Source: Naegleria gruberi (lineage: Eukaryota). From it: a DNA stretch of 64,000 nucleotides. This document shows, piece by piece, positions 1 through 64,000 of the stretch. The translations under genes were made by a program, and so were the position numbers. Below the pieces are notes generated by a model that was not told the origin of the DNA, did not search any database, and saw only the letters and a list, made by a program, of their open reading frames with translations. How positions within the stretch are numbered: the stretch's first letter is position 1; each line of letters begins with the position of its first letter. The stretch is from the NCBI GenBank assembly GCA_000004985.1, contig GG738897.1; one strand, 5' to 3'.

Positions 1-2
1 GC

Positions 3-437
3 GTGGAAAAGGAGATTTACAAACTTGAGGTTCTTGAAGCATTATTAGAAACTATTCCCATCAATACTGTAATTTATTGTAATTCTGATAATGTTGCCAA
101 TGGTATTTCAAATTACCTTCAAGCACATAATTTAGCAGTTTCATGTCTAAGCAAAGACATGTCAGAATTAGAAATTGAACAAAAAACCAATGAATTCAGA
201 GAAGGAAATGTCCAACTCCACTTGATTCTTGCAAATCTAAAAGTTTCCCGATTGAAATTCAATCCTCGAGTAGTTATCAATTTCAATCTCCCTTGGCAGA
301 ATGATAAGTATACATATTGGACTCCTTGCTTTAGTCTAATAACGAATGAAGATAGAATCAAGTTGAAAGAAATTGAAAAGATTTATTCAATAGAAATACA
401 AGACAAAGAGCTACGAAAATACAGTATTTGGAATTGA
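3..437 (+). CDS. eIF4A-like DEAD-box helicase C-terminal domain (5' partial, runs off window start); catalytic motifs degenerate
   Basis: Translation aligns along its length with the eIF4A helicase-C domain (TVIYCNS.., ..MSELEIEQKTNEFREGN.., RVVINFNLP). Motif VI HRIGRxGR is replaced by YTYWTPCF, and the TDLLARGID region by LANLKVSRLK. The C-terminal tail (DRIKLKEIEKIYSIEI) resembles the eIF4A tail. Confidence 0.6.
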   Translation: MEKEIYKLEVLEALLETIPINTVIYCNSDNVANGISNYLQAHNLAVSCLSKDMSELEIEQKTNEFREGNVQLHLILANLKVSRLKFNPRVVINFNLPWQNDKYTYWTPCFSLITNEDRIKLKEIEKIYSIEIQDKELRKYSIWN

Positions 438-663
438 TTGATTTTATCAAAATTTTCACACGTTTACTGGAAAGCTACTGTAAAATATACGGAAATTGAA
501 TGGTGCATGACGGTCTAGACTAAGCTTACCAAAAATATGTCCATCTTTGGAAATGCTTTACAGAGTTTACAGTATGATGTACTGTTTCTTTCACAGCCAA
601 TTCAAAGCGTGTTGTGTGTGTTGATGACTCAAACAACAAAAAAACAAATCCATTCAACTCAGA

Positions 664-1318
664 ATGAAGTCCCTCATGTTTATTTTAGCTCTGGTCTTGT
701 TCTTGGCCTTGAGTGTGCATGGATCTATCTATCAATACAGATATTTCAGTGATGCCAAGTGTACAACTACCCCTTACTTGACTAGATATTGGAATTATGA
801 TTCATGTGAACCAGTAGCAAATAATTGTACTTTTGGAGGTGAATCACGAACTTGTCTTTCCAAATTGCCAGAAATTACCCCTAGTTCCAATACCATTTCG
901 ATTTATAGTTTTAATTTTGGTTCTTGCTATGGTTGGAATGATGTTTATACATTTGCTACAGATAAATGTATTCCTTACTCAATGGAATCAGGTAGTATAA
1001 TCAAATACCAATCCATGAAGACAGACGGATGCGATAAGATCACCTACTATTATGGAACTGATTGTACTAGGGAAGGAAAAACAACAACAATTTCTGGCAC
1101 GAACTTGTCTTTCCAAATTGCCAGAAATTACCACTTCATGTGTTGACCAAACATTCAAGTTTGTCTGTCAAGCAGATCCAAAACCAGCCAAGTCAGTACT
1201 TCCATCGAGTGCTTTTGCCTTACAAGCTCCAACAATTACTTTGGTTTTAATTTCAATGTTGGCAAAAATAATCAAGAACATTGTCAAGAATCTTAATAAA
1301 ACAAATAAAGTCTTTTAA
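664..1318 (+). CDS. secreted cysteine-rich protein with two tandem domains and a GPI-anchor-like hydrophobic C-terminus; the reading frame shifts between ~1050 and 1097 (ORFs 664..1146 and 1052..1318)
   Basis: The N-terminus is a signal peptide (MKSLMFILALVLFLALSVHG). A 35-bp perfect direct repeat (cacgaacttgtctttccaaattgccagaaattacc) lies at 845-879 and 1098-1132, 253 nt apart (253 mod 3 = 1). It encodes RTCLSKLPEIT in the frame of ORF1 (first copy) and in the frame of ORF2 (second copy). ORF2 ends with a hydrophobic tail (TITLVLISMLAKIIKN). Confidence 0.45.
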
Positions 1319-1325
1319 AAATAGA

Positions 1326-1398
1326 TGCTGACGGACGGGATCGAACCGGCGACCAATGGCTTATTAGACCAACGCTCTACCTACTTAACTACGCCAGC
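1326..1398 (-). tRNA. tRNA-Ile(AAU)-like
   Basis: Reverse complement: GCTGGCGTAGTTAAGTAGGTAGAGCGTTGGTCTAATAAGCCATTGGTCGCCGGTTCGATCCCGTCCGTCAGC(A). It has a 7-bp acceptor stem, GG in the D-loop, anticodon loop CTAATAA, and T-loop TTCGATC. It closely resembles eukaryotic tRNA-Ile-AAT, but has mismatches at 27-43 (T-T) and 50-64 (C-T). Confidence 0.6.
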
Positions 1399-1563
1399 AT
1401 TACATCTATTAATTTTACAAATACCATCTAAAATCTTTATCATCCTTAATTCCTTATTTCCCCATCTACATTTTTGAAAAAACCACATGAAAAGATGTCA
1501 CCTATTTTATTTCCACTTTAAAATCTAAGGAAGCCTAAAATTATTTGTTTCTCAAAACAAAAA

Positions 1564-3219
1564 ATGCCCACAAACAACCATCACAATTCCTATCACCCAT
1601 ATCAACAACAGAGAAACTCCGACTCTGATCATCAACATCATCGACAACACTCTCGGAATCATCACCATCATCATCATCATCACCATCATCAGCGAAATAA
1701 TAACTACAATCATAGAGGAAATTATGATGAATATCAAAATAATAATCCAACAATGAGAGAAAATTCAAATCATCATCATCAATATAATATTCCGTATTCA
1801 CATTCTTCTGCTACATCTCAGCAGGGTGGAAGATATTTCGAGCAATTAAATAATAATAATAATCGTCATCAACAACAATACAGAGGAGGAAATCAATCAT
1901 CATCAAATCAAGTTAGATTTTCAATACCATCCTCATCGTCATCAAGTAATTCCTCAAGAATTGAAAAGAATCGAGAACCTGAAAGTCATTCGGCTAAATG
2001 TGACATCTGTAGAGAATATAAACAAAGTGGAATGATGAAATGTATATCTTGTGATGATTGCTACAGACATGTTGATTGTGATGTCGCAAGAAATCCAAAA
2101 TCAAAGCCTAATTCAGAATCTAAATATATCAATTTCATGTGTGAAAATTGTTTTGAAGTTAAGGTCAAGATTGAGGGAGATGACTTTCGAATTTTTGCCC
2201 TCAACAAGGTTACTACAACACCAATTGAAAATGATTTGGATAAAATGGATGATAGTGAAACTTCTTCAGTAATGTGCCCACTTTGTAATCAATTAATTGC
2301 TGGACATTCTAGGGAAATATTTAATAATCATTTAAGGTTTAAATTCAAAGATGCTCTAATTGAAAAGTTTCTACTCACTGGTACTATTCCAATTCCAATT
2401 ACTTCGAGAAAAAGTGGAGTATCCATTGAACACTCATTTAAACCCAATGATTTTAACTCCCTATCAACCTGTTTCTTTGTGCTGGGATTCAAAAAGGATC
2501 AGTTAGAAGAGTACATGGTCAAGAATTGCCCTATTGAATATAATGACATTAGAAATTTCTTAGAAATTGACAGGAATTCATCTATTTGTATCATTTCATG
2601 TTGGACTGTACGAGGTGCCTTCATTTTAGCATGCAAGTTGAGATGTGCAGTGATTGAAACTGCTCATCCAATGATTTACTTTATCAAATCAACAAGATCA
2701 CTCAAAGTATTCCAAAAAATTTGCTCCATTCAAGAATTTACTGGACTTAACAAAGACATTCAATCCATTAAGAATATGGAAATTACAAGTCTTGTTTCAA
2801 GTGAGGGAAAGAATGAGACAATTGTCCACTTTAAAGATGATTTTGATTGTATTAAATGGATGTGGACTTGCCACAAATCTGCCACCACAAGACTTCCCAA
2901 GATTGAATTTCATGATGACCATTTAATTGACACAACGACTATATGTCATATTAAAAATTTACCAACCAAAGACATTACTTTGAGTGAGCTGTGGAAAGAT
3001 ATCAAGAGGAGCTTCAAGCAGAGACTGACTTTCCTCTCCAATCGAGAACAATCAAAGATCAAGTATTATGTCTCTGATTGGTTCTATGATGTTGGTAATC
3101 ATATTATTAGAGTTGAATTTCATCATTCCAAGTTTTGTGAATTATTTAAATTATTGCTTGATGGTTTGGAATTACTTGATGTAAAATTATCAATCACAAT
3201 TCCAAGTTCTACTAGTTAA
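1564..3219 (+). CDS. His/Asn-rich protein with a PHD-type (C4HC3) zinc finger
   Basis: 551-aa ORF with an ATG start. The N-terminal region contains a His run and Asn-rich stretches. A C4HC3 pattern is present: CDIC-x10-CISC-x4-H-x2-C...C-x2-C, followed by a second CxxC...H motif. Confidence 0.6.
   Translation: MPTNNHHNSYHPYQQQRNSDSDHQHHRQHSRNHHHHHHHHHHQRNNNYNHRGNYDEYQNNNPTMRENSNHHHQYNIPYSHSSATSQQGGRYFEQLNNNNNRHQQQYRGGNQSSSNQVRFSIPSSSSSSNSSRIEKNREPESHSAKCDICREYKQSGMMKCISCDDCYRHVDCDVARNPKSKPNSESKYINFMCENCFEVKVKIEGDDFRIFALNKVTTTPIENDLDKMDDSETSSVMCPLCNQLIAGHSREIFNNHLRFKFKDALIEKFLLTGTIPIPITSRKSGVSIEHSFKPNDFNSLSTCFFVLGFKKDQLEEYMVKNCPIEYNDIRNFLEIDRNSSICIISCWTVRGAFILACKLRCAVIETAHPMIYFIKSTRSLKVFQKICSIQEFTGLNKDIQSIKNMEITSLVSSEGKNETIVHFKDDFDCIKWMWTCHKSATTRLPKIEFHDDHLIDTTTICHIKNLPTKDITLSELWKDIKRSFKQRLTFLSNREQSKIKYYVSDWFYDVGNHIIRVEFHHSKFCELFKLLLDGLELLDVKLSITIPSSTS
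1660..1692 (+). repeat. (CAY)n codon repeat encoding a poly-His tract inside the 1564..3219 CDS
   Basis: catcaccatcatcatcatcatcaccatcatcag. Confidence 0.8.
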
Positions 3220-3351
3220 TAAATTATTTTCACCTCCTTATTGATAAGAAATTGAGAAATAACATTGTTTTAATTGTTTTTTTAAATTAATTTTATTTAC
3301 AAAATTTCAAGTAAAGTGGACTTAATCACTTCACTGTCTCTCGATCTAAAT

Positions 3352-4749
<1,398 letters not shown>

Positions 4750-4863
4750 TTATTCGGGTTTTGGTGATTTTATTTATTTAATTTTGTAGTTTTGTATTTT
4801 GGCGGCAAAACGAATATACAACTCGATTACAACTACTGTTAAATTTTAAAAAGGAGGGAATAT

Positions 4864-4872
4864 TTTGGCGCC
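4864..4872. promoter_or_regulatory. E2F-like site TTTGGCGCC ~155 bp upstream of the beta-tubulin ATG (a second TTTGGCGGC lies at ~4798)
   Basis: A GC-rich palindromic motif within an AT-rich intergenic region. It matches the E2F consensus TTTSGCGCS. Confidence 0.25.
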
Positions 4873-5053
4873 AGTGTATTTTGAATCGAAAATTGTTGAA
4901 GGATGATGAGACTGAAATAAATACAAGAATTGGTGCGAATAATTACAAAGAAAGATTATAAATCATTGAAAGAAGAATGCCTTAATATAACGAGCAACCT
5001 AGTCCATTTTGAAGATCATTTCTCAGATTGGATATTTTAAAGAGAAAATCATT

Positions 5054-7105
5054 TTATTCAAAAGCTTCTCCTATTGAAGAAACTCTTCTTGCTCTCTCTG
5101 TGAAATCGTTCAATGTATCAATTTGACGATTGGTTTGTTCGGAAGTTAATTGTATATTGGTGAGTCTTCTTCTTGATGTAATTGTCTTTGTTAGACCATT
5201 GTAGAATGCCTGACCACGAGAGGACAGAACCTTGTTACGTAAAGCTCGTGGCACCTTTCCTCCAAAATCATTGTAAAATATGGAGGTGTATTTAACAAAG
5301 TTGGCATCAATTTCTTCTAACAAAATTCCTCCTAAAATTTGCCCCTTTACATTGCCCTTCTCAAGTGGAGCATCCTTATTGTCAATGCTCTTCTTGATAA
5401 TGACATAATCTCTACTCTCTGTGCCATCCTCATTAATTTCTCTTCTCACAGTTGTTCCTATACAGTATTCTCTCTTTGAGAGAGGCCACATTAGTTTGTG
5501 TACCTCTTTCTGATAGCTCACTGAGTATTCGTCATTCTTGATATATTCAATAAATTTACAATCTTTCAAATTTGGATCAATGATTTGTGAGTATCTGGTG
5601 TCTAAAAGTGCATCCAACAATTCATCAGTTGTTCCATTCACAATACCAACCTCCTTAATGAGCTTCTTACCATTTGGTTTGTTCTTTTTCTTTTTAGATG
5701 ATGACGTTTGAACTTTTTGAGCGTTGATTTGAGTAGCATTGAACTTGTACTGAGATGAGCTCAAATTTGATACCTTCTTGGATCCCAATTCAGAGTTGAA
5801 AAAGTTAGGATGACTCTCTGCCATTCTCAAATTCTCAAATGATTCATCTGGTTGCTCTATTTGAGAGCCTGTACTAAATCTCTGCTCACTTTCAAATGAT
5901 GAATACTCTTCATTTTGAGAGAGCACTTTCCAAGCATCACTTTTTAACCATAACAATTCATGGAATACATCGAAAAATCTCTCATCAATATTCTTATTAT
6001 CCCTCTCTCTGAGTAATTCTTCGAATCTGTCCTTGATTAGAACTGGTTCATTATCGGTAGAGTGAGAGATGATATCAGAAATGACCTCAGCATGGTTGGT
6101 AGGACACGAATGGCTATGAGTGAATTGAGGAGCAGAGAGTGAGAAGGAAGAGGTCATGCTTAGTGATTGAATTCTAGAACGTCTATTATTTCTAGTACCG
6201 ACGGAGGAAAATAGTGAGACGAGGCACTTTTTCACCGATTCTACATTGGTGGAGCCGACAATATTTGGCAACTCCTTCTTGACATGATTCACTGAATAGG
6301 AAATAAATTGATTACTGGTAATAAATCTTGAAAAGCTATCAGTCTTGAGTGAAATGGTCACCTCAGTCATAGCCTGATCAAACAAGTTAGTTGGGGTATT
6401 GGAAGGAGTGCATTCATCCTCAAATTGATTCACAATTTGGTCTTTGAGAGCGTTAGGTAAATTGAGTTGTTTATCACTAGTGAGTGAGTCATCGACAAAG
6501 GTTTCTACAATATATTTGGCTTGTTGATATCTTTCATTTGAATTGGAAATTTCTCTATAGGTTGGAATGAGTTGAAGAAATTCCAGTGGTGCGCTATTCC
6601 TCTCATACTGAAGAAATTCCCTAAATGCTTCCAAAAAGTCTCCTCCAACATTCATAAATGCATCAAAAACTATTGTAAAATGTTTCATATTTTCCAAAAC
6701 GAGAGATTTAAGAGCAGTCTCATCGATTGAGGCTTGTTTTGTTCCAATAAGTCTGGCTCCTAAATTAATAGGACTATTTGGACCACTTCCATTAGGAAAG
6801 AAGGATCCAGGAGAGTTTGGCATTGATCGTGAGGATGGTATATTACTATTTCCAACAGACAATAAGTTATTACTATTGTTAGAAGAATGATCTGGCACAA
6901 TTCCTAAAGCACTCCACGGAGACATTGGTGATGTTGAAAGCAAACTAGAAGTTGGTGAGCAGGGAGAAACCATACTATTTCCTGAAGGATTATGAGTTGA
7001 CCTCTTGAGAGAAGATGAGGTTGACGAAGTTGGAGAAGTTGCTCTATTATTCATGTTATTATTGCTGTTAGACGAAGATGACGATTTCTGATTTACAAGT
7101 AACAT
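5054..7105 (-). CDS. RGS domain + START (StAR-related lipid transfer) domain protein
   Basis: The ORF track starts at TTG (7111); the first ATG is at 7105. The RGS-like segment is (..LEFLQLIPTYREI..AKYIVETFV..FDQAMTEVTISLKTDSFSRFITS). The C-terminal START-like segment is (KEVGIVNGTTDELLDALLDTRYSQIIDP...WPLSKREYCIGTTVRRE...GGKVPRALRNKVL). The N-terminus is Ser/Asn-rich. Confidence 0.75.
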   Translation of the reverse strand: MLLVNQKSSSSSNSNNNMNNRATSPTSSTSSSLKRSTHNPSGNSMVSPCSPTSSLLSTSPMSPWSALGIVPDHSSNNSNNLLSVGNSNIPSSRSMPNSPGSFFPNGSGPNSPINLGARLIGTKQASIDETALKSLVLENMKHFTIVFDAFMNVGGDFLEAFREFLQYERNSAPLEFLQLIPTYREISNSNERYQQAKYIVETFVDDSLTSDKQLNLPNALKDQIVNQFEDECTPSNTPTNLFDQAMTEVTISLKTDSFSRFITSNQFISYSVNHVKKELPNIVGSTNVESVKKCLVSLFSSVGTRNNRRSRIQSLSMTSSFSLSAPQFTHSHSCPTNHAEVISDIISHSTDNEPVLIKDRFEELLRERDNKNIDERFFDVFHELLWLKSDAWKVLSQNEEYSSFESEQRFSTGSQIEQPDESFENLRMAESHPNFFNSELGSKKVSNLSSSQYKFNATQINAQKVQTSSSKKKKNKPNGKKLIKEVGIVNGTTDELLDALLDTRYSQIIDPNLKDCKFIEYIKNDEYSVSYQKEVHKLMWPLSKREYCIGTTVRREINEDGTESRDYVIIKKSIDNKDAPLEKGNVKGQILGGILLEEIDANFVKYTSIFYNDFGGKVPRALRNKVLSSRGQAFYNGLTKTITSRRRLTNIQLTSEQTNRQIDTLNDFTERARRVSSIGEAFE

Positions 7106-7228
7106 TTTCAAAGTTGTAGTCTATATTGATTAATAGCAAGTGTTCTATGAAATGTTCTGATTCGTGGGTCTGTTCAGGGACACTCTCTCGATATCTATTG
7201 AAAGGTTTTTTTTACAGTAAACAATTCC

Positions 7229-7237
7229 TTTGGCGCC
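7229..7237. promoter_or_regulatory. E2F-like site TTTGGCGCC ~120 bp upstream of the 5054..7105 gene
   Basis: Same motif as at 4864. Confidence 0.2.
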
Positions 7238-7942
7238 TTTCAATTGTAGCTAATCACCTCACGTTGTTGTTTGGAAGTGATTGTGTGATGCCGAGAAAGA
7301 AAAAACAAGCCTTGACAAAAAGAGCTTTGTAAATATTTACGGGAAAATTGTTGTATGTTGATGTCAATTAATAAATCAACTAATACGTGTGGTGTGTTGT
7401 TGAAAAAATATTGCTTCTTATTGTATGTGGTGCTGATGAAATATTTGGAACAACTAGCAACACGGGCAATTTCGAATAATAGATCTGAAAGAAAGAAGAA
7501 GGTGTTGTTGAAATGATGAGGTTTTTTTGCAAAGTGCATGCAAAGATTTGTTGCTGCTTGTTGAAAAAAGGATCGTATTAAACCTTTTCAGTTTTCATCA
7601 ATGTTCAAAATAAGATTGGAAAGCAAAAACCGAAATAGTGGGAAACTTTCTCTTTTCGGCTAGTAAAGAACAAATTGAAATGCAAGTCATGGTTAATTGA
7701 GTAGCCAATAATTTACTTGTAATCAAGAAATACAACAACTTTGAAAGAGATTCGAAACAGATGTGATCGTATTGCCTCTTGGAAAGGACTGTTCGTTGAG
7801 GTTACAAGAATGGTTTTACTGGGTCTGTAAGTAGAATAAGTTTATTGTCGTATTTGAGAGAGACAGAAAAAATGATGTTGGTTGACTAATGATATTCCTT
7901 ATTAGCTCAATAAGAGATTCTCATTTCCAGATTGAATCATTT

Positions 7943-9553
7943 TCAATTGGTCATTTCATTAATTTTACCAGTGAATAAAATAGTATTGGTTGGCAAGTGT
8001 TGCAAAATAAATACAAATGGTCGATCAGCAATGAATTGATAGGAAGGAGTAAATTTTTTCATGGCTCTTCCACCACCTCTACCGCCCATTGCAGTAGCTG
8101 CAGCTGCAACTGTTCCAGATTCATCAACTTGAATGAAGGCCTTATGAATAACATTGCTAATGTGTACTTGATCGTTAGAATTGGCCAACATGCTTGAAAA
8201 ATCAGCTTGTGAAGAGAAAATATTCTTGATATTGAATGGATCTTCTCTAAATGATTGCACTAAATTTGGGAGTGTGGCTTGAAATTTGAATTTTGGAATT
8301 TCAATTCTGTCAACCTTTACAAAGGTATTTGGTTGGAGTTGAGTAACATCTTGGAGTTTTTCAATGATCCATTGATTGAAATCATTCTCAGTTTCTTCGT
8401 TGAGTGTGACATTTTCATTTGGTTTAATAAATGTCATGCAGTAATCTTCATCAGAGTAAGGCAATTGCAACAATTGATATTCATCCAAATTGGCATAACA
8501 AAATTTCTTATCAGAAGACATGTGCATCATATCACACTTGTCTCCACCACTTGGATTGGAAATAGTTCTGAAACTCTTCTTGAAGGTGGACCTATTTTTG
8601 AATTGATATTTCCACTTGCCATTGAAATAAATGGCATTCACAAGAACCATAATGGTTTGCCTATTTATATCTGTATCTGAAAGTAAATCTCTAATGTACT
8701 TTCTAGTTTTGTCTTCAACCCACTTGTTGATTAATCTGACTTGAGCAGAGGGCTTATTCATAAAGTCAACTCTCTCTGCTTGGGAATCGAACTTGCTTTC
8801 CAATTCTTGTAAGAATGGCTCTTTAATTTGAACAGTCTCTTGAAGATAAATTCTATTGGCAATGGAGAGTGTATCATTGGTTTGAATCAAGATCTTTATC
8901 ATGTTGGTATACTTTTCAAGTTCAGTTTTCTTCCAATTTTCAAACTTTTCCTTCAAAGTATTGAAATTTCCAACGCTATCATAACTCTTGCTCAAGAATA
9001 ATCCATCAATAATCTCAGTAAGAGATTCATTATTTGTACCCACCATACAATTCAAAAAGCAAATAAAAATTGAGAAGGGAGACATGACAACATTCTCCTT
9101 CAACCCAACTTTTATGCTAAACAAGGCAGATGAAAATTCATTCTCTGCCAATGACATGTTTGTTTGAGAAGTTGACACTCTTCTCTTTCCCCATGACGGT
9201 CTTGTTTGTTTTTGATCATCATTCTCATCAATCATGGCATTATCATCAATTTTACGATTTTTGCCATCATTGAATGAGAGACGATCAGTGTATTGATGAG
9301 TGGCCACTCTTCCACCTCTTGGAGATCCTCCTCTTCTATTGTGATTTCCACCACGATGGCTGGTTGTTGTGGATCGTTCAGAAGGAGGAGTAGATTGACC
9401 AATACCAATAGAAATGGAAGTTGTTGCTTCGGTGGTTGTCTTTTCTAATTGGCCGGTGAGTGGATTATTAGTAAATTTGGTGTGCTTTGGCATTGTGTGT
9501 TGTGTTTGAATAAATAATATTTTTTTTTGATTGTTTTTACAATCATTGATCAA
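7943..9553 (-). CDS. serpin (serine protease inhibitor)
   Basis: Serpin signatures: NAIYFNGKWK, the reactive-centre hinge VDESGTVAAAATA, and FIADRPFVFIL. The ORF-track start is TTG; the true start is probably the internal ATG (MPKHTKF..., ~9490). Confidence 0.85.
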   Translation of the reverse strand: MINDCKNNQKKILFIQTQHTMPKHTKFTNNPLTGQLEKTTTEATTSISIGIGQSTPPSERSTTTSHRGGNHNRRGGSPRGGRVATHQYTDRLSFNDGKNRKIDDNAMIDENDDQKQTRPSWGKRRVSTSQTNMSLAENEFSSALFSIKVGLKENVVMSPFSIFICFLNCMVGTNNESLTEIIDGLFLSKSYDSVGNFNTLKEKFENWKKTELEKYTNMIKILIQTNDTLSIANRIYLQETVQIKEPFLQELESKFDSQAERVDFMNKPSAQVRLINKWVEDKTRKYIRDLLSDTDINRQTIMVLVNAIYFNGKWKYQFKNRSTFKKSFRTISNPSGGDKCDMMHMSSDKKFCYANLDEYQLLQLPYSDEDYCMTFIKPNENVTLNEETENDFNQWIIEKLQDVTQLQPNTFVKVDRIEIPKFKFQATLPNLVQSFREDPFNIKNIFSSQADFSSMLANSNDQVHISNVIHKAFIQVDESGTVAAAATAMGGRGGGRAMKKFTPSYQFIADRPFVFILQHLPTNTILFTGKINEMTN

Positions 9554-9649
9554 GCTATTAATAATTGTTGTTGGAACATGTAGTGAAAATTATTGAACAT
9601 CCTTAAACGGTGTTACACAATAGGTGATTTGATTGTTAAAATAGCATGC

Positions 9650-9943
9650 TTAACAAGCTCCATGATATGAAGTTCCCTCTACTGATTTTGTTGTTGGTTT
9701 AAAAATCGTCTCACCCAAACCAATCTTGTTCGATTTCTTTTCAACCTTCTCGGCATTTGGTTTTCTTTCCTCTCCAACAACAATAGCAGGAAGCTTTTCT
9801 TTGGCTACTGTCTTGGTTCTCTTCTCCACTGTTTTGCTATCTACTTCCACAACCTCGGATGTTGTTTTTTTGGTTGTTTTCGAGACTCTTTGCGATTGGT
9901 TTTTTACCATTTTTTTTTGATCTTGAATGAAAGAGTTATCCAA
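9650..9943 (-). CDS. small lysine-rich hypothetical protein (uncertain)
   Basis: 97-aa ORF that is K/E/T-rich. No recognisable domain. Confidence 0.2.
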   Translation of the reverse strand: MDNSFIQDQKKMVKNQSQRVSKTTKKTTSEVVEVDSKTVEKRTKTVAKEKLPAIVVGEERKPNAEKVEKKSNKIGLGETIFKPTTKSVEGTSYHGAC

Positions 9944-10718
9944 TTTAAAGAAGAAATTGTAAACAAGTTAAGAATTGTTCCGTTACCTCCAACAAACTGA
10001 TGATGAAATTGCTTGATGATGTAATGGAACTTACATTTCACTAATCATTCAATGATTTTCAATATAATATTGTTGTTAGAAAACACCATTTCTCAAAGAA
10101 CCAATCGTATGCTAACTCTCACAACAGAATCCATCCAATACTAGTGACAGCAACAAATCGGTACTTCGAGCGTGATGAATCATCAACACCACATATTGAA
10201 ATGGTAGTTGTCAACCTCGTTTAGTTTTTGACAATGTGGATTAATTGGAAAAACAATAACAAAAATCGTAACTGTTCTTTTACTGTTTGGTTATTTTTGC
10301 ATCTGTGAGTCTTTTTCGACAAGTAAAAAAACGCAACACAACTCTTCTCTTGTGAACAAAGTTTTCGTTTCTTCTTCTTTCTAACACTTTCTGTTAGAAA
10401 CAAAACGATTCCTTTGCTTCTTCATCATTGAACAACTTTACACAAAGGGAAGATAATAATAGGGAAACCTTTTGCCATATTTCATCAACCTCTCAAAAAT
10501 TCTGAGCCTTTCACAAGTTGTTTCTCATACTGTTAGAAACCCCAAAAAAAAACACAACCAAACACTTCAACAACAAGTGCAGTAACAAGACACAGCACTA
10601 TATCGACAGTCATTAAGTTTCACATAGGTATTAAATAACAACAACAACAAGAAGGTCAACAACAGTTGTGAAAAACAATTTACGAAACATTATACGAAAC
10701 TAGACTGAAGAAACGGAA

Positions 10719-12563
10719 ATGCGACTTCCTTCTTCACACAACAATAATTATCAAGAAAATCTTTCACATGCCATCCAAGAAACTTTTAAAAAGTATAATG
10801 TACATTTAGAAATGTGTCTTGGCGATGGTTTCATCATGAATGGTTTTTTGGATTTTCTCAAGAATGAACTAAATGCCAGTTCTTTGGAATTTCTTGTTAA
10901 AATTGATGAATATTCGAATAGTCATAATTCGTCTACTTTCTATTCGAATGGCAGTAGTGTCAATAATGTAAATTCACCAGCAGGATTGCTTCCTTCAATT
11001 CAGACATCTACAACAACAATATCAACAATTAGTATTGGTTCTCCGTTGTCTCCATCAGTTTCGTCCACTAGTTTCACCTCACCAGGAAGAAAGGTTCAAA
11101 GAAAGGATTCTCTGAAGGATTTAACAGAACATAATTCAATTTTTTCACAACCCTTCAACAATAACAAGATAAGTAGAAAGGCCAAAGCTAAGGAAATTAT
11201 CGACAAATTTCTCAACGATCATTCAGCACATCAAGTCAACTTGTCCAGTCAAATAAGAGATGCTGTATTGAGAAATTATGAAAAGGAATGTTCTAGAGGA
11301 GGTGGTGAAAATGATATTAATCCACATTTATTTGATGAAGCCAGAACAGAAGTTAGTTTACAATTGAAATGCGACAGTTTCGTCAGATTTTTGAAGAGTC
11401 ATTCTTTTTTCAATTTGATTGTGAGTAAGGTAGAGAAGGAAGTTACCTCAAAGAATTTGGATGCCATTTACAAGTTTTTGAATATCTACTTTTCCAAGAT
11501 TGGAGAGACAAAGAAAAATCAAGTTTCTCAATTTATTACAAATAAGTCGAATAGAGCTCTTTCTCCTGCTTCACCTGCTTCTGGTTCTGGTTCAGGTTCT
11601 GGATCTCCATTGGGATTGGTTTCACCATTGGCTGATCTTTCAAGTGATGATGGTTCCATTGACTCGGTTGAATCAATTACTCATGTCAATCATGTTCAAA
11701 CAATGCTTTCCCTTCATACCCTTTCTCCAAATGGAATAGAAACAAAAATATTGGATAATGTTATGGATATTAGAGAAAAATTCACCAAATCTATTGCTGA
11801 ATTGGTAGATGATATTGTTACTGAGCAACAATTTGATTTACTTATCGAATTGGTCAATAACGAAAGTTTGTGGTTGAAAGTTCACGAAGATTCTGAATCC
11901 TCATGCTTTGTTTCAGAAAACAAATTCTATCACAACAGTAGAGGATTGAAAATTTATAAGGAAGTGGGAATTATTGAATCATCTCCTGAGGAAGTACTCT
12001 TTGCATTGACAGATATGAGAATCTTGAATATCATTGACGATACCATGTCCAATGTGAAATTTGAAAGATTTGTCAAAGGACCTACCTATGCAGTCAGCTA
12101 TTTGAGCAGTAAAATGAAAATGGCTTGGCCAATGAGTGATAGACAATTCCTGATTGGAACTTCCATTAGAGACGAAACATTTGATTCCTACAATGGATAT
12201 ACCATCTTGAGAAGAAGTCACGATTGCAAAGAGGTTCCACTCAGTAAGGGATGCATCAAGGGTATCTTTCTAGGAGGCGTTGTTATTGAGAAATTGAGTG
12301 AAAAACACACAAGATTCACAGCTTCAGGATTTGTTGACATGGGTGGCAAATTCCCACTTTCTCTCTTTAACAAGATTCTTTCACTAAGACAATCAAAAGG
12401 TGTTGAAAATGTCAAGAAGGGAATTTCAAAGAGAAGAAACATGCCACTTACAGAACAACAAGTCAACTCTGAAAATTCATTCTACTTGTTGGATACTCTC
12501 TTCTACTCGAGAGAACACAAAACTCAACCAAACAGTAGCAGCTCTCACACTCCTTCATTTTAA
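10719..12563 (+). CDS. RGS domain + START domain protein (paralogous in architecture to 5054..7105)
   Basis: ATG start. RGS-like segment: (AKEIIDKFLNDHS...FDEARTEVSLQLKCDSFVRFLKS). START-like segment: (KEVGIIESSPEEVLFALTDMRILNIIDD...WPMSDRQFLIGTSIRDE...GGKFPLSLFNKIL). Confidence 0.75.
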   Translation: MRLPSSHNNNYQENLSHAIQETFKKYNVHLEMCLGDGFIMNGFLDFLKNELNASSLEFLVKIDEYSNSHNSSTFYSNGSSVNNVNSPAGLLPSIQTSTTTISTISIGSPLSPSVSSTSFTSPGRKVQRKDSLKDLTEHNSIFSQPFNNNKISRKAKAKEIIDKFLNDHSAHQVNLSSQIRDAVLRNYEKECSRGGGENDINPHLFDEARTEVSLQLKCDSFVRFLKSHSFFNLIVSKVEKEVTSKNLDAIYKFLNIYFSKIGETKKNQVSQFITNKSNRALSPASPASGSGSGSGSPLGLVSPLADLSSDDGSIDSVESITHVNHVQTMLSLHTLSPNGIETKILDNVMDIREKFTKSIAELVDDIVTEQQFDLLIELVNNESLWLKVHEDSESSCFVSENKFYHNSRGLKIYKEVGIIESSPEEVLFALTDMRILNIIDDTMSNVKFERFVKGPTYAVSYLSSKMKMAWPMSDRQFLIGTSIRDETFDSYNGYTILRRSHDCKEVPLSKGCIKGIFLGGVVIEKLSEKHTRFTASGFVDMGGKFPLSLFNKILSLRQSKGVENVKKGISKRRNMPLTEQQVNSENSFYLLDTLFYSREHKTQPNSSSSHTPSF

Positions 12564-13853
12564 TTCACTAATGAATTTTACAAATAGAGAAGATGATTAT
12601 ACGAATCATCTTCATTAATATGATTTGAAAACAAATCTGAATGCTTAGTCAAGCATCTATTGAGTTTACAATTTATTTGACATTATTTACATATCGAGAA
12701 CTTTTTATTTAGAAAGTCAAGTATTATTCTAGCCAAATAAGATGACCACTATCAACTGTAGTCAAGTAAAGTGTCAATCAACACTGTGAAAACTCAACAA
12801 GGCTACTTGACACCTTTGGCCAAAAGACGAAAACAAATCCAACACGTTTCAACTGGTCACTTTTCCAATATCTTAATGCCTAATTGATGTGTTGGTTTTA
12901 AAGATGTTTGATAGAAAGCATTATTTGAGGTTGAATTTAACATTTATAATTCGTCGGATTTATTAATTCCGAGTCACCTAGTTTCGTTAATACAACCAAA
13001 TATGAACTATGGTTGCAAAGTATATTGTAAAAGTGGTTGGTAAAATATCTTGGTGGTCTGTTGGTCAGTTATTCAAATACATTGATGGTCATACGTTTTC
13101 AATGGTACCATGAAGTTTCGAATAACATTTTCAGCCTCTTCTGACCAAAAACACAACATTATCCGAAATATGTTGAAGAAAGAGAAACCACTTTACGAAT
13201 TCGAGAATTGAATAATAGTATTGGTAACAATTAAAATAGCCTGATCTTCACGAATAAACTCATTAGAAAATCACCTTCATGTCAATTTTACTTTCGTCTA
13301 CTTTCTTCTATTCAATAATTCTCAATTTACCTCTCAAAAACACCAAATATCATCAGAGATTCCTTCTCCATTCAAGTCAAAACTCAAATATTTCACAACC
13401 CAAACCTTGCCATCACATCTCTCACATTTCCCTCACCAACCTCAATACCAGTGTACACAAAACCAACGTCACTTGCCATCAACAAAAAAGCGGATCTTCA
13501 TTTGACTGTTTGAAAATGGCTTCGTTCCCGCTCAAAATAGATTGCTATCATCGCGTCGAGTCTTTTTTCGTATTTCACGTAAAATGAAAGCGTTCATCAC
13601 ATCAGATCTTTTCTTCGATGAGAAACAGTTAGCACAGCGACCTGCCCGTTCTTCAGGCGTGAATTAAAACAAAAAATCATTTTCCATACAATTTCACGTT
13701 TGTTTATCGATAATCGCATCTATTAGCTCGACGCTTATACGATATACACCCAGCGACCCACTAAACAAAAGTAATTGCACAACAACGAGCAAAACAAAAA
13801 GGAAGACTGGAAAAGAAAATCTCGAGTCTATCCATTAATAGAAGAACAACATT

Positions 13854-15692
13854 ATGAGTGTTATTGAGAATTATTCTAATATTCAATCTACTACTACCTC
13901 TGCTAACAATAAGAGCAATTTTACAAGTTTAACCACATCAACAATGATATCGAATCAAACACCACCTCAACAAGGTGTTGTCAATACTCAAACACCAACT
14001 CTACGTACCCAACAAGAAATTAAAGCAGATTTGTATCAAGCAGTCATAAAAGGTATGATCAGCAGGGTACAAGAATGTTTGGAAGAGTTGTTGTCACTCG
14101 CTCATATTACTCAAAATACTGCCAATTCAACTGGTCAACTGTCATCTCCAGTTATTGGAAATGTATTGTATTCAACCTCACCTACTTCCCCTACTCACGT
14201 TAGTACCAACGGATTGGTTACAACACCAACATCAGATTTAGTCAACTCTGTAGAAGAATCAATTACCAATAATCATCCAGTTTCCTCCCCAAATAATTCA
14301 GTATCCTCTTCATCTTCATCTTTAATGATTGGTAGCCCAAATAATCATCTTTCAACTCACCTCTCAACAAGTGGATCACAAAAATTAATAACTATGGATC
14401 AAATAATACTGAAAACAACATTCCCTGAAGAATTTGATATGAATGTTGTTCATCTGTCGGCAAAACATGCACAAGCAGATATTCTCCAACACGTTATTTC
14501 ATCTGCTTGTTGTGATGAAAAGTGTTCGAATACAAATGGTGGTCCAAACGCCAATCACTCAAATGAATGTCAAAGAAAAACAAATGCTCTCCTATCAAGT
14601 GTGGATAAGCAAAATGCCACTCCAATTTTCTATGCTGTACAATCAGGATCAAATGGAATTTGTGCATTTTTATGTAGTTTTAAAATTGTACAGGATCAGT
14701 TAAATTTGCATGCTGATCGATATGGTTTCTTACCTGTTCACTGGGCTTTGAAGAGAAAACAATTCGAAATTAGTGATACATTACAATTATTTGGTGCAAA
14801 ACTCGATACCACTGTTGGTATCGGTGTTGGTCTTGGAGAATCTGTACTTCATATTGCTGTCAGAGAAAAATCTATGGAAAGCATTGAATATTTGGCAAAG
14901 ACAAAACCTGGTATCCTTTTAAAGAAAAATTCACAAGAAGAAAATGCTCTCTTTGTATGTTTGACTGATTTCAGAGGAACCAGAATTAAGAGGATTGAAG
15001 AATCTTTCCTCACCAAGCTTCTCCCAACTGGAGGTGATTTGTTTGGAAATGATGCATTCGAAAGAGCAATTCTTCAAAAGAATGGTCATGGTAGAAATAT
15101 CTTGATGGAATCTATTGCAAAGAATGACATGTCTTCCTTCTATGCTATCTTACAATATCTCTATCATGAAAAGAATTCAACAAAACAAAGATTAATTCCA
15201 ATTCTTTTCAACGAAGTTGATTCTCAACAAAAGAATTTGATGCACTTGTGTGTTCAATCAGTATTTTTGACAGGTATGGCCTTTGATCCTGATACAGATG
15301 AAGCTTCTCTTGATTGGATGAATGCTCTCGAATGGACTCATGATTTTATTGAAACTGTCAGTCCAGTATTGAAACTCAGCAAGATGGCTCACTTATTCCT
15401 TGCCAAGGATAAATATGGTGACACTCCAAAAGAAAGTTGTAATCAATTCTATGATGCCACCAGTGATGCACAAGAACCTTTAATTATTGCAGAATCCATT
15501 TCCGAGTCTCTTTTGGAAGCAGCCACCAGTTGGGCTTCTGGAAAAAAGCGAAAATCAAAGAAGGGTGGAAGAAAAACACTTAACTTTTCTGATACTGACG
15601 AAAATCAAAATGCCAAAGCTCCAAGAGCCTCGTCGCTCCATCAAGTTATGGATTTCATTGGTATTACTGTCAAGAGAGGTTTCAAGAAATAA
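13854..15692 (+). CDS. ankyrin-repeat protein with a basic C-terminal NLS-like tail
   Basis: 612 aa. The central region has ANK-like repeats (NATPIFYAVQSGSNGICAFL, YGFLPVHWALKRKQFEISDTLQLFGAKLD, GESVLHIAVREKSMESIEYL). The C-terminus reads KKRKSKKGGRK. Confidence 0.6.
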   Translation: MSVIENYSNIQSTTTSANNKSNFTSLTTSTMISNQTPPQQGVVNTQTPTLRTQQEIKADLYQAVIKGMISRVQECLEELLSLAHITQNTANSTGQLSSPVIGNVLYSTSPTSPTHVSTNGLVTTPTSDLVNSVEESITNNHPVSSPNNSVSSSSSSLMIGSPNNHLSTHLSTSGSQKLITMDQIILKTTFPEEFDMNVVHLSAKHAQADILQHVISSACCDEKCSNTNGGPNANHSNECQRKTNALLSSVDKQNATPIFYAVQSGSNGICAFLCSFKIVQDQLNLHADRYGFLPVHWALKRKQFEISDTLQLFGAKLDTTVGIGVGLGESVLHIAVREKSMESIEYLAKTKPGILLKKNSQEENALFVCLTDFRGTRIKRIEESFLTKLLPTGGDLFGNDAFERAILQKNGHGRNILMESIAKNDMSSFYAILQYLYHEKNSTKQRLIPILFNEVDSQQKNLMHLCVQSVFLTGMAFDPDTDEASLDWMNALEWTHDFIETVSPVLKLSKMAHLFLAKDKYGDTPKESCNQFYDATSDAQEPLIIAESISESLLEAATSWASGKKRKSKKGGRKTLNFSDTDENQNAKAPRASSLHQVMDFIGITVKRGFKK

Positions 15693-15877
15693 AAACATAA
15701 TAAAATTCCAAAAACATTTAAAAATTTTGTATTTTAAATAGATCAAGTCAATTATTGTAAAGTTAGTTTGGAGACTTGACACCCAAAAGTAAGTTCAAAT
15801 AAACTTCAAGTTCAAATATTTTCACAAAATGTAACACGTGAACTTGCTGATTTGTTCGAAATTGTTTATTGAAGATC

Positions 15878-16945
15878 TCATAAAAATTCCTCAACAAAAG
15901 ATTGATCAAGTTTGGGAGACACTTTTGGAGATGTAATCATAGGCTCATCACTCAGTACTGTAAATGAATTGGTTGGGGAAATACCATCGCTCAATATCAT
16001 TGATTCATTGTTCTCATCACCAACTCTTCTTCTCTTGTCTCCATTACTTATTGATGAATGTTTGGATTTGAGAGGTTGTACGAAAAAGAGGCCCTCATTG
16101 GAGGTCAGTTTGAGTGGCTTTCCTCTGTGGAGCTGATTCTTTTCCTGATTATTCTTGGGTGAAATATTCTTGGAGAGTGCTGGACTAGTGAGTTTAGTGG
16201 ACTCGTTCAATAGTAAAATTCTATCAAGGGGAGTCTCGTAGGTAGTAGTGGCATTATTATGTACATTGGTTGAAAAAGTTGTTGAATTATTGGAATAGTC
16301 TACAGATGAGGTAGTCAAACAGTTAGTCATATAGCAGGTATTGGAAGTAATTGGTTTATCCACAATATTGAAATCAAAATCCAATTCTATCGAATTGTTT
16401 CTATCGAGTTTGGAAATATTTTGTTCAATCAATTGATTACTCGTAGTAGTAATATTTAAACCAACAAATTGTGAATGGTTGTGATCAATTGTTGAAGTGT
16501 TGTTATTACTTCCTTTAAAGAAGTGAAAGATATCAAGTTTGTTTTGCTTTTTCAACTTTCTCTTCTTTTCCTTCTTCTTTTCGTTAGCATTCTTATCGTT
16601 AGTGGAGGAAACAATTTGGGAAGGAATTATAATTGGATGATTAGTCATGGAAAATCTTCTCTTATTATTGGAATTTAACATGGTAAAGGAGGAAATTACA
16701 CTCGATGAGGATGGTAAATTATCTTCAATGGTTTCTTCTTCCTTCTTTTGTTCTATCATTTCATAAAGTTGATGACAGTTACAGGTTTCGTATTTCTCTT
16801 CAGTAGAATGATGATGATGGTGATGATGATGATCTTTCGAGAGTCGAAATAATCTTTTGAAAGGATTAGACGAAACTACTCCAATGTTATTAGTGTTGTT
16901 TGTTGTTGTGTTATTATTATTTGAATGATGAATATTGGTGACCAT
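15878..16945 (-). CDS. low-complexity Asn/Ser-rich hypothetical protein with a His8 run
   Basis: 355-aa ORF with an ATG start. It contains HHHHHHHH and poly-Asn/Thr tracts. Confidence 0.45.
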   Translation of the reverse strand: MVTNIHHSNNNNTTTNNTNNIGVVSSNPFKRLFRLSKDHHHHHHHHSTEEKYETCNCHQLYEMIEQKKEEETIEDNLPSSSSVISSFTMLNSNNKRRFSMTNHPIIIPSQIVSSTNDKNANEKKKEKKRKLKKQNKLDIFHFFKGSNNNTSTIDHNHSQFVGLNITTTSNQLIEQNISKLDRNNSIELDFDFNIVDKPITSNTCYMTNCLTTSSVDYSNNSTTFSTNVHNNATTTYETPLDRILLLNESTKLTSPALSKNISPKNNQEKNQLHRGKPLKLTSNEGLFFVQPLKSKHSSISNGDKRRRVGDENNESMILSDGISPTNSFTVLSDEPMITSPKVSPKLDQSFVEEFL

Positions 16946-18132
16946 TTTGCTATTTGTGAATGAGTCAGACGAAACTACTGATGATGGAGATTGGAAACTC
17001 TTGGGTGATTAGGTTTCTTTCACTGCTTGTCTTATTGGATACTATTCAAGTCTTTGAAGGCTAAAATAGATTAGGCAGTGTCAGTCTGGAGAGATAGGTC
17101 GGTTGAGTACGTTTTTTTTAAATATTAATTTAACTCTTACATTTAGTTTCGAATACATCGACCACGAAATAGAACGAAGAATTGTATGAAGTCAAACAAA
17201 TGAGACTATGAAACTACAACAGGAAGTTTAAGGAAGTAGTAGCAGCAATTTGGACAATTATTTAATTGCTAATATTGTCATTCTCATCAACATGTCATTG
17301 AATAACACAGATTCCTTCCAAAAGGACATGTTGTGTATCAATTTAAAACAATAAAGGTGGGAATTGGCAAAGCTATATTCGCTTGACTCATTCATTGTCA
17401 GTGGTAAAATTGCTGAGTAAAGATCGGAATGAATAGTCTAGCTTTGGTGATAAATAGATGACTAGATCATTGCATGATGGTGAATTAATAATTGCTATTC
17501 GCCACATTAATAATTTTGTTAATTGATGAAATTACAATCGTCATCATGTTCTTATTCTTCCGTAAGAAGCAGCACCGTTGATAAAAGGCAGTGGATGGAT
17601 TTAGAACTCTGCAATAGGCAACTTGGATTACTAAATTTCTTTTTGAAAGACTACAATTAATTGTTCTTCCATCCTCTTTCTTCTTTGTTCCTCTTCATTG
17701 TTGTGCTTCCTCACATGCTTATTTTGTATTAAGGAATTTTTTTTGAGGCTTTTTGTGTTTGACGCTGTGAAGATGAAGGCTTTGATTTTTCTTAATAAAA
17801 AAAATTACGGAAAATAGGCTTTTGAAAATTTATTTTAATGATGATTTTAGAAATATTATTATTGTATTCGTAACTATAATTATACTTGTAACTGTATTAG
17901 TTGAATGAAAAGGTGATATGGAGAAGATTGGAAAGAGAGTTTGAATTATATCGGAAGGAATGAATAACCAATTTTTATTTAAATAATGATAATTATTAAT
18001 ATTAAAAAAATCAATCATCTTTATTGAATAATTAATAATGAATGAATAATAATAATACACAATAATAGCTTGAACACTAATGAACTAATACAACTAATAG
18101 AATCAATTTAGAAAGCAAAAATCATCAAAAAA

Positions 18133-19449
18133 ATGTCTTCAAATTATCCACCTCCTTTCAATCCTTCTCTGAATACACCAACCTCATCAGGGGCACAACA
18201 ACAAAATAATCAACAAGTGCCCCAAGAACAAGAAGGAGATCAAGGATTTGCTCTTCATCCATATATTAGACAATTTGCTAACGTTAATAATACCAACACA
18301 TTATCATCAGCTGATGCACCAACAGTTTTATCATCCGGATCATTGTCTACTAAACAGAGTCTTGATAGTGAAAGTTATAATCCAAATGTTGTTGGTAGTA
18401 GTGGTTCTTCTCCTCTGATCCAATCATCCTCCTCACCAATAACATCTCCACAACAAGTAATTCCACAGGGATATTCTGTAAATAACAATACATTCCTTCC
18501 ACCACAACAAGCCTATTACACAAACTCTGGCATCTTTAGAAATGTTCCTAGTCATAATGGGTTATTATCTGATGGAAATATCGAACCAGTTCTAAACAAA
18601 GGAGAAGGCCCACAATTTCAATATTTTGGAATTGGTCCTTGTTGTTGTTGGGAAGTATTAGTTTGGATCTTGTCAAAGATGACATTTGGTATTGTGGAGG
18701 CCTTCTTTGCTATTCCAATGGCCAATAGTCAAATTAGTGAAATGATTGTTGGAGGAAGAAGACTCAAATTTGATACTCATGATCCATGGCTAAAGGTTCC
18801 AATACTTTGCATTATTAATAACTTTATCAATTCATCAACATTTGGATTGTGGTACTTGTCTGGAATGATGCACATCTTTTACTATTCTGAGCTTGATAGA
18901 CGTATTTCTTGGGGAGAAGTCGTAGATCCTGATGCTGAAAATAATATAGTGTGGCATCCAATTGATGATGGAAGAGAAAAGTTCAAAATCTTGTCTGCCT
19001 TCCCAGGAGTAACCACTGAAATTGTTACTTGGGGAGCAAGATTGTTTTCTGTTACATTCTTATTGGGATTTGCTGAACCTTGGATTAAATCATATTACTA
19101 TTCAAGATTGATGCCAAAGATGGAATTTGGAGGTGTTGGACAATTTTACTATGCCAACAAAAACCCAACAACCTATGGAAGAGACAAACTCAAGGTAGTG
19201 TTTAATGCAAGAGGTCATCAAATTTTCTTCCGTTGGTTGCAAGGTCACATTATTGTATTGGCCTCGTGTGGAATGTTTTTGTGCTGCTTTGGAAATTGGA
19301 TTGATGCCTTCATGAACAGATACCTTCATGTTGACGAAACAGTTACCACCACATTGAGTCCATTCATAATTTCTGAAGAGTCACTCTCTGTTGCTCAATC
19401 TCCAAGCGAGCCAAGCACATACAATTACCGAATTCCAACCAATGTTTAA
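18133..19449 (+). CDS. hypothetical membrane protein (Gln/Asn-rich N-terminus, Cys-Cys-Cys motif, hydrophobic core)
   Basis: 438-aa ORF with an ATG start. The GIGPCCCWEVLVWIL segment and several hydrophobic segments are present. A truncated paralogous copy lies at ~21440-21880. Confidence 0.55.
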   Translation: MSSNYPPPFNPSLNTPTSSGAQQQNNQQVPQEQEGDQGFALHPYIRQFANVNNTNTLSSADAPTVLSSGSLSTKQSLDSESYNPNVVGSSGSSPLIQSSSSPITSPQQVIPQGYSVNNNTFLPPQQAYYTNSGIFRNVPSHNGLLSDGNIEPVLNKGEGPQFQYFGIGPCCCWEVLVWILSKMTFGIVEAFFAIPMANSQISEMIVGGRRLKFDTHDPWLKVPILCIINNFINSSTFGLWYLSGMMHIFYYSELDRRISWGEVVDPDAENNIVWHPIDDGREKFKILSAFPGVTTEIVTWGARLFSVTFLLGFAEPWIKSYYYSRLMPKMEFGGVGQFYYANKNPTTYGRDKLKVVFNARGHQIFFRWLQGHIIVLASCGMFLCCFGNWIDAFMNRYLHVDETVTTTLSPFIISEESLSVAQSPSEPSTYNYRIPTNV

Positions 19450-19929
19450 TGTTGTTATCATAAACAAGCATTTATGTTAACAAGTTCCAATAACATAACA
19501 ACATTTGATTTATCGATTCAATTAGAAAGTAAAACCAAATAATGTCAACAATGTGTCATGATAATGAAAATTCATCTGTATTATTAAGATGGTCACAATG
19601 CCTAGGTGCAGCCAAATTACTAATCCAACAGTCACTTCATGGACGCATCATGGACAATAATGCTCCCTAATAGTATCTTGCTTTCAGAGAATCATCATAA
19701 CCTTTCGGCCCGCATAGCGTTGATATTCGGTAGTTGTCTTGGAATGTCAAAATGAAGCACCACTCCTCCAACATTGTTAACGAAACATAACTTGTCATGT
19801 GCCTAGATGGGCCAACGTACCTTTTAAAAAGTGACAAAGAAATTCATGCAACCCAATCGTATTTAATAAGGATATTATTTACCACTTCTTAAATTGTGAA
19901 GGAGTCAAGATTTTCTCTTTACACAAGAG

Positions 19930-20991
19930 ATGAAAAACGCATTTTCACACACGAACAAAAAACCTCAACTCCTTCCATTGCAGAAACTTGACCCACTACT
20001 ACTAACAACATCAATGATGAAGAAATATTTGTCACTGACACTGCTCATCTCCATAGCATTGTTACTTTTAACCATTTATCCAAGCTATCAATTATCTCTT
20101 CGCTACGGATTGCAAAGTGTCAGCAATTCTACAATTGCAACAAAAGGTTGGCAATTCCCTCAAGCCATTGATGCAGCCACAGGTGTTTATATCAGGACAC
20201 AAGAATGGAGAACTTATTTGAATACTTTCACTAATTCATTCCCAGTGCCAGATTGTGAACCTCCTTCATTTCCTTCAGTTTTCAATTTTTCATCAACTGT
20301 TTTGAATTTATGTTATGAAAGCAATGCATTGTATCCTTGGAATTTAATACACATCAAGGCAGGTAATATGCTTGTTGATACATTGAAAAAACATTATGGT
20401 ATTGAATTGACAGCCAATTTTGTGTTAATTAATACGCAAACTGGCTATTTCACTTCATTAAAGAAGGCAGTTGATGATGGAAGCTGTGACGTTGCCATTG
20501 CTTCAACAAATATTGACAGTACCAGAACAACTCAAGCTCACTTCCAATGTGCCTACGGTTCTTCATATAATGCCTATATCAGATCCGAGCTTGATCCTAA
20601 TATTCGTGTTGAAAATGAAACTGGTCTTAATCAACCTGGAATTAAAGTTGCAGTTTACAAGACAACAACATACGATGCTTGGGCAACTGCGAATTTACCA
20701 CTTGCAACCATTATTAGATTTTCAGGTGGTTATTACGAAGCATGGCCAATGATTCTCGATAAACAGGTCCATGCAGTCATTACAGATGCTGTGGATTTGC
20801 TTTCTTGGCTTTCTACAAATAAGGGAAATTGCTCAACATGCAAAGTTGGACTCTTTGGAGATGTCTTTACTTATGGAAGCTTTGTGTCGAATCAATATGA
20901 TGTTAGAATTTCTGGAACTATTTCATTGTTGGAAATGCAAAATGCATTGCTCTTTATTCTCTCATGTTTAGCAACAATATTCCTGTTGTAA
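19930..20991 (+). CDS. GPI-anchor-like secreted protein with a bacterial-type solute-binding (SBP_bac_3 / periplasmic-binding type II, iGluR-LBD-like) domain
   Basis: An N-terminal hydrophobic signal and a C-terminal hydrophobic tail (LLFILSCLATIFLL) are present. The core region (CDVAIASTNIDSTRTTQAHFQCAY...GIKVAVYKTTTYDAWATANLP..ATIIRF...VHAVITDAVDL) matches the D(i/v)aia..tit..R...dFS.pY and v.avi.D consensus of amino-acid-binding SBPs. Confidence 0.55.
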   Translation: MKNAFSHTNKKPQLLPLQKLDPLLLTTSMMKKYLSLTLLISIALLLLTIYPSYQLSLRYGLQSVSNSTIATKGWQFPQAIDAATGVYIRTQEWRTYLNTFTNSFPVPDCEPPSFPSVFNFSSTVLNLCYESNALYPWNLIHIKAGNMLVDTLKKHYGIELTANFVLINTQTGYFTSLKKAVDDGSCDVAIASTNIDSTRTTQAHFQCAYGSSYNAYIRSELDPNIRVENETGLNQPGIKVAVYKTTTYDAWATANLPLATIIRFSGGYYEAWPMILDKQVHAVITDAVDLLSWLSTNKGNCSTCKVGLFGDVFTYGSFVSNQYDVRISGTISLLEMQNALLFILSCLATIFLL

Positions 20992-21439
20992 ATACATTAA
21001 TTAACTAATACATTGATTCTTTTAAATTCCTCAACCAATTTACAATAAACCTTCCAATTCACATTGTAGTGGTTGTATTCTCCTATCTTCCACAGTAAAC
21101 TGATCGACCAAACATAGTAATGCTGTAAATGCCAACAACTTTAAAGCTCCACCCTTTTCAAGCACCAACACAAAGCTCTGCATACAAGTGGCCCACATTT
21201 ACAATTTTTCATTTTGTGAAAAAAACAACAACAACAAACCTTAATAGAAGTGAACAAGAGCAGTCATGCCATCATTATCATCTGTGGATTCATCAACACT
21301 ATTGGACAAGAAGAAGAAGAACAACAAACACGAGCTATCAACAACATTGACCTTCGATGAACAAGTTAAAAACATTCAGGTTCGCTACTTTGGAGTCTCA
21401 CTATCTCAATATTTGGTGGCGAGCTCTCTACATGTTGTT

Positions 21440-21880
21440 GAACATTTGGATTAATTGATTCGTTCACACTATGGTCGAGAGCAGATTGGGGAGATGTTGA
21501 AAATCCAGAACAATCCAGATTAGTTTGGTTTCCAAACGATGATGGAAAGGGAGAATTCAAGATTTTCACAGCTTATGCAGGTTTATTTTATGAAATTTTC
21601 ATTTACTTGGCAAGATTGGTTTCTGGATTTTGTTTAGGATTTGGAGAACCATGGATTCTTTCATATGAATATTCCCTCATCTTTCCAAATATGAAATTTG
21701 GAGGATTAGGTCAATTCCAATATATCAAACACCAATTCGAAAGGAAACGATACTTTACAATACAAATTTGAAGTTACTGGTTTACATATTATGGTTAATT
21801 GGTTGTTTGGTAATAAGATTAGAATGGGAGGTGTTGATAGTAGTGAATATTACGAAAAATCAATGGTTTAAAAGAATTTA
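21440..21880 (+). pseudogene. truncated, frameshifted copy of the C-terminal half of the 18133..19449 gene
   Basis: Translation of one frame gives WGDVENPEQSRLVWFPNDDGKGEFKIFTAYAGLFYEIF..GFGEPWILSYEYSLIFPNMKFGGLGQFQYIKHQ. The parent reads SWGEVVDPDAENNIVWHPIDDGREKFKILSAFPG...GFAEPWIKSYYYSRLMPKMEFGGVGQFYY. The frame then shifts (..KFEVTGLHIMVNWLFGNK vs KLKVVFNARGHQIFFRWLQGH). A stop lies immediately upstream, and there is no N-terminal half. Confidence 0.55.
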
Positions 21881-21990
21881 ATTTTATTACAATATATTGT
21901 TTAATATTTTCAAATTCTCCTTATTTGTAAATTTTTGAAATTTTAAAAAATATTTAATTTTATTTTTAATTGTAAGATTTTAGGTCTTTT

Positions 21991-22283
21991 CTATTTGAAA
22001 TATTTAAGAGAAAGTAATTGAGATGCTGAAGGTCTTTGATTTGCATCTTTTTCTAACATTTTCAAAACTATTTCAATCAATTCGTCCGAATATTCGCAAT
22101 GAGCAGATTCTTTCATTTGATTCTTCAATATTTTGATTGCATTCTCCGCTTGATTTCCCATTAGCAAGTTACTAATCGAAGTTGCCAAGTCATTGGTCAT
22201 GATTTGATAAATTGAAATACCCAATGAGAAAATATCCGTATTATATGAATATGAACTTCCAAGTGCAACTTCAGGACTCATAT
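21991..22283 (-). CDS. receptor-like Ser/Thr kinase gene copy 1, exon 4 (kinase C-lobe end, stop included)
   Basis: The exon encodes ..SPEVALGSSYSYNTDIFSLGISIYQ... It joins exon 3 through a 47-nt GTAAGT..AG intron (22284-22330). Phase is consistent with ..GTPL|Y|MSPEV. Confidence 0.7.
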
Positions 22284-22330
22284 CTGAATAGTTTAGTTTA
22301 GTTTGGGTAATGAAAAATTATAATACTTAC

Positions 22331-24351
22331 AAAGTGGAGTTCCAGCATAGGATTGACCTGTCATTTCTTGATACTTTTTGGCTAATCCAAAATCTGCCAA
22401 TACAATGTCAATATTGTCGCTTGTCATTTTCTTAATAAAAATATTTGTTTGCTTAATATCTCTGTGAATAATGTGCATTTCTTCATGTACATATTTCAAT
22501 GCATTCAACATTTGTTTCAATATTTGCTTGACAATCTTTTCACTGCAATTTTCTTGTTTCAATTTTGTTAAATCTCCCAATTCAAAATAATCCATGTCAA
22601 TAATCAATAAATTGTCATTTGTAATGAAATAATCATTAATTTTGATAATATTGGAATGGTTGATATGATTCAATTGAGATGCTTCTTTCATAATTGTATT
22701 CAAATCTGTCAATGTTTCAAATTTAACAAGTTTGATTGCTTTCAATTTGTTTTTCTTTAAATCTGTCACTTTGTAAACACTTCCAAATGCTCCTTGTCCA
22801 ATTCTTGTAATGTTTGAATATCTGGAGAATGGATTTATCATATCTGAGCCAACAGAAGATCCAGCAGATGAGGAAATAATCATTGAACTAGACGAAAGGA
22901 AAGTTGTTTCGGATAATTCAACATTTCCTGTGTCCAATTTAGCAATTTCAAAGTCCTTCTTTTTCTTTTTTGAGAAACACACGACTATTACAATAATTAA
23001 TATCACAACTATTAGTAAAATCAATAAAACCCCAACAATCGGTATCACAATAGCTACTATCAAAACTGTAGAATCAATTATTGACTGACTTTTGAGTTCA
23101 CAAAATTGACCTTCAAATCCAATCTTACATTGACAAACATCAATATCAGAACATTGTCCATTTCCATTACAAACATTTTCACTTGATGCCAATGTTCCAT
23201 TACAACTCAATTTGGAATCACATGTACTATTCCAAGAATTGTAAGTGTAGTTTCTTCCACAATATGGAATAATCTTTCGAATATAAGCTCTAGCATCAAT
23301 GAAAAAGATTTCACCCGTACTTTCATCGTAATCCACTTGTCTTGCAAACGTTGAAAAGATTGAATAAGTTCCAAATCCATCTCCATTGAATTTTGGGGAT
23401 GCAACTCTTGATCCAGCAATATCCAGCAATAAACCGCTCCGTTTCTGATACATTCGAACAAGAGAAGTTCCACTACCATCCAAAATAATTATATCTCCAT
23501 TCTTTTTCACATAGAAAGCAGAGGGATTATCGATCGATGATTGGAGGGCTGGTAGTTTATCACCTGAATAGCCCTGAATTGAATTTCCAACCAAAGTTCT
23601 TAAATAATAGGTGCCTTCAGATAGTTTTTCAATTCTTCTAATGGTAGCTTGTGTACTTAAATATATGTAACCACTATCATAGAAAATATTTGATATTACA
23701 CCTGGAAATGTCACATTACTCATGATTCCATCATCAGAAATGAGACCATTGTTTGAAAATGTAATATCTATTGACATTGTTTTAGTTGTTTGGCTGTATC
23801 TGTAAATTGCTGAATCCAAGGCGATTAGCAAATCACCAGTCGTATCCTCAACTGTCAATCCATTAATTAAATTAAATTGTGGACATGGAGAATCAACTGC
23901 ATTAATTCCAGTCACGAATGATCCACACACTGTTGATCCAATAACAGTTTCATAATTCATAGTGTCTGGATCGATTCGAATAAATCTACATGTATCCTTA
24001 ATATAGATTTTTCTATCAAATTTTGAGAACACTCCTTGAGCCTTTGCGGTGCCGAGTTGTGCATTGAAAGTAAAATAGGGTGATTTAACTGAAGCAAGTG
24101 GAGTTGTTAACAGTGAGCTACTTAAGGTGGTAGACTTGCCAGTAGTTTCATCAAATTTCTTCAAAGTTCTCATATCCATATAGTAGCTCACTTTCTTTGA
24201 TGCATCTCTCATTAACATTAACGGAGTTAAAGTTCTTGAAGCTGGACTTAGTCCTGCAATTGTGGAAACTCTTCCATTCGAAATTTCACTCAAATGATAT
24301 TGGTTTGTCACAAGAATTCTGGAATCTTGTTTGACAGCTCTTGGTAAATAT
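22331..24351 (-). CDS. receptor-like Ser/Thr kinase gene copy 1, exon 3 (NHL-like repeats, EGF-like Cys module, TM helix, kinase N-lobe and catalytic loop)
   Basis: EGF-like module: CNGNGQCSDIDVCQCKIGFEGQFCE. TM segment: VLIVAIVIPIVGVLLILLIVVILIIVIVV. Kinase motifs: GQGAFGSVYKV, HRDIKQTNIFI, DFGLAKK. An upstream 66-nt GTAAGT..AG intron (24352-24417) joins it to exon 2. Confidence 0.7.
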
Positions 24352-24417
24352 CTACAGTTCCATCATTAAGGCAGGAATTATTCGAATTTTCCCGAATATT
24401 AAAAGAATTATACTTAC

Positions 24418-25509
24418 AGAGCTGAGCTTTCGACTGGAATATTCTCACCATTGAATCCATAAACATAGACGATTGTGTTTGAAACATTAAGATGATCCAA
24501 TCCTCCAATTTTCTTCAATGTAAAACTTTCTAATTGAAAATCATAAAGTTGACCCATATTAAAAAAAAACAAATTTCTATCATTTTTTTGAAATCCATTA
24601 AATGTCAAAGATGTTGGCATTGGCGTGCTGAAAACTAACATTGATCCATTCTTAAAGTCAACATACTCATACAGAGTATTCAATGAACCTGAATATAAAA
24701 ATAAGGAATTAGAATCAGGATATCTGATATTTGGAATAGCAACAATTTGATCAAGATATCCATTTGGAATTGGAATTATTAATTGGTATAAAACTGTAGA
24801 TTTTTGTAAAATACTGATTAGATACTCAGAAGTTCTTAAATAAATTGTAGAATTGTCGAAAGAATCACCAAGTACATCAATCGCACTTGAATAAATTGGA
24901 GATTTGATTATTAAAGTCAAGTTTTGAGTTTCCACATTGAAATTGTAAAGTGATGTATCTAAATTAGTGAAAATCAAAACATCACCATTTCCAATATGGA
25001 TTGAATTGGCGACTAGCATGTAAAAACGCTGTGGAATGTTGGCCGTGTATTTGATTAATCTTTCACAACCCAATAAAGTGGTCATTTTTCCATTTGAAAC
25101 CTTTCGTAAATAATATGCTCTGTCAATAAAGTACAAGTCATTCTTATAGTAGAATGGGAATAAAACACTTCCTGTTGAATACATTTGGAGAGGTGAAATG
25201 TTTTCACCATTTGGATGATTAATTATTCCACCAGATAATGTGGAAACCATCTTGGTTTGTAAATCAATCTTTCGAATACAACTATTCGATTTATCTGCCA
25301 CTATTATCGCATTCTGAGTGATAATTAAAGAAGATGGTTCATAAAACTTGGTATTTAAAGAATCGAATAATTGATTATCACCATCGTATCCTTCTGAACC
25401 TCCAATAAGGATTTTAGTTTCATCTGAATTCAACAATTTCATTTGTATGAAATTATTACTTTGAGATGAAGTGTAAATTTCACCTCCATTCGAAACATAG
25501 ATACCATAT
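24418..25509 (-). CDS. receptor-like Ser/Thr kinase gene copy 1, exon 2 (NHL-like beta-propeller repeats)
   Basis: Continuous ORF 24414..25442 extended upstream to the AG acceptor. A 43-nt intron (25510-25552) with a GTAAGTG donor separates it from exon 1. Confidence 0.65.
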
Positions 25510-25552
25510 CTTTCGTATAATTATTAAACAAATCATTCAATTATTCACTTAC

Positions 25553-26376
25553 AAATTAGATTGAGCCACTCCTCCATCCACAATTCTATACATTCCATTT
25601 CCATCAATTGACTTGACTCTTTCTGCATCTGTAAAATAGACAATATCCTTATTTCCATTAGAAACAACGAATATATTCTTTGGAGATTGTAATTTCAAAA
25701 GCTTGGCATCTACACCATCATAATCACCATTTAAATAACCACCTCCTCCAATAATGGAAGTTTGTTTTGTGGAAATTTCGTATTTCTTGATTAGATTATT
25801 ATCTGTATCTGAAATGTAGGCAAATCCATTGGAAGAAACATAAACACCTCTTGGATTATTAAACGCATGTGCTATAGATGATGTTGTTCTTGTTCTATTC
25901 GAAACTATTCTAATCTTATTATTGAGTGAATCAGCAATAAACAAATCACCATTCAATGGATTCACAGATATAGCTGTCGGTGTATTCAATAATGTACCCA
26001 CAGCCTTCAATCCATCTCCATTGAATCCAGAAGTCACATATCCTGCATAAACTTCTGCATATTTATACATGTCAAAAATCCTAAAAACTACATGTCTATC
26101 AGCATCTGCAACAAAGACATCTCCATTCAAACCAGCACTCAAACCAGTAGGAGACAACATGTAGGCATATTTAGCCTCCACAATATCAAAATTATTGTTG
26201 AAACCTTCAAGTGTCTGTGTATAATAATTGACAGGTGTTGAAGATAGCGATTCCACAACCACCACCACCCCTGTAGACAACAACGCCATGAATACAAGCG
26301 CAAGGTATAAACATTGAATCCTCCTTGTTGTGCATAACATATTCTGACATCCATTGCTCAACCCACTTGTTACCAT
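25553..26376 (-). CDS. receptor-like Ser/Thr kinase gene copy 1, exon 1 (ATG, signal peptide, NHL-like repeats)
   Basis: ATG at 26376. The signal-peptide-like segment is MLCTTRRIQCLYLALVFMALLSTGVVVVV. NHL-type repeats follow (GDVFVADADRHVVFRIFD, GDLFIADSLNNKIRIV, GFAYISDTDNNLIKKY). The four spliced exons total ~1409 aa. Confidence 0.65.
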
Positions 26377-26674
26377 TTTTTTTCAGTGTTTGTTGAAATC
26401 CGCCAGAAATATTCGTTCACTGTCCAGTGAGAAATTTGTGGATTGGTGTAACACAACAAGAACACATTTCCAGCCAAGAAACGTAGAAAAATTTATTGCC
26501 TTGTTTAGAAAAAAAGTTCCACCTATGGCGCAAATTGATTCGTTCCTATGAAATTGGTTTAGCTATGGGGGAAAATGGTTTGCCTGTTGTTTGCCTTCTT
26601 GGTGTGTCTTCAAGCTATTCCTTTTTGCTTAAATTTTTATCAAAACCGGGCACGATAATGCAAAAAGGTGAATA

Positions 26675-26759
26675 CCCAATGCCAGGAATTGAACCTGGAT
26701 CACGTGAATACTGGATTTTACTCCAAGGAGACACTTGTCTTTCATTAGACGACACTGGG
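26675..26759 (-). tRNA. degenerate tRNA-like element (perfect acceptor and T-arm, but no G18G19 and no resolvable anticodon arm)
   Basis: Reverse complement: CCCAGTGTCGTCTAATGAAAGACAAGTGTCTCCTTGGAGTAAAATCCAGTATTCACGTGATCCAGGTTCAATTCCTGGCATTGGG. The acceptor is 7 bp (CCCAGTG/CATTGGG), the T-arm is CCAGG-TTCAATT-CCTGG, and the D-loop AATGAA lacks GG. It is 85 nt long. It could be an intron-containing tRNA precursor, or a tRNA-derived pseudogene or element. Confidence 0.35.
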
Positions 26760-26904
26760 TTGATATTTAGAAAAAATTGGAATGACCTATTTCTAATAAC
26801 AATCGGATATTGTTCATATTTTTGGTTTGCAATAATCAATCAATAGGCAAAAATGCAGTTTTGAAACTTCATTAAAATCTAACCTTAACAAACTAAAAGC
26901 GATA

Positions 26905-26975
26905 TGCATTAGCCGGGAGTCGAACCCGGGTCACCAGCTTGGAAGGCTGGTATGATACCGTTACACTACTAATGC
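26905..26975 (-). tRNA. tRNA-Gly(UCC)
   Basis: Reverse complement: GCATTAGTAGTGTAACGGTATCATACCAGCCTTCCAAGCTGGTGACCCGGGTTCGACTCCCGGCTAATGCA. It forms a clean cloverleaf with acceptor GCATTAG/CTAATGC, anticodon stem ACCAGC/GCTGGT, loop CTTCCAA (anticodon TCC), and T-loop TTCGACT. Confidence 0.85.
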
Positions 26976-27089
26976 TTCCTTTCTATATCTTATATTATGA
27001 GTATTGTATATTATATTTGACATGCTGTCTTATGTGATGAGAATGTAAAATTAATTTCAATAATTGAGTGTATTTCTTGCCAACAAGCC

Positions 27090-28439
27090 CTAACAATAAT
27101 CTTGTAAAGTAAATGAGTATTGGTTCTGGAAATTGGATCTAGCTAGTTTAGGAGCCATTAGCCTCAAGCTTTCCAATAATGATTGTCTCTTCTCTGTCGA
27201 AAAGGAGAAATTTCCAATTTCCAAATAATAAAGGTTTGGTAACATTCCACCACCAAACTTGACATTATCAACTTCGTCCACCAAAACTTGTCCGTATCCA
27301 CCATTCCTTCTCTCCACTCTAAAATACTCAATCTGAGTAAATTCACCTATTCTCGAATAGAAATCTCCAGATATTTGATGACAAACACCAAGGTTCAAAT
27401 GTTTCAACTTAGGAAGAGCCTTCAAGAATCCATACAATCCTTCATCATTAATAGAAACTCCTATATATCCATAGCCATGATCAACGTCAATAGAAATTTT
27501 TTCAAGATTAGGGCACATTCTAGTTATGTACATTAGTATATTTACATCACAATAGTTATGAAAAAATATTTCAAGATCCAACAAATTAGGTGTCAACTTG
27601 AGAATGTCAATAACAAATTTTTGAGATTGTACATCATCCAAAATACATCCAGACACAATTCTCAAGTTTTTCAATGAGGTCAGTAGGGGACACTCGTAGA
27701 AATCTTCATATTTTTCATCTGAAACAGAATCTCCAAAGCTGATCTCCAAATTCTCCACCAAATGACAAAATCTCAACACATAATACATATCACTCAATAA
27801 ATGCTCGAAATACAATTTTAAATTCTTCATAAAGAAACCAAGTGGGATTGTTATAATTTCCTTTTCCTTAACTATTCGTTTCTCCTCAATTGTTGACTCT
27901 CCCTCATTGCTAAAATTAAAGCCAACAGTTGGTTGCAACACAACAAATGGAATTTTTCTTTTTTCATAAATGGAATCAAAATTTTTAACCTCCATTTCGA
28001 AATAAACCTTAGCATTAACAAAATTAAAGAAATTAAATTCCAATTCTTCTGAAAGAAGCTTTAAATTTCCTCTATATTGTTCGGCTATTTTCGTGAACAA
28101 TGCAAAATTAAATGTACTAGCATCAATAACCACATTTTTGCAAATTCTCAATATTGTTGCAATTGACCAATATTCATGTTGATTTTGTACATATTCAACA
28201 GCCATTGGATACATGATCGAAATCCAATCACGAATGATTGAATAATTTCTCTGACAAGTCATTGAATAATTTATCAATCCACCAAACGTCAGAAATTTAA
28301 ACATGTAATTTAATTCATCACTCGCCAATCGATCGAGAATGATCTCGGAATGATCATTTGCAATTTTTGTTTTTTTAGCCATTTCCATATTTTTCAATGA
28401 AAAATCGGAAAGAGTTCCACTATGGGTGCGTTTCAACAT
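27090..28439 (-). CDS. F-box-like / leucine-rich-repeat protein
   Basis: ATG at 28439. The N-terminal segment (HSEIILDRLASDELNYMFKFLTFGGL) is F-box-like. The C-terminal half has LRR-like periodicity (LTSLKNLRIVSGC, LKLTPNLLDLEIF, LPKLKHLNLGVC). Confidence 0.4.
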   Translation of the reverse strand: MLKRTHSGTLSDFSLKNMEMAKKTKIANDHSEIILDRLASDELNYMFKFLTFGGLINYSMTCQRNYSIIRDWISIMYPMAVEYVQNQHEYWSIATILRICKNVVIDASTFNFALFTKIAEQYRGNLKLLSEELEFNFFNFVNAKVYFEMEVKNFDSIYEKRKIPFVVLQPTVGFNFSNEGESTIEEKRIVKEKEIITIPLGFFMKNLKLYFEHLLSDMYYVLRFCHLVENLEISFGDSVSDEKYEDFYECPLLTSLKNLRIVSGCILDDVQSQKFVIDILKLTPNLLDLEIFFHNYCDVNILMYITRMCPNLEKISIDVDHGYGYIGVSINDEGLYGFLKALPKLKHLNLGVCHQISGDFYSRIGEFTQIEYFRVERRNGGYGQVLVDEVDNVKFGGGMLPNLYYLEIGNFSFSTEKRQSLLESLRLMAPKLARSNFQNQYSFTLQDYC

Positions 28440-28691
28440 TTTTTTTAATATTGATTTGCTTTCCGAATTTTTACAACAAGAAAATTTCCACTAATTTCTA
28501 TGAAATACGAATTTATTGTGTTAAAAATAAAATCAAAAAATTACATCTAGAGCAAACATCACAACAACATCCGAGAGCAGGAACACAAACTTAATGTTTC
28601 CCATCATGAGATGATCATTGTCATTTTGCAAATAATTAGAAAGGAGTATTCTTCAGGCTCCTCTTTCTATAGGATAGAATTCTAGTACAAA

Positions 28692-29801
28692 TTAATCTTC
28701 CATGATATCAACCTTTTCATTCAAGGCAGCATCAGAGGCAAGGGATTGCTCAACAAGTTCTTGACTTTCTGAAGGAGCAACTGTGGTTGTTTCTTCTTCT
28801 TCTTCTTGAGATGGAGCAGAACTTTCCTTTTGAGCAGTTTCTTCTTCTTCAGTTTCTTTAACAAGTCTGTGTCTCTTCAAATTGGACAAGTATTTGGATA
28901 AACTCATTGTGAAAACCATTTCTTCTTCATCTTCAGTAGCATCAAAGATAATGTAAACCTTAAAATCATTCTTAGCTTCACTCTTCTTACAAGCAATAAT
29001 ACCACTTTCACCTTCACCAATAATTACATAATCTTCATTCTTCTTCATCCACTCTGGACAATCATCATCGTTCAAGATAAAGATTTCATGCTTGATGAGA
29101 CCAAAGGAATGACCGCCAACATGCTTCTTAGTAATGGTGAACTTGATATCCTCTGGGAATTTAGCAGAGACGAAAGCATTAATTTCCTCTGGAATTGGTT
29201 CTTCATCTCTGTAGGCACGCTTTGGGAGATTGAGCTTAATAGTGGCACCCAACTTTTTCATCAATTCGAAATTCTTCTTAGATAATGGATAGGTCCATTC
29301 TTCCTTTTGCTTATTGGTAGTCTTCTTTTCAGCGGCAACATCTTCATCAGCCATTTGATTTTCAACATTTTCCTTATCTTCAGTTTCCTTCTTAGCAGCA
29401 GCCTTCTTCTTGTTCATCTTTTCAGTGAGTTTACTTCTCTTATCGAAGGAATTCTTACTTGCAGGCTTGGATGCCTTTTCTTCCAAGCTCTTATAATTGA
29501 CGTTCTTTCTTCTTCTGGTACCAGCAACAATGTTGGAAGAATCGAATTCACCACCAACTTTGACCATTCTCTTGGAACGATCCTTTTCCTTGGTTTTGAA
29601 ACCAGTCAAGAGCAAGACTCTCTTACCATTCTCATCTTCCACGAGTTTGGCTCCTGTAATCTTTTCCTTAAAATCACGAGTGCAGACTTGGAATTCTTTG
29701 GCAAGTTCTTTGACTGGAGCAAGTTCTTCATCAATTTCAGTTTCGTCGATTGGATTGTATCTCTTTTTACCGACGCTGATTACTTTAGTGGCCTTTGGCA
29801 T
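28692..29801 (-). CDS. Lys/Glu-rich, probably nuclear, hypothetical protein
   Basis: 369-aa ORF with an ATG at 29801. It has basic and acidic low-complexity segments around a conserved-looking core (EWTYPLSKKNFELMKKLGATIKLNLPKRAYRDEEP...GGHSFGLIKHEIFILNDDDCPEWMKK). E2F-like motifs lie in its upstream region. Confidence 0.5.
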   Translation of the reverse strand: MPKATKVISVGKKRYNPIDETEIDEELAPVKELAKEFQVCTRDFKEKITGAKLVEDENGKRVLLLTGFKTKEKDRSKRMVKVGGEFDSSNIVAGTRRRKNVNYKSLEEKASKPASKNSFDKRSKLTEKMNKKKAAAKKETEDKENVENQMADEDVAAEKKTTNKQKEEWTYPLSKKNFELMKKLGATIKLNLPKRAYRDEEPIPEEINAFVSAKFPEDIKFTITKKHVGGHSFGLIKHEIFILNDDDCPEWMKKNEDYVIIGEGESGIIACKKSEAKNDFKVYIIFDATEDEEEMVFTMSLSKYLSNLKRHRLVKETEEEETAQKESSAPSQEEEEETTTVAPSESQELVEQSLASDAALNEKVDIMED

Positions 29802-29911
29802 TTTTGTGTTAGCTAGATTTGTTGGATTTTTTTTGTTGTTTTGTGTGAAGAGAAGGTGAACAAGAGGTGAGGGCTTTTATTTTGAATTTGATCGTGTAAC
29901 GGTTTTTGAAT

Positions 29912-29920
29912 GGCGGGAAA
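29912..29920. promoter_or_regulatory. E2F consensus GGCGGGAAA (reverse complement TTTCCCGCC) upstream of the 28692..29801 gene; a second palindromic TTGGCGCCAA lies at ~30053
   Basis: GC-rich motifs in an AT-rich divergent promoter region between 29801 and 30427. Confidence 0.25.
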
Positions 29921-30426
29921 TCAACAAATCCAACGATTTGAATTTCCACTTTTCTATGGAAAGACGCAACCAGAAACACAGCAATAAAACATTCGGATAC
30001 AATAGACGTTACATTTAAATTGTGTGAGTTTGTTGCCAGCTGTAATTCACTATTGGCGCCAATTCTTGGTACTAATGGCTTGATGTTGCCAAAGAAGGCA
30101 AGCAAGAGAAAACAACAAAAGATTTCGAAGAAACAACAATTATCATCAATACGTAATGTAACATGATGAAAGTAATGCAAACAATTAAATAATAATCAGA
30201 ATTTACATGTTAAAGATCATGATATTGTTATCCTTACAATAAAGGTGAATGCTGTTTTAATCAATAAATTGCTGCTGTCATCCGTCCTTGATTAAAAATA
30301 AATCTCTTAACCTTCCCATAGTAAGAGAAAGACATTCATAAAAAAACAAGATTATTCACATATATCTCTTCATGTTAATAATTCAATTCGACTTATTATT
30401 CGATTCCAAATTTTAAACGAAACACA

Positions 30427-33309
30427 ATGAATGATCCCTCTAATACTTTCCCAGCAGCGAGCCAGCCTTCCACTACTGATGACAATAATCATGGTGATGA
30501 TGAAGTTGTGGTGAATAACAGTTCATCAACTACTCTCTTTCCAACTTTCCCTCCTTCTCTATCATCAACAATCAATAACACTTCATCATTACTTATTAAC
30601 AACAATAATTCTCTATTTTCATTCCAGCCTCTGCAATCAAACCCACCAATACCATCATCATCATTCTTTAACACTTCCAGCAACAATAATTCTTCTTCTT
30701 CCTTCTTTCATCACAATGATAATAATTCAAACAAAACAAATTTCTTTTCCTCCTCAACTTTTGAAATTAAAAACAATAACAACACGCAACTACGAGCCGC
30801 AACGAAAGAAGAGCAACATCAACAACATGTAATTACATCACCATTATCACCGATAAGCCTACGGCTTACATCTGCTAGTAATAATAATAATAATAACTGT
30901 ACTGGAATTAATAATAACATGAATATTAACAATAATGAATCAACGGAGAGGAGTCTAACAATTTTCAAAGCATTGAATAATAATAATAATAATACTAATA
31001 ACAATTTTAATCACATTAATAATAATAATATTAACAATAAGGAGGCTAGATCATCATCGGAACGAATTGGAAGACAAAATGTAAATAACATCTTCTCTAG
31101 CCCTTCTCATGCTAATAGCAACAATATTCATAACAATAATACCTCTCCATTATTTTCTCTACAAAGTAATAGTAATAATAGAGAAATGGAAATAGATACC
31201 TCAGGATTACTTGATTCTGAGAGGGTTTCATTTAGTATTAGTACATCAACAACAAGTAATCCCATCAATTCACTTCCAATTCCATACCAAACAGGAGTAG
31301 CTGATTCAACTCTTCATATTGCTACTGAAAGCTCATATTCAGAAAATTCACACAATTTACTGAATAATAGTTATGATAATATAAATCCCTCCGAGGAAGT
31401 TATTAGAAAAACAAGACACCAAATTGAAACAGTTGAAAATTGGGTACGACGTGCAAGTTTTTATTATCTAGTGAAGGGATTATCAATAGGATTATTGATT
31501 TTCCTCTTTTTATCCTTATTTGTGGCAGTTCTTGTTGGCCTTGCTACATTTGCCTTGGAAGAAATGAGAACCAAGAGCATTAGAGAAACGGCCAAGTACA
31601 ATTGCTTTATGGCAGATAGTGCAATCAAGAAAAGAATCGAGGTGACTATCACTGCTCTAGATAATATTCGAGAGACAGTCATCTCTTGGGATTACAATGT
31701 AGATCCTGACAAGTTTGACGAGTTTGCTATGAAAACAAGTCAATACCAATACTTTAACATCATTCACACATTTGGAATGACAAGGAATTATACACTAACA
31801 GAGGTGTATCCAATGAATGTTTTGAAGAGTCTTGTAGGACAAGAGATTGGAATTGAACCCAATCATAGGGAACAATTACAGATTGCAATAGAAACAAATA
31901 GTACTACTATTTATGGACCATTCCTTACTATCAATAATCAATACAGCTTGATGGCTCAACAGCCAATCCTTGATTTCAATTTAAATTTCTGGGGATTTTC
32001 CTTGGTTGTTTTGGAGTTTGGAGAAATTTTTCAACAAGTTAACTTGACCTCTCTTTTGGAGAATTACTCTATTCGATTTTATGATAACAAGCAAGGAATG
32101 GTATTTTATCAAAGGCTTCTTTCAGAACATAAGAATTATGATCTGAATAACTTGGAAAATGCACAATTTATTTACGAAGCCATTAATATTACAATTATTG
32201 ATACAACATGGGAAATGCTATTAATTCCAATTGATTATCACGATTCTAGTGTGTTGACATTGGAAATTTTAATACCAATCATTATTGTTGTATTTGGTCT
32301 ATTGGCCATACTCATATCTTCCATATCCTTCTCACGTTATACATTACGAGTTAGGGCAGACAAGGAGACTCTGGAGATATTTGCTTCTACAGACGAAACA
32401 CTGAAAAAAGAAATTGTAGAATTTGTGGAAAATACCTTAAAGAAGGTTGAAAATTACGTAAAAGAAGAAAATAATTTGATAGAATGTATCAATTCCTTAG
32501 ACCCTCTTGTCACTCTATTTATTGATGAATCTGCTTTAATTAACACTGTTAACAGGCCCTTCTTGACTTTATTTGGGTACAATGATGAAAGTGAATTGGA
32601 AAATGTGGACCTACAACAAATCTTGCCACTGTTTGATATCACTGATGTTTACAAAACACATGAGAAAACACCTGCACAAGATAGAGAATACATTCTTCAT
32701 TTCCCCTATGTTGAGGGATGTAAAAAATTCGGAGCTCGGATTAAACTATCTCTAAGCCTGACTTTTAGCAATACCTCAATAACAGAGCCAGTTTTCTGCA
32801 CAATCCTACTCAAGCCATCTGAATCCTTATTGAACAATATTCCAATTGACGAGGAGATTACTGAGAATACGAGCAAGTTTATGAAGACGATAATTGAAAA
32901 TAAGAGCAACATGATGAGTTTTATAGATTTTCTAAAAAAAAAGAGAAGACAAGATGATAGAAATATCATCTTTATTCAAAATGTGAAAGCTTATAAGGTC
33001 ATGAAAAATATACAGGAACGAAATTCGTATATGGAGGAAATAATCACCGATTGTATAATCTGTAAACCAAATGAGAGACTCTATGATGTGAGCCCTGAAG
33101 CATTTGATTCATTCCACAAAAAGGTACGAGAAAGTTCAGAAGATAAATCAGGTGTATTTGATGCTTTGGTAGTCATTGTCATTCAAAATTTCTTCCTTCT
33201 CAATGTGTTTGATAGCTGGCAAAAAGAGAGAACTCGTAAAGAGGCACCTTTGAAGAATTTGTTTGATCCAATTCTCAAATCCAAGACTAAACTTTCAAAC
33301 ATTAACTAA
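30427..33309 (+). CDS. two-TM sensor-type membrane protein with a PAS-like domain and a C-terminal RGS domain; Asn-rich N-terminus
   Basis: First TM: LVKGLSIGLLIFLFLSLFVAVLVGLATFAL. Between the TMs lies a ~250-aa extracytoplasmic region. Second TM: LEILIPIIIVVFGLLAILISSISF. PAS-like segment: (LFIDESALINTVNRPFLTLFGYNDESELENVDLQQILPLFD). C-terminal RGS-like segment: (FIDFLKKKRRQDDRNIIFIQNVKAYKV...FDSFHKKV...NVFDSW). Confidence 0.6.
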   Translation: MNDPSNTFPAASQPSTTDDNNHGDDEVVVNNSSSTTLFPTFPPSLSSTINNTSSLLINNNNSLFSFQPLQSNPPIPSSSFFNTSSNNNSSSSFFHHNDNNSNKTNFFSSSTFEIKNNNNTQLRAATKEEQHQQHVITSPLSPISLRLTSASNNNNNNCTGINNNMNINNNESTERSLTIFKALNNNNNNTNNNFNHINNNNINNKEARSSSERIGRQNVNNIFSSPSHANSNNIHNNNTSPLFSLQSNSNNREMEIDTSGLLDSERVSFSISTSTTSNPINSLPIPYQTGVADSTLHIATESSYSENSHNLLNNSYDNINPSEEVIRKTRHQIETVENWVRRASFYYLVKGLSIGLLIFLFLSLFVAVLVGLATFALEEMRTKSIRETAKYNCFMADSAIKKRIEVTITALDNIRETVISWDYNVDPDKFDEFAMKTSQYQYFNIIHTFGMTRNYTLTEVYPMNVLKSLVGQEIGIEPNHREQLQIAIETNSTTIYGPFLTINNQYSLMAQQPILDFNLNFWGFSLVVLEFGEIFQQVNLTSLLENYSIRFYDNKQGMVFYQRLLSEHKNYDLNNLENAQFIYEAINITIIDTTWEMLLIPIDYHDSSVLTLEILIPIIIVVFGLLAILISSISFSRYTLRVRADKETLEIFASTDETLKKEIVEFVENTLKKVENYVKEENNLIECINSLDPLVTLFIDESALINTVNRPFLTLFGYNDESELENVDLQQILPLFDITDVYKTHEKTPAQDREYILHFPYVEGCKKFGARIKLSLSLTFSNTSITEPVFCTILLKPSESLLNNIPIDEEITENTSKFMKTIIENKSNMMSFIDFLKKKRRQDDRNIIFIQNVKAYKVMKNIQERNSYMEEIITDCIICKPNERLYDVSPEAFDSFHKKVRESSEDKSGVFDALVVIVIQNFFLLNVFDSWQKERTRKEAPLKNLFDPILKSKTKLSNIN
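30879..30896 (+). repeat. (AAT)n codon repeat (poly-Asn) inside the 30427..33309 CDS; more copies lie at ~30977-30993
   Basis: aataataataataataa. Confidence 0.8.
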
Positions 33310-33724
33310 ACTACAGTAATTTGTGGATCTCTTTACAACAACTCAACAAGTAGATTGAAAAGTTTGAATATTATCTGGATAAATTGAATTTTCGTCATTT
33401 GGCAATACCTCACCAAAATGGTAAGTTATCCAACTTCCAAATTGAAACGAAGCAGTAAACATCAGATACTTAGTGATATCCACTCGATAGAAAACCTTGC
33501 CACATGCATCACTATCACTATCCATCTTATCTGAGTGACGATGACATTGGATACATGCTTACTTTCTATCATAGATACTTTAATCCAAAATGTAATGTAT
33601 TGTAATCTCATCCATTATTCATTCTAGATAAATAGTGACACAATCAAGCATACTATTCTCTCATCAATAAGAAAAAAAACAATTCAAAGCAATATATTTG
33701 GACTGTCTCTCTTTAAGAATAATA

Positions 33725-34208
33725 ATGGCTCAACAATATAGAACTGTTTCCTCTGTCAATTTTTCACTTGGTGTACTCGTGCTTGCTCTCTGTTTGGGAT
33801 ACTTGCTTTTCACCGCAGCTCATGTTGAAGCTGCCAAGAAGAAACCAGCAAGACCACCTCATCATGGTCAACACAATTCTACTCATCCACCAACTCCAGC
33901 TCCTCGTCCAGTCAATGAAACCTCTGCTAGTACTCCAGTAAATGATAAGGAATTGATTGACAAGATCAATGCCAATGAAACTCTCGGTTGGAAGGCTACT
34001 GAATATCCACGTTTTGCAAACTTGTCCATTTCAGAAGCAAGAGACTCACTCTTTGGTTTGTCCTTGCTCAGTACTGATCCTGACACTCCAAGATTGGACA
34101 TTGAACCACGTGTTGACTTGCCAATGAATTTTGATGCTAGAACTCAATGGAGAGGATGCATTCCAGCTGTTAGAGATCAACAAACATGTGGCGCCTGTTG
34201 GGCTTTCT
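33725..34208 (+). CDS. cathepsin B-like cysteine protease, exon 1 (signal peptide, propeptide, active-site Cys)
   Basis: ATG at 33725 (MAQQYRTVSS..., a signal peptide). The exon ends at the ..QQTCGACWAF active-site motif. A 96-nt GTAAGT..AG intron follows (34209-34304). Confidence 0.85.
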
Positions 34209-34304
34209 GTAAGTTTCTAAGTTTTACAATTTGATTTATTAATTTTAACTTTTTTACAATTTTCATTTAATACAAATTTCCTTTTTGGTAATATTGACAA
34301 ATAG

Positions 34305-34885
34305 CTGCCACCTATGTATTGGCTCATAGATTGTGTATTGCCACCAATGGTAAAACTAATGTTGTCCTATCACCAGAATATCAAGTTCAATGTGATACTA
34401 TGAATAAGGCCTGTCAAGGAGGATATTTGAAATATGCTTGGTCATTTTTGGAAAGGACTGGAACTACTGTTGATTCTTGCATTCCATATGCTAGTGGAAG
34501 AGCAACTTTCTCATCTGGTACTTGTCCAGCTAAATGTAAAGTCTCTACTCAATCCATGACCATGTACAAGGCTAAGAACTCTCGTTACATTTCAGGTGTC
34601 AATAATATTAAGGCAGCCATAATGAGTTATGGATCTGTGCAAAGTGGCTTCACTATTTATCGCGATTTCATGTCATATCGATCTGGAGTTTACAAACATG
34701 TCAGTACCACAACTTTGGGTGGACACGCTGTTGCATTAATTGGTTGGGGAGTTGAAAGTGGAACTAATTATTGGTTAGCTGTCAATTCATGGGGATCCAA
34801 TTGGGGTATGTCTGGTTATTTCAAGATTGCCCAAGGAGAATGTGGAATTGAGAATCAAGTCTATGCAGGAGAACCAGTTTACTAG
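34305..34885 (+). CDS. cathepsin B-like cysteine protease, exon 2 (occluding-loop region, His/Asn catalytic residues)
   Basis: The spliced junction reads CWAF|SATYVLAHRLCIATNG. The exon carries GGHAVALIGWGVESGTNYWLAVNSWGSNWGMSGYFKIAQGECGIE, typical of cathepsin B. Confidence 0.85.
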
Positions 34886-34952
34886 TTTACTAGCTCTGCA
34901 ATTTTTGAAATAAATTTTTGATTTTAAAAAAAACTTAAAAAAATCAAAAAAA

Positions 34953-37900
34953 ATGTTTTTAAAACAATGGCTCAATAATAAGAGGAGCAACTCGATGAGT
35001 ACATCATCGTCATCGGGATCTATTAGTAATATGGTGAATACCAACAATAATCAGACAACAAATCCGAATAACAGTTACTCATCAGGGCTGGATAATTTGG
35101 GATTTTTAGATCAGCAAACATCACCCAATTCGCCTCCATCCTCCTCCTCATCACAATTTACCACATCCTCCCAATCACCAACTTCCAATAATCAAAACAA
35201 AGGAGTTTCAGGAGTTGTTGGTGATCAATCTCCTCTCCTTTTCAATCCTCCGAATAATAATAGCACAATTAATAATGAAAAATCAACAATTATGAACACG
35301 TCCACTTACTATACCTACACTGTCCAATCAGAAGAGGGTCTCCCTTCCATGGCCCAACATCACCATTTAGATGATGTTTCATCATCGGATGAGAATTTTC
35401 AATCACCACGAATGGTTCCTCTTCATGTCAATACTACACCTTCTTCATCAAACAATCATCATCAACACTCTGCATCGAGAATGATGCAACCGAATAGAGA
35501 CTCACCACTGATTCATCCCCACCATCATGCCATTCGTGTCTTTCCCTATGATTTACGAAAATTCAATAATAATCAACAACAACAACACATTTCTCATCAT
35601 CAATATTCACAATTATCAACAACACCAAATCAACAACAACATGGCAGTGAAGAATTAGCAGTATCAGTCTCTCCAATTCCTTCCAACCTGATGATGAATA
35701 TACCAGAGATTGGATTAAGTCCAATCACTTCAGGACCCAACAAACTTCTCAATTCTCCACATTCACCAATTGATGATGATCATAATAATGGTGGTGGAAT
35801 TTCACCAAAGAGTGATGAAGAAGTTTCTGTCTCTCTCTTCTCAGGGGATATTTCCAAGGCAGTTCATGATGAGTATTATCCATCACCACAAAAGCTTTCG
35901 GCCTCTCGGTTGTTACCTTCTGAACCACCATCACCAACTGCAACGACCACTAGGCTGGGTGATTCATTCAATAGTCAAATGCATTCACCATCTGTACGTT
36001 CGACAGCTTCAAATGTTTCCACTTCGAGAAGGAGAGCCAACAGTAACAGTTCAAACATTTCATCAACAATGTCCTTCCAGAATCCACAACAAAATGCTCC
36101 ATTTATTGTCTATTCTTTGAAGAATCAATCATTGGGATTTATGAATACTGCCATTTCACATCATTGTTCGAATAGAAATGCCAATCATCACACCCATAAT
36201 TTGTGTGAGGAGTGTACAAATTGTAATATTGCAAGAAATCATACTAGTCCATTTTCTGAAGTGTCAGTCATTAATATGATTGATCCAAATTCATCTCTTG
36301 GTATTGGAGAAGTGAATAATATTAATAAGGTTATATTATTGTACGATAGAAATGTAAATTTAGATACAAGTTATGCTTGTTTGACTCCATACTTTTTCAA
36401 TTATTGGAATTATGCTAATTTTTGTAATAGAAATGGAGAGGAGGTTGGAATTCCGAGAATACCTCCACATCAATACTTTTCCCTGAATGAGGAATTTATG
36501 TTTTATAGATGCAGACCTTTGAAAGTTGCTCCTAATAATATGGTTAGCTCTCCAATGCTGACATGCTATGAGGATGGTAGAATTTCAGTGTGGGATGCTA
36601 CCAATTCTAAACGAGTGGCCAACCTGAACGGTCACAGATTGACAATTACTTGTGCAGTACCAATTTTTGCTCAGGGAACTCTCATTTCTCAATCATCAGA
36701 AGATTCCAATCTCTATTTCCAATATACACCATTTGCTCAATTCTTATTGACTGGATCTGGAGATAAGTCCATTAAATTGTGGGATATTTCAGCAATTTGG
36801 AGCACATCAGGTCAGGCACCTACATTCAATCTGAATCCAGTGAGAACCATGAACATTCACGAATCGAGTGTTAGATGTATTGAACTACTCAATGATGGAT
36901 CCCCAAGATTTTGCTCTGCCTCCAATGATGGTAAAATTTGTTTGTGGAATTGGTTCACTGGAGAGCTCCTCCAAGTGATCAATAGAAGAGAGGATGGATG
37001 CATTTCCAATATGTTTATCATGAATTCCATGTTTTACAATGATATGTCATTCATTGAAAGGACGAACAATACCATCGTTTCAACATGCTCCAACAAGCCA
37101 GATTTATTCATCTATGATTTTGAAAAGATTGAAGATGTTATTGAGGAATCACCAACTATAACCGATGATTCGTCTAGCAATGACTTTTTCTACAAGTTAA
37201 TTGATGAAGAATTGGTACCTTCAGCAACAACAGAGCCAAGTAGTAGTGCATCCGTAGTAACACAACCACCTATTACATCCAACAAACCAAAAAATATCAT
37301 TTCCAGTCTAAAGATTCTCAATATTTTCTCAATGCCTTCCACTTCATCAAATGCTGATAACATTTCACAAAAATCAGATAATTCCTCTCATTCATCCATG
37401 ACTCAATCAATGAATCAATCGATGAACCAATCGCCAAACCAATCTAATCCAACCCTTCCTGCTAAACAGTCAGAGTTTGATTACATTATTAGCACTGTAA
37501 ATAATTTTGGAGAATTAACCTTTTGGAAAACAGCTCAGATCGATTCTGAAGCTAAATGGAACAAGTTGTGCTCTTGCAAGAAGATTCGTGAAATTTTGGA
37601 ATCCAAATACTCATCAAACGAACTCACCTATCAAGCATGTATTCAGTTGGTGGTGAATAATCACTTCTTGTTGGTTTCTCTCGCAAACCACTTGTTCATT
37701 TTCGATATTGCTGACATTCTCATGCACACAGAAGGTAATCAGGAATGTAAATTCTTATTGGAACAGGCAGAGGCTCACTCATCCACCATCACTACCATGT
37801 GTACTCTTCATTATGGTCATATTATTGCCACTGGTGCAGAGGATGGCACGATTCGATTATGGGACACTGGCAAACTGTTGATATCTAATAATCCATACGT

Positions 37901-38624
37901 ACCAACTCCAAATCCAGAAACTGCCTCAACAACAGCCAGCAGTATTTTACATCCTATTGAAAGTATTTTTATTGGAACAAGTAAGAATGTACAAACAGCA
38001 TTTTTGAGAAATATTGCCACATTACAAATGCACAGCCAAGCAATTGTCTCTCTACAATCACTCAATGAATATGCATTTATTAGTGTGGCAAAGGGTGAAC
38101 CATTTGCCTTAATGTGGAAAGATTCGAGAATGGAGAAGAAGCTCAGAGGATATTACGCATTCCATTATGGATTAGGAAATACTGACATGCTCAGTAGTGG
38201 ATCAGCCGGAGGATACAATGTGCCAAACATGCTCTCACTCATGCTTGGTGAGAATAATAGTGTTGCTACAGCACTCAATGTGACACCATTTGCCTATCTC
38301 AGTATGGTTAATAATAGACAAAGAAGTAATAGTGGTATGAGAAAGGTTCAATCTGTGATTGGATTCAAGAATCCAGGATATGGTAAAGCACTATCACCGA
38401 AGAGTTCCAGTACTGAGGATTTGACAGTCAATACGCAAAGAGAAAAGGCAGCTATGAGGGCATTTACTACTGATGATGAAAGATTGAACAAGGATGATGA
38501 AGCTTCTGAGGCTTTAGAATCTCAACAACAGGATGATTACTGTGAAACGTGTACAAGTGAAGTTTCAACTCCTGTACAACATTCACGTACAGACACGGTA
38601 GATAGTGAAAAACTTTTAGAATAA
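34953..38624 (+). CDS. large WD40-repeat protein with a low-complexity N-terminal half
   Basis: 1223 aa with an ATG start. WD40 signatures are present (LLTGSGDKSIKLWDI, CSASNDGKICLWNW, ATGAEDGTIRLWDTGKL). Confidence 0.7.
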   Translation: MFLKQWLNNKRSNSMSTSSSSGSISNMVNTNNNQTTNPNNSYSSGLDNLGFLDQQTSPNSPPSSSSSQFTTSSQSPTSNNQNKGVSGVVGDQSPLLFNPPNNNSTINNEKSTIMNTSTYYTYTVQSEEGLPSMAQHHHLDDVSSSDENFQSPRMVPLHVNTTPSSSNNHHQHSASRMMQPNRDSPLIHPHHHAIRVFPYDLRKFNNNQQQQHISHHQYSQLSTTPNQQQHGSEELAVSVSPIPSNLMMNIPEIGLSPITSGPNKLLNSPHSPIDDDHNNGGGISPKSDEEVSVSLFSGDISKAVHDEYYPSPQKLSASRLLPSEPPSPTATTTRLGDSFNSQMHSPSVRSTASNVSTSRRRANSNSSNISSTMSFQNPQQNAPFIVYSLKNQSLGFMNTAISHHCSNRNANHHTHNLCEECTNCNIARNHTSPFSEVSVINMIDPNSSLGIGEVNNINKVILLYDRNVNLDTSYACLTPYFFNYWNYANFCNRNGEEVGIPRIPPHQYFSLNEEFMFYRCRPLKVAPNNMVSSPMLTCYEDGRISVWDATNSKRVANLNGHRLTITCAVPIFAQGTLISQSSEDSNLYFQYTPFAQFLLTGSGDKSIKLWDISAIWSTSGQAPTFNLNPVRTMNIHESSVRCIELLNDGSPRFCSASNDGKICLWNWFTGELLQVINRREDGCISNMFIMNSMFYNDMSFIERTNNTIVSTCSNKPDLFIYDFEKIEDVIEESPTITDDSSSNDFFYKLIDEELVPSATTEPSSSASVVTQPPITSNKPKNIISSLKILNIFSMPSTSSNADNISQKSDNSSHSSMTQSMNQSMNQSPNQSNPTLPAKQSEFDYIISTVNNFGELTFWKTAQIDSEAKWNKLCSCKKIREILESKYSSNELTYQACIQLVVNNHFLLVSLANHLFIFDIADILMHTEGNQECKFLLEQAEAHSSTITTMCTLHYGHIIATGAEDGTIRLWDTGKLLISNNPYVPTPNPETASTTASSILHPIESIFIGTSKNVQTAFLRNIATLQMHSQAIVSLQSLNEYAFISVAKGEPFALMWKDSRMEKKLRGYYAFHYGLGNTDMLSSGSAGGYNVPNMLSLMLGENNSVATALNVTPFAYLSMVNNRQRSNSGMRKVQSVIGFKNPGYGKALSPKSSSTEDLTVNTQREKAAMRAFTTDDERLNKDDEASEALESQQQDDYCETCTSEVSTPVQHSRTDTVDSEKLLE

Positions 38625-38695
38625 ACCAATTCATAATGGAATATTTTGGCCTTTGAAAACATGATTTTAGTTGAGAAAAGAGCAAAAATTCAGAT

Positions 38696-38769
38696 ACCCT
38701 CCACCAGGAGTTGAACCTGGATCTTGCGAATGAGCCAGTCGCATATTCTAACCATTGAACCACAGAGGG
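38696..38769 (-). tRNA. tRNA-like gene (Glu/Gln-type scaffold) with an atypical 9-nt anticodon loop CTGGCTCAT; paralog of 45505..45578
   Basis: Reverse complement: CCCTCTGTGGTTCAATGGTTAGAATATGCGACTGGCTCATTCGCAAGATCCAGGTTCAACTCCTGGTGGAGGGT. The acceptor is 7 bp, the D-arm is GTTC/AATGGTTA/GAAT with GG, the anticodon stem is TGCGA/TCGCA enclosing 9 nt, and the T-arm is CCAGG-TTCAACT-CCTGG. The 3' trailer ATCTGAATTTTTG resembles the trailer of its paralog. Confidence 0.55.
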
Positions 38770-39136
38770 AATTAATGAAACAACCAAAAATTCTCAAAAT
38801 CACAATCTGGAATTGTACAACAAAACTATTTACTGATGCATTTATTTTGAAACACAAAACATCGAAATTAGAGGAAGCTTTTCAAAAGATCAAAAATCGA
38901 TGCCAAGTTATGTCTACTGTTAAAGAATTGGCAAACAATGAAAATTTTATCAATGATACCAAGTCCATAATTAACTCCTTATTTTGCAGTAGGTCTTTAA
39001 CTGTTTTTTTGCTTCCTTATTTTGTCAGTTCTTTATTGGTGAATATTTGTACAAGTTGCCTTTTGAAAAAAAAATAGGAAAAAAGTAAAGGATTTACTGA
39101 AAACAAACTAAAAATAATAAATAAACTATTTTCTGA

Positions 39137-39416
39137 TTATTTGAAGTAAGGCATTTGGAGAATCTGCCTTGCACTTGGACGAGTTTCCTGATTCCTGTCC
39201 AACATTTTAATCACAATTTCCATTAATTCATTCGAATATTGTTGTTCAGCTTCCATTTGCTTTGTGAGAATTGACACAGCATTTGCTGATTGATTTCCCA
39301 TCAACAAGTTTCCAATAGAAATTGTTTCATCCTTTGTCATGATCTGATAAATTGAAACTCCCAATGAGAAAATATCGGTATTGAAAGAATAACAACTTCC
39401 CAATGCAATTTCAGGA
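39137..39416 (-). CDS. receptor-like Ser/Thr kinase gene copy 2, exon 5 (kinase C-terminus, stop included)
   Basis: The exon encodes ..SPEIALGSCYSFNTDIFSLGVSIYQIM... A 50-nt GTAAGC..AG intron (39417-39466) joins it to exon 4. Confidence 0.7.
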
Positions 39417-39466
39417 CTATTTCAATATCATGGTCAATTAAGTTGTGAAATTTAACATTTGCTTAC

Positions 39467-41554
39467 CTCATAAAAAGTGGAGTTCCAGCATAGGAATGAC
39501 CTTTCATTTCTTGATGCTTTTTAGCTAAGCCAAAATCAGCCAAAACAACTTCAATATCATTTCCAGAAAGATTTCGAATAAAAATATTTGAAGGTTTGAT
39601 GTCTCTGTGAATGATTGATAATTCTGAATGGACATAGTCAAGAGCACTCAGTACTTGTTTCATTATCTTTCGAATAATATCTTCAGAACATGTTTCTTTC
39701 TTTGTAAATCTTGTCAAATCGCCATTTTCAAAATAATCCATATCCATACAAAGTAAATTATCTTTTGTAATGAAATAATCATTGATTATCAAAATATTTG
39801 GATGTCTAATATTACTAAATTGTGATGCCTCTTTCATAATCGTATTCAAATCTGTAAATGATTCAAATTTCACAAACTTGACAGCTTTGATTTTGTTTCC
39901 ACATTTGGTATCTGTCACTTTGAATACACTTCCAAATGCACCTTGTCCAATTCTGACCATATTAATATATCTTGAAAGGACATCTTCATTATCTGACACA
40001 TTGGATCCCATAGACGATGAAATAATTACAGAACTGGATGGGAAGTCTGACATTTCAACAATTGTGGCATTTGCTATTTCATTTCTCTTCACTGCCTTCT
40101 TCTTCTTCATAGATAGTAGAATGATAACCACCACAACAATTATCACTATTATTAAGCCAATTCCAACAATTGGAATCACAATTGCAACCACCAAAACAGT
40201 TGTTGATTGATCGTTGGCTAAATTATCGAGTGAAGATCTTTCACAAAATTGACCATCGAAACCAGTAATACAGTTACAAATATCCAATCCAACACAACTT
40301 CCCTTTCCATTACAACTTTTTGAATCTGAAGAACTAGTTCCATTACAAGTGATTGGTTGACATTTGTCACCATAGAAACCACTCAAGCAATCGCATGTAT
40401 TATTGAAAGAATTGAATTGTGCTCCTCCTTCACAAACAGGATATAGCTTTCTAATTAGTGAAGTTACACCATTGGTTGACACTGTTTCAAGAAAAAGAGT
40501 TTCGTCCGATTTCTCATTTACATCAATAGTATAACCAAAACCAATAAAACTTGTTTCCACTCCCTTCAGGTCTCCATTGAAATAGGTACTCTGCTCTCTT
40601 GGTTTTCCTGCAATGGTCACTAACAATCCAGTTTTTTTCACATACTTTCTAATAATATTATTACCAGAATCCAATATAATTATATCACCATTCTCTTTCA
40701 CATAAAATGACTTAATTTGAGACAATTTAGACGAAACAGCAGGTAGATTATCACCACTATATCCATCAGTCCCAGTTCCAACAATACTCTTCAAATAGAA
40801 CGAACCATTCTGAAGTCGTTCCAAAACTCGAATGGTGTTTGCTGTGCAAAAGTAATGCAGGTCATCACTAATGGAATGAGAGGAACCAATGACACCAATT
40901 CGTTTGTCATTTTCTACAATGATTCCATCTTCAGATTCGAAAGGTGAATTGAGTGGATTCCAAAAGAATACACGAATCATACCTGAACTCTTTTCAATCT
41001 TTCCAAAAAAATCTGGATAACAAATGTAAATATCGCCATTCTTGGGATTTACAGAAAGACCTTTAGTACTTTGCTTTCCCAATGGAGAATTCAAAGCTGG
41101 AATGTCAGGAATCACTGTTCCACATTCCTTTCCTGCCACTTTCTGATATTTCAATGTTTTTGGATCAATTTGAATAATTCTGCAATAATCTGCAACATAA
41201 ATCATATTATCATAGAGAGAGAATACCATTTTAACATCAACTCTTGGAAAAAGTGCAAACATAAAGGAATCTAAAAGTACTAAAGAAAAGGAAAGGAAAG
41301 GTTTGACAGCTGGCAATAGAGAGGTAATTTCACCAGTTTTCTCATCATACTTCTTCAATACATTCTTATCTATTATATAGATTAGATTTTGATTTGGATC
41401 TCTGCAAAAGGAATTCATGTCCATACCAAGTAAGTTTGAGCTAGGATTGCTGCCAACTATAGTTTTGGCAATTCCATCAACTATTGTGTAAATGTAGGAT
41501 GATACTGTCGCAATGTAAATGACTCCATTATGTGCATAAATTGAATTAATCGAC
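39467..41554 (-). CDS. receptor-like Ser/Thr kinase gene copy 2, exon 4 (NHL-like repeats, EGF-like module, TM, kinase domain)
   Basis: EGF-like module: CNGKGSCVGLDICNCITGFDGQFCE. TM segment: VLVVAIVIPIVGIGLIIVIIVVVVIIL. Kinase motifs: GQGAFGSVFKV, HRDIKPSNIFI, DFGLAKK. The ORF is open from the acceptor at 41554. A 40-nt intron (41555-41594) lies upstream. Confidence 0.7.
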
Positions 41555-41594
41555 CTTTTAAGGTTTCGAATAAAAAATTTTCAAAGAAACTTAC

Positions 41595-42650
41595 ATTGCT
41601 GATTGAGTGGCATTAACATTCTCACCACTATATCCATCAAAATCAACATAAGTTCCAGAATATGTACCTCCATCAATTCCACCAACCTTTCTTAAACTAA
41701 GATCATCCAAATTTGCTTCATAAATTCTGTAACCATTCGCAACATAAATCTTTCCATATATGGAATCATAGGCAACACGTGAAATTGAAACTGGAAATTC
41801 AATCCAGTCCGAAGATTGATTTTTCCATTCCACTTTTATAAGTATTCCAGATGAAATATAATATAAAGTATTGTTTAGGATGGAAAACTCATTTACACTG
41901 TACTCAATCTTACTTGAATCTTGTAAAGTTTCGTTTTGATATTTGTAAATGCCATCTGAACTCACAAATCCAATGTACATTGTGCCATTATCAAAGGAAT
42001 TTCCAAAACCAGTAATAGAGCTAATTGGATTACTGTAATTAATTTGGAAATATCTCATCCTTAATGTATCCAAATTAAGAACGTGTAAATCGTGGTATCC
42101 AGAAATAACCAAATCTCCATTTGGAAAGCAAAATAAACTTAAAATTGATTTGAAAGTTCTCGTTGGTGAAGTTTCTGTTTTCAATTTTGAACTCACTCCA
42201 AAGACAGTCTTGATTAGTCCATCTATTTTCGAAACCTTTCTAATAATCAAATGTTGTTCCACAAAATAAAGTTCATCATTATATATGAATGGTTTGTACA
42301 ATACATTGACTTGTGAAATCTCAAATCTTGGCAAGTCCTCTCCATAGGGATGATTAATGAATCCACCACTGAATGTTGACACAATCTTATTGGAAACATC
42401 AATCTTTCGAATACAATTATTGGATTTGTCCACAAGATAGACCATTGTATTTTTCACAATCAAAGAACCAGGTTCATAAAATCGAACATTCGAATAAGAA
42501 TTAACTAAATCATCTCCTTCATATCCAAACGAATCTTTTTCACCAATTATTGTTTTGGTTGAACTATCAATTAAAGAATTCATTTGTAGAAAATGTGAAT
42601 TGGACGACGAGGTCCAAATTTCATTATTGGACGAAACAAATATTCCATTT
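41595..42650 (-). CDS. receptor-like Ser/Thr kinase gene copy 2, exon 3 (NHL-like repeats)
   Basis: ORF 41591..42583 extended upstream to the ..tattag acceptor. It is homologous to exon 2 of copy 1 (YGIYVSNGGEIYTSSQSNNFIQMKLLNSD vs NGIFVSSNNEIWTSSSNSHFLQMNSLIDS). Confidence 0.65.
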
Positions 42651-42673
42651 CTAATAATTATGGGATAGTCAAT

Positions 42674-44412
42674 GTGGTAGACTTAAACAGAAAGTTCATT
42701 TTCTGAATCAGCAAAGGACCTTCTTATCCAGCAAAGGCCCCTCTCATCCAGCAAGTCACCAACCAATAAAACACCGAATAATGCTTTTTCAGCAAATAAC
42801 TCCTTCTTAATTTCATAAATTACTGATTTAGCAAAGCTTTCTTAATTATCCAAAGATTTGTTCCATTGCAGCAAATTCAATAAAGAAGAATATAAAGTGC
42901 TGATTTATTCTAAACCTGATTATTACGGATTAACAACTTTTATATATTTTGATGTATACATATTATAGTTGCTGTTACTATTAACTTAAGCATTGTGGCT
43001 TCAAGTTGGCAAACTGTAACAACAATCTAAGGACGTGAAAAATATTCAAAAGTGTATTCTTCATAACAAAACATAATCTAAATTAGTATCAACATCTTTA
43101 TTTGAGTTGTTTTATTTGCCATGTGATCCGACTATAAAAGTGACTGTATATGAAGAATCCACCTTAATTTGTAATTTTTTGTTCTGCAACAGCAAATCAA
43201 CGGAAAATATTAATGAAAAGACATCATGTACTAATTTACTATGTTATTTGATGAAATCAAGTGGAGAATGCATAAAACAGATTTTGATACAAGAAAACAC
43301 AATGATGATAATAAAAATATAATTTTATTTAATTATTGAAATAATTCAAGGTGGAAAATCAGCAAGATTTCCGACCTTGAAATTTACCTTGTTGGAAAAT
43401 TCACCATTAGTGAATTTTATTGATGGTTCGATGATGATGACCATTAAGATATTTACCATAATGATCGGAAATGAACTTGTTGATGATATTGATGATAAAA
43501 GATATGATGAAGAGAAAATTCCACAACTCTATGAATACTAAGTGGAAAAATTCCAACTCTCTTGATGGTGATATTAGACATCCCTACTAATGATACTATG
43601 TTGTTGAAATTCTATCATCATGATGAAAATATATGGTGAATGATGAATACACCACCAACAAGGTAAAAACTCAAAATATCCAAAAACTATTATTCGGAGT
43701 GTTGTTGATGATGTATTTGAATAGTACTATTCGAAGAAAGTTTGGAAGATGATGAAGTACATGTTGAGTTATTGCATATGTATAATTTCAAAATATACAT
43801 GAAGCAAACTTGATGAAATGAGAAGATGAATTCCTGCTATTGATACTGGTGATACTATAGAGTATTGCCAACAATCCCTAATTGAAGAAATTCCTAATGA
43901 ACAAGTAAATCTGCTGATGAGGATGATATTATGTGAAATTTGAAATTTCACCCAATAACAAGTACTAACAGAGACTCCACTTGCTTAAATTACTATTAAT
44001 ACAATAATAAATATACTGTGATGATGAACTCCGGCTTAATGATGATGTTTGGAAGTGTGAAATTTCCGATGATAGAAAACCACTATAATTCATTCCGAGA
44101 AGAAGCACCACCATAAAATATTACTATTATTACTATTGGTGAGATGTAGCCCAGCCACTATAATTGAAGTATTCCAAAATGATGATGAGTTGATTGAAAT
44201 AAATACCAGTGATGATGTAGAGGTATTTTTTTTACTTTCTTCAATTGCTAAATGGGAACAATTTCGTGGCTTATTCAGTAAAATTTTGCCAATTTACTGT
44301 TTATTTGCTGATTAAGTATGCGCGGATTCAGTAAAAATGATAAGCACATGGCTTGCTGAAACAGACCATCCTTTGCTGTTTTTTTTGAAAAATTTGCTGA
44401 AAAAGTACTACG
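42674..44412. mobile_element. ~1.74-kb non-autonomous DNA-transposon-like insertion inside intron 2 of kinase copy 2, flanked by a 9-bp direct repeat ATAGTCAAT (plus strand) and carrying subterminal inverted CAGCAAAGG repeats
   Basis: The homologous intron in copy 1 is 43 nt; here it is ~1.8 kb (42651-44450). ATAGTCAAT occurs at ~42665-42673 and ~44413-44421. The left end has CAGCAAAGGACC / CAGCAAAGGCCC / CAGCAAGTC at 20-bp spacing plus further CAGCAAA copies. The right end has the reverse-complement CCTTTGCTG / TTGCTGA copies. There is no long ORF. The interior holds a TGATGA-rich degenerate repeat (~43380-44230) and repeated CACTATAATT..ATTCC units. Confidence 0.45.
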
Positions 44413-44450
44413 CATAGTCAATTAGTTTGAGTTTCTGAAAAAACACTTAC

Positions 44451-44709
44451 AACTTGGTTTCAAGTTCTGAAATTGCTATCCTTCGATATTTACCATTCTT
44501 ATCAATGGATTTGACTCTTTCGTCATCTGTGAAATAAACAGTGTCATCTTTCCCATTCGAAACTACATGAATATTCTTTGGAGATCGAAGAATTATTGAA
44601 TTGGCCTCAACATTATCGTACGATCCATCTAGATATCCATTTCCACCAGCGATTGTTGTCAAAATCTTGCTGCCAATGTCATATTTCTTTATCACGTTAT
44701 TTCCAGAAT
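44451..44709 (-). CDS. receptor-like Ser/Thr kinase gene copy 2, exon 2
   Basis: The exon lies between a 42-nt GTAAGT..AG intron (44710-44751) and a GTAAGTG donor at 44450. It encodes DSGNNVIKKYDIGSKILTTIAGGNGYLDGSYDNV..., which are NHL-like repeats. Confidence 0.65.
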
Positions 44710-44751
44710 CTTTTGACATGTTTCAAAGAAATTTAGAAATATTTAACTTAC

Positions 44752-45310
44752 CTGCAATGTAGAGTATGTTATTATTGGAAACATACACTCCCAATGGTTT
44801 GTTGAATGCAAAAGGTAGAGAAGAAACCAAATTCGTCTCAGCAGAAACTAGACGAATCTTATCATTATTCGTGTCAGCAATCCACAAATCACCATTAATC
44901 GCCACACTCAACGAAGAAGGTGAATTAAACAAGGTTTGTTTCACATCATATCCATCCTGATTAAAACCAAGTCCTAACCCTCCAAAAACAATCATACTTT
45001 CGTTTGGAAAAATCTTGAAAATTAATCCTCTCACACAATCAGACACGAAAATTTCATCATTATTTCCAGAGCAGATGCCACATGGAGCTTTTAGAAAGGC
45101 ATGTTTGGCAGTGAATGTTCTGTCAACATCTTGACCATTGCCTTTGTATCCTGTTAGTGTTTGTAGTTGGTAAGTTTCGGCTGCTTTAGTTTGAAAGAAT
45201 TTGTCTGAACTGCTTTGAAAGAGAAGAAACAGTAAACAGAGCAGTATCATCAATGTGTTTAGTTGCATTTTTTTGAAAAGTTTCTCCTTGTTGACAATCC
45301 TGACACACAT
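44752..45310 (-). CDS. receptor-like Ser/Thr kinase gene copy 2, exon 1 (signal peptide, NHL-like repeats)
   Basis: The ORF track starts at TTG (45361). In-frame ATGs lie at 45310 and 45268; the latter begins the signal-peptide-like MQLNTLMILLCLLFLLF. The exon ends with ..YIAG|GTAAGT. Confidence 0.6.
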
Positions 45311-45504
45311 CAAACTCCTCTGATTGAGAGCTAGTTGATGACTTTTAGCATAATCTTGCAATAATAGAAATTCCCCGATTCCAACTAGAATAGTTATAAT
45401 GGAATCTTCAGGAGTTGGAGTTGTGGTTCCAATTTGTGGGTATAAAAATAACTTGGTTTACTACTCAACTGCGTGACAAAAGTTTTTTTTTCAAATTAAT
45501 ACTT

Positions 45505-45578
45505 CCCTTTGTAGTTCAATGGTTAGAACGTGCGACTGATCCACTCGCAAGATTCAGGTTCAACTCCTGGCAGAGGGT
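45505..45578 (+). tRNA. tRNA-like gene with an atypical 9-nt anticodon loop CTGATCCAC; paralog of 38696..38769 in inverted orientation
   Basis: CCCTTTGTAGTTCAATGGTTAGAACGTGCGACTGATCCACTCGCAAGATTCAGGTTCAACTCCTGGCAGAGGGT. It has the same scaffold as the 38696 element, differing mainly in the loop. The 3' trailer is TCCTGAATTTTGG. Confidence 0.55.
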
Positions 45579-45763
45579 TCCTGAATTTTGGTCTTCCTAA
45601 GATGCTAGAGACATTAATAAACACCTTTTATTTTGAAGGGTTTTCTATCAGCAATTCCAATATTTGTTCTTCTCCAATGATTCGAATATAAATGTTATTA
45701 GAAACTTGAGCAACCCTCTGACTTGTTCAAGTTCTTGCCAATTACTATGAGTGCCCATTCACC

Positions 45764-46069
45764 ATGTTCAAGCCAACTTCCATACTATCCATTATGTTAA
45801 ATAGACCACCTGCCACCTGTCATCCAAATCAAAAACAAAAAAAAATGGTCAGCATTTACAGATTCTTTATGAATTGTCTTTTACTCTTTATTGGTGTCGT
45901 CTTTCCACCATTTGGTTTCCCACTTGTCATTGGTGAACATGTTCATGATGTCAATACTAGATATAAATATTGGGGATTGAATATTCTCTTGACTATTTGT
46001 TTGTGGCTTCCTGGAGTTATTCACTTCTTGTACTATTGGATTAAATCAGGTCATTTCTGTGCTGATTAA
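45764..46069 (+). CDS. Pmp3/UPF0057 (YqaE, RCI2/Lti6) family small membrane proteolipid
   Basis: The C-terminal 60 aa (CLLLFIGVVFPPFGFPLVIGEHVHDVNTRYKYWGLNILLTICLWLPGVIHFLYYWI) matches the two-TM Pmp3 consensus (..LPP.gV.......iN.lLTil.w.PG.ih..y.i). The true start may be the internal MVSIYRFF. Confidence 0.7.
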   Translation: MFKPTSILSIMLNRPPATCHPNQKQKKMVSIYRFFMNCLLLFIGVVFPPFGFPLVIGEHVHDVNTRYKYWGLNILLTICLWLPGVIHFLYYWIKSGHFCAD

Positions 46070-46299
46070 ATTGTTTAGAATAACGTTTCGAATAAATATT
46101 TCTGTTTGAATTGATGATGAAAAATTGCAAGTATGTGATGACAAGTTAAACGGCTACATATGTTTTGGGTGTTGATTCTAAAAAAGGTCATTTAGTTGGC
46201 GCCATTCTGTGAAATTTTCCTTCACATTCACTTTGCCTTTGTTTCCAATACTGTTTTTCATTCGATAGAAACAATTTACCATTTATTTAATCAAATTTA

Positions 46300-48810
46300 C
46301 TACTTTTTAATGGTCAATGGATCATAATCTGGATTCAATGAGCTTCCACAAGTAGCCACTTTTCCAAAATAGGAAAATTCAGAACTAGCCATTCCAGGAA
46401 TCATCAAATCATCACTTTTTACAACTTGAATCGTATCAACATGGAAAGTTCTCAATATTGTTGATGGTTCTGTCAAACTAAATCTCAACTTTTTGAGTGA
46501 AAATGAACTTGTTGTAAACTCAGAAATTGGAATTCTTACTCGTGCTGTTGTATTGTCAATCTTGTAATTTAAAACGTGCTCCTTCTTTACAATTACTTGT
46601 TTACCGAAAGCAGTTACTGAAATATTGAGTGGTCCATAATTATCTGAAACTCTAACAAAGAATTCGAAATGAGAATAGGCAGCACCGCTCAAACCATTAG
46701 TTCTTTCAAGATAGACATCACCACTTCCCATAATCATCTTGATTGCATTACCACATAATCCTCCTTCTCCATTAACTTCATAGGAAGCATCTCCATTTCC
46801 AGTAACAGTCGAGAATGAATTCAAATTGTCTGTGAAGAAGGCATTTCCAAAAGTTCCGTAATTGACACATGAATCTGTGGCATTGGCTATTGGAGGAGGT
46901 AAGGCACATGTCGAAGTAGTCGAATTACTGCAATATAATTGAGCTCTCAAATGTCCAGTTGGATTTTGAGTGGTTGACAATTTGACAAACATTTGACCTT
47001 TCAATAGAGCTACTTGTTCTTGATAAGATAAATCAAGGAGGAAACGACTGACACCATAAGGGGATATTGGATTATCCAATCCTGGATGGATAATTCTCTC
47101 TTGAGTACCGACAGCTCCAATTCCAACTGAAATTTCAGTGGCGATTAAATTCAAATTGTGGAAAACTGTGAAATCTAAAAGTTTTGCTTTGAAATCCCAA
47201 AATGCAAAGACTTTTCCTGAGCCATTTGAGCCAATGAGGGATGAGTTGACTGCTTTTTGTTGGCAGACTTCTAAATTTCCAACAAATCGATCTTCCTTCA
47301 TTAAGGTATTGTAAACTAATTTGGAAGAAGTTGGATTACCAAATTTAGATGGAGCACAGTTATTGTTTGGACAAGTTGCAACAATTCTAATCAAACCAAC
47401 ACTATGATAATCAGAAAATGGGTAAACATTCTCAAAATCATCTCTTGGCACTCTATTTTGTAACTTGACATATAAATGCTCAGTTGTCTGATTGTAATAT
47501 GCCAATTCATTTGGTGAAACCATGACCTCAGCCAATGAACTTGCCCAAGTCACAGGATACGTATTCGAACTTCCACTTTCTGACCAAGTTATCTTGAAAT
47601 CTGTCTTATTTGGATACTGAATTGCCAACACAATCCAATCATAGTTGACTGCATTTTTCAAGCTGACGGACAAATCTCTCGGAGTTGGATGATCATTTGG
47701 CCATCTCAGTCCATAAAATCCTCTATTAAGCAAGTTATATTGTATTACCCATGTGTTATCATTACCTCCTGGGCTTCCATTGGATGGTCCTTGAATATTT
47801 CTCAATTGGTCAACCACGTACATTCTTGGTGTGATGATATTTGCGTTTTTCAATTCAGGTTGTGCAACTCCTTTGGATGAGGTAGTATTGTATGTTGTAA
47901 ACTCGTTATTTCCGACCCTGAGTTGAACGAACATTTCACCAGTTGCGGGACAACCATAAGCACTCCAATCACTATTCGAAACACAACCAGAAAAGGCGTT
48001 CAATGGATCTTGACCAACAATCCAACCTCCACTTGGAAAACCACTAATACTTCCATCCAAATCTGCCCAAATTCCCATTCTCTGGTTATCATATGGAGTA
48101 TTATTCAAGGCATAGAACTTGTTAGAATTAATAAAGGTCAACCCAAAGAGTTTGTTAACTGCTGATTCCAATTGTTTACGAGAACGATGAGAAACTGCAC
48201 CAGAGGCCTTATATGCATCTGGAATAAAGTTAATAAATGTGCAATTGTAAAGTAATTGAGGACCGTCGTCTTCATAAACTTCGTAACCACGAATGATCAA
48301 CTCATCACTTGCATAGAGTTGAGGACGAGTTCTACCACCAACGTCAACCTTTGATCTGAAACTTGAATCGCCTACATTAGAGGTCTCACCAATCATGATA
48401 GAGTTTCTTGTAATAGTTGGTCCCTTTGGTGCAGTAATTTGTACGTTATTGTCAAATGCCAAAAAGTTTTCCAAATAAAGAACTCCTCCCTTAACCCAAG
48501 CTCCATAATCTCTATTCTTGTAAGCAGTAAAACGGAAGAATGAAGCTGACCCATTCAATGGGTAGTATCCCTCAGTTTCTAATGTACCATCAGAAAGCAA
48601 CATTTCATCAATCCACAATCCAGTAATTGAGCTGTGAGCAACGTTATCTTCGAATGGAGCCATTGCTGTTCTTCTTGGATTGAAATCTTGACCTGCATAG
48701 ATGGTAGCACTCATTCCAACAGGGAAAACTGGGAAAGAGAGCCAGAATCCGAACTTACCACCCACAGCAACGTTTCCAATAAAGGTATTGTTTGGCTTTT
48801 TTATGGTTGA
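46300..48810 (-). CDS. large secreted parallel beta-helix (PbH1) repeat protein, exon 3 (CEMIP/TMEM2-like)
   Basis: 837 codons are open from the acceptor at 48810. The exon is joined to exon 2 by an unusually short 31-nt GTAAGT..TTTTAG intron (48811-48841), phase 0. Confidence 0.6.
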   Translation of the reverse strand, partial: STIKKPNNTFIGNVAVGGKFGFWLSFPVFPVGMSATIYAGQDFNPRRTAMAPFEDNVAHSSITGLWIDEMLLSDGTLETEGYYPLNGSASFFRFTAYKNRDYGAWVKGGVLYLENFLAFDNNVQITAPKGPTITRNSIMIGETSNVGDSSFRSKVDVGGRTRPQLYASDELIIRGYEVYEDDGPQLLYNCTFINFIPDAYKASGAVSHRSRKQLESAVNKLFGLTFINSNKFYALNNTPYDNQRMGIWADLDGSISGFPSGGWIVGQDPLNAFSGCVSNSDWSAYGCPATGEMFVQLRVGNNEFTTYNTTSSKGVAQPELKNANIITPRMYVVDQLRNIQGPSNGSPGGNDNTWVIQYNLLNRGFYGLRWPNDHPTPRDLSVSLKNAVNYDWIVLAIQYPNKTDFKITWSESGSSNTYPVTWASSLAEVMVSPNELAYYNQTTEHLYVKLQNRVPRDDFENVYPFSDYHSVGLIRIVATCPNNNCAPSKFGNPTSSKLVYNTLMKEDRFVGNLEVCQQKAVNSSLIGSNGSGKVFAFWDFKAKLLDFTVFHNLNLIATEISVGIGAVGTQERIIHPGLDNPISPYGVSRFLLDLSYQEQVALLKGQMFVKLSTTQNPTGHLRAQLYCSNSTTSTCALPPPIANATDSCVNYGTFGNAFFTDNLNSFSTVTGNGDASYEVNGEGGLCGNAIKMIMGSGDVYLERTNGLSGAAYSHFEFFVRVSDNYGPLNISVTAFGKQVIVKKEHVLNYKIDNTTARVRIPISEFTTSSFSLKKLRFSLTEPSTILRTFHVDTIQVVKSDDLMIPGMASSEFSYFGKVATCGSSLNPDYDPLTIKK

Positions 48811-48841
48811 CTAAAAAATTGTAAAGAACTTTCAAACTTAC

Positions 48842-49161
48842 ATTTGTAATCCAATAGACACTAGCATCACAATCCGATGGAATAATTTGTAATTGATCAG
48901 CATCTCCAACCGGATTCACTTTTACGCCTAAATTATTTCTAAATTCATTTCCAAATTCGGAACCATCTTCCAAATAAAAAGCATGACCTGTAATATTGAA
49001 ACAGATATTGTTTTTCACGAGAATGTTTCTAGAATCATGAATGACGATGCATCTTTGATAACTATTCCAAATGGCATTGTTTGCAATCATGAATTGAGTG
49101 GAAATTTGTTTGCTTGTGTCTTTTAACAAGTGAAGATGTAATCCGTATCTTCCCATTAAAC
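48842..49161 (-). CDS. secreted PbH1-repeat protein, exon 2
   Basis: The exon encodes ..IANNAIWNSYQRCIVIHDSRNILVKNNICFNITGHAFYLEDGSEFGNEFRNNLGVKVN.., a right-handed beta-helix repeat signature. A 62-nt intron (49162-49223) lies upstream. Confidence 0.6.
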
Positions 49162-49223
49162 CTAAATATGAATAAACATTTAGATTTAGAGTTGAAATTA
49201 ACTGGAAATTATTCGAAACTTAC

Positions 49224-50172
49224 CTTTTTGACCAACATTTCTCAACTCAACTCCAACAAACTGAAATTGCTTAACCAATCTAACAATCAAATGAGATCCA
49301 AAACTGGATGCATCACTTGAATCATCTCCCTTAAACACAATTCTTCTGGTCAACAATGCAACTTCTGAAAATGTGTAATCTTTACCAACGTGTGTGAAAT
49401 TTAGCGGACTTTCCAATGTCAATGTCAAACCATCAGCTGAAATTGCCTTAATAGTAGCTTTTTCATTTTGATCTGGAAAAGCAACACCTCTTTGCCAATT
49501 TCTGGAAGTGTCATTCATTATCTTGAAATCAACAACTTCACCATAATCAGTTGAAGTTAGCAAAATGTCATCGCCAACACTCCACATGCCAGTGACAGAT
49601 TCTTTCAATGTGATAGAGCTGGTATTCTTGAGTGCAGTAGCATTAAGACGTGTCCATGCCTTATCATTAATCAATTGTCCAACAACTTGAACAGTGGCAC
49701 CTGTCAAAAATGCAATTCCCTTATTTCCTAAATTAGCATTATCATATGGATCAGTACCAAGTGTATTTTCAGTAGATCTAGGACCATAAAATGTAATGGT
49801 AATCTTCTTATAGATAGGACATGAAGTACTTCCCATAATAAACGAAGCATTTCCTTCAACTCTAATGTGATTGACGTTAATATTCATGAATTTGTTGTCA
49901 AAGATTAAAGATCCACCACTTTGGACTGTGATTGAGCCATACTTGACTGGTGGGGAGGTTTTGATTAATACTTTCTGACCTGAAGTGATTACAATGGCAG
50001 ATTCAGCGACTGTGTAATTAGAAAGTGAACTAAAGTCGACTAAACCTGATTGACCGTAAGGACATGCTTGACCATTGGCAAAACCAAACCAACACGCGCT
50101 AATAACAAGAAGCGATGCTAATAAAGCTAGTAATTTCATTTTTTTTACAATGATAAGCTCTTCAAGTTCCAT
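49224..50172 (-). CDS. secreted PbH1-repeat protein, exon 1 (signal peptide, G8-like N-terminal domain)
   Basis: ATG at 50172. The signal peptide is MKLLALLASLLVISA. A Gly-rich beta region resembling a G8 domain follows. Confidence 0.55.
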
Positions 50173-50674
50173 TACTTGCTCTATTTATTTGTTGACTAGT
50201 GACAGATGTTAACTGGATTTTACGTACTGGAAGAGGAACAACTTTTTAGAACTGACCAGTTTGGGGGTTGAACAGAGTTTTTCTTTTGAGTGAACTCCCA
50301 TTGTCAAGCTACCCAACAGTCCAATCAATAATTTTCCATTCCAATAAGACAGTTCTCATTTCGAACTAAATGATTCGAATAAGAGGTTACATGATTTCAC
50401 ACAATTACAATCCTTTTGTAAAGATTTACAGTTTCTAACATTCAACCAATACCCATCTTCGTTTCAATTATCTCTCTAGAGTCCAAACATCCAACCTAAA
50501 CTATTCTAAAACTAATTCCCAAGTTCATTACAAAAAAATGGGACAAACACAACACACTGCCATTCCACCATCCAATTCTTCACCACCACCACCACCAGAA
50601 AATGAACATCACAACATACAACAATTAATTATCAACAACAAGATGAATGGGCCGAAAGAATTTTACTCGTCGGA

Positions 50675-51826
50675 TTGAGAAGAAGTGGAAAGACACTCTT
50701 TCTTCAAACCTTGTGTCCTGATACAGTTTTATATAAAGATTTATTAGAATCTGTGAGTGGGAAAGTATTGCAACATATTCTGAAAGCAATGATGATTCAT
50801 AATGTTGAGGAAAAATTATTAGAATTGATGAAAATTGTGAAAATGTTTGATGAGGATGGAGAGAAAATTTCCAAGAATTTGCAAACTTTTGTTGAATTGT
50901 ACGTGAGAAGTAATTCATTACCTGCTGAGAGACCTATTTCTTTTGTGGAATTATTGTTGGATTTGTGGAAGTTTCGAATATTTGCAGAGTTTTATTATGA
51001 GAATATGGATAGATTTTATTTTAATGAAAATTTGGAATTGTTTGTTGACAAGATGAGAATGCATCGAGAGGATGGAATACTTTTTGATCCACTTCGAATA
51101 ATTTCAAAGGAAACTCTTGGATTTACAGCAGCTGTCAAGAAATTGGATAACAATTCCATTACTATAATTGAAAATAGAGGAACAAGACCTGATACAAATC
51201 TGAATGCCAAAAAGGTATTAGTGTTAACTGTTTCCCTGGTAGATTGCATGATTTCTGTAAAGGATGAAAGCAATTTACTGAACTTGACAACATTCACTTC
51301 ATATCCAAACTCCAAATTCGATTCTGCACTTTCCTTCTTTGAAGATATTGCCAAAAGCAGAGCATTGAAAGATTTCCAACAAAACACTCGTGTCTGTATC
51401 CTCTTTACAAAAGCAGATTTACTAATGAAACGATTGGAAAAATTCGAAACCTTTCCACGACATGAAAAGGAAGAATGTAAAACAATCCAGAGAAATGAAA
51501 TTTCAAATTTGAGAAATTTCTTCATGGAACGAAATGTCATTAATTATGTAGTGAATGAATTTTATGAAATTTTACGGAAATCTGGAATGGAAAGTATTGA
51601 ATTTGATTATCACATTATTAATGCATTGAATGAGGAGGAAGTGAATCGTGCATTTGAACTCATTGTAAAACCACTCAATCAACGAGGAGTTTCGAAACAT
51701 TATCTTTCTCCATGCCTTTACAGACCTTTAGAATACATTCCAATACAATTGTACAATAATCTTAACAATCAATACCTCACTGATGTTGTCATTATTACAA
51801 ATCCATCAAGAAACCAATCATTCTAA
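50675..51826 (+). CDS. degenerate G-protein alpha-subunit-like (pseudo-GTPase) protein; the N-terminus appears frameshifted
   Basis: The in-frame upstream extension reads ..ERILLVGLRRSGKTLFLQ, a P-loop GxxxxGKT (compare LLLLGAGESGKST). NTRVCILFTKADLL stands in place of the NKxD motif. The DVGGQ switch II is replaced by ENRGTRPD. An MGQTQHTA... ORF from ATG 50538 is in a different frame and stops at 50678. Confidence 0.5.
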   Translation: MRRSGKTLFLQTLCPDTVLYKDLLESVSGKVLQHILKAMMIHNVEEKLLELMKIVKMFDEDGEKISKNLQTFVELYVRSNSLPAERPISFVELLLDLWKFRIFAEFYYENMDRFYFNENLELFVDKMRMHREDGILFDPLRIISKETLGFTAAVKKLDNNSITIIENRGTRPDTNLNAKKVLVLTVSLVDCMISVKDESNLLNLTTFTSYPNSKFDSALSFFEDIAKSRALKDFQQNTRVCILFTKADLLMKRLEKFETFPRHEKEECKTIQRNEISNLRNFFMERNVINYVVNEFYEILRKSGMESIEFDYHIINALNEEEVNRAFELIVKPLNQRGVSKHYLSPCLYRPLEYIPIQLYNNLNNQYLTDVVIITNPSRNQSF

Positions 51827-52314
51827 TTGACAAGCTAATGACAAATACTTCCAAAAAGTTTAGTCTCAACTTTCCAATAATCGACACTAACCAAAACTAA
51901 ACTCAAATCTTCAGAGTCTATTAAAGGAAATTGCAATAAATGAAACTCAACACTTTCCCCAAAAGACATCCAAAGTAAATTACCATCAAATTTAATATGT
52001 GAAATTGTCACAGCAGGAAAGAACCATTGGTGAGTTAATTTGACATTGAGCAGATCAATACTGTTAAATACTCTTCCTTTGTAAAGAGTTGGAGGATGTG
52101 GACAAGTTGCTAGTCGCCATTGAAAAGACACAACCATAAAGTCAACCAACATGCCAAGTGTCAATAATTAAAATAGAAAGGTGCCAGTTACGAAAGCCAT
52201 TTTTACATATTTGAGGTGAAGTGCGAGGTCTGCAAGCCGTTGCGTCATTATCAAACAATTTAACATTCAAAAAAAAAAGATTAATTTCACACGAAACGAA
52301 ACTATTCGAAACCA

Positions 52315-53244
52315 ATGGTCGCTTACTTTGCTTCATTAGCTTCGTTAGATAACAATTTCGAAGATTTACGACCACGTAGACCTACCAAGGTTTCTCCCAG
52401 ATCTTCCACAAGCTCTTCTCCAAGAAATAATGCTGGGGAACATTCGCCAACGAGCCAAGATTCGTCCGACATTCTTCAACTTTCTCCAACAACAAGTATG
52501 ACGAAATTACCAGTAGAAAGGACTCGTTCACATTCGAATAGTGGTAACAGTACCTATTCTTCATCTTCAGTTTCGTCGAGTGGGTCTCAGAGTGTTAGAC
52601 GAAACTCACCATTAGAAAGTCCACAACCTCTGGAAAGGTCGATTCGTGAAATGGCAAGAAATTATGTGATCAATATTGAAAAGTTCCTGTCTACCAATAA
52701 TCATGATGAAAATGAGAGCTTTTCAGAGTTTCTCAAGTCTGAATGTAATTTGGCCCCTTTAGAATTTTATCAGAAAGTAACCGAATTCACGACTAAACCG
52801 GAAAAGAAGGAATTGGCACGTTATTTGATAAAGAATTATATCAAGGAAAGAAGTAATAGTGAAATTAATATTGCAAATAATGTGAGAGAAGTCATTTTGA
52901 AGGAATATAAGGAATGCAAGCACAACAATAGTCAAGTTTCGTCTAATATTTTCGAAAAGGCCTGTAATGAAGTTAAACTGTCGCTCAAGAATGACAGTTT
53001 CACAAGATTTGTTGCCAGTGAACAATTCAGCAAGTTAATTTTGAAGAAATTCAATCAAGCAAACAAATCACTAGATTCGAATAATTCTACAGAAATATTG
53101 GAATCCATTTTCGAATCAATTGGTTCTCTCTCCCCACTTTCCTCTCCTAAATTCTCTGCTCATTCTCATCCTCAAAATATTGTAAACAAATCTTTGGATA
53201 CTATTGCAAACTCTCAAATTATTGTAACTCCTCCAAATGAGTAA
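52315..53244 (+). CDS. RGS-domain protein with a Ser-rich N-terminus
   Basis: ATG start. The RGS-like segment is (ERSIREMARNYVINIEKFL...LEFYQKVTEF...ARYLIKNYI...FEKACNEVKLSLKNDSFTRFVASEQF). Confidence 0.7.
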   Translation: MVAYFASLASLDNNFEDLRPRRPTKVSPRSSTSSSPRNNAGEHSPTSQDSSDILQLSPTTSMTKLPVERTRSHSNSGNSTYSSSSVSSSGSQSVRRNSPLESPQPLERSIREMARNYVINIEKFLSTNNHDENESFSEFLKSECNLAPLEFYQKVTEFTTKPEKKELARYLIKNYIKERSNSEINIANNVREVILKEYKECKHNNSQVSSNIFEKACNEVKLSLKNDSFTRFVASEQFSKLILKKFNQANKSLDSNNSTEILESIFESIGSLSPLSSPKFSAHSHPQNIVNKSLDTIANSQIIVTPPNE

Positions 53245-53836
53245 TTTACTTTCCAATAAGATTATTAGAATTGATAACAAGATGGAATTATAGAACTATA
53301 GCAATGCGAGTAATTGAAAAAGTGACAGAATTGTTCACTATTTCTAAAATTGTAAACTAATTTTTCAATTAAAATATTTTTGAAATTAATTTTTTTATGG
53401 TTCAATTAATGGTTAATATCTCACAGGTTGAAACTTGAAACAAAGTCTAGAGATATACACTCCAAACCAATTAACAAAGTTGATGAGATTACAAAGATTG
53501 ATCAAATTTGTTTAAGAAATGTGCTAAACGTGGATTAAAGTTCATCTATATCATTACTGTTCACCTTAATAAGACTTGCATGAACATCTCAAATAACAAA
53601 GATTCTTTCTTCCTTACCAAGGCAATTTAAGATCCAATTCTAAGGTTCAGATTCAATCTCTACGAACACTTTTAAAGTCCATTTTAAGGTTGCCACGTTC
53701 CGAAAAACAATTAAAAAAAATCTCATCAACATAAAAAGCCTTAACGTTTTTAAAAAAAACACATCACGAGCCATCACAACAAACCGCCACCTTAAACCTT
53801 AGCCGCTAGAACGATAACAAACAATTCTCAAGAAAA

Positions 53837-55015
53837 ATGTCCTCCATCACACAACGGGAAGCACCACCTTACACTAGAATTCAATATGTTTCGCTTTCAA
53901 CTCTTGGGGTCATCACGGAAAAGATGAAGACTAAGATATTAACAGTGGCTACTAAGGAAAATTCCAAGCACAATATTACTGGAGTTTTGATTTGTGTGAG
54001 GGATATGTTCTTTCAGATTATTGAAGGAAAGACTGCTGATATTGAACAATTATTTGCAAATATTGTCAATGATTCGAGACATAATAATGTTGCATGTGTC
54101 GACAAGTCGTATTTTGAAAGTGAGGATGATAGAATGTTTCCTTCGTGGGATATGAAATCAATTGAGGTTGATTGTTTGTTTCCTACCAAGAAGGATGTAT
54201 TGATTTGTGGGGAAAATTGTAATCCACTCGATCCAACTCATAAGAGAGTTATTGAGACTGCATTCTCTGCTTTTACAACAATGATGGGAAGTATGTTCAG
54301 AGCTCAACAAGTGTTCAAGAATTATGCCCAACCAAGTGTAACCAAATTTGTTAGGGATGGATTGAATCCTCTCTGTATTCAATCTGTTGTTACGGAAAAG
54401 ATTGTAGTTTTTATTGACCTTGTAAATTATACCACCTTGACAGAAATCATTTCTCAATCGAGAAGCGTTGCAGAAATTGTAAGAATTCTCAACTTGTTCT
54501 TTGCCTGCGTTATGGAAATTGTCGAAGAGCACGGTGGAGACATTACCAAGTTGATTGGTGACTGTGTAATGTGTCATTTTGATGGGAAAGATTCACAAAA
54601 GGCCATTGATTGTTCGTTGAAAATATTGGAACGATTAGACCATCTCAGATATGAAACAACAGATCCATTCGAAAAGCTCATCTACTGTACAATAGGAATC
54701 TCGAAGGGTGAGGTCATTTTGGGAAATGTTGGCACAGTTGGAAGAAAGCTTGACTATACAGTCATTGGTGATTCAGTAAACACATCAGCAAGATTACAAT
54801 CCTTTGCCTCCACTACTCAATACTATCTCATTTTCGATGAGAATGTAAAGAATGATTTGATTAATGAAGATTATGTAATATCGTGTGGTTCGATTGAATT
54901 GAAAGGAAAGAGAAATACAGTCAATGCCTACACAATAGAGAATGTATATAATAGAAAACCTCAGAAAGAAGATTTGAATGGTCTTTTCAATGTGTGTTCT
55001 TTATCAATATTGTAA
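53837..55015 (+). CDS. BLUF domain + class III adenylyl/guanylyl cyclase (photoactivated adenylyl cyclase-type protein)
   Basis: N-terminal BLUF signature: YTRIQYVSLS...NITGVLICVRDMFFQIIEGK...NDSRHNNVACVD...FPSWDM. C-terminal cyclase homology domain: VVFIDLVNYTTL...HGGDITKLIGDCVMCHF...IGISKGEVILGNVGTVGRKLDYTVIGDSVNTSARLQS. Confidence 0.85.
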   Translation: MSSITQREAPPYTRIQYVSLSTLGVITEKMKTKILTVATKENSKHNITGVLICVRDMFFQIIEGKTADIEQLFANIVNDSRHNNVACVDKSYFESEDDRMFPSWDMKSIEVDCLFPTKKDVLICGENCNPLDPTHKRVIETAFSAFTTMMGSMFRAQQVFKNYAQPSVTKFVRDGLNPLCIQSVVTEKIVVFIDLVNYTTLTEIISQSRSVAEIVRILNLFFACVMEIVEEHGGDITKLIGDCVMCHFDGKDSQKAIDCSLKILERLDHLRYETTDPFEKLIYCTIGISKGEVILGNVGTVGRKLDYTVIGDSVNTSARLQSFASTTQYYLIFDENVKNDLINEDYVISCGSIELKGKRNTVNAYTIENVYNRKPQKEDLNGLFNVCSLSIL

Positions 55016-55043
55016 ATAAACTTTTTAAAAAAATGTCAAAAAA

Positions 55044-55982
55044 ATGTCTCGTGTCGTAGTGGAACTTGTTGATTTAAATGTCGTGGAAAATTCATCATCA
55101 TCAGATCATATTATTTATTTAATTAATATATTGAAGAGATCATTTACAAAAAAAAAACATCAATTTTCGTTGAATTTTAACATGATTGGTCAATTTGATC
55201 AACTTTCTCCAAAAGATCCTGTCTTTGATATTGCCATTTCCAAAAAATATGACACGATACTCATTCCACAGAGGGTTGGTATATCAATTTATAATAGACC
55301 AAGCAGTCGGGAAACTTTCCATCTCGAGCAATTATTCAAAGTAGAGAAACCCAATTCTGGGCTTCGTTGTATGAAATTGGTTGAAGAGGAAGGAGAGGAA
55401 TTTATCTATGCAACAGATTACTCAAGCACTGTTGTTAAATTTAGTGTTTCGGATATTATGATACGAAAAGTATTTTCAATTATTTGGCAATCTGAATCAT
55501 TTTCTAATTTGTGGGGATTGGATGTTTTGAATGGAAAAGTTTATGCAGTTGACAATATGAAGTCAGTTAAAATTTTGGATTGCAAAAGTGGTGCAACTAT
55601 TTCAGAAAATGCTCCAAATGTAGCAGAAGGATACGGTATTCATTTCTTGTCAGAGAAACAAGCAGTAGTAAGCAACTCAAAGAAAGTGGAAATATTCGAA
55701 AGGGACAATTTTGGTAATTGGAATTCCATCAAACAAACTCAATTTCCAATGGAAGCTGCTTATTCAATTTTCTGTGAAGAATCATCCGGATTAATCTATG
55801 TTTGTGATGATTCTAAATTACATGGATTGAATATTCATGTGGTAAGACAGAATGATTTGACATTGGTGAAATCATTTCCAATTCCTTCCTTGCATTTTGG
55901 TGTTATGGTGGACGATAAAAGTGGATTGCTGTATGTGTGCCATTATGAAAGTTCGAAAATGCAGGTTAATGTTTATGAATAA
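55044..55982 (+). CDS. hypothetical protein, possibly a beta-propeller (NHL/TolB-like repeats)
   Basis: 312 aa with an ATG start. Repeats of the ..LIYVCDDSKLHGLNIHVV / GLLYVCHYESSKMQVNVYE type are present. Confidence 0.4.
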   Translation: MSRVVVELVDLNVVENSSSSDHIIYLINILKRSFTKKKHQFSLNFNMIGQFDQLSPKDPVFDIAISKKYDTILIPQRVGISIYNRPSSRETFHLEQLFKVEKPNSGLRCMKLVEEEGEEFIYATDYSSTVVKFSVSDIMIRKVFSIIWQSESFSNLWGLDVLNGKVYAVDNMKSVKILDCKSGATISENAPNVAEGYGIHFLSEKQAVVSNSKKVEIFERDNFGNWNSIKQTQFPMEAAYSIFCEESSGLIYVCDDSKLHGLNIHVVRQNDLTLVKSFPIPSLHFGVMVDDKSGLLYVCHYESSKMQVNVYE

Positions 55983-56754
55983 TTATTGAAACAAGTATTG
56001 TAACGGATTTTGATTGACATTTAAATATTGAAATATGAATAATCACGTTTTAGATAAAAAAATGAAAAGACGAACAAAGATCTTCTCCCTTCTCTCATTC
56101 CTATCTATTTCTTCAATTGCCAATTTCCAATCACTCAACCAGAAACTCTTACATGAGATGTTGATTTCATGTGTTTAGTCATTTTAACACTCAAACCAAC
56201 TCAATATCCAAGAATGTATGTGGAATATCTACTTTTCTCCAAAGTTCCATTGATATTGAGAAGAGATGATACCATTGTTTATGTTTCACAGGAGGATTAT
56301 CATAAATGTTGCTCAAATGAGAGATTGAAATTGAGATCTCAAGGGAAAACAAGAAGGGTGACCTTAACAATACGAAGGAATGTTTTTGGAGGAATTGTGT
56401 TGGATAGCTTGGATAAAATTGAAGAAATTCCAATAACAAGAGATGTCTATCCACTCAAATATTAGCAATTTAAAAATTCATTTTCATCATAGTTACAACA
56501 CTTTACAACAATTGAAATTAGATTTTCAAAGCAATGGACAACGCTTGTGGCGAAAAATTGCCCAAAAAAAACAACGCAATCCATAAATGCCGCCTTTTTC
56601 ACCTTTTAAAAAATGTTCATCATCCAACAACATTAAATTTCATCATTAAATAAAATAGCAACAACAATAAGATAATAATAACATCATCATCATTGATTTA
56701 TTAAAATTCAATAATAGTAAACTATATAGTAATAATAATCAACTTGGATAGAGA

Positions 56755-57480
56755 ATGAGTACAAAGAGAAGTACAGTATTACCAGATAATTTCCTTAAAT
56801 TTTGTAGGGAACAAGTAGCATCAGCAGATAGAAAGGATTCCTCAGTTTGGACTTTGGAAGCAGAGAAGGATGGAGTCTCTGTCTATTCGAGACCAGTGGA
56901 TAATCAAGAAGGAGGTTTGGAATTGGCTTTTCGTATTAGTGGTTTGCTGAAGGCTTCTGTTGAGGAGGCTTTTGAGGCTACACGAAATGTACATTATAAA
57001 GTTGTTCAGAAGAATGCCATTGAGGAAGGAAGAGTAGTGGAGGATCATTATTCAACACCTGACGAGGATGGAGAATTGTATGATATTGTCTATCAGAGAA
57101 CTCCTTCTCCGAATACATATATTATTGCCAAGAGAGAGTTTTTCTCTGCTCGTTACTTTACTGAGATTGAGGGCAAAAAGTTGATTTTTGAACGATCGAT
57201 TAATATTAATGATTTGGCTCCACAGACTTTAAAGTCTATGAAGAAGATTCCTGGATTTAATGAACCAGGTGCTATTGAAGGAACTATCAAATTTAGTATT
57301 GTTGAATTTGAGGCAATTAGTGAGACTAGCTCAAAATTTGAGGTTATTAGCAAGATGAATTTGAATGGTTGGATTCCAATGAAACTTATTAATAATTTAA
57401 TGAAGATTGCTCCTCAAAAGGCAAGAGATGACATTGAATCGTGTATTGACACTTACAGAAAGTCCAAGCAACAAAAATAA
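56755..57480 (+). CDS. START (StAR-related lipid-transfer) domain protein
   Basis: 241 aa with an ATG start. Fold signature: ..WTLEAEKDGVSVYSRPV...YDIVYQRTPSPNTYIIAKREFFSARYF...LNGWIPMKLINNLM. Confidence 0.7.
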   Translation: MSTKRSTVLPDNFLKFCREQVASADRKDSSVWTLEAEKDGVSVYSRPVDNQEGGLELAFRISGLLKASVEEAFEATRNVHYKVVQKNAIEEGRVVEDHYSTPDEDGELYDIVYQRTPSPNTYIIAKREFFSARYFTEIEGKKLIFERSININDLAPQTLKSMKKIPGFNEPGAIEGTIKFSIVEFEAISETSSKFEVISKMNLNGWIPMKLINNLMKIAPQKARDDIESCIDTYRKSKQQK

Positions 57481-57591
57481 TTTCCTCTCTACCTCAACTG
57501 CATCACCATTTCTAATTTCTAGCTTCACTTGTACAAATTATTTCTATTTTGAATTATTAAATTATTTTACACTCAATCAATAATTATTGAA

Positions 57592-58314
57592 CTATTCTTG
57601 ATGAGAATGTCCAGCTACAGGATATTCTTGACCTCCAATGACACGAGCAAAGAATCTCAACAAGTTTCCAACACTTTCCAAACAATTAGCAACAAACATT
57701 TTGAGTGATTTCAAGAAATAAATTGCCAAAATGAATGAAATCACATAGAACCAATTTGAATCCATCACTGATTGATAATTAGCCATTGAAAAATAGAAAA
57801 GATATCCAGTCACAAAACCAATCAATAAGAAGGACCAATCATAGACAAAGAGCATGATAAACATTTGAAATTTCATGGCATCTGTTAAAGCTCCATATCG
57901 AAATACGAAATAAATTTGCCAAGTAACAATCAATTGACATAATCCAATGACATTCCTCTTTCCAATTCCATTCTTGAGTGTTTCATTCACTTGAATCACA
58001 ATTCTCCAAACAATCCACGAAACTACAAATAACATTCCCATCAATTCCAACAACAAGACAAATAATCTATTAGCATCAAATGACAATCTTTCAAAATACG
58101 AGCACATTGTATAGAGACTATACAAACAAACTCCGAAATGTGTCCACGACCGATAGACAAACAAACTCGTCAAGAATCGATAATATTCTCCATCACGAAA
58201 TATTTTGTGAAAATTAAAGCCAAACTCATTGGTTAGCTGATTGATTTTCCTTGTATCGGAACGTAGAAAGATGATGAAAAGTGGAAGGGCAATGATTGGG
58301 AACAATTCGAGCAT
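57592..58314 (-). CDS. multi-pass membrane protein, possibly a derlin/rhomboid-like pseudoprotease
   Basis: The ORF track starts at GTG; the first ATG is at 58314 (MLELFPIIALPLF...). The YRFLTSLFVYRSWTHF..LYSLYTMCSYFER segment is reminiscent of the derlin WRLvTSF motif. There are 5-6 hydrophobic helices. Confidence 0.4.
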   Translation of the reverse strand: MLELFPIIALPLFIIFLRSDTRKINQLTNEFGFNFHKIFRDGEYYRFLTSLFVYRSWTHFGVCLYSLYTMCSYFERLSFDANRLFVLLLELMGMLFVVSWIVWRIVIQVNETLKNGIGKRNVIGLCQLIVTWQIYFVFRYGALTDAMKFQMFIMLFVYDWSFLLIGFVTGYLFYFSMANYQSVMDSNWFYVISFILAIYFLKSLKMFVANCLESVGNLLRFFARVIGGQEYPVAGHSHQE

Positions 58315-59019
58315 TTTTTTTTGATTTTTTAATTTTTTTATATTTTCAAAGTATTTAAAGTTTACAATAATATGCAAGTTTGATAAGAGGAACACGTTTT
58401 TACAAGACACGAAAATGAGAGGTTACACTCCATGAGGAGAGATTTGAGTAATGTTGAGTTTTACAATGGCATGATCAGCTTGCTTAGCAACCTCGTGTTG
58501 TAAATAATTTGTAAATATTCCACATGTTCACATGTTGATCATTGAAGTAATTTCCTCATAATGTCTATTTCTCACTACCAAGAAAGTTATCTTCCGATTC
58601 ATCATTTGATTGTGCAAATATTTCAAGATTACAACCACCAACAGTTCAAATACTGCTTTCATTAGAAATATATGATGAAGTGCTGATAAAGACTGTTCGA
58701 TATTTCATGTCAGCGTTGAGTTGTTTGTCAAAAAACTGCAATATTCCAATTAAAAATTTTGAAAAGAGAGCTATGGACAATTTGTAACAATAATTATCCA
58801 TCTCATTAGAGCTATGGATAATTTGTATTTCGAAATATCTGCTACTATTTTCCAATTTTTAATTCTGCAAAGGAAAAAGTAAAGATTCGGCACTAACCTA
58901 ACTTGGTATTACTAAAATGGAATCATTCCAAATTCGTCCATTATTTCATATAATTCAACAACTCAATAAATACTCAGCACTCCAAACATTCAAAGTTTTT
59001 CATACAAAAAAAGTTGAAA

Positions 59020-60306
59020 ATGTCATCTCAAATCCAAAAGAATCTACAAGAACAACGTCCAATCAAAGCAATCAATGCAGCAGCAACTGCTACCTCTGAT
59101 GAGGAGGGCACTGTTTTGAGATTTTATCCTCAGGATATTACCGTTACACGAAACCAACCTCTCCTCGAAATGATAGAGAAATGTTACGTCCCCCAAGTCT
59201 TTAAAGATGGTCCTCAAGATGCTGAGATGAGTATAGTTGGTGGAAAGATTAAAATGTCTCAGATTGACAAGTTGATTCCACGTACTCCAGGATTTGATAA
59301 GTTACATACCTTCACAGCTGCCAAGTTGACTGCCAATATGTGGCGAGACACTGTCAAGGCATTGAGAAAAACATTCCCTGATGATAAAAAGTTGAGTAAG
59401 GCAGCTGAATACTGGGATAAGATGCCGAATGGTACTCTCCAAATTAGTCCATATGGTTTGGAGGACGAAAAGAATGCCTACTATTCACGTGGTGGTACTG
59501 GTAGTATTGTACTAAAGTTTGGTTATTTCACCGATGACAAAGGAGATACAATTTACACATGTCAATCACCTGACATTGTTGCTCATGAAACTGGACATTA
59601 TGTATTGGATCATTTGCGTCCAGAATTCAATGATTCTAAAAATGTACAAACTGGTGGCCTTCACGAAGCATTTGGTGATATTTCTGCCTTAAGTTTCGTA
59701 TTTGCTGATGATGCCATGGCTAGAGCTTTAATTAATCTAACATTTGGTAACCTTCATGCTTCAGCAAACAACTTTGCTGCTCACTTGGCTGAGGAATTTG
59801 GTATTTCATTGGGAATGCCTGGTTATCTCCGTAATGCTGATGATGATTACAAACTTTCTCAGGTTGAGGAAGAGGTCCACGCCATATCAGAGGTGTTTAC
59901 TGGCGCTTATTATGATGCCCTTGCAAGTGCTTTTAAGGCAGCTACTGAAGAATTCACTGAATACAATTCAGTCAATTTGTTGCAGGCAGTGAGTGAATAC
60001 TCTCGTAACCTCCTATTGCATGCCATTGTAACTGTTGGAGGAAAATCACCAGATTTTGCTGATATTGCCAATAGATTATATGAGATTATTGACCTTCATA
60101 GTAAGAATGCACCTGCAAAAGTAGCTTATTTGCAAAAGTTAAAGTGGAAAACTTACTTTCAAACAGAGTTTGAGCGTCGTGAGGTCAGTAAACCAGTTAA
60201 TCAATTACGATATGCTGCAAAGAAGAGGGATATGGTTGCTGAACAAGTCAGACCAGAGAAGGAGATCCTAACAATGGTTTGTGGCGCCCGTACTCTCCAA
60301 AATTAA
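59020..60306 (+). CDS. putative zinc metallopeptidase (HExxH)
   Basis: The ORF-track start is TTG; the ATG is at 59020. An HETGH motif (IVAHETGHYVLDH) has a downstream GLHEAFGD glutamate. Confidence 0.55.
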   Translation: MSSQIQKNLQEQRPIKAINAAATATSDEEGTVLRFYPQDITVTRNQPLLEMIEKCYVPQVFKDGPQDAEMSIVGGKIKMSQIDKLIPRTPGFDKLHTFTAAKLTANMWRDTVKALRKTFPDDKKLSKAAEYWDKMPNGTLQISPYGLEDEKNAYYSRGGTGSIVLKFGYFTDDKGDTIYTCQSPDIVAHETGHYVLDHLRPEFNDSKNVQTGGLHEAFGDISALSFVFADDAMARALINLTFGNLHASANNFAAHLAEEFGISLGMPGYLRNADDDYKLSQVEEEVHAISEVFTGAYYDALASAFKAATEEFTEYNSVNLLQAVSEYSRNLLLHAIVTVGGKSPDFADIANRLYEIIDLHSKNAPAKVAYLQKLKWKTYFQTEFERREVSKPVNQLRYAAKKRDMVAEQVRPEKEILTMVCGARTLQN

Positions 60307-60406
60307 TTATGTATATATATAAACAACAATTAGTGAGTATTATTGGATGTGTACTTCAAAGATATCTTATCAAAGTTTGCTTTATTGCTTAAATGATTTT
60401 TTGGTT

Positions 60407-61363
60407 TTACAAATTATTCAAGTCAACCAAAGTGGAATTTTCCATCAATTCTTTCAATTCATCTTCCCATCCCAATTCTCTCACTAACAATTCCACACAT
60501 CCATCAATGGTCTGATCAGCTCCTCCCAAATATAAATCCAAATGATTATTCTTCACATCACATTCTCTAATAGCTGATTGAATATTGTAAAATCCTCCAC
60601 ATCGATCTCTATTGATTAAAACTCTCATCGTTCCATGAGGTGCATATTCTGGAAGGAGGGCCACTGGATAAACTTGTAAACTAGTTCCAATGACAATGAA
60701 TAGTTTACAATTTTTGTGTTTTTTCAAATCTTGAAAAACACATTCTCCAAATTTGTCTGGTAAATCTTCTCCGTACAGAACTACATCAGTTTTTACAATA
60801 TTTCCACAAACATTGCATTTGGGAATTTGAACTTCTTCCTCACTTTCACTTGTCATTTGATCTCTCAAATATTGTAAAGTAAATTGTTTTTTACAATGCA
60901 TGCAATGAGAGGTGTGCAATTTTCCATGACAATGCACCAACAATTCATCTGAAACTCCACTTTTTCTCTCCAATCCATCAATATTTTGTGTGTACAATCT
61001 CATTAACTTGTTCTTATCTTGCAATAGCTTGATAAAGAAATGAGTTTTCGATGGTTTGTATTCGGTGGCAATGAAATTCTTCATTCTTTCAAAAAATGGA
61101 ATTGGATTTTCTTTGAAATAACCAATTTCGAATATTGATGTTGGATCTTTGACTTCGTACTTATCGAGTGAGCCATTTACAAAGAGTCCTTTACCTGGAG
61201 TTCTAAAATCTGGAATGCCACATGAAGTTGACAATCCGGCACCTGTCAATACAATTATGGAGGCATCTGAAATGTTGTTAATTTGCTGAGCGAGTAATTT
61301 GACAGCATCAAGTCGTTCCTCATCAGAAATGGTTGGTTCCACACGTTCTTTCTTTTTCGTCAT
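60407..61363 (-). CDS. sirtuin (SIR2-family NAD-dependent protein deacylase)
   Basis: Sirtuin signatures: GAGLSTSCGIPDFR, TQNIDGLE, Zn ribbon CxxC...CxxC (HCMHCKKQ...CNVCGN), and VVLYGEDLP. The ORF-track start is GTG at 61477; the first ATG is at 61363 (MTKKKERV...). Confidence 0.85.
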   Translation of the reverse strand: MTKKKERVEPTISDEERLDAVKLLAQQINNISDASIIVLTGAGLSTSCGIPDFRTPGKGLFVNGSLDKYEVKDPTSIFEIGYFKENPIPFFERMKNFIATEYKPSKTHFFIKLLQDKNKLMRLYTQNIDGLERKSGVSDELLVHCHGKLHTSHCMHCKKQFTLQYLRDQMTSESEEEVQIPKCNVCGNIVKTDVVLYGEDLPDKFGECVFQDLKKHKNCKLFIVIGTSLQVYPVALLPEYAPHGTMRVLINRDRCGGFYNIQSAIRECDVKNNHLDLYLGGADQTIDGCVELLVRELGWEDELKELMENSTLVDLNNL

Positions 61364-61691
61364 TTTTTTTTGCAGTGAAATTTGGAAGATAATTTTGAAC
61401 AGTTGACAGAAATTTGAAGTTGAACTTGACACTTTACAATACAACAGCAAATTGTTTTCAATTTCCAACTTCCACACCTATCTTTCAAAATATTTCCGCT
61501 TATCAAGTAGAAACTTTTCTATTGGTTGATGCACCACCAATCTTTCAAATTCGTCGCCTTTCATACTCAAATTTACAACACTGTTCAGTTCAAGTGGTTT
61601 AGAATATTATAAATACCTGCTGCTGATGCTTCTAATTAAAAACAACAAAAAATATAACCAAACAACTCATTAGAAACTAAACTAAACGAAA

Positions 61692-62144
61692 ATGATGCTC
61701 AATTGTCAAGTAAGCGACGAAATTATCAAATCTTATGAAGAAATGAGAATGGGAAAGGGTGCCAACAAGGATAAAAAGTTCCTAGTCTTGAAAATGCATG
61801 AAAATTCCATTCAAATCGATCAAGAATTAACTAAACTCTCCTCATTGGACGAATTGACCGCCAATCTCCCTCCAAAAAACACTCGTTTCATTTGTTATCA
61901 TTTGAGTTTCGAAATGCCAACTCAAAACGAAAACAGTGGTATCAGAGAAGGAACCAGAACCAAAATGATGTTTCTCACTTGGTGTCCAAACGAAACTAAA
62001 GTTAAGGAAAAGTTTCAGGTTGCAGCCACAGTCAAAACTGTTAAGGAAAAATTGAATGGATTGAGTGCAACGATTCATTGCTCTGTGAAGGGTGAAATTG
62101 ATGAAAAATTAATGATTGAAAAGTGTTTAACTTTTATGAAATAG
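61692..62144 (+). CDS. ADF/cofilin family actin-depolymerising protein
   Basis: 150 aa with an ATG start. ADF-H signature: FLVLKM...NTRFICYHLSF...KMMFLTWCPNETKVKEKFQVAATVKTVKEKLNG. Confidence 0.8.
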   Translation: MMLNCQVSDEIIKSYEEMRMGKGANKDKKFLVLKMHENSIQIDQELTKLSSLDELTANLPPKNTRFICYHLSFEMPTQNENSGIREGTRTKMMFLTWCPNETKVKEKFQVAATVKTVKEKLNGLSATIHCSVKGEIDEKLMIEKCLTFMK

Positions 62145-62278
62145 TGAAATTTTTGTAAAGTTTTAAATAATATTGAATAAAATTCTGTTATTTTCATAAG
62201 TCTAAAAGCGGAAATATTTTCTAGTGTTGTGAAAAAGAGCGCTCTGCAAAGTTCCACTTTCATTCCAATGGTTCTTCC

Positions 62279-62731
62279 ATGTTGTTACTGATCTATTCGA
62301 AAGGTTTCGTCCACTTAAAAAAAATGTCCCACTTTCAATTCATCCTTCATTCTGCCACCAATCTTCCAAAAGCCGACGTTGTTGGCACCATCGATGCCTA
62401 TGCAGTTATTAAAATTCCATGTGAAACATGTGTAAAGGAATATGTGACACCTTTCATCAATGATGATGAGAATCCAGTTTGGAATTTTGAATGTCCATCA
62501 GAGATTTATATGAATACTAATGATGAGATTACTGTGGAAATATGGGATAAGGATACATTCACGAGGGATGACTTTGTTGCGAACTGTCAAATTTCAATTT
62601 CTAATATTTTGGCATGTCCATTTAAGGAAAAGACAATAATATTGAAATGTGTCGATGATTACACTCCCTATGACAAGAGCAAACCAGCAACAGTCACAAT
62701 TTCTGCTTTTTATAAATCCTTTAGAAATTAA
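62279..62731 (+). CDS. C2-domain protein
   Basis: FQFILHSATNLPKADVVGTIDAYAVIKIP..NPVWNFEC..EITVEIWDKDTFTRDDFVANCQISI is a typical C2 calcium/lipid-binding fold. Confidence 0.65.
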   Translation: MLLLIYSKGFVHLKKMSHFQFILHSATNLPKADVVGTIDAYAVIKIPCETCVKEYVTPFINDDENPVWNFECPSEIYMNTNDEITVEIWDKDTFTRDDFVANCQISISNILACPFKEKTIILKCVDDYTPYDKSKPATVTISAFYKSFRN

Positions 62732-62907
62732 AAGTTCTAAACTAATTGTGAACTGTTTGTAAACTCTTCTCTCTCAAAAACAAAACACCATTTCAACTAT
62801 TTGATCCATCTCCAGAGAGCTAATTTCAGATCTCAATCTGTTGTGGTTGTTGATAATCAAAAATTAAGATTGACAATATGCTAGAAAGTGATGAAATTAA
62901 AATTATC

Positions 62908-62979
62908 CTCCCATGCCGGGAATTGAACCCGGACCTCCTGGGTGAAAGCCAGGTATCCTAGCCATTGGACTACACGGGA
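62908..62979 (-). tRNA. tRNA-Glu(UUC)
   Basis: Reverse complement: TCCCGTGTAGTCCAATGGCTAGGATACCTGGCTTTCACCCAGGAGGTCCGGGTTCAATTCCCGGCATGGGA. It forms a canonical cloverleaf with anticodon loop CTTTCAC. Confidence 0.85.
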
Positions 62980-63208
62980 TTTATATTCCTTAAAAATATT
63001 ATTAAGGTTTTTTTTATTAAGGATTTGCTTCTTTTTGCTAGTAGGCGCATATCTTCGGAATATTCATGATAAACCGTACATGTACAATGTCAAATATTAT
63101 TAAGTTCTCCAACATCGAATTTAATCTTATACACAAAGAAAGTGCATAGTACGCTCTGTGACAAAAACCAGAGAGTTGATTTGTTTGGAAAAGTTGCTAA
63201 TATTTGGT

Positions 63209-63949
63209 TTATTCAGTTTCAATCATGGTATCTTGGATAGTTTCGAATTCGTCAGAGTCTTGAAAATCATCTTCTTCAATAATAACTTCTTCTTCTTCTG
63301 AACTGTCCATGTATTCGGATTCGAGTTGAGAGCTATCTTCTCCGAATTGTGTATCTTTGAAATTAATATCGAATATTTGTTCCACATAGCGTTTCATTTG
63401 ATTCCATTGATTTTCCAATAGTTCAAAACTATTAGAAATTGCAGCAAGTGCTTCTTCACTATTGTCATTGAGTAAAAGTGAATATTCTACAATTTCTACC
63501 AATTCAAATGCCTGTTCACATTGTTCAGCACCAATTAATAATTTGATCTCTTCAATATTTCCTTTAATTTCGTCTAGTTTGTCCTCATTCGTCTTTCCAA
63601 TAATGGAATTATAACGTTTCCTTACACCTTTGTCAGTTCTCTCCTTAATACCTTTTAATAATTCAATCATCAAACTAGCCTTTTCAGCACCAACAGCATT
63701 ATTCTCTATTTGATAATAAAGATTAGTGAGCTTTCTCATCAGTGGAAGAGTTTCTTCTTGGATTTCGTATCTTCCAAATTGGAAAGAATCAAGTTCTATC
63801 ATAGGAATCAACTCTACCTCACATAAATTGTGTTTCAAGTAATATTGTAAATTTGCCCTATAGGCAGCTGGAGTTTCTTTAGAATACATTATTGTAATCT
63901 TTTCCAACGTTCTGGCAGAAATATGAGAGTTGACAATATCTAACATGGC
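63209..63949 (-). CDS. acidic hypothetical protein (C-terminal D/E-rich tail); the start is uncertain and the ORF stays open to the window edge
   Basis: The ORF-track start is TTG at 63970. The first ATG is at ~63949. The upstream frame has no stop before position 64000. Confidence 0.4.
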   Translation of the reverse strand, partial: AMLDIVNSHISARTLEKITIMYSKETPAAYRANLQYYLKHNLCEVELIPMIELDSFQFGRYEIQEETLPLMRKLTNLYYQIENNAVGAEKASLMIELLKGIKERTDKGVRKRYNSIIGKTNEDKLDEIKGNIEEIKLLIGAEQCEQAFELVEIVEYSLLLNDNSEEALAAISNSFELLENQWNQMKRYVEQIFDINFKDTQFGEDSSQLESEYMDSSEEEEVIIEEDDFQDSDEFETIQDTMIETE

Positions 63950-64000
63950 TATCTTTTCAGTAATAACCAAGTGTTTGCATTTTGGAAATAATTTAAATAA

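Follow-up and report, generated by a model that had tools for sequence, protein, structure and literature searches.

Within the 64,000-nt stretch of Naegleria gruberi DNA analysed here (the window), two multi-exon minus-strand genes, copy 1 (~21991-26376) and copy 2 (39137-45268), lie 13 kb apart on the same strand. Are they the products of a recent duplication of one chromosomal segment, as a reading of the sequence alone had proposed, or members of an older gene family? When spliced, both genes give single ORFs, of 1409 aa from four exons and 1399 aa from five exons, which are paralogous end to end (per-block E = 1e-38 to 1e-150, tblastn) and share 44-45% identity over ~1350 aligned columns. 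This whole-length paralogy and the Pfam domains bear out the common architecture that the sequence-only reading had ascribed to the pair (Table 1). Very probably, these genes are paralogs which diverged long ago within a large multigene family of type-I, single-pass receptor Ser/Thr kinases that extends across Naegleria and is so far uncharacterised. Three neighbouring ORFs in the window are identical to the N. gruberi NEG-M proteins EFC39767.1, EFC39695.1 and EFC39697.1, which are encoded on a 326,913-bp scaffold.

Table 1. Features of the two genes and the neighbouring tRNA-type elements in the window; a slash marks a splice junction
Feature	Position	Strand	Description
Copy 1 exon 1	25553..26376	-	ATG, predicted signal peptide, first NHL blades (Pfam NHL 172-199); 3' end tt/GTAAGTG, phase 2
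Copy 1 intron 1	25510..25552	-	43 nt, GTAAGT...AAG
Copy 1 exon 2	24418..25509	-	End of predicted propeller 1, propeller 2
Copy 1 intron 2	24352..24417	-	66 nt, phase 2
Copy 1 exon 3	22331..24351	-	Predicted propeller 3, EGF-like module, TM helix, Ser-rich juxtamembrane segment, kinase subdomains I-VIII
Copy 1 TM helix	~22977-23072	-	Within exon 3
Copy 1 intron 3	22284..22330	-	47 nt, phase 1 (GTPL-T/AT-MSPE)
Copy 1 exon 4	21991..22283	-	Kinase C-lobe, TAG stop
Copy 2 exon 1	44752..45268	-	ATG 45268 (alternative 45310), predicted signal peptide MQLNTLMILLCLLFLLFQ, NHL blades
Copy 2 extra intron	44710..44751	-	42 nt, phase 1
Copy 2 exon 2	44451..44709	-	3' end tt/GTAAGTG, phase 2; junction equals copy 1 intron 1
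Copy 2 intron 2	42651..44450	-	1800 nt; position homologous to the 43-nt copy 1 intron 1
Putative insertion in copy 2 intron 2	42674..44413		1740 nt
Copy 2 exon 3	41595..42650	-	Predicted propeller 2
Copy 2 intron 3	41555..41594	-	40 nt, phase 2; position equals copy 1 intron 2
Copy 2 exon 4	39467..41554	-	Predicted propeller 3, EGF-like modules, TM helix, juxtamembrane segment, kinase subdomains I-VIII
Copy 2 TM helix	~40111-40203	-	Within exon 4
Copy 2 intron 4	39417..39466	-	50 nt, phase 2 (FM-AG/T-PE)
Copy 2 exon 5	39137..39416	-	Kinase C-lobe, TAA stop
tRNA-Gly(UCC)	26905-26975	-	Canonical; ARAGORN; Rfam tRNA 69.3 bits
Degenerate tRNA-like element	26674-26759	-	Rfam tRNA 37.8 bits, permissive search
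Atypical tRNA-type gene	38696-38769	-	51 bits; 9-nt anticodon loop CU-GGCUC-AU
Atypical tRNA-type gene	45505-45578	+	55 bits; 9-nt anticodon loop CU-GAUCC-AC

All junctions were derived from the reading frame, GTAAGT/AG sites and the proteins of paralogs, which read through them without a break. The introns of both genes have the form GTAAGT/GTAAGC...AG and measure 40-66 nt, the sole exception being the 1800-nt intron of copy 2. Excision of intron 1 of copy 1 gives ...QSNL/YGIYVSNGGEIY, in agreement with the paralogs P0001 and P0002, and excision of its intron 3 produces a contiguous match to Pkinase profile positions 1-263. In an environmental contig 96.6% identical to copy 1, indels are confined to the 3' flank and exons and introns are free of them; a single substitution in 113 bases (both introns) separates copy 1 from the environmental contig L003. 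That the ORF blocks are instead separate small genes for secreted NHL proteins and a membrane kinase has next to no probability. Prokaryote-style gene callers do split environmental contigs in this way, but the break falls in the middle of kinase subdomain VIII (GTPL/YMSPE), and the 263-position match is complete only after splicing. Moreover, the blocks are without properly placed start codons, GTAAGT...AG is found in the right phase at every gap, and full-length paralogs of 1397-1435 aa are known from three Naegleria species. The blocks are thus exons of one gene per copy, as the sequence-only reading had it. Its start of copy 2 at 45361 has to be moved: this is a TTG ORF boundary, and translation likely begins from the ATG at position 45268, with 45310 as the alternative.

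Intron positions and phases had been described as conserved between the copies, and this holds for two introns only, both in phase 2. The last intron is in phase 1 in copy 1 (GTPL-T/AT); in copy 2 it is in phase 2 (ATGAG/T) and lies 7 nt downstream of the copy 1 position. Each of these two positions is conserved in further family members; that of copy 2 recurs in the environmental contig L002, which also has copy 2 intron 3. The additional intron claimed for copy 2 is supported, as its excision restores YIADSGNNVIKKY, the counterpart of YISDTDNNLIKKY in copy 1 and of YIADTQNNLIKKY in P0002. This 42-nt intron holds the in-frame TGA that divides the ORFs 44723-45361 and 44447-44719, and copy 2 probably gained it after the two genes diverged.

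Copy 2 intron 2, absent from the sequence-only reading yet required by the gene model, shows no coding signal and no Pfam match, and no further copy of it is present in the 64-kb window. A putative insertion within it lies between two direct 9-bp copies of ATTGACTAT (44414-44422 and 42665-42673), a shared 9-mer being equalled in 239 of 5000 shuffles, and its ends have weak inverted similarity (local score 17 vs 11.1±1.9, equalled in 12 of 1000 shuffles). The remainder of the intron is 51 nt. Most likely, the intron grew to 1.8 kb through this ~1.74-kb insertion, which would have left the reading frame unharmed. Alternatively, the insertion cut copy 2 into a short NHL fragment that would be secreted (45268-44451) and a remnant lacking a promoter, so that copy 2 would now be either a recently formed pseudogene or a pair of distinct genes. 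The insertion-like gap with its direct repeat is ~30-40 times as long as any other intron of both genes, and the 11 residues ahead of the donor (RIAISELETKL) have diverged from the family consensus VVDGxSPQSNL. We nevertheless consider a broken gene unlikely: the donor tt/GTAAGTG is intact and an AG acceptor follows in the correct phase, and the putative insertion is confined to the ancestral intron, of which 37 nt remain at the 5' end and 14 nt at the 3' end. In addition, all 1140 downstream codons are open and every catalytic motif is intact, although decay would not yet be expected after a recent insertion. We prefer to regard copy 2 as one gene with an enlarged intron.

Each protein comprises a signal peptide, ~18 NHL-type blades and an EGF-like module in an ectodomain of ~1000 residues, followed by a single TM helix, a conserved Ser-rich juxtamembrane motif (IISSSxGS) and the kinase. 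Judged from the sequences, the signal peptide should be cleavable, the topology that of a type-I single-pass protein, and one or two EGF-like Cys modules would form a stalk. The NHL profile of Pfam matches with 59.7 and 57.7 bits (cutoff 20) and TEN_NHL with 37-39 bits (cutoff 27.1) in both proteins; EGF matches are weak in both, with EGF_TEN and EGF_Teneurin below the gathering score. A profile search of copy 1 exon 2 gave no Pfam match; it contains blade-like repeats, and the corresponding region is all-beta in the model of a paralog. The AlphaFold model of the P0001 ectodomain, in which the N-terminal ~100 residues are missing (mean pLDDT 63.6, high confidence at 30-170 and 580-850), is all-beta with ~16 four-stranded blades and EGF. 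Its Foldseek matches (LRP2/4/6, ROS1, the BT4663 sensor and a teneurin-like protein) are tandem propeller/EGF ectodomains. From this paralog model of medium confidence and from counting by eye, the ~18 four-stranded blades probably make up three six-bladed beta-propellers.

After splicing, the Pkinase matches cover profile positions 1-263 and 3-263 of 263 (190 and 185 bits), and HRDIKxxN, DFG, the VAIK lysine and the SPE motif are present in both kinases. By these motifs the domain is predicted to be a eukaryotic protein kinase of the RD type with its catalytic machinery complete; its best solved relatives are CDPK, STK24/25, NEK2 and PAK (E 1e-24 to 1e-29). By analogy with other receptor kinases, the propellers would bind an extracellular ligand and binding would alter the oligomeric state of the receptor. 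Inward signalling might follow from trans-phosphorylation by the kinase domains, at the activation loop, the juxtamembrane Ser cluster or both.

Could such a pair have arisen by a recent duplication of the receptor-kinase gene together with an adjoining tRNA-like gene, giving two young local copies? Strand, spacing, like architecture and the two common intron positions would fit, as would a tRNA-like element 240-300 nt upstream of either start codon. However, the proteins are only 44% identical (39% in the ectodomain, 47% in TM and juxtamembrane segment, 67% in the kinase) and the CDS DNA only ~60%. The similarity ends at the CDS boundaries, the flanks have no homology beyond one 50-nt tRNA T-arm match, and the upstream tRNA-like elements are oppositely oriented and differ in type. 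In a tree (neighbour-joining only, 500 bootstraps, 640 columns) copy 1 groups with P0001, which lies on another scaffold, with 100% bootstrap support, and copy 2 with the environmental P0106 (100%) and with P0002 (54%). The kinase domain of copy 1 is 87% identical to that of P0108 and 79% to that of P0107, as against 67% to that of copy 2, and the position of the last intron separates the two lineages. Because the flanks lack homology, the refuting test which the sequence-only reading had itself set beforehand, and the copies are not nearest relatives, its recent segmental duplication is refuted, and we give it hardly any probability. The paralogs are spread over scaffolds of 339,217, 261,328, 441,990 and 424,055 bp. 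The family would have diversified through older duplications and would since have dispersed across many scaffolds. The two copies may lie close together by chance or because an ancient tandem duplication left them so.

ARAGORN and Rfam confirmed the tRNA and tRNA-like elements noted beside both copies. Upstream of the copy 1 ATG, the tRNA-Gly(UCC) lies at a distance of 529 nt and the degenerate element at 297 nt. In the degenerate element, an insert of 20 nt interrupts the anticodon loop and two pairs of the anticodon stem are mismatched; ARAGORN detected it at a relaxed threshold only (fold z = -3.5). Around copy 2, one atypical gene lies 368 nt downstream of the stop codon; its inverted partner (90 nt, 84% complementary) lies 237 nt upstream of the ATG in divergent orientation. 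Three of the four flanking intergenic regions thus contain a tRNA-type gene, with post hoc p values of ~0.009 (hypergeometric; 5 occupied of ~30 regions in the window) and 8e-4 (binomial; genome-wide density of 924 tDNAs). The adjacency is real but no more than suggestive of a functional link, for which no other finding speaks. Such a tie to the kinase genes could consist in Pol III-bound boundary elements around copy 2, which the inverted pair encloses, or in recombination or insertion hot spots aiding the spread of the family. We find it improbable, as tDNAs cluster and the elements are not equivalent between the genes in type, distance, position or orientation. Outside the inverted pair there is no target-site duplication, and at the sole related environmental locus inspected (L001) no tRNA lies within 10 kb of the family member.

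The sequence-only reading was right in seeing a lineage-specific expanded receptor-kinase family. N. gruberi has at least 15 gene models, a count from a word-indexed, non-exhaustive protein search (individual runs missed P0108 and P0002) which may include fragments or one gene from two assemblies. Some of these models are incomplete or wrongly spliced: P0001 reads on into an intron at its end, P0002 is without EGF2 and the TM helix, and P0107 and P0108 are kinase-only. Additional N. gruberi models are P0154-P0156, P0158, P0166-P0168, P0170 and P0171. The same architecture is found in N. lovaniensis (C9374_002334, _012036, _010803 and _010785) and N. fowleri (FDP41_013523 and FDP41_004619); in P0163, P0164, P0167, P0170 and P0308, NHL (in some with EGF) precedes a C-terminal Pkinase. 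All members are annotated as predicted proteins only. Between copy 1 and its 96.6%-identical relative, dN/dS is 0.64 in exon 2 and 0.96 in the exon 3 ectodomain, as opposed to 0.08 in the TM/juxtamembrane segment and kinase (Fisher p = 0.004). The ectodomain evolves almost neutrally, whereas the cytoplasmic part is constrained.

Among known systems, Mycobacterium tuberculosis PknD is likewise a single-pass membrane Ser/Thr kinase with an NHL beta-propeller sensor. Its topology is reversed, with an N-terminal kinase and a C-terminal propeller (in the bacterial-type example P0056, Pkinase at residues 6-250 and NHL at 611-830), whereas the Naegleria proteins have an N-terminal ectodomain behind a signal peptide and a C-terminal kinase. 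PknD has one propeller instead of probably about three and no EGF module, and the Naegleria kinase domain scores 52 bits against NCBIfam PknD (cutoff 839) and resembles a common eukaryotic kinase. PknD is an analogue and not a family member. Type-I membrane proteins whose tandem six-bladed beta-propellers alternate with EGF modules or precede them are also represented by LRP2/LRP4/LRP6 and ROS1/Sevenless, and ROS1 couples such an ectodomain to a cytoplasmic kinase. LRP and ROS1 are the top Foldseek matches to the P0001 ectodomain model (E 1e-14 to 1e-21); their TM-scores are low (~0.2), so the type of module alone matches and the arrangement does not. Furthermore, the animal propellers are of the YWTD/LDL-receptor class B, not NHL, and ROS1 is a tyrosine kinase, unlike the Naegleria proteins with their Ser/Thr signature HRDIKxxN. 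The propeller-EGF design of animals and Naegleria is convergent. Teneurins resemble the family in that its NHL propeller and EGF modules match teneurin-derived Pfam models, but teneurins lack a kinase, and their type-II topology, the placing of EGF ahead of NHL, the YD shell and the toxin-like C-terminus are all absent from the Naegleria proteins.

The plant RLK/Pelle kinases and Entamoeba TMKs are lineage-specific, expanded families of single-pass receptors in which the ectodomains evolve fast while the kinase domains are conserved, and the dN/dS contrast in Naegleria agrees with this pattern. Their ectodomains are LRR, lectin or CXXC-rich in place of NHL propellers, and the best solved kinase relatives of the Naegleria proteins are CDPK, STE20, NEK and PAK, not IRAK/Pelle or TKL; this points to an independent origin of the Naegleria family.

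The ORF blocks 21991-26376 and 39137-45361 are collinear, and both could be assembled into homologous minus-strand genes, copy 1 and copy 2, as the sequence-only reading had proposed, with corrections to boundaries and introns (Table). The copy-1 blocks match the copy-2 region block for block with E values from 4e-57 to 2e-150 (tblastn). The spliced models, which we derived from the raw window sequence, are open from end to end and give products of 1409 aa for copy 1 and 1399 aa for copy 2. We infer the splice junctions from the sequence, with three supporting lines: splicing joins two partial kinase matches into a complete Pkinase match in each copy (190.5 bits over profile positions 1-263 and 185.4 bits over positions 3-263); the proteins of paralogous genes continue straight over the junctions; and the environmental contig L003, which is 96.6% identical to copy 1, has no indels in the exons and introns and four in the 3′ flank.

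The start of copy 2 had been placed at 45361, which is only the TTG limit of the ORF; the signal peptide starts at the ATG at 45268. Excision of the extra 42-nt intron proposed for copy 2 drops an in-frame stop and restores the sequence common to the paralogs, and this intron is therefore retained in the model. The claim that intron positions and phases are conserved stood for introns 1 and 2 of copy 1, which correspond to introns 2 and 3 of copy 2 in aligned codon and phase, but not for the last intron. In copy 1 the last intron lies inside the Tyr codon of GTPL-Y-MSPE, past the first base, and in copy 2 it is found 7 nt downstream of this site, after ATGAG. Both positions recur elsewhere in the family: the copy-1-type read-through GTPLCK... 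is seen in P0001, P0110, P0111, P0112 and P0159, the copy-2-type read-through GTPLFMR... in P0106, an environmental relative of copy 2, and the copy-2 position is confirmed in the DNA of the environmental contig L002. The more distant environmental family member P0109 (contig L001, 9857-11818) lacks an intron at GTPL-YMSPE, and therefore the last intron with its two alternative positions seems to be specific to the core N. gruberi-type subgroup.

Several of the public N. gruberi models in this family appear to be truncated or mis-spliced, which is of practical importance. The model of P0001 ends in a read-through of the last intron (GTPLCKFLHNWSI) and misses the C-lobe of the kinase, that of P0002 passes over both the TM helix and the second EGF module, and those of P0107 and P0108 comprise the kinase only, beginning at the juxtamembrane MIISSS.

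Table. Positions of the receptor-kinase genes, their matches and neighbouring features in the window
Feature	Position	Strand	Remarks
Copy 1, exons	26376-25553, 25509-24418, 24351-22331, 22283-21991	minus	introns of 43, 66, 47 nt; phases 2, 2, 1
Copy 2, exons	45268-44752, 44709-44451, 42650-41595, 41554-39467, 39416-39137	minus	introns of 42, 1800, 40, 50 nt; phases 1, 2, 2, 2
Copy 1/copy 2 blastn match	22052-25524 and 39198-42661		CDS only
Copy 1/copy 2 blastn match	25584-26175 and 44482-45109		CDS only
Match of L003	21836-25503		
Match of L002	39140-42255		
Segment between direct repeats	42674-44413		1740 nt, in copy 2 intron
Degenerate tRNA-like element	26674-26759	minus	Rfam tRNA 37.8 bits
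9-nt-loop gene	38696-38769	minus	Rfam tRNA 51 bits; loop CU-GGCUC-AU
9-nt-loop gene	45505-45578	plus	Rfam tRNA 55 bits; loop CU-GAUCC-AC
tRNA-Ile(AAU)	1324-1399	minus	51 bits
ORF	28692-29801		identical to EFC39767.1 (exact-sequence look-up)
ORF	30427-33309		identical to EFC39695.1 (exact-sequence look-up)
ORF	34953-38624		identical to EFC39697.1 (exact-sequence look-up)

The two proteins share the architecture recognized earlier, namely a predicted signal peptide, NHL blades, a putative EGF-type module, a predicted TM helix and a kinase with HRDIKxxN. The ectodomain of each protein comprises about 1000 residues and is built from NHL-blade-like units, of which we counted ~18 in each; the Pfam NHL profile scores 59.7 and 57.7 bits (cutoff 20), and TEN_NHL is also above its cutoff. 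For structure prediction the ectodomain of the paralog P0001, whose gene model lacks the first ~100 residues, was used with the family alignment. The predicted structure (mean pLDDT 63.6) is all-beta with ~16 four-stranded blades and the EGF module, and its first and last propellers are well predicted. We infer that there are three propellers. Best structural matches are LRP2, LRP4, LRP6, ROS1, the Bacteroides sensor BT4663 and a teneurin-like protein, all of them tandem propeller/EGF ectodomains; since the TM-scores are low, these matches support the type of module and not a specific arrangement.

Both proteins contain the six-Cys EGF pattern C-x-C-x5-C-x5-C-x-C-x8-C (e.g., CNGTLASSENVCNGNGQCSDIDVCQCKIGFEGQFC). 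The Pfam profiles EGF_2, EGF_Teneurin and EGF_TEN stay below the gathering score in copy 1 and copy 2, and EGF_2 reaches 34 bits (cutoff 22.1) in P0109. Copy 1 lacks 10 residues of the CLSGFYGDKC type (~23215-23245, protein residue ~1010). In copy 2, P0001 and P0002 these residues make up the latter half of the first EGF-like module; thus copy 1 has one intact EGF module as against about two. The TM region consists of one hydrophobic run of ~31 residues and then KKKKK or KKKK; together with the hydrophobic N-termini, it predicts that both proteins are type-I single-pass membrane receptors. Just ahead of the kinase domain there is a conserved Ser-rich juxtamembrane motif, SS-x-IISSS-x-GS...SD (residues ~1110-1125 in copy 1 and ~1100-1115 in copy 2, and also in P0001, P0002, P0107 and P0108), which may be comparable to a box for regulatory phosphorylation of the kind found in TGF-beta type I receptors (GS region).

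The spliced proteins carry the motifs GQGAFGSV, AIK/AVK, MKEAS, HRDIKQTN/HRDIKPSN, ADFG and MSPE. With all catalytic motifs kept, both domains belong to the eukaryotic protein kinase superfamily and are predicted to be of the active Ser/Thr type. A receptor tyrosine kinase can be dismissed, as the catalytic loop reads HRDIK(Q/P)(T/S)N and not HRDLAARN or HRDLRAAN, Pfam Pkinase scores 190 bits against 110 bits for PK_Tyr_Ser-Thr, and the best PDB relatives are Ser/Thr kinases. The domain is equidistant from the CDPK, STE20 (STK24/25), NEK2 and PAK families (E 1e-24 to 1e-29) and falls outside the IRAK/Pelle, TKL and tyrosine-kinase types.

The pair had been read as a segmental duplication, and this part of the reading did not survive. 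The two blastn matches between the copies reach only ~60% identity and are limited to the CDS, and in the flanks beyond the CDS a sensitive blastn search gave just a 50-nt match between tRNA T-arms. At the protein level the identity of the two copies rises from 39% in the ectodomain through 47% in the TM plus juxtamembrane part to 67% in the kinase. The three identical ORFs (Table) show that the window belongs to N. gruberi strain NEG-M; hence P0001, P0002, P0107 and P0108, all from N. gruberi, count as paralogs of the window copies, and P0001 and P0002 are ruled out as orthologs from another species. The four are encoded on scaffolds of 339,217, 261,328, 441,990 and 424,055 bp, the scaffold of the window having 326,913 bp. 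Over the full length copy 1 is 54% identical to P0001 and copy 2 is 54% identical to P0002, and the two copies are 44% identical to each other; the kinase domain of copy 1 is 87% identical to that of P0108. A bootstrapped neighbor-joining tree (640 columns) groups copy 1 with P0001, to the exclusion of copy 2, and copy 2 with P0106 at 100% each, and copy 2 with P0002 weakly at 54%. From the identities and the tree it follows that copy 1 and copy 2 belong to different subgroups of an older radiation. The pair is ordinary gene-family biology, that is, old paralogs rather than a fresh segmental duplication.

The proposed lineage-specific expansion holds at the level of the genus and was broadened by our survey for further members. 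The family comprises at least 15 N. gruberi gene models. Among them are P0154, P0155, P0156, P0158, P0166 (EFC41150.1), P0167 (EFC41556.1), P0168 (EFC39508.1), P0170 (EFC45409.1) and P0171 (EFC41830.1), added by profile and exhaustive HMMER searches. The searches also gave members in N. lovaniensis (C9374_002334, C9374_012036, C9374_010803, C9374_010785) and in the pathogen N. fowleri (FDP41_013523, FDP41_004619). The members scanned have NHL repeats, some with EGF, followed by a C-terminal kinase, and all are annotated as predicted or hypothetical proteins only; a literature search on Naegleria NHL proteins, receptor kinases or the kinome found no description of the family. Apart from matches in Naegleria and in some environmental contigs of unassigned origin, kinase identity drops to ≤35%, and NHL and kinase are combined only in the reversed order of bacterial PknD-like proteins (P0056). 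A metagenome search with the kinase profile returned only generic kinases of ≤37% identity, because the motifs IIHRD[IV]K[PQ] and LADFGLAK are too general. Between L001 and the window the kinase gene is the sole match. L003 (ENA ERZ929261, 3681 nt) derives from metagenome PRJEB11402, and L002 from the same sample is 71% identical to copy 2; this sample holds either a close N. gruberi-group strain and a second species, or a further paralog.

The closest known systems are PknD, LRP/ROS1 and the plant and Entamoeba receptor-like kinases, which are analogues and not relatives. Bacterial PknD likewise combines an NHL sensor with a Ser/Thr kinase but in the opposite topology, with an N-terminal Hanks kinase, a TM segment and a C-terminal NHL propeller, whereas the kinase of the two copies is C-terminal. 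The copies do not belong to the PknD family (NCBIfam NF009651), scoring 52.3 bits against a cutoff of 839. Animal LRP/ROS1 have comparable propeller-EGF ectodomains, and plants and Entamoeba also have expanded receptor-like kinase families. Teneurins are type-II proteins with EGF repeats before the NHL part, a YD-repeat shell and a Tox-GHH-like C-terminus; the copies are not teneurins, as they match only in the NHL and EGF modules, have no YD or toxin domains and end in a kinase. Single-pass receptor kinases are usually seen as inventions of animals (RTKs, TGF-beta receptors) and plants (RLKs). The Naegleria family is apparently a third, independent design, in which tandem NHL propellers and EGF are joined to a generic Ser/Thr kinase. 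Its occurrence in the early-branching Discoba is relevant to the question of how frequently and readily receptor kinases evolve.

We compared copy 1 with L003 and obtained dN/dS values of 0.64 for exon 2 and 0.96 for the exon-3 ectodomain, as against 0.08 for both the TM/juxtamembrane part and the kinase. The contrast between ectodomain and cytoplasmic part is significant even though the counts are small (Fisher p = 0.004). Such a pattern would suit a sensor in which the signalling module is conserved and the surface that binds the ligand can change freely or is driven to do so, and the near-neutral ectodomain beside the constrained kinase is a pointer to ligand-driven diversification. The contrast also marks out candidate surface-recognition molecules in a genus whose ways of sensing environment or host are, to our knowledge, largely unexplored.

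The 1800-nt intron of copy 2 sits where copy 1 has its 43-nt intron, and the donor tt/GTAAGTG is common to both. No coding capacity of this intron was detected by tblastx against the window, by Pfam searches on 12 stop-free fragments or by a codon-usage score, which discriminates poorly even on true exons. Neither a homolog nor, in the window, a second copy of the intron was detected. The intron contains a 9-bp direct repeat, ATTGACTAT, with one copy set 28 nt in from the 5′ end and the other 14 nt in from the 3′ end (p ~0.05). The segment between the repeats is non-coding, has no Pfam match in any frame, and its ends are weakly inverted (12 of 1000 shuffles, p ~0.01). Removal of this segment and one repeat leaves an intron of 51 nt, which is typical of both genes. 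An insertion is the likeliest origin of the 1800-nt intron, the statistics being modest, and the inserted segment may be a non-autonomous DNA transposon (TIR element). Less probably, copy 2 is a gene disrupted by a young insertion.

The tRNA-type neighbours lie where they had been placed. Upstream of copy 1 there is a canonical tRNA-Gly(UCC) and a degenerate element, whose anticodon loop carries an insert of 20 nt and whose anticodon stem has two mismatched pairs; it was missed by gathering-mode filters and default ARAGORN. In its T-arm this element is almost the same as the two tRNA-type genes that bracket copy 2 as a related, inverted pair (90 nt, 84% complementary). Both of the latter form a cloverleaf with an anticodon loop of 9 nt, CU-NNNNN-AY, and are thus not canonical tRNA genes with a 7-nt loop and a 3-nt anticodon. 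Canonical positions 32, 33, 37 and 38 are kept, with five bases at the anticodon site, the stems are preserved via G-U and one-sided changes, and CUGAAUUUU follows as T-run terminator. The 9-nt-loop pattern had no match in a metagenome scan or a viral scan, and a literature search on natural 9-nt anticodon loops found nothing relevant. These genes may be pseudogenes, tRNAs with an expanded anticodon, or Pol III elements that serve some other purpose.

Of the four intergenic regions next to the copies, three contain a tRNA-type element, with a nominal p of ~0.009 within the window and of 8e-4 when the published density of 924 tDNAs in the genome is used, both post hoc. The elements at the two genes differ in position, no target-site duplication as expected for a composite mobile unit was found outside the inverted pair, and no tRNA lies within 10 kb of the family member on L001, the only other family locus read. 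A link between tRNA-type genes and kinase genes is hypothetical. We consider it rather improbable that two things hold jointly, namely that triple-propeller receptors invented in Naegleria and under diversifying selection form a recognition system and that the 9-nt-loop genes are functional Pol III elements. If the former were true, the receptors would recognize targets such as bacterial prey, pathogens (giant viruses, for example) or self/mating partners and would not be housekeeping sensors; if the latter were true, the 9-nt-loop genes would be boundary elements or expanded-anticodon tRNAs rather than dead pseudogenes.

The window as a whole is AT-rich (GC ~34%) and holds ~30 genes and five or six tRNA-type genes; poly-N/Q tracts occur among its proteins, and its introns are very short and of the type GTAAGT...AG. 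In the tRNA-Ile(AAU) the D, anticodon and T stems include several pairs that are non-canonical, and it may be a diverged or pseudo-tRNA.

Follow-up and report, generated by a model that had tools for sequence, protein, structure and literature searches.

Probable non-decoding tRNA-derived genes with a freely varying anticodon region around receptor-kinase genes of Naegleria gruberi

Introduction

In a 64,000-nucleotide stretch of the Naegleria gruberi genome (GenBank assembly GCA_000004985.1, contig GG738897.1; hereafter the window, whose positions are used throughout), a receptor-kinase gene is enclosed by two inverted tRNA-like genes with anticodon loops of nine nucleotides in place of the usual seven. 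Such a loop raises the question of what these genes are, and whether their products could take part in decoding at all. A first-pass annotation made from the sequence alone had argued against random decay, and had offered expanded-loop tRNAs, tRNAs with a 2-nt insertion or intron, or tRNA-derived regulatory RNAs as candidates, with a possible additional role in marking the boundaries of a gene duplication. On closer analysis this interpretation was borne out in part: the case against random decay stood, while decoding with an expanded loop, the 2-nt intron and the duplication boundaries were not supported.

Results

Three family members in the window

Both elements lie exactly where, and on the strands on which, they had been placed, and ARAGORN and the Rfam tRNA model RF00005 (gathering score 29) each detect both. 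Copy A (74 nt; 38696..38769, minus strand) scored 51.2 bits (E 4.6e-8) and copy B (74 nt; 45505..45578, plus strand) 55.4 bits (E 3.3e-9) against RF00005, and 98 and 104 bits, respectively, against a family model, R1. The original count of two was correct for A and B, but one short for the window: an R1 search with filters off recovered copy C (86 nt; 26674..26759, minus strand; 46.2 bits, E 1.8e-11), to which the Rfam model gives 37.8 bits under lax filters. Copy B has an orthologue, B′, in a second strain that is ~98% identical (L005 3671-3745, minus strand). For comparison with the 51–55 bits of A and B and the 38 of C, canonical genes of the window, called by ARAGORN and Rfam, score 69 bits (tRNA-Gly(UCC); 26905..26975, on the minus strand like copy C and 145 nt upstream of it) and 67 bits (tRNA-Glu(UUC); 62908..62979, minus strand, 65.4 bits against R1), with a canonical tRNA-Ile at 51.

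A complete cloverleaf around an irregular loop

Copies A and B fold into complete cloverleaves. The acceptor stem has the seven base pairs claimed for it (CCCUCUG/UGGAGGG in A, CCCUUUG/CAGAGGG in B), but starts at C1-G72, one base 3′ of the T from which the earlier count had apparently been made. The D arm (GUUC-AAUGGUUA-GAAY) contains G18G19, the anticodon stem (UGCGA/UCGCA) closes off nine nucleotides (CUGGCUCAU in A, CUGAUCCAC in B), the variable region has 4 nt (AGAU), and the T arm (YCAGG-UUCAACU-CCUGG) and a discriminator U complete the structure. The Rfam alignment places a 2-nt insertion in the anticodon loop of each. For both copies RNAfold returns the cloverleaf as minimum-energy and centroid structure, with U33-A and G34-C pairs forming within the anticodon loop of the minimum-energy fold. 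In A, B and B′ each of the 21 cloverleaf pairs is standard (7 in the acceptor stem, 4 in the D stem and 5 each in the anticodon and T stems), and all three retain the tertiary nucleotides U8, A14, G18G19, T54-Psi55-C56 and A58.

No member has a seven-nucleotide loop that combines U33 with a purine at position 37, the loops measuring 9 nt in A, 9 nt in B, 10 nt in B′ (CUGAUUCCAC) and 23 nt in C. As had been claimed for A and B, no legal seven-nucleotide register exists: it would need the first and ninth loop positions to pair, and these are C.U and C.C. No other pairing would give a loop of seven, and forcing the two positions together puts G at position 33. The ARAGORN isotypes Ser(gct) and Asp(atc) are forced registers.

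Copy C shares C1-G72, the discriminator U and the T arm GAUCCAGGUUCAAUUCCUGG with A and B. Its anticodon-loop position is occupied by 23 nt (CUCCUUGGAGUAAAAUCCAGUAU) that form a 5-bp hairpin, and its fold has an energy of -25.8 kcal/mol (z -3.25). Nineteen of its 21 cloverleaf pairs are standard, the two mismatches both falling in the anticodon stem, and neither its D loop nor its A box has the GG (no G18G19); the missing G18G19 and the mismatched pairs look like decay.

Signals for transcription and processing

The reading of the U-rich 3′ trailers as Pol III-type terminators proved sound. The trailer of copy A (aucugaauuuuug; 38683..38695, minus strand) has a T5 run at +8 and that of copy B (uccugaauuuugg; 45579..45591, plus strand) a T4 run at +8; the trailer is common to the two copies, whose homology reaches +11. 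An A box (TRGTTCAATGG, ~8-19) and a B box (GGTTCAACTCC, ~52-62) complete the set, and all four sequences have a T4-5 run at +8 (T5 in copy C). Boxes and terminators are of the same quality as in the window's canonical genes for Glu, Gly and Ile. The complete cloverleaf, both internal boxes and the T-run terminator have all been kept, and these are what RNA polymerase III, RNase P and RNase Z require. In the literature, we found no relevant paper on expression, CCA addition or aminoacylation of the elements.

A conserved body and a drifting anticodon region

Copies A and B are 84% identical, in inverted orientation, over 90 nt (-5 to +11); their bodies are 89% identical, and their flanks past -5/+11 are unalignable. 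Five stem positions differ between them and all five differences keep the base pair, an outcome with P ~0.004-0.085 under random substitution according to the share of transitions, and marginal if all are transitions. With copy C included, 97.6% of 84 pair cells are standard and five pairs have changed on both sides. None of 500 shuffles matched this level of pairing and compensation, and slid controls pair at 30-50%, although these statistics are weak, resting as they do on four sequences (A, B, B′ and C). The double changes that separate C from A/B could stem from different functional parent tRNAs rather than from constraint on the tRNA-like genes themselves. Because A and B share a derived nine-nucleotide frame, CUG...CAY, the pair-preserving changes between them postdate the loss of the canonical loop.

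The loop behaves differently. Between A and B, 4 of 9 loop positions have changed, compared with 7 of 65 in the body, and the 5-nt cores, GGCUC and GAUCC, differ at three of five positions. In B′ one additional U lengthens the loop from 9 to 10 nt, so loop length is not fixed; its two further changes from B are a U-to-C substitution at position 49, making a G.U pair G-C, and a substitution at the variable T-loop position 59. Among A, B, B′ and C there have been at least three independent length changes, all between U33 and A37 (P ~1e-3 for random placement). The anticodon region therefore varies freely in sequence and length. With stem pairing kept and length changes confined between U33 and A37, the tRNA body appears conserved and the anticodon free to drift, which counts against quadruplet or quintuplet decoding.

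Discussion

Decaying pseudogenes

Could A, B and C simply be neutrally decaying tRNA pseudogenes under no constraint, whose stems are intact through youth, chance or occasional gene conversion? The family resembles the tRNAscan-SE categories of pseudogenes and undetermined-anticodon predictions in its tRNA origin, internal Pol III promoter and want of a readable anticodon, as well as in its scores below those of canonical genes (51, 55 and 38 bits against 69 for Gly and 67 for Glu, though the canonical Ile gene, too, has only 51) and its lineage-specific occurrence in a tDNA-rich genome, for which 924 tDNAs are predicted and 41 of them flagged as pseudogenes by tRNAscan (PMC2888827). When one gene of a eukaryotic tRNA family bears a short insertion, this is generally held to mark a pseudogene (PMC4090602). 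The condition of copy C fits such a view, as does the divergence of copy B between strains, which amounts to two substitutions and one indel in 74 nt, compared with three changes in 143 nt of the intergenic DNA to its left; evolving no more slowly than its flanks, copy B gives no sign of strong recent purifying selection. Yet in tRNA-derived repeats and pseudogenes the cloverleaf usually does not stay paired (PMC8450103), whereas A, B and B′ keep 21 of 21 pairs despite 11-16% divergence, have only pair-preserving stem substitutions, and confine their length changes, and with them the damage, to the anticodon; between A and B the body is 89% identical amid unalignable flanks. We therefore consider plain neutral decay an unlikely, though not negligible, account, in agreement with the first-pass annotation, which had disfavoured random decay of A and B.

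Decoding with an enlarged or interrupted loop

The loop frame C32-U33-(N5)-A-Y is kept, and the intact body would be compatible with a functional adaptor reading four- or five-base codons or suppressing frameshifts in a programmed manner. The five-base decoders engineered by Hohsaka in 2001 and by Anderson, Magliery and Schultz in 2002 reportedly have nine-nucleotide loops of the same C32-U33-(N5)-A-Y layout. More broadly, SufB2, SufA6, SufJ, yeast mitochondrial tRNA-Thr1 and engineered four- and five-base decoders all combine an enlarged loop and a C32-U33/A37-Y38 frame with an otherwise normal body. Such tRNAs, however, have a fixed loop, a defined isotype and a defined codon, and the natural frameshift suppressors and yeast mitochondrial tRNA-Thr1 have loops of 8 nt, not 9-10 (PMC7803779, PMC3113583). 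The N. gruberi loops measure 9 or 10 nt in near-identical strains and 23 nt in the third member, the paralogous 'anticodons' differ at three of five positions with none shared, and U33 and G34 are paired inside the loop in the minimum-energy fold. Acceptor identity may be altered too, C1-G72 and U73 being unlike the U1-A72 and G73 of the canonical tRNA-Glu gene of the same genome. An expanded-loop decoding tRNA, one of the original candidates, is thus scarcely credible here.

Alternatively, inserts of 2, 2-3 and 16 nt might be removed after transcription to yield ordinary tRNAs. Excision immediately after U33 leaves CU-NNN-AY in four of four sequences, the resulting anticodons (CUC, UCC, UCC and AGU) are all normal in eukaryotes, and in copy C the 16-nt insert base-pairs to the anticodon region much like an intron. 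There is a precedent in the Guillardia theta nucleomorph, where very short insertions likewise interrupt otherwise functional-looking tRNA genes: its micro-introns of 3-24 nt, including spliced 3-nt introns at non-canonical positions, lie in genes that are each the sole copy for their anticodon, and their excision is shown by RT-PCR (Kawach 2005 via PMC4090602). In N. gruberi, by contrast, canonical genes for candidate anticodons coexist in the window and one scaffold would have to serve three amino acids, even though the canonical Gly(UCC) and Glu genes of the same window have quite different bodies. The match to normal anticodons carries no statistical weight, since about 45 of the 64 triplets qualify. 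If the insert is taken out at the usual 37/38 position, the nucleotide at 37 is invariably U or C; the sequences have no bulge-helix-bulge motif, and legal loops arise only from the ad hoc 33/34 excision. The inserts are moreover unrelated to one another, and we know of no 2-nt tRNA intron. Of the micro-intron reading, including the 2-nt intron suggested at the outset, we are very doubtful.

The kinase genes and mobile or boundary elements

Copies A and B stand, as described, in inverted orientation around the second of two receptor-kinase copies, with both 3′ ends facing away from the kinase gene. This gene (39140..42583, minus strand; model P0001, 1118 aa) encodes an NHL/EGF/TM/kinase protein that matches a predicted protein of Naegleria gruberi at 100%. 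Upstream of it, within the duplicated unit, lie NHL-repeat ORFs (44447..45361, minus strand) that are homologous to 25584-25687 of kinase copy 1; copy B is 144 nt past their start on the opposite strand. Kinase copy 1 with its upstream NHL ORF occupies 21994..26376 (minus strand). The idea that A and B mark the boundaries of the duplication finds no support. Detectable kinase homology spans 22052-25687 and 39198-44585; and kinase copy 1 has one diverged member, copy C (~300 nt upstream), and a normal tRNA-Gly(UCC) (~530 nt upstream), with no family member downstream in the R1 search. Two other contigs with kinase paralogues, L001 and L127, also hold no family member. The inverted pair is most simply explained as two paralogues that became dispersed in a genome rich in tDNAs, rather than as a functional bracket.

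The 6.7-kb segment bracketed by A and B, which is missing where N. lovaniensis and N. fowleri have the corresponding WD40-RCC1 junction, could still suggest that the two copies are tRNA-related heads or terminal inverted repeats of a kinase-carrying mobile element, and copy A is indeed flanked by a 9-nt word (GAATTTTTG). With their A and B boxes intact, they might otherwise be tDNA boundary (insulator) elements selected only for TFIIIC/Pol III binding; chromatin barrier activity of tDNAs is said to occur in yeast and human (Donze and Kamakaka in 2001, Raab in 2012). The direct repeat is AT-rich and found at copy A only, however, and target-site duplications are absent around the 6.9-kb unit, around B and around C. 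The inverted homology is just 90 nt long and stops at the terminator with no body in common, kinase copy 1 and contigs L001 and L127 have no such bracketing, and the Naegleria species are too diverged for a gap in synteny to prove insertion. Pair-preserving changes also lie in the acceptor stem, which neither the A nor the B box covers, and this points to constraint on the RNA rather than the DNA. Taken together, these observations make a mobile-element or boundary origin highly improbable. Nor do the copies appear to belong to a known tRNA-derived SINE family, which was to have counted against the initial proposal: they share with SINEs a tRNA-related sequence, A and B boxes and dispersed copies, but have no tRNA-unrelated body, tail or consistent target-site duplications, their cloverleaf is intact, and their homology, limited to -5 to +11, ends at the terminator with no shared downstream body.

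Parentage and distribution

The scaffold had been called Glu/Gln-type, which proved too narrow, as Asn, Glu, Gln and Asp types score alike. Among the N. gruberi tRNAs compared, tRNA-Glu(UUC) is closest, with 40-44 of 65 body positions identical; it differs from the family in its U1-A72 and G73 as against C1-G72 and U73. With three members in the 64-kb window but none across a further 165 kb or so of Naegleria DNA, the family is apparently lineage-specific within the DNA sampled. The comparison of orthologous loci that had been proposed gave no copy in N. lovaniensis or N. fowleri, with no member in 96 kb of the former or 13 kb of the latter, the syntenic Peptidase-C1/WD40 locus included, and family-specific patterns had no match in JGI metagenomes or IMG/VR.

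Conclusion

In our view, A, B and C are probably non-decoding tRNA-derived genes, a small N. gruberi paralogue lineage in which an insert has replaced the anticodon triplet of an ancestral tRNA gene of the Asn/Glu/Gln/Asp type; that ancestor would have had a 4-nt variable region. The insert between U33 and A37 would comprise 5 nt in A, 5 or 6 nt in B depending on the strain, and 19 nt in C. Judging from their sequence motifs, the genes may still be transcribed by Pol III and processed to tRNA-shaped RNAs. Lacking a seven-nucleotide loop or a stable anticodon, and bearing C1-G72 and U73, these would have no ordinary role as ribosomal adaptors. The inserts of A, B and B′ can be predicted to close on themselves through the U33-A and G-C pairs with a 3-4-nt tip, and that of C through its 5-bp hairpin, such that the anticodon arm may be a capped stem instead of an open loop. 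What has kept the body may be selection, acting on it as RNA or as tDNA, or gene conversion in which canonical paralogues were the donors.

Of the original suggestions, that of a tRNA-derived RNA with a non-decoding, perhaps regulatory, function is still a live candidate. mascRNA, which derives from MALAT1 and is made by tRNA-processing enzymes, is cut from a Pol II transcript and has no Pol III promoter or terminator of its own. RNAs of the mascRNA type resemble the family in a tRNA-shaped body recognisable by RNase P and RNase Z, in an anticodon arm that is poorly conserved or non-functional, and in that their function, if any, is non-decoding; the N. gruberi genes, known here from their DNA, differ in resembling stand-alone Pol III genes. 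Any role of these genes in N. gruberi would rest on the tRNA body and not on decoding.

Structure of the paired tRNA-like genes

Two tRNA-like genes lie exactly where the first-pass annotation had placed them, at 38696-38769 (minus strand; copy A) and 45505-45578 (plus strand; copy B), as located by both ARAGORN and the Rfam tRNA model RF00005 (51.2 bits for copy A and 55.4 bits for copy B; gathering score 29). Minimum-energy and centroid folds of both are cloverleaves, and the RF00005 alignment puts a 2-nt insertion within the anticodon loop of each (copy A, CCCUCUG-UG-GUUC-AAUGGUUA-GAAU-A-UGCGA-CUGGCUCAU-UCGCA-AGAU-CCAGG-UUCAACU-CCUGG-UGGAGGG-U; copy B, CCCUUUG-UA-GUUC-AAUGGUUA-GAAC-G-UGCGA-CUGAUCCAC-UCGCA-AGAU-UCAGG-UUCAACU-CCUGG-CAGAGGG-U). 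The earlier claim that neither has a legal 7-nt register also stood: loop positions 1 and 9 are opposed as C.U and C.C, and pairing them would leave a G at position 33. ARAGORN labels the genes Ser(gct) and Asp(atc) by forcing a register, and both labels are artefacts.

Copies A and B have an A box (TRGTTCAATGG) and a B box (GGTTCAACTCC) equal in quality to the ones in the window's three canonical tRNA genes, and an oligo-T run (T5 or T4) starts 8 nt past the discriminator, with starts at +5 to +7 in the canonical genes; judged by sequence, the tRNA-like genes are competent for Pol III. The two copies are 84% identical across 90 nt (-5 to +11), with no alignable flanking sequence outside that interval, and are mutually inverted, the 3' ends of both being directed away from the kinase gene. 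The family signature comprises C1-G72, U73 and the T arm GAUCCAGG. Copy A sits only 72 nt past the stop codon of a convergent WD40 gene (34953-38624, plus strand), whose 1223-aa ORF is 100% identical to N. gruberi WD40 protein P0103, and a Pol III transcript of copy A, if made, would probably be antisense to the 3' UTR of that gene.

A strain-polymorphic loop and a third family member

A relative (P0106) of the G8-domain protein encoded beside copy B, 99% identical to it, is found on an ENA metagenome contig from a second strain (L005), which matches window 44414-49136 at 97.8-97.9% DNA identity and carries an orthologue of copy B, hereafter B'. Copy B and B' differ at three places in 74 nt: the anticodon loop of B' gains one U, growing from 9 to 10 nt (CUGAUCCAC to CUGAUUCCAC); U49 becomes C, converting a G.U pair to G-C; and C59 becomes G at a variable T-loop site. 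The two substitutions thus sit at sites tolerated by the tRNA fold, and loop length varies even between near-identical strains. ARAGORN reports B' as 'tRNA-???, anticodon attc', an unassignable isotype. Around copy B the strains differ at 3 of 143 nt in the left intergenic DNA and 11 of 915 nt in coding sequence, and by 11 substitutions and an indel of ~110 nt on the right. That indel, present in strain 2 (L005 3540-3656) and absent from window 45592-45600 directly past the copy B terminator, or else deleted from the window, is the largest difference across 4.9 kb that are otherwise ~98% identical, and may reflect instability beside a Pol III gene. Exact-protein look-ups (WD40 protein, P0001, P0103 and last kinase exon) did not find a strain-2 orthologue of copy A.

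A covariance model built from A, B and B' (R1), run on the window with filters off, detects an 86-nt third member, copy C, at 26759-26674 on the minus strand (46.2 bits, E 1.8e-11). A normal tRNA-Gly(UCC) gene (26905-26975, minus strand) precedes it by 145 nt, and the NHL ORF of kinase copy 1 follows ~300 nt downstream of it. ARAGORN missed copy C, as did the default whole-window Rfam scan at the gathering threshold; under lax filters the Rfam tRNA score is 37.8 bits, exceeding the gathering score. Copy C has in common with copies A and B the C1-G72 pair, the T arm (GAUCCAGGUUCAAUUCCUGG), the discriminator U and a T5 run at +8. G18G19 is missing from the D loop of copy C; in its anticodon stem (AGUGU/UCACG) three positions form Watson-Crick pairs and the two terminal ones are mismatched; and in place of a 7-nt loop it carries 23 nt (CU-CCUUGGAGUAAAAUCCAGU-AU) that fold as a 5-bp hairpin (z -3.25).

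The first-pass annotation had described a Glu/Gln-type scaffold, which proves too specific, as Asn and Asp types align or score about as well. R1 gives 65 bits to the canonical tRNA-Glu(UUC) of the window (62908-62979, minus strand), 41 to the tRNA-Gly and 14 to the tRNA-Ile, and 60-69 bits to tRNA-Asn genes from metagenomes that are unrelated but share the D arm; in a tRNA panel alignment the Asn, Glu, Gln and Asp types fall within a few matches, which serves as a lead only. The anticodon arm GUGCGA-CUG...UCGCA-AGAU probably equals that of yeast tRNA-Asn; a text search for the yeast anticodon-arm string returned no match, nor did blastn against phage records. The parent, we infer, belonged to the Asn/Glu/Gln/Asp group of tRNAs and had a variable region of 4 nt.

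Conserved body and drifting anticodon region

Across A, B, B' and C, 97.6% of the 84 cloverleaf pair cells hold standard pairs, and five pairs (4-69, 5-68, 12-23, 13-22 and 29-41) have changed on both sides. None of 500 shuffles equalled the observed pairing, and slid controls pair at 30-50%. Copies A and B differ at 11 positions, five in stems, two unpaired (9 and 26) and four in the 9-nt loop; all five stem differences preserve pairing, with G.U intermediates. In simulation, five random stem substitutions would spare the 21 pairs with P between 0.004 and 0.085, varying with the share of transitions. Because copies A and B share the derived loop frame CUG...CAY, the loop was already enlarged in their common ancestor, and these pair-preserving changes postdate loss of the canonical anticodon loop. 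At least three independent length changes fall between U33 and A37 (the expansion in the A/B ancestor, the extra U of B' and the 16-nt excess of copy C; P ~1e-3 for random placement), the sole exception elsewhere being a 2-nt deletion in the D loop of copy C. The pattern indicates a tRNA body conserved at least in the past and an anticodon region that drifts. Set beside these kept pairs and this drifting loop, fully neutral tRNA pseudogenes are an unlikely explanation, though one of real weight; on the four sequences compared (A, B, B' and C), the loci may be either slowly dying paralogues or tRNA-shaped RNAs with a body-dependent role.

In RNAfold predictions for the loops of A, B and B', U33 pairs with A and G34 with C, leaving a tip of 3-4 nt, and the differences among the three loops are all confined to this tip or to the C.Y mismatch. 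A capped stem would fit the anticodon arms of A, B and B', with no covariation to prove it.

Decoding, intron and mobile-element readings

Natural tRNAs for five-base codons, if true, would be a major finding, and an expanded-loop decoding tRNA was among the candidates first proposed. Loop-length polymorphism between strains and the 23-nt third member make the five-base reading very unlikely, and the 9/10-nt polymorphism, three different cores and 23-nt relative exclude a fixed-size quadruplet or quintuplet decoder. Natural expanded anticodon loops found in the literature are of 8 nt (PMC7803779, PMC3113583); nothing specific emerged from searches on Naegleria tRNA oddities or on nuclear tRNAs with 9-nt loops.

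The suggestion of a 2-nt micro-insertion or atypical intron fared no better. A canonical intron is rejected on two counts: position 37 would be a pyrimidine after excision at 37/38, and the bulge-helix-bulge motif is absent. Excision after U33 yields CU-NNN-AY loops with anticodons CUC, UCC and AGU, a match to legal anticodons that carries no weight because most triplets are legal; this non-canonical intron is ad hoc and would put one scaffold to work for three amino acids, despite the different-bodied Gly(UCC) and Glu genes in the window. Introns of 3 nt in tRNA genes have a single precedent, in the Guillardia nucleomorph (PMC4090602).

Membership of a tRNA-derived SINE family, or of another mobile element, is rejected in that homology ends at the terminator and there is no common body. 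A transposon with copies A and B as termini is likewise rejected, the inverted homology spanning just 90 nt and the 6.9-kb unit having no target-site duplication; none was found around copy B or copy C either. The sole hint of one is a 9-nt AT-rich word, GAATTTTTG, present twice in the minus-strand reading, at 38785-38793 (16-24 nt upstream of copy A) and at 38683-38691 (within the 3' trailer of copy A), and not seen at copies B or C; with a rough expectation of about 0.05, it is probably chance in AT-rich DNA. Together, micro-introns, DNA-level or mobile-element roles and expanded-codon decoding retain small residual probabilities.

Locus history and relatives elsewhere

The window (G+C 32-38%) has long, N/Q-rich ORFs and few introns. 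Kinase homology links 22052-25687 with 39198-44585 at ~70% DNA identity. Kinase copy 2 comprises the model at 42583-39140, of which the ORF 39463-41424 (minus strand) is 100% identical to part of the N. gruberi predicted serine/threonine kinase P0001, and upstream NHL ORFs to 45361, with about 1.9 kb extra between the NHL ORFs and the annotated start. Copy A follows the stop codon of kinase copy 2 at 371 nt, and copy B lies 144 nt past the upstream ORF. Kinase copy 1 (21994-26376, minus strand) has copy C and the tRNA-Gly gene upstream and no family member downstream, and two contigs bearing kinase paralogues (L001, L127) hold no family member, so the association of tRNA-like genes with kinases is not general. 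These NHL/EGF/TM/kinase receptor genes form a multi-member family, and the strain-2 sample encodes a 97% orthologue of kinase copy 1 (P0004), a third paralogue with 68% identity to kinase copy 2 (P0002) and a further homologue with 65% identity to kinase copy 1 (P0005).

In N. lovaniensis (L002) and N. fowleri (L003, L004), from which orthologues of the WD40 neighbour were taken, the order is Peptidase-C1, WD40 and then directly an RCC1-like gene, with neither a tRNA nor a kinase gene. The gene beyond the RCC1-like gene there has its orthologue at window 19930-20991, on the other side, so the region has been rearranged. With this rearrangement, the different flanks of kinase copy 1 and the paralogue contigs lacking a member, the proposal that copies A and B mark the boundaries of a duplication was not borne out. 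Copy A sits at the point where synteny is lost, just past the WD40 stop codon (window 38624-38696; L002 13468-13604; L003 9727-9787), so that a tDNA-like element and a rearrangement breakpoint coincide.

ARAGORN, Rfam and the family model found no tRNA at the WD40 orthologue loci of L002, L003 and L004, which says little about age because synteny ends directly past the WD40 gene. A further 73 kb of N. lovaniensis around G8-domain paralogues (L124-L126) has no tRNA of any kind, giving none in about 96 kb in all (L002, L124, L125 and L126). The 64-kb window holds six tRNA-like genes, against none in those 96 kb, which suggests either that tDNA load differs greatly between the two species or that the window contains a local cluster. 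N. gruberi is unusually tDNA-rich, with 924 tDNA predictions, 41 of them flagged as pseudogenes (PMC2888827). Family-specific patterns had no matches in JGI metagenomes and IMG/VR, and a looser D-arm/T-loop pattern retrieved 118 loci; these are all unrelated tRNAs, belong to many isotypes and mostly have 7-nt loops. One of these, L067 5745-5795 (SDBT01001705.1), is apparently a further tRNA-like gene whose anticodon loop is expanded: its anticodon region (…CUAGUUUUUUAGUAAGCUAG…) is over-long, and its T arm is aberrant.

Implications

We consider it likely, from sequence comparison, that these loci are tRNA-derived, non-decoding tRNA-like genes, and leave their function open. More speculatively, and improbably on present reckoning, they could be stable RNAs of tRNA shape made by Pol III, a class specific to this lineage, in which the anticodon arm would have become a capped stem with a hypervariable tip, from 3-4 nt up to a 5-bp hairpin, and the rest of the cloverleaf and the C1-G72, U73 signature would be kept by selection for a body-dependent role; for example, tRNA-binding enzymes might use the RNAs as substrates or be decoyed by them, or they might serve beside genes as processing or boundary signals. 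For annotation, the loci should not be labelled Ser, Asp or 'novel' tRNAs; ARAGORN forced anticodons on two members and default Rfam filters missed the third. With the anticodon lost and base pairs kept (all in A, B and B'; two mismatches in C), the family offers a test case for how tRNA genes die, and for their co-option as tRNA-shaped non-coding RNAs or Pol III landmarks.

Follow-up and report, generated by a model that had tools for sequence, protein, structure and literature searches.

How does one intron of a gene come to be 1800 nt long when its neighbors measure 42, 40 and 50 nt? The question is raised by a kinase gene of Naegleria gruberi ('copy 2'), located on the minus strand of the 64-kb stretch of DNA that was analyzed here and that is referred to below as the window. 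The gene encodes an NHL-EGF-TM-kinase protein (domains NHL, EGF, and Pkinase), and its introns are, in order, 42, 1800, 40, and 50 nt in length. Intron 2 is thus ∼35–45 times as long as the other introns measured here (40–50 nt). By way of comparison, the median intron of the related species N. lovaniensis is 80 bp, in a genome with 3.4% repeats and 1.25% DNA transposons (PMC6125883). The features that define the host gene and its comparator are as follows:

44752–45268, minus strand: host exon 1, with the start codon, a signal-peptide-like N-terminus, and the first NHL repeats
44451–44709, minus strand: host exon 2
42651–44450, minus strand: host intron 2, 1800 nt, with donor GTAAGT at 44450 and acceptor TTATTAG ending at 42651
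39137–42650, minus strand: host exons 3–5 (42650–41595, 41554–39467, and 39416–39137, stop included), with introns of 40 and 50 nt between them
25510–25552, minus strand: homologous counterpart of intron 2 in the paralog 'copy 1' (a gene spanning about 26310–21994), 43 nt long and identical in position and codon phase, TT|A

The spliced host model yields a 1399-aa protein without interruption. Exons 3–5, which code for NHL repeats, the EGF domain, the TM segment, and the kinase domain, match the deposited N. gruberi protein P0001 (1118 aa) with 100% identity over that part; exons 1 and 2 are both missing from P0001. The paralog P0002 is 66% identical to the host protein, and the alignment is gap-free across both the exon 1/2 and the exon 2/3 junctions. 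The difference in intron length between the two copies, 1800 vs 43 nt, had been noted in a sequence-only reading of this locus, and both lengths are borne out by the coordinates listed above.

Direct repeat and mirror-image ends of the insert

Two copies of the 9-mer ATAGTCAAT are located within intron 2, and these are its only two exact occurrences in the window. Beyond the two copies the bases differ in both directions, which sets the length of the repeat at exactly 9 bp, and the positions of the copies therefore delimit an insert of 1740 bp. Removal of the insert together with one repeat copy leaves a 51-nt intron, GTAAGTGTTTTTTCAGAAACTCAAACTAATTGACTATCCCATAATTATTAG (host strand), which is the predicted empty site and is of the usual size for this gene. 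The arrangement of the insert is as follows:

42665–42673, no strand: left copy of the direct repeat ATAGTCAAT, 9 bp, a putative target-site duplication
42674–44413, no strand: the insert itself, 1740 bp without coding capacity, putatively a non-autonomous TIR DNA transposon
42674–42757, plus strand: left composite end, starting GTGGTAGACTT, with boxes CAGAAAG (42688), CAGCAAAGG (42709), CAGCAAAGG (42729), and CAGCAAG (42749)
42790–43366, plus strand: further CAGCAAA/G boxes in the same orientation at 42790, 42869, 43190, and 43360, and TAGCAAAG at 42829
43249–44215, plus strand: strand-asymmetric TGATGA-rich core, with mixed motif phases, no tandem array, and one CTGA only
44276–44335, no strand: right subterminal zone, where CAGTAAA/CAGCAAA variants point both ways, at 44276 (plus), 44299 (minus), 44310 (minus), and 44329 (plus)
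44350–44413, minus strand: right composite end, its reverse complement starting GCGTAGTACTT, with boxes CAGCAAA (44399), CAGCAAAGG (44378), and CAGCAAG (44358)
44414–44422, no strand: right copy of the direct repeat ATAGTCAAT, 9 bp

By itself, the 9-mer is weak evidence for an insertion (chance p about 0.03): among random pairs of 60-mers placed 1.74 kb apart in this window, 3.2% share a word of at least 9 nt. Its exact extent can also be read in more than one way. Because ATAGTCAAT both begins and ends with AT, this single copy of the element allows a 9-bp duplication with ends G[T/C]G..., a 7-bp duplication with ends TG...CA, or a 5-bp duplication with ends ATG.... If the inverted match of the two ends is allowed to run into the repeat by 1 or 2 nt, its score rises from 36 to 37 and 38, respectively.

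The decisive evidence lies instead in the two ends of the insert, which are mirror images of each other in exact register with ATAGTCAAT. The boxes of the left end begin 15, 36, 56, and 76 nt in from the left terminus, and each end carries three CAG(C/A)AA(A/G)(G) boxes at 15, 36, and 56 nt, with identical distances and inverted orientation. Tandem Repeats Finder (TRF) describes the left end as a repeat of period 20 with 2.3 copies. Pairs of boxes spaced by 20–21 nt are found in the window only at the two ends of the element (4 found vs 0.06 expected), and all three occurrences of CAGCAAAGG in the window are located there as well. The less stringent motif CAGCAAR is similarly concentrated, with 11 of its 29 sites falling inside the element, which makes up 2.7% of the window (binomial 1e-10).

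In the register fixed by the 9-bp repeat, the ungapped inverted identity of the ends is 36/64 (56%). Shifting each boundary by up to 40 nt returned this same register, register 0, as the best ungapped one; the corresponding null is 17.5 ± 3.7, and a score of at least 36 was reached in 2 of 200,000 random placements. The alignable inverted similarity extends over ∼61 nt and holds the three phased boxes, at an identity of only 56%. Only 7 of the outermost 14 nt match without gaps (9 of 12 with two compensating 1-nt gaps), so the term 'TIR' denotes here a pair of composite subterminal repeats and not a clean terminal inverted repeat. As inverted repeats predict, the RNA duplex of the two ends is more stable than those of shuffled sequences (−54 kcal/mol vs −36 ± 4.6). 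End-to-end RNA pairing as an aid to splicing was considered separately and rejected, as the gain from cofolding over separate folding was not significant (−12.2 vs −9.1 ± 3.2).

Most of what the sequence-only reading had described at the boundaries holds. It placed an insert between 9-bp repeats at about 42674–44412, and the repeats stand while the right end is corrected to 44413. Its three box units at 20-bp spacing at one end, accompanied by further CAGCAAA copies, and the same units in reverse complement at the other end are both recovered, with the 20–21-nt pairs confined to the ends and the symmetry at 15, 36, and 56 nt.

Coding capacity and probable origin of the insert

The interior of the element is strongly asymmetric, with 19 TGATGA motifs on the plus strand vs 1 TCATCA. 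Analysis of the interior with TRF returned no array, and there are only two exact copies of CCACTATAATT; the TGATGA-rich character proposed earlier is thus upheld, and the recurring CACTATAATT..ATTCC units proposed with it are thin. The longest open stretch in the element is 81 codons, in agreement with the earlier statement that it has no transposase-sized ORF. A codon-usage scan of the element identified no sustained coding frame, a Pfam search gave nothing significant (one match at E=0.43), a search of 5.8 billion proteins gave no homolog at E≤10, and an Rfam search gave sub-threshold matches only, with no family at threshold. A decayed transposase or a captured host gene was considered, as frames +1 and −0 of the element contain fewer stops than expected and the segment 43074–43541 has 1 stop in ∼156 codons, but it was rejected on the codon-usage scan and the Pfam and protein searches (E≤10).

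No transposase was found anywhere in the 64-kb window, and BLASTN of the element against the window (word size 7) gave no second copy. Scans for the three-/two-box signature returned one match among metagenome contigs, in a bacterial coding region, one among prokaryotic genomes, in a Mycobacterium MAG, and 25 single matches in IMG/VR. In BLASTN, similarity between the element and those loci that were fetched was limited to the seeded boxes, and we take all of these matches to be isolated chance matches. The literature that was searched gave no account of the element, nor of any Naegleria family assigned to MULE or Merlin, and a survey of MULEs with its supplements lists no Naegleria MULE. Kolobok, which makes TTAA duplications, has been reported from Naegleria (PMC9587614).

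We conclude that the segment 42674–44413 is probably a class II DNA transposon of the cut-and-paste, TIR type, non-autonomous, that inserted into a pre-existing intron of ∼51 nt. An insertion is indicated because the mirror-register ends directly adjoin a perfect direct repeat and because the empty site has a length normal for an intron; the lack of coding capacity and the paralog's 43-nt intron, which matches in position and codon phase, point the same way. On these grounds, the original proposal that a transposon-like, non-autonomous insertion enlarged a short pre-existing intron is supported. With one copy seen in the 64-kb window, mobility and family membership remain putative.

A mechanism can be envisioned in which a DDE transposase from an autonomous relative elsewhere would bind the phased boxes, whose spacing of 20–21 bp is close to two helical turns, so that all of them would face the same side of the helix. 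This enzyme would pair both ends and then excise the element, and integration at a 9-bp staggered cut, followed by repair, would yield the ATAGTCAAT duplication. The sequence suggests that the insertion is fairly recent, because the duplication is perfect in unconstrained intron DNA at an end identity of only 56%; the ends themselves would be intrinsically imperfect, with conservation concentrated in the putative binding boxes.

The 9-bp duplication and the composite ends bearing sub-repeats make a Mutator/Foldback-like element (MULE superfamily) the most likely family, which we offer as a lead. Members of this superfamily are mobilized by a DDE transposase with the MULE domain (PF10551) that has its ends in common with them. 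The earlier label, Mutator-like or Merlin-like, is not established, its sole footing being a duplication length that is ambiguous from one copy. A TIR DNA transposon of a non-Mutator superfamily is a possible but doubtful assignment that differs from the best explanation in the family label only, the mechanism being equal. It could be Merlin (8–9 bp), hAT (8 bp plus a coincidental base, with subterminal repeats as in Ac/Ds), P (7–8 bp), or a family with a 5-bp duplication. The scores of 37 and 38 obtained on extension leave the duplication ambiguous and allow the 7-bp or 5-bp readings, but the repeat measures exactly 9 bp between mismatched neighbors, and the mirror register is exact with this duplication and free of indels. 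The ends of hAT, P, and CACTA elements typically have multiple short subterminal boxes in both orientations, and many such boxes are found in the element; in addition, its G[T/C]G termini are unlike the GGG or GAG with which many MULEs start. Terminal consensus forms are YARNG for hAT-type and CATG for P-type elements, neither of which is present at the element termini, and CACTA for the superfamily of that name. The 8-bp duplication of hAT was rejected as a candidate, given that the repeat is 9 bp, that its symmetric alternatives are 7 or 5 bp, and that 8 bp needs a 1-nt shift in register.

A non-mobile origin, either as an old long intron or as one-off filler or duplicated DNA from the repair of a break, is improbable. 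The repeat and the symmetry would then be coincidental or the product of local duplication, and the ∼3% chance of the 9-mer alone, the single copy in the 64-kb window, the low identity of the ends, and an interior without known relatives (Pfam, proteins at E≤10) are all in keeping with such an origin. Coincidence is much harder to reconcile with an inverted match of 36/64 in precisely the register that the repeat sets, which was equaled or exceeded in 2 of 200,000 random placements, or with phased box pairs that are confined to the two ends at equal distances of 15, 36, and 56 nt. The remaining introns of the host gene and the paralog intron, all 40–50 nt, likewise argue against a non-mobile origin.

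That the segment is what remains of a retroelement, such as a solo LTR, is very improbable. Under the 7-bp reading, the segment would start with TG and end with CA, and it is non-coding and 1.7 kb in length, but LTR integrases make 4–6-bp duplications, and both 7 and 9 bp lie outside this range. Mirror-image ends of 60 nt with three phased boxes are also atypical of LTRs, neither poly(A) nor a 3′ simple repeat adjoins the duplication, and the searches gave no trace of RT, gag, or integrase (Pfam, protein search E≤10). Least probable of all is a cluster of C/D-box snoRNAs or other ncRNAs on the plus strand as the reason for the long intron: 19 C-box-like TGATGA motifs on one strand and a weak SNORD104-like Rfam match (43879–43945, 22.5 bits, E=0.018) recall such genes, but C/D-box snoRNAs pair a C box (RUGAUGA) with a D box (CUGA) ∼60–100 nt apart and the whole TGATGA-rich core has just one CTGA, the Rfam score falls far below the gathering score of 40, the motifs lie on the strand opposite to that of the host gene, and the mirror ends and duplication are left unexplained.

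Possible consequences for the host gene

Two AG dinucleotides contributed by the element, ending at 44408 and 44397, fall 43 and 54 nt past the GTAAGT donor, right behind the branch-point-like CTAAT/TTGAC that the intron has kept. It is plausible that splicing goes astray into the element, because these AGs follow that motif and the intron is so much longer than the others; a transcript spliced in this manner would reach a stop after ∼45 codons. The element may have broken or misled the gene model. The deposited P0001 appears to be short of 281 N-terminal residues, including the signal-peptide-like start, likely because the predictor failed to bridge a 1.8-kb intron among introns of 40–80 nt.

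A more far-reaching scenario, which we consider unlikely as a whole, would have the element belong to an undescribed and possibly Naegleria-specific family that was recently active in strain NEG-M, with a transposase that recognizes three CAGCAAAGG-type boxes per end two helical turns apart. The insertion would have functionally split the receptor-kinase gene, with exons 1 and 2 (signal peptide) cut off by mis-splicing at the new AG sites and the remainder corresponding to the annotated P0001.

Intron inflation by transposon insertion is commonplace in eukaryotes, and this kind of event is unsurprising. Naegleria genomes are gene-dense and transposon-poor, and an apparently young insertion with defined ends is therefore a convenient handle, both for finding the family and the transposase of the element and for asking whether and how an organism with short introns removes one that is ∼40 times as long as usual. 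To our knowledge, Naegleria has few genetic tools; if the transposon reading is true and an autonomous partner is intact, the element would offer an endogenous mobile element for this genus.

Comparison with known systems

MULEs generate duplications of 8–11 bp, commonly 9, and have TIRs of 14–500 bp (PMC6446971) that are often long or composite (PMC6446971, PMC3169594). Read as 9 bp, the duplication of the element falls inside the first range, with 7 or 5 bp as the other readings that this one copy allows; the length of its ends falls inside the second (PMC6446971), a compatible but unspecific fit. A closer parallel is offered by Tm1 of Meloidogyne, of the Phantom subclass of MULEs, which has 9-bp duplications, ends of short tandem sub-repeats, and asymmetric outermost motifs, with non-coding members of ∼1 kb and TIR pairs that average 93% identity (PMC3169594). 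The element shares with Mutator/Foldback-like elements (Tm1 and Drosophila FB) a duplication that reads as 9 bp, and its ends, like theirs, consist of short units that recur in place of one clean inverted repeat. As in Tm1, its outermost few bases are poorly inverted, and both are non-coding and in the range of ∼1–2 kb, the Tm1 members being mobilized in trans (PMC3169594). The ends differ in their construction, with 3–4 boxes per end, 20–21 nt apart and separated by non-repeated spacers, in the element vs long contiguous arrays of a 14-bp tandem unit in Tm1. They also differ in their identity, as the 56% of the element compares with ∼93% for Tm1 and is far below that of typical young TIR elements.

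Rehavkus, a sister or outgroup of MULEs, has a 9-bp duplication, TIRs of 26–400 bp, and minisatellite-like internal repeats (PMC6446971). The element resembles it in combining a 9-bp duplication with a degenerate, repeat-like TGATGA-rich core. In Rehavkus, which is known from arthropods and annelids, the minisatellite is located within the C-terminal portion of the ORF for a PHD-finger transposase; unlike Rehavkus, the element has no ORF and no true tandem array (TRF).

The crowding of a short motif in the subterminal few hundred bp is reminiscent of Ac/Ds-type hAT and En/Spm-type CACTA elements, and as in these elements, most motifs at either end point inward and a few are reversed. The 9-bp duplication differs from the 8 bp of hAT and the 3 bp of CACTA, and the termini are neither YARNG nor CACTA. 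The Merlin superfamily, whose transposase is IS1016-like, makes duplications of 8–9 bp, and the likeness to the element is in duplication length, the sole feature compared.

A final parallel is with introner elements, which are transposon-derived introns in Micromonas, Aureococcus, and others. Here too, a DNA transposon would make up most of the length of an intron. Unlike introner elements, the element enlarged an intron that already existed, since the paralog carries one there in the same phase. Both splice sites come from the host, and no donor/acceptor pair is present in the element itself, so the intron was expanded and not created.

The kinase gene carrying the insertion

The second copy of the NHL-EGF-TM-kinase pair is assembled from five exons:

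Exons of the host gene (sequence and scripted splice model)
45268-44752, minus strand, exon 1
44709-44451, minus strand, exon 2
42650-41595, minus strand, exon 3
41554-39467, minus strand, exon 4
39416-39137, minus strand, exon 5

The splice model joins these exons without interruption into a 1399-aa protein. Its N-terminus is hydrophobic and resembles a signal peptide; NHL repeats, an EGF region and a transmembrane stretch follow, and the C-terminal part holds a protein-kinase domain (Pfam). Introns 1, 3 and 4 measure 42, 40 and 50 nt, and intron 2 (42651-44450) measures 1800 nt. The homologous intron of copy 1 (25510-25552) splits its codon at an identical phase (TT|A) and is 43 nt long; both lengths agree with those of the sequence-only reading.

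The top protein match is P0001, the deposited protein of this gene ('predicted protein [Naegleria gruberi]'), with 100% identity over 80% of the model. P0001 (1118 aa) begins at an internal ATG at 42583 on the minus strand and misses 281 residues at the N-terminus, the signal-peptide-like start among them (exons 1-2 plus the opening 22 codons of exon 3). The protein similarity search returned no separate deposited protein for exons 1-2. Residues 92-355 of the model, which cover the exon 1/2 and exon 2/3 junctions, align with P0002, an N. gruberi paralog from another scaffold, at 66% identity with 0 gaps. The ungapped alignment across both junctions places exons 1-2 in the host gene and shows the exon junction as inferred to be exact. 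P0001 is likely truncated owing to the 1.8-kb intron, and the result is useful for correcting the gene model.

Copy 1 (21994-26310; 38-63% amino acid identity) and copy 2 (39137-45268) are diverged genes of shared architecture, 13 kb apart and both on the minus strand. P0002 is a third paralog, overall nearer copy 2 (49% identity over 93% of the model). Host intron 1 (44710-44751, 42 nt) has no counterpart in copy 1, where 25585-26310 is one unbroken reading frame; the tandem paralogs differ here by the gain or loss of an intron. Directly upstream of the kinase gene, the large minus-strand ORFs 46300-48765 and 49198-50172, with CEMIP beta-helix/domain X and G8 domains, are probably exons of a single gene.

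Boundaries and mirror-image ends of the insertion

Exactly two copies of ATAGTCAAT are present in the 64-kb window (42665-42673 and 44414-44422). The bases adjoining the two copies differ on both sides, and the direct repeat is therefore exactly 9 bp. It encloses an insert of 1740 bp (42674-44413), such that the earlier description of a bounding 9-bp repeat stands, with the right edge moved from about 44412 to 44413. Without the insert and one of the repeat copies, the intron would be 51 nt long, a normal size for this gene. Taken alone, the shared 9-mer is weak evidence: at 3.2% of random window positions, a pair of 60-mers separated by 1.74 kb has a word of at least 9 nt in common.

The geometry of the ends is strong evidence. 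Boxes of the CAG(C/A)AA type start 15, 36 and 56 nt inward from the repeat boundary at both ends, a mirror register that sharpens the earlier observation of boxes reverse-complemented at the opposite end. Aligned without gaps, the left end matches the reverse complement of the right end at 36/64 positions. Among shifts of each boundary by as much as 40 nt, precisely register 0 gives the best inverted match, with the runners-up at +/-20, equal to the box period; at random placements the count is 17.5 +/- 3.7 matches, and 36 was reached in 2/200,000. Thus, two features, the direct repeat and the inverted ends, set identical boundaries. The left array has a period of 20 and 2.3 copies (TRF), and box pairs spaced 20-21 nt are found in the window only at the two element ends (4 matches vs 0.06 expected). 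All three occurrences of CAGCAAAGG in the window lie in these ends, and the element, 2.7% of the window, holds 11 of its 29 CAGCAAR sites (binomial 1.3e-10). Related boxes continue inward:

Further boxes within the element
42790, left arm, orientation as left-end boxes
42869, left arm, orientation as left-end boxes
43190, left arm, orientation as left-end boxes
43360, left arm, orientation as left-end boxes
Right arm, CAGTAAA/CAGCAAA variants, both orientations

The phased boxes are obvious candidate binding sites for a transposase; with 20-21 bp amounting to about two helical turns, the three sites would share one face of the helix. Alignable similarity stops after about 61 nt. The outermost 14 nt match at 7/14 positions ungapped, and two compensating 1-nt gaps (GTGGTAG-ACTT vs GCG-TAGTACTT) give 9/12. 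The perfect duplication in unconstrained intron DNA, despite 56% end identity, suggests an insertion that is not ancient, whose ends are imperfect by nature and not through decay.

Interior, relatives and host splicing

The longest ORF of the element is 81 codons, bearing out the claim that it has no transposase-sized frame. When codon usage was scanned by log-odds, with the long ORFs of the window itself as training set, no sustained coding frame emerged in the element, and host exon 3 was positive throughout. Stops are rarer than expected in frames +1 and -0; once translated, these frames matched nothing significant in Pfam (a single match at E=0.43), and a search of 5.8 billion protein sequences returned none at E<=10. 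Within frame +1, 43074-43541 (plus strand, about 156 codons) has 1 stop vs about 13 expected at local base composition. It has no eukaryotic-style ATG-initiated ORF, Pfam match or homolog, and may be what is left of a decayed coding sequence or a side effect of GATGAT-rich composition.

The interior had been described as a TGATGA-rich repeat with recurring units. The richness is real, with TGATGA 19 vs TCATCA 1 on the plus strand of the core (43249-44215), but the unit 'CACTATAATT' has only 2 exact occurrences. ACTAT (12 vs 2) and ATTCC (6 vs 0 on the opposite strand) are similarly skewed; motif phases are mixed, and TRF detected no tandem array in the core. TGATGA is the C box of C/D snoRNAs. 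A C/D snoRNA cluster was rejected given a single CTGA in the core and Rfam matches all far below threshold, including a SNORD104-like covariance-model match (43879-43945, plus strand; 22.5 bits vs a gathering score of 40, E=0.018) that lacks a proper D box.

The window contains no second copy of the element and no transposase, its other large ORFs being ordinary genes (tubulin, RGS, serpin, ankyrin, WD40, CEMIP/G8-like, G-alpha and BLUF-cyclase). ORFs 5054-7111 (minus), 10719-12563, 52315-53244 and 50675-51826 (all plus) comprise three with RGS domains, one of which also has a START domain, and one G-alpha-like ORF. ORF 53837-55015 (plus) carries an N-terminal BLUF and a C-terminal adenylate/guanylate cyclase domain, arranged as in a photoactivated cyclase. 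Scans for the box pattern in JGI metagenomes, GTDB genomes and IMG/VR gave isolated matches only (one Bacteroidetes-like coding region, one Mycobacterium MAG and, among viruses, 25 single hits), and similarity of the element to the fetched loci was limited to the seeded boxes (BLASTN). The published survey of Mutator-like elements (MULEs) and its supplements include no Naegleria MULE.

On the host strand, the donor still adjoins branch-point-like CTAAT/TTGAC, and the first AGs downstream of the GTAAGT donor, 43 and 54 nt on (the usual intron length here), are element-derived:

Candidate cryptic acceptors
44397-44408, minus strand, AGs in the element's right end, just after CTAAT/TTGAC

If used, the AG at 43 nt would add about 45 element codons and then a stop, a frame that agrees with the minus-strand ORF 44275-44421. 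The two ends could possibly pair in the pre-mRNA (predicted duplex -54 kcal/mol vs -36 +/- 4.6 for shuffles), with no significant gain over separate folding.

Assignment among known transposons

The mirror register, the direct repeat and the lack of a coding frame together make a non-autonomous cut-and-paste DNA transposon, landed in a pre-existing short intron, a well-supported reading, in keeping with the transposon-like insertion first proposed. Its superfamily is less firmly placed. ATAGTCAAT starts and finishes with AT, and the inverted-end score rises from 36 to 37 and 38 when both ends are extended 1 and 2 nt into the repeat. The single copy is compatible with a 9-bp duplication and ends G[T/C]G..., but also with 7 bp (TAGTCAA; ends TG...CA) or 5 bp (AGTCA; ends ATG...). 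These three possible lengths weaken superfamily calls that rest on duplication length, and under the shorter readings the element could belong to another superfamily. The 9-bp reading is preferred because it requires no coincidence. Merlin duplications are 8-9 bp, and the element may be a Merlin; the Mutator/Merlin label is a reasonable but provisional lead. A hAT element does not fit in duplication length, nor a solo LTR in duplication length and end structure.

Among known kinds, a 9-bp duplication would fit MULEs, whose duplications are 8-11 bp and terminal inverted repeats 14-500 bp (PMC6446971). The element is unsurprising in kind, and useful as a starting point for reaching a Naegleria transposon family. 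It differs from introners in that its intron pre-existed and both splice sites are host-supplied. Minisatellite-associated Rehavkus has a 9-bp duplication (PMC6446971). The closest described architecture is of the Mutator/Foldback type, as in Tm1 of Meloidogyne, which has 9-bp duplications and composite ends built from short units in repetition; its outermost motifs are asymmetric, and some members, about 1 kb long, are non-coding (PMC3169594). On the 9-bp reading, Tm1 resembles the Naegleria element in its duplication, its composite short-unit ends, its poorly matching outermost bases and its non-coding interior.

Follow-up and report, generated by a model that had tools for sequence, protein, structure and literature searches.

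The locus considered here, positions 50538–55015 of a 64,000-nucleotide stretch of the Naegleria gruberi NEG-M genome (the window), raises the question of whether a degenerate G-alpha-like gene with an apparently misplaced start is a working gene, and whether it works together with the RGS-domain gene and the BLUF-cyclase gene that follow it. On balance we favour, with some caution, the reading that it once encoded a GTPase-dead G-alpha-like protein and is now a recently disabled copy or a null allele, and that its neighbours are independent of it and their adjacency coincidental. The G-alpha-like gene has the following parts:

50606–51826, plus strand: main open frame (NAEGRDRAFT_52181 / D2VTR3; 406 sense codons)
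50672–50695, plus strand: P-loop GLRRSGKT, with GxxxxGK[ST] intact
51104–51121, plus strand: switch I remnant SKETLG, placed by alignment and hhalign against Gαi1
51170–51199, plus strand: switch II remnant ENRGTRPDTN, placed by alignment and hhalign against Gαi1
51407–51418, plus strand: G4 motif TKAD (clade consensus TKPD; canonical G-alpha NKxD)
51680–51823, plus strand: clade-specific C-terminal extension HYLSPCL ... YLTDVVIIT, from alignments and AF2 secondary structure

The main frame opens right after a TGA (50603–50605), has its first ATG at 50789 and closes at a TAA (51824–51826), and its translation is 100% identical to the public protein P0001 from residue 62 onward. The first-pass annotation described a G-alpha homologue with P-loop and TKAD intact and DVGGQ lost, and on this Pfam, fold and alignments agree. 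The Pfam G-alpha model (PF00503) matches the frame with 54.0 bits (cutoff 48.8, E 1.9e-14) over aa 16–353 of 406 and model positions 21–329 of 333, and hhalign gives a G-alpha homology probability of 99.5% for the product. An AF2 model (pLDDT 75, pTM 0.75) displays a Ras-like domain and a helical domain, and its top matches in a Foldseek search of the PDB are all G-alpha (E ~1e-13, ~360 aligned columns). Alignment to human Gαi1 (GNAI1) gives only ~16% identity.

The protein shares a PF00503 match above threshold and the fold with canonical G-alphas (for instance Gαi1, and Gα1-8 of N. fowleri; Bosch et al. 2022, PMC9283941). Like them, it has a P-loop, the Mg-binding switch I Thr (T181 of Gαi1), an xKxD G4 motif and, in the ancestral frame, an MG start. 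Unlike them, it has no Arg finger (R178 is Ser, and the nearby T182 is Leu), ENRGT in place of DVGGQ (D200E, G202R and Q204T, with G203 kept) and TKAD in place of NKxD, while a deletion of five residues where Gαi1 has KWIHC removes the start of the switch II helix, conserved Trp included. Its short alpha5 (H343-354 in the AF2 secondary structure) is followed by a clade-specific extension of ~50 aa, containing H374-387, which stands where canonical G-alphas have their receptor-coupling tail, and its start codon is out of frame. Judged by these residues, the product of 50606–51826 is a catalytically degenerate G-alpha homologue with neither the catalytic Arg nor the catalytic Gln.

When 1.84 billion representatives were scanned in full with HMMER, only 10 matches came back at E<=1e-3, those with names all being from N. 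gruberi or N. lovaniensis, together with three environmental or SRA contigs, and all 10 carry the common clade motifs. The clade is small, fast-evolving and seen so far only in Naegleria and these three contigs; it is marked by MG starts, an intact P-loop, TKPD for NKxD, a shortened alpha5 and an extended C-terminus ([FY]ISPCL...LTDIxI). The catalytic finger position holds Arg in none of the members, and the catalytic Gln survives in a single one. Motif loss is a trait of the whole Naegleria clade and not special to the window gene, and a departure from catalytic motifs has already been noted for some Naegleria G-alphas (PMC8584482). The window copy, with most of switch II gone, has degenerated beyond the other members. 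Long-term constraint is indicated by its match to 66% of clade-conserved columns, compared to 67–71% for intact divergent members, and by its 406 stop-free codons in DNA of ~33–34% GC.

Whether this copy is itself intact depends on its 5' end, where the following features matter:

50538–50678, plus strand: ancestral 5' coding piece, its ATG in an A-rich context (MGQTQHTAIPPSNSSPPPPPENEHH...)
50606–50675, plus strand: overlap of both frames, inside which a 1-nt (mod 3) break must fall
50789–50791, plus strand: ATG of the public 345-aa gene model, downstream of the P-loop
46300–50172, minus strand: G8/CEMIP gene, divergent from the G-alpha-like gene and a synteny anchor to N. lovaniensis

In this assembly a 1-nt (mod 3) indel puts the MG start and the P-loop in different frames. 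ATG 50538 opens a 46-codon ORF (MGQTQHT...) that stops at a TGA (50676–50678) and differs in frame from the main ORF; the N-termini of clade members read MGQRKTKH, MGQRKSKAPPP, MGSKQS or MGTKPS. The earlier claim that the MG start is out of frame and beyond rescue by an intron is borne out by intron enumeration and codon scores. There is no GT dinucleotide within 50538–50668, and no canonical GT-AG intron reconciled the frames when donors GT, GC and AT were enumerated with acceptors AG and AC (genuine introns of the neighbouring G8/CEMIP gene have the form GTAAGT...TAG), nor did reading of the overlap sequence reveal an X XXY YYZ slippery heptamer. Codon log-odds are +13.6 for the first 22 codons of the MG ORF and, inside the overlap, +6.0 for the main frame and -2.1 for the ATG frame (reference values in 23-codon windows: true frame 8.0 +/- 4.5, off frame -17.9 +/- 13.1). 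By these scores both segments look coding and the break sits early in 50606–50675.

The public model sidesteps the frame break by starting at 50789, which excludes the P-loop. Were this annotated model correct, the product would be a 345-aa nucleotide-free G-alpha remnant without beta1, P-loop and alpha1, and clade member P0008 is annotated likewise, downstream of a stop codon. We consider this improbable, since the frame stays open through the 61 codons upstream, which specify a P-loop strand typical of the clade, RILLVGLRRSGKT. A stop-free run of this length would arise by chance in ~0.9% of cases by our own estimate (~7.4% of random codons being stops, given the base composition). In addition, removing beta1, P-loop and alpha1 would, on the structural model, gut the core of the Ras-like domain.

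The main rival to a genuine lesion is that the break reflects a Sanger consensus error or the pick of a single haplotype, the real gene being intact and encoding a protein of ~430 aa that starts MGQTQHT, a functional G-alpha-fold pseudo-GTPase acting independently of hydrolysis. We consider this the less likely reading. Codon scores favour coding in both frames as far as the junction, the main frame runs for 406 codons without a further stop or frameshift, and clade-specific positions are conserved as in intact members. P0004, which is probably the positional orthologue in N. lovaniensis, is intact (start MGQRKTKH) yet degenerate (switch II DVGVD), which suggests that selection maintains such proteins. 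No second lesion was found in 1.2 kb, and a lone lesion is just as compatible with an assembly error, or with a second haplotype that is intact. However, Sanger assemblies at 8x seldom contain consensus indel errors, 50606–50655 is free of long homopolymers (the longest runs in the overlap are AAA and TTTT, at 50655–50664), the builders of the public model did not find evidence for a start further upstream, and His occupies position 6 after the initiator Met, where the myristoylation-like starts of other clade members have Ser or Thr. An independent 5' lesion is present in another clade member, N. lovaniensis C9374_002998, where an in-frame TGA lies between the MG/P-loop segment and the annotated start, and other public clade models are truncated or fragmentary (P0003, 263 aa; P0010, 108 aa); such 5' lesions in the clade provide a precedent for genuine lesions of this kind. 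Most likely the lesion is real and recent, marking a young pseudogene or null allele, and a consensus error is less likely, a ranking based on a few clade members and on general Sanger error rates.

The RGS-related genes of the window are:

52315–53244, plus strand: RGS-only gene NAEGRDRAFT_52182 / D2VTR4 (PF00615, 60.5 bits)
10719–12563, plus strand: RGS + START gene NAEGRDRAFT_52170 / D2VTQ0 (RGS 61.3 bits, START 28.9 bits)
5054–7105, minus strand: RGS + START-like gene (RGS 60.3 bits), a paralogue of 10719–12563
30427–33309, plus strand: NAEGRDRAFT_81188, a two-TM protein whose extracellular domain is CHASE-like and whose C-terminus is weakly RGS-like

These had been described as four RGS genes, including two RGS+START fusions and a two-TM/PAS/RGS sensor. 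Three of the four pass Pfam; the RGS match of NAEGRDRAFT_81188 is sub-threshold (18.2 bits, cutoff 23.9), and while its two TM segments stand, a domain search detected no PAS, the domain between them being CHASE-like (24.1 bits, cutoff 25). The fusion at 10719–12563 is recovered by Pfam and that at 5054–7105, where a Pfam search did not detect START, by similarity of its C-terminal part to the START part of its paralogue (38% identity, E 3e-37). Four RGS genes in 64 kb exceed random expectation, but three, the RGS-only gene and the two RGS+START genes, are paralogues of one subfamily (30–38% identity; 31%, E 1.5e-20 between NAEGRDRAFT_52182 and 5054–7105), so local duplication accounts for most of the excess.

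The N-terminal part of NAEGRDRAFT_52182 is rich in S and P; its RGS domain, at ~52699–53037, has R4-type RGS proteins as its closest PDB relatives. Like these the domain retains the equivalents of N128, D163, S164 and R167, but SEFSEEN is replaced by SECNLAP, so that in the best alignment the E87/N88-equivalent contacts are lost. The protein has no START, 7TM or other partner domain. The other neighbour is:

53837–55015, plus strand: NgPAC2, NAEGRDRAFT_72396 / D2VTR5 (BLUF + class III cyclase)

A gene of photoactivated-cyclase type had been predicted here, and the ORF has the BLUF plus class III cyclase architecture of bPAC, OaPAC and NgPAC1-4 (Pfam BLUF 79.9 bits, Guanylate_cyc 58.5 bits; E 2e-61 against the OaPAC and bPAC structures). 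Both ends of the ORF, MSSITQ... and ...SIL, agree with the primers published for cloning NgPAC2, which together with the cyclase similarity identifies it as NgPAC2, a known and characterised gene to which the analysis adds nothing new; in HEK293T cells its product is reported to be an adenylyl cyclase weakly activated by blue light (PMC5608697).

It had been suggested that the RGS protein and the dead G-alpha are a non-canonical regulatory pair. Such a pair could be a dedicated one, by analogy with the nucleotide-independent binding of XLG2 by AtRGS1, and NgPAC2 might belong to the same module. The two genes are adjacent on the same strand with a 488-bp spacer, the nucleotide-independent RGS and Gβγ binding of plant XLGs is a precedent (PMC8584482), and four contact equivalents are retained in the RGS domain as described above. 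Our analysis nevertheless makes such a pair very unlikely. The residues that an RGS domain grips are gone from the G-alpha side (in Gαi1 numbering, T182 is Leu, Q204 is Thr, and K209–C214 are substituted and deleted), and the loss of the E87/N88 equivalents on the RGS side also counts against it. An RGS neighbour was sought at four other clade loci and found at none, including the syntenic locus of the probable N. lovaniensis positional orthologue, which has an adjacent G8/CEMIP gene in common with the window. Published counts are about 44 G-alpha genes for N. gruberi (PMC8584482) and 108 RGS-domain proteins for N. fowleri (PMC9283941). If the N. fowleri count serves as proxy, so that N. gruberi has roughly 100 RGS genes, ~0.6 G-alpha/RGS adjacencies are expected by chance per genome, a figure that also depends on the total gene number of N. 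gruberi. Naegleria genes are not known to be arranged in functional operons, which also counts against a pair.

We conclude that 50538–55015 holds three independent genes, each from a very large lineage-expanded signalling family; nothing shows a joint working of the G-alpha-like gene, the RGS gene and NgPAC2, and their adjacency is most simply a coincidence. The Naegleria clade has a parallel in plant XLG1-3, atypical nucleotide-independent G-alpha subunits, which likewise combine a G-alpha fold with degenerate catalytic motifs and a proposed action free of the GTPase cycle, and some Naegleria G-alphas have been grouped with XLGs as 'deviating from conserved catalytic motifs' (PMC8584482). 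The clade arose independently, however, and has a C-terminal extension where XLGs have a long N-terminal one that carries an NLS and a Cys-rich region; the plant proteins also still bind Gβγ and AtRGS1, whereas the Gβγ/RGS-binding switch II of the window copy is deleted. Judging from motifs alone, clade proteins can probably bind guanine nucleotide and probably cannot hydrolyse it, and the window copy would probably undergo no GTP-dependent movement of switch II and make no canonical contact with Gβγ or an RGS domain. If it is functional, the window copy may therefore be a nucleotide-locked or nucleotide-independent scaffold, comparable to the plant XLG proteins.

The G-alpha-like gene recognised at 50675-51826 in the first-pass annotation proved significantly similar to G-alpha in a profile search, its protein matching Pfam PF00503 at 54.0 bits (cutoff 48.8, E 1.9e-14) over nearly the full length of the model (positions 21–329 of 333). 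It is encoded by a 406-codon frame on the plus strand (50606-51826), whose product from residue 62 onward matches NAEGRDRAFT_52181 (D2VTR3, XP_002672442), a 345-aa 'predicted protein' on a 326,913-bp scaffold, at 100% identity. Other ORFs of the window also correspond exactly to N. gruberi proteins, namely NAEGRDRAFT_52182 (D2VTR4), NAEGRDRAFT_72396 (D2VTR5), NAEGRDRAFT_52170 and NAEGRDRAFT_81188, and the DNA is typical for N. gruberi (30–38% GC, dense in genes, introns few). A phmmer search of PDB sequences with the G-alpha-like protein found no G-alpha; a profile of its closest relatives aligned with human Gαi1 (GNAI1) at an hhalign probability of 99.5%. In the AlphaFold2 model built from the alignment of these relatives (pLDDT 75, pTM 0.75), helices 43–156 lie between beta1/alpha1 and switch I as an inserted all-helical domain in a Ras-like domain. 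The best 50 Foldseek matches of this model in the PDB are all G-alpha (Gs, Gi, Gt, Gq, plant GPA1; E ~1e-13 to 1e-11, TM 0.52–0.73), and since ~360 columns are aligned, the match takes in the helical domain of G-alpha. The kinship is thus visible only to the Pfam profile, profile–profile and fold comparisons.

Motifs of the window protein and their equivalents in Gαi1
P-loop, 50672-50695 (+): GLRRSGKT for Gαi1 GAGESGKS; GxxxxGK[ST] kept, inner residues atypical (RR)
Switch I: SKETLG; Ser, Thr (kept) and Leu for Gαi1 R178, T181 and T182
Switch II: IENRGTRPDTN plus a 5-residue gap for Gαi1 FDVGGQRSERKKWIHC
G4: TKAD for Gαi1 NKKD

The P-loop and the NKxD-like TKAD are therefore kept and DVGGQ is lost, as had been read from the sequence initially, with ENRGT standing at switch II. 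The substitutions there are D200E, G202R and Q204T, with G203 kept; the conserved Trp and the helix start are gone, and neither DVGGQ with its catalytic Gln nor the RxERxKW helix is present in the alignments. The Arg-finger position (Gαi1 R178) is Ser and the Mg-binding Thr (T181) is kept, both assignments being alignment-dependent. The gene is, from these motifs, predicted to be a GTPase-dead-type G-alpha homologue. TKxD works for GTP binding in Rac1, and guanine binding may persist in the window protein and its relatives despite their TKAD or TKPD. A short alpha5 helix (model residues 343–354) is followed by ~50 clade-specific residues instead of the canonical receptor-binding tail. The N-terminal MG acylation signal is out of frame with the G domain, and its residue 6 is His, not Ser/Thr.

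These relatives form a very small group. HMMER, run in full against 1.84 billion representative proteins, returned only ten at E<=1e-3, three of them from environmental or SRA assemblies and all the named ones from N. gruberi or N. lovaniensis; a search of a 5.8-billion-protein database with the clade-alignment profile returned at least two proteins. Members are 21–30% identical to the window protein. Each of them matches Pfam G-alpha, and nine out of ten (window protein counted) exceed its threshold. They have in common MG starts (MGxKxS), a P-loop of the form GxxxSGK[ST]T, switch II as xxGGxRxERRKW, TKPD for NKxD, YHI[VI]N at G5 and a C-terminal extension, [FY]ISPCL...LTDIxI. The position aligned to R178 is Arg in no member and Lys in three, and the catalytic Gln is found only in member P0002. 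As judged from the alignments, the catalytic Arg and Gln losses are thus not peculiar to the window gene; only the window copy, however, has the switch II deletion and, beyond the next strand, an insertion of 11 residues that is modelled with low confidence. Outside switch II it agrees with 66% of clade-conserved columns, compared to 67–71% in the intact divergent members P0009, P0005 and P0004. Since its AT-rich DNA also stays free of stops for 406 codons, the gene must have been under constraint for most of its history. Just upstream of P0009, at 4793-6793 of locus L001 (a Logan SRR15442450 contig), is a 667-aa protein with 14 DUF4116 repeats (703 bits).

The 5' end of the window gene is broken. 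An ATG at 50538 in A-rich context opens MGQTQHTAIPPSNSSPPPPPENEHH... and this frame stops at TGA 50676-50678, while the G-alpha frame is open after TGA 50603-50605, reads ...QQQDEWAERILLVGLRRSGKTLFLQ and has its first ATG at 50789. The initial reading that the MG start lies in a different frame, which no intron can join to the main one, agrees with both the ORF positions and our intron enumeration. There is no GT dinucleotide within 50538-50668, and exhaustive enumeration of GT, GC and AT donors with AG and AC acceptors gave no GT-AG solution; the GC-AG and AT-AC solutions use donors unlike the GTAAGT of neighbouring introns (the true introns of the adjoining G8/CEMIP gene are GTAAGT...TAG), and several would also remove the P-loop. 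Read directly, the ATG frame contains no X XXY YYZ heptamer in 50606-50675 for a programmed -1 frameshift. Lengthening the AAAA run (50599-50602) by one A would put TGA 50603-50605 in frame and was ruled out for that reason.

Codon usage was scored as log-odds built from 22 long window ORFs, for which 23-codon windows score 8.0 ± 4.5 in the true frame and -17.9 ± 13.1 in off frames. The MG ORF scores +13.6 over its first 22 codons, and in the overlap (50606-50674) the main frame scores +6.0 and the ATG frame -2.1. The MG piece and the G-alpha frame look like one former ORF, interrupted near the beginning of 50606-50675 by an indel of 1 nt (mod 3). Because of this break the public model of NAEGRDRAFT_52181 begins only at ATG 50789, beyond the P-loop, and so excludes it. 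That this is a genuine downstream start, the MG and P-loop segments having no part in the protein, we regard as very improbable.

We consider it somewhat probable that the lesion is real and recent, which makes a young pseudogene or a null allele the likeliest status of the G-alpha-like gene. Its frame break is unlike the intact relatives P0004, P0009 and P0002, which are whole from MG onward. It is not the only damage in the clade: the public model of N. lovaniensis C9374_002998 (P0008) begins at an internal ATG, and upstream of this start, in the same frame, is MGQRKSKAPPPAEDEIEEPFRKIVLLGSRRDGKSTLVKSF...SLQHL*HHFLK..., an MG/P-loop segment ended by an in-frame TGA. P0008 is thus the second member of the clade in which a 5' lesion has left the public model without its P-loop. 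At 7780-8000 of its locus (L003, PYSW02000017.1), upstream of the 301-aa C9374_002998, the DNA reads MGQRKSKAPPP...KIVLLGSRRDGKST with a single in-frame TGA. Truncated or fragmentary models also stand for two other members, P0003 (263 aa) and P0010 (108 aa).

An assembly error, or an intact haplotype alongside the assembled one, is a less likely explanation, though one to be taken seriously, as a lone lesion without further decay is just what one would expect from an error or from a null allele in a heterozygote, and no second lesion was seen in the 406-codon ORF. However, consensus indel errors are rare in an 8x Sanger assembly and there is no long homopolymer in the break interval; these points and the damage elsewhere in the clade are why we lean toward a real recent lesion. 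Exact-product look-ups with both versions of the G-alpha-like protein, the RGS protein and NgPAC2 found no independent assembly on record that spans the break. Exact-pattern scans of metagenomes with 26-mer and 20-mer probes flanking it returned nothing in the first instance and, in the second, three chance matches of 20–22 nt with no extended similarity.

The gene lies among a group of putative signalling genes, in which four RGS-domain genes and a photoactivated cyclase had been noted:

5054-7105 (-): RGS gene; RGS 60.3 bits, no Pfam START
10719-12563 (+): RGS+START gene, NAEGRDRAFT_52170; RGS 61.3 bits, START 28.9 bits
30427-33309 (+): two-TM protein, NAEGRDRAFT_81188; RGS 18.2 bits (cutoff 23.9), CHASE 24.1 bits (cutoff 25)
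52315-53244 (+): RGS-only gene, NAEGRDRAFT_52182; Pfam PF00615 60.5 bits (cutoff 23.9)
53837-55015 (+): BLUF and class III cyclase gene, NAEGRDRAFT_72396; BLUF 79.9 bits, Guanylate_cyc 58.5 bits (Pfam)

Three of the four RGS genes are above cutoff (60.5, 61.3 and 60.3 bits) and the fourth, at 30427-33309, is sub-threshold. Of the two RGS+START fusions proposed, that at 10719-12563 has both domains in Pfam, whereas START in 5054-7105 is recognised only by the 38% identity (E 3e-37) of its C-terminal 190 aa to the START part of 10719-12563. The supposed sensor/PAS/RGS protein at 30427-33309 retains its two TM helices, but Pfam found no PAS, and its C-terminal 200 aa have no PDB relative at E<=1. 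Its ~340 N-terminal residues are extreme N/S-rich low complexity, followed by a CHASE-like domain between the two TM helices and then by the sub-threshold RGS-like tail; CHASE is typical of sensor kinases and cyclases in bacteria, plants and Dictyostelium.

The RGS-only gene, whose PDB relatives are RGS5, RGS7 and RGS2, shares 31% identity (E 1.5e-20) with one of the RGS+START genes and 30% with the second, and these two are 36–38% identical to one another. The three solid RGS genes are therefore paralogues of one subfamily, clustered by old local duplication. Another START domain occurs 3.5 kb beyond the RGS-only gene, downstream, in a START-only ORF (56755-57480 (+), 241 aa, PF01852 25.1 bits). 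This ORF has no close BLASTP similarity to the START parts of the window's two RGS+START genes, and no annotated protein has exactly its sequence.

The cyclase gene had been called as a photoactivated-cyclase type and can be named. Besides its Pfam domains, its product matches the OaPAC and bPAC structures at E 2e-61. The published NgPAC2 primers encode MSSITQ (5') and ...SIL (3'), and the ORF runs from MSSITQREAPP... to ...VCSLSIL; other PAC starts differ (NgPAC1 MSSIQE, NgPAC3 MPTMNN). By this match at both ends we identify it as NgPAC2. It is one of four PAC genes in N. gruberi; NgPAC1-3 have been produced by expression and proved light-activated, and the light-induced cAMP rise with NgPAC2 in HEK293T cells was only moderate (PMC5608697). 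The next same-strand ORF, 55044-55982 (312 aa), begins 28 bp past the NgPAC2 stop, an unusually short spacer for separate eukaryotic genes; it has no Pfam match and its exact sequence is absent from the protein collection. Elsewhere in the window are an NHL/EGF-like repeat and protein kinase domain gene (39463-41424 (-)) and a SIR2-family deacetylase gene (60407-61477 (-), 182.9 bits), neither of which bears on the genes discussed here.

The proposal that the RGS protein and the dead G-alpha form a regulatory pair gained no support from comparison with other loci. The window shares two neighbouring genes, and nothing else matching, with locus L002 of N. lovaniensis: the G8/CEMIP gene (39–58% identity; the L002 copy is 1278 aa) and a clade G-alpha-like gene, P0004, which is 25% identical to the window gene (tblastn) and its best tblastn match among four fetched loci. 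P0004 is therefore its probable positional orthologue, and is intact, with the start MGQRKTKH, and catalytically degenerate (DVGVD). In the window the G8/CEMIP gene (46300-50172 (-)) is split over two ORFs, with at least two short GTAAGT...TAG introns around 48765-49200.

No RGS or BLUF-cyclase gene was found within 8 kb of P0004 or adjoining P0008, P0009 or P0002, and a search with the RGS-domain fragment returned no relatives. With the N. fowleri RGS count and a gene number of ~15,700, chance alone is expected to produce 44 x 2 x 108/15,700 = ~0.6 G-alpha/RGS adjacencies per genome. These counts derive from the 44 G-alpha genes reported in N. gruberi (PMC8584482) and the 108 RGS-domain proteins of N. 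fowleri, which also has 80 cyclases (PMC9283941). On the G-alpha side the elements that contact RGS are lost (T182, Q204 and switch II through K210, Gαi1 numbering); in the RGS-only domain the equivalents of RGS4 N128, D163, S164 and R167 are kept and, in the best alignment, E87/N88 align to Ala/Pro. Given the lack of adjacency at relatives, the expectation by chance and the lost contacts, the RGS/G-alpha pairing is unsupported, though binding of AtRGS1 by plant XLGs needs no nucleotide (PMC8584482), and the position of the RGS gene and NgPAC2 next to the G-alpha-like gene is most simply a coincidence.

It is conceivable, though we think it quite unlikely, that Naegleria maintains a family of pseudo-GTPases with the G-alpha fold, of which the window gene is a live member with an artefactual frame break. 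Such a family would predate the split of N. gruberi and N. lovaniensis, and its signalling would involve neither a GTPase cycle nor GPCR coupling, the C-terminal extension replacing the receptor-coupling tail; the window gene would have given up switch II as well, and the neighbouring RGS protein might serve as a nucleotide-independent partner.

Lineage-specific radiations of G-alpha and RGS in Naegleria and heteroloboseans have been described (De Mendoza et al. 2014), and a passage of PMC8584482, citing Anantharaman et al. 2011, records departures from the catalytic motifs in some G-alpha of Dictyostelium, Naegleria and plants, and the lack of N-terminal membrane-tethering residues in some. 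As degenerate Naegleria G-alphas have already been reported, the window gene is a further, damaged one, whose nearest functional counterparts are the plant XLGs. No paper was found under the locus tags or accessions of the window genes, and as far as we could find, TKPD for NKxD, the C-terminal extension, the clade-wide loss of the finger Arg and the 5' lesions in two species are apparently undescribed.

Overall, the sequence-level statements of the first-pass annotation hold almost without exception, and its interpretation is supported in part. What looks like a signalling neighbourhood should not be taken as a functional module. The 5' lesions in NAEGRDRAFT_52181 and C9374_002998 imply that catalogues of Naegleria G-alpha genes, such as the 44 reported, mix live, catalytically dead and probably dying genes. 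Should the clade, with no Arg finger and mostly no Gln, prove functional, protists would have an independent parallel of the plant XLG proteins, and biochemistry a cheap target, an idea that stands on the intact clade members and not on the broken window copy.
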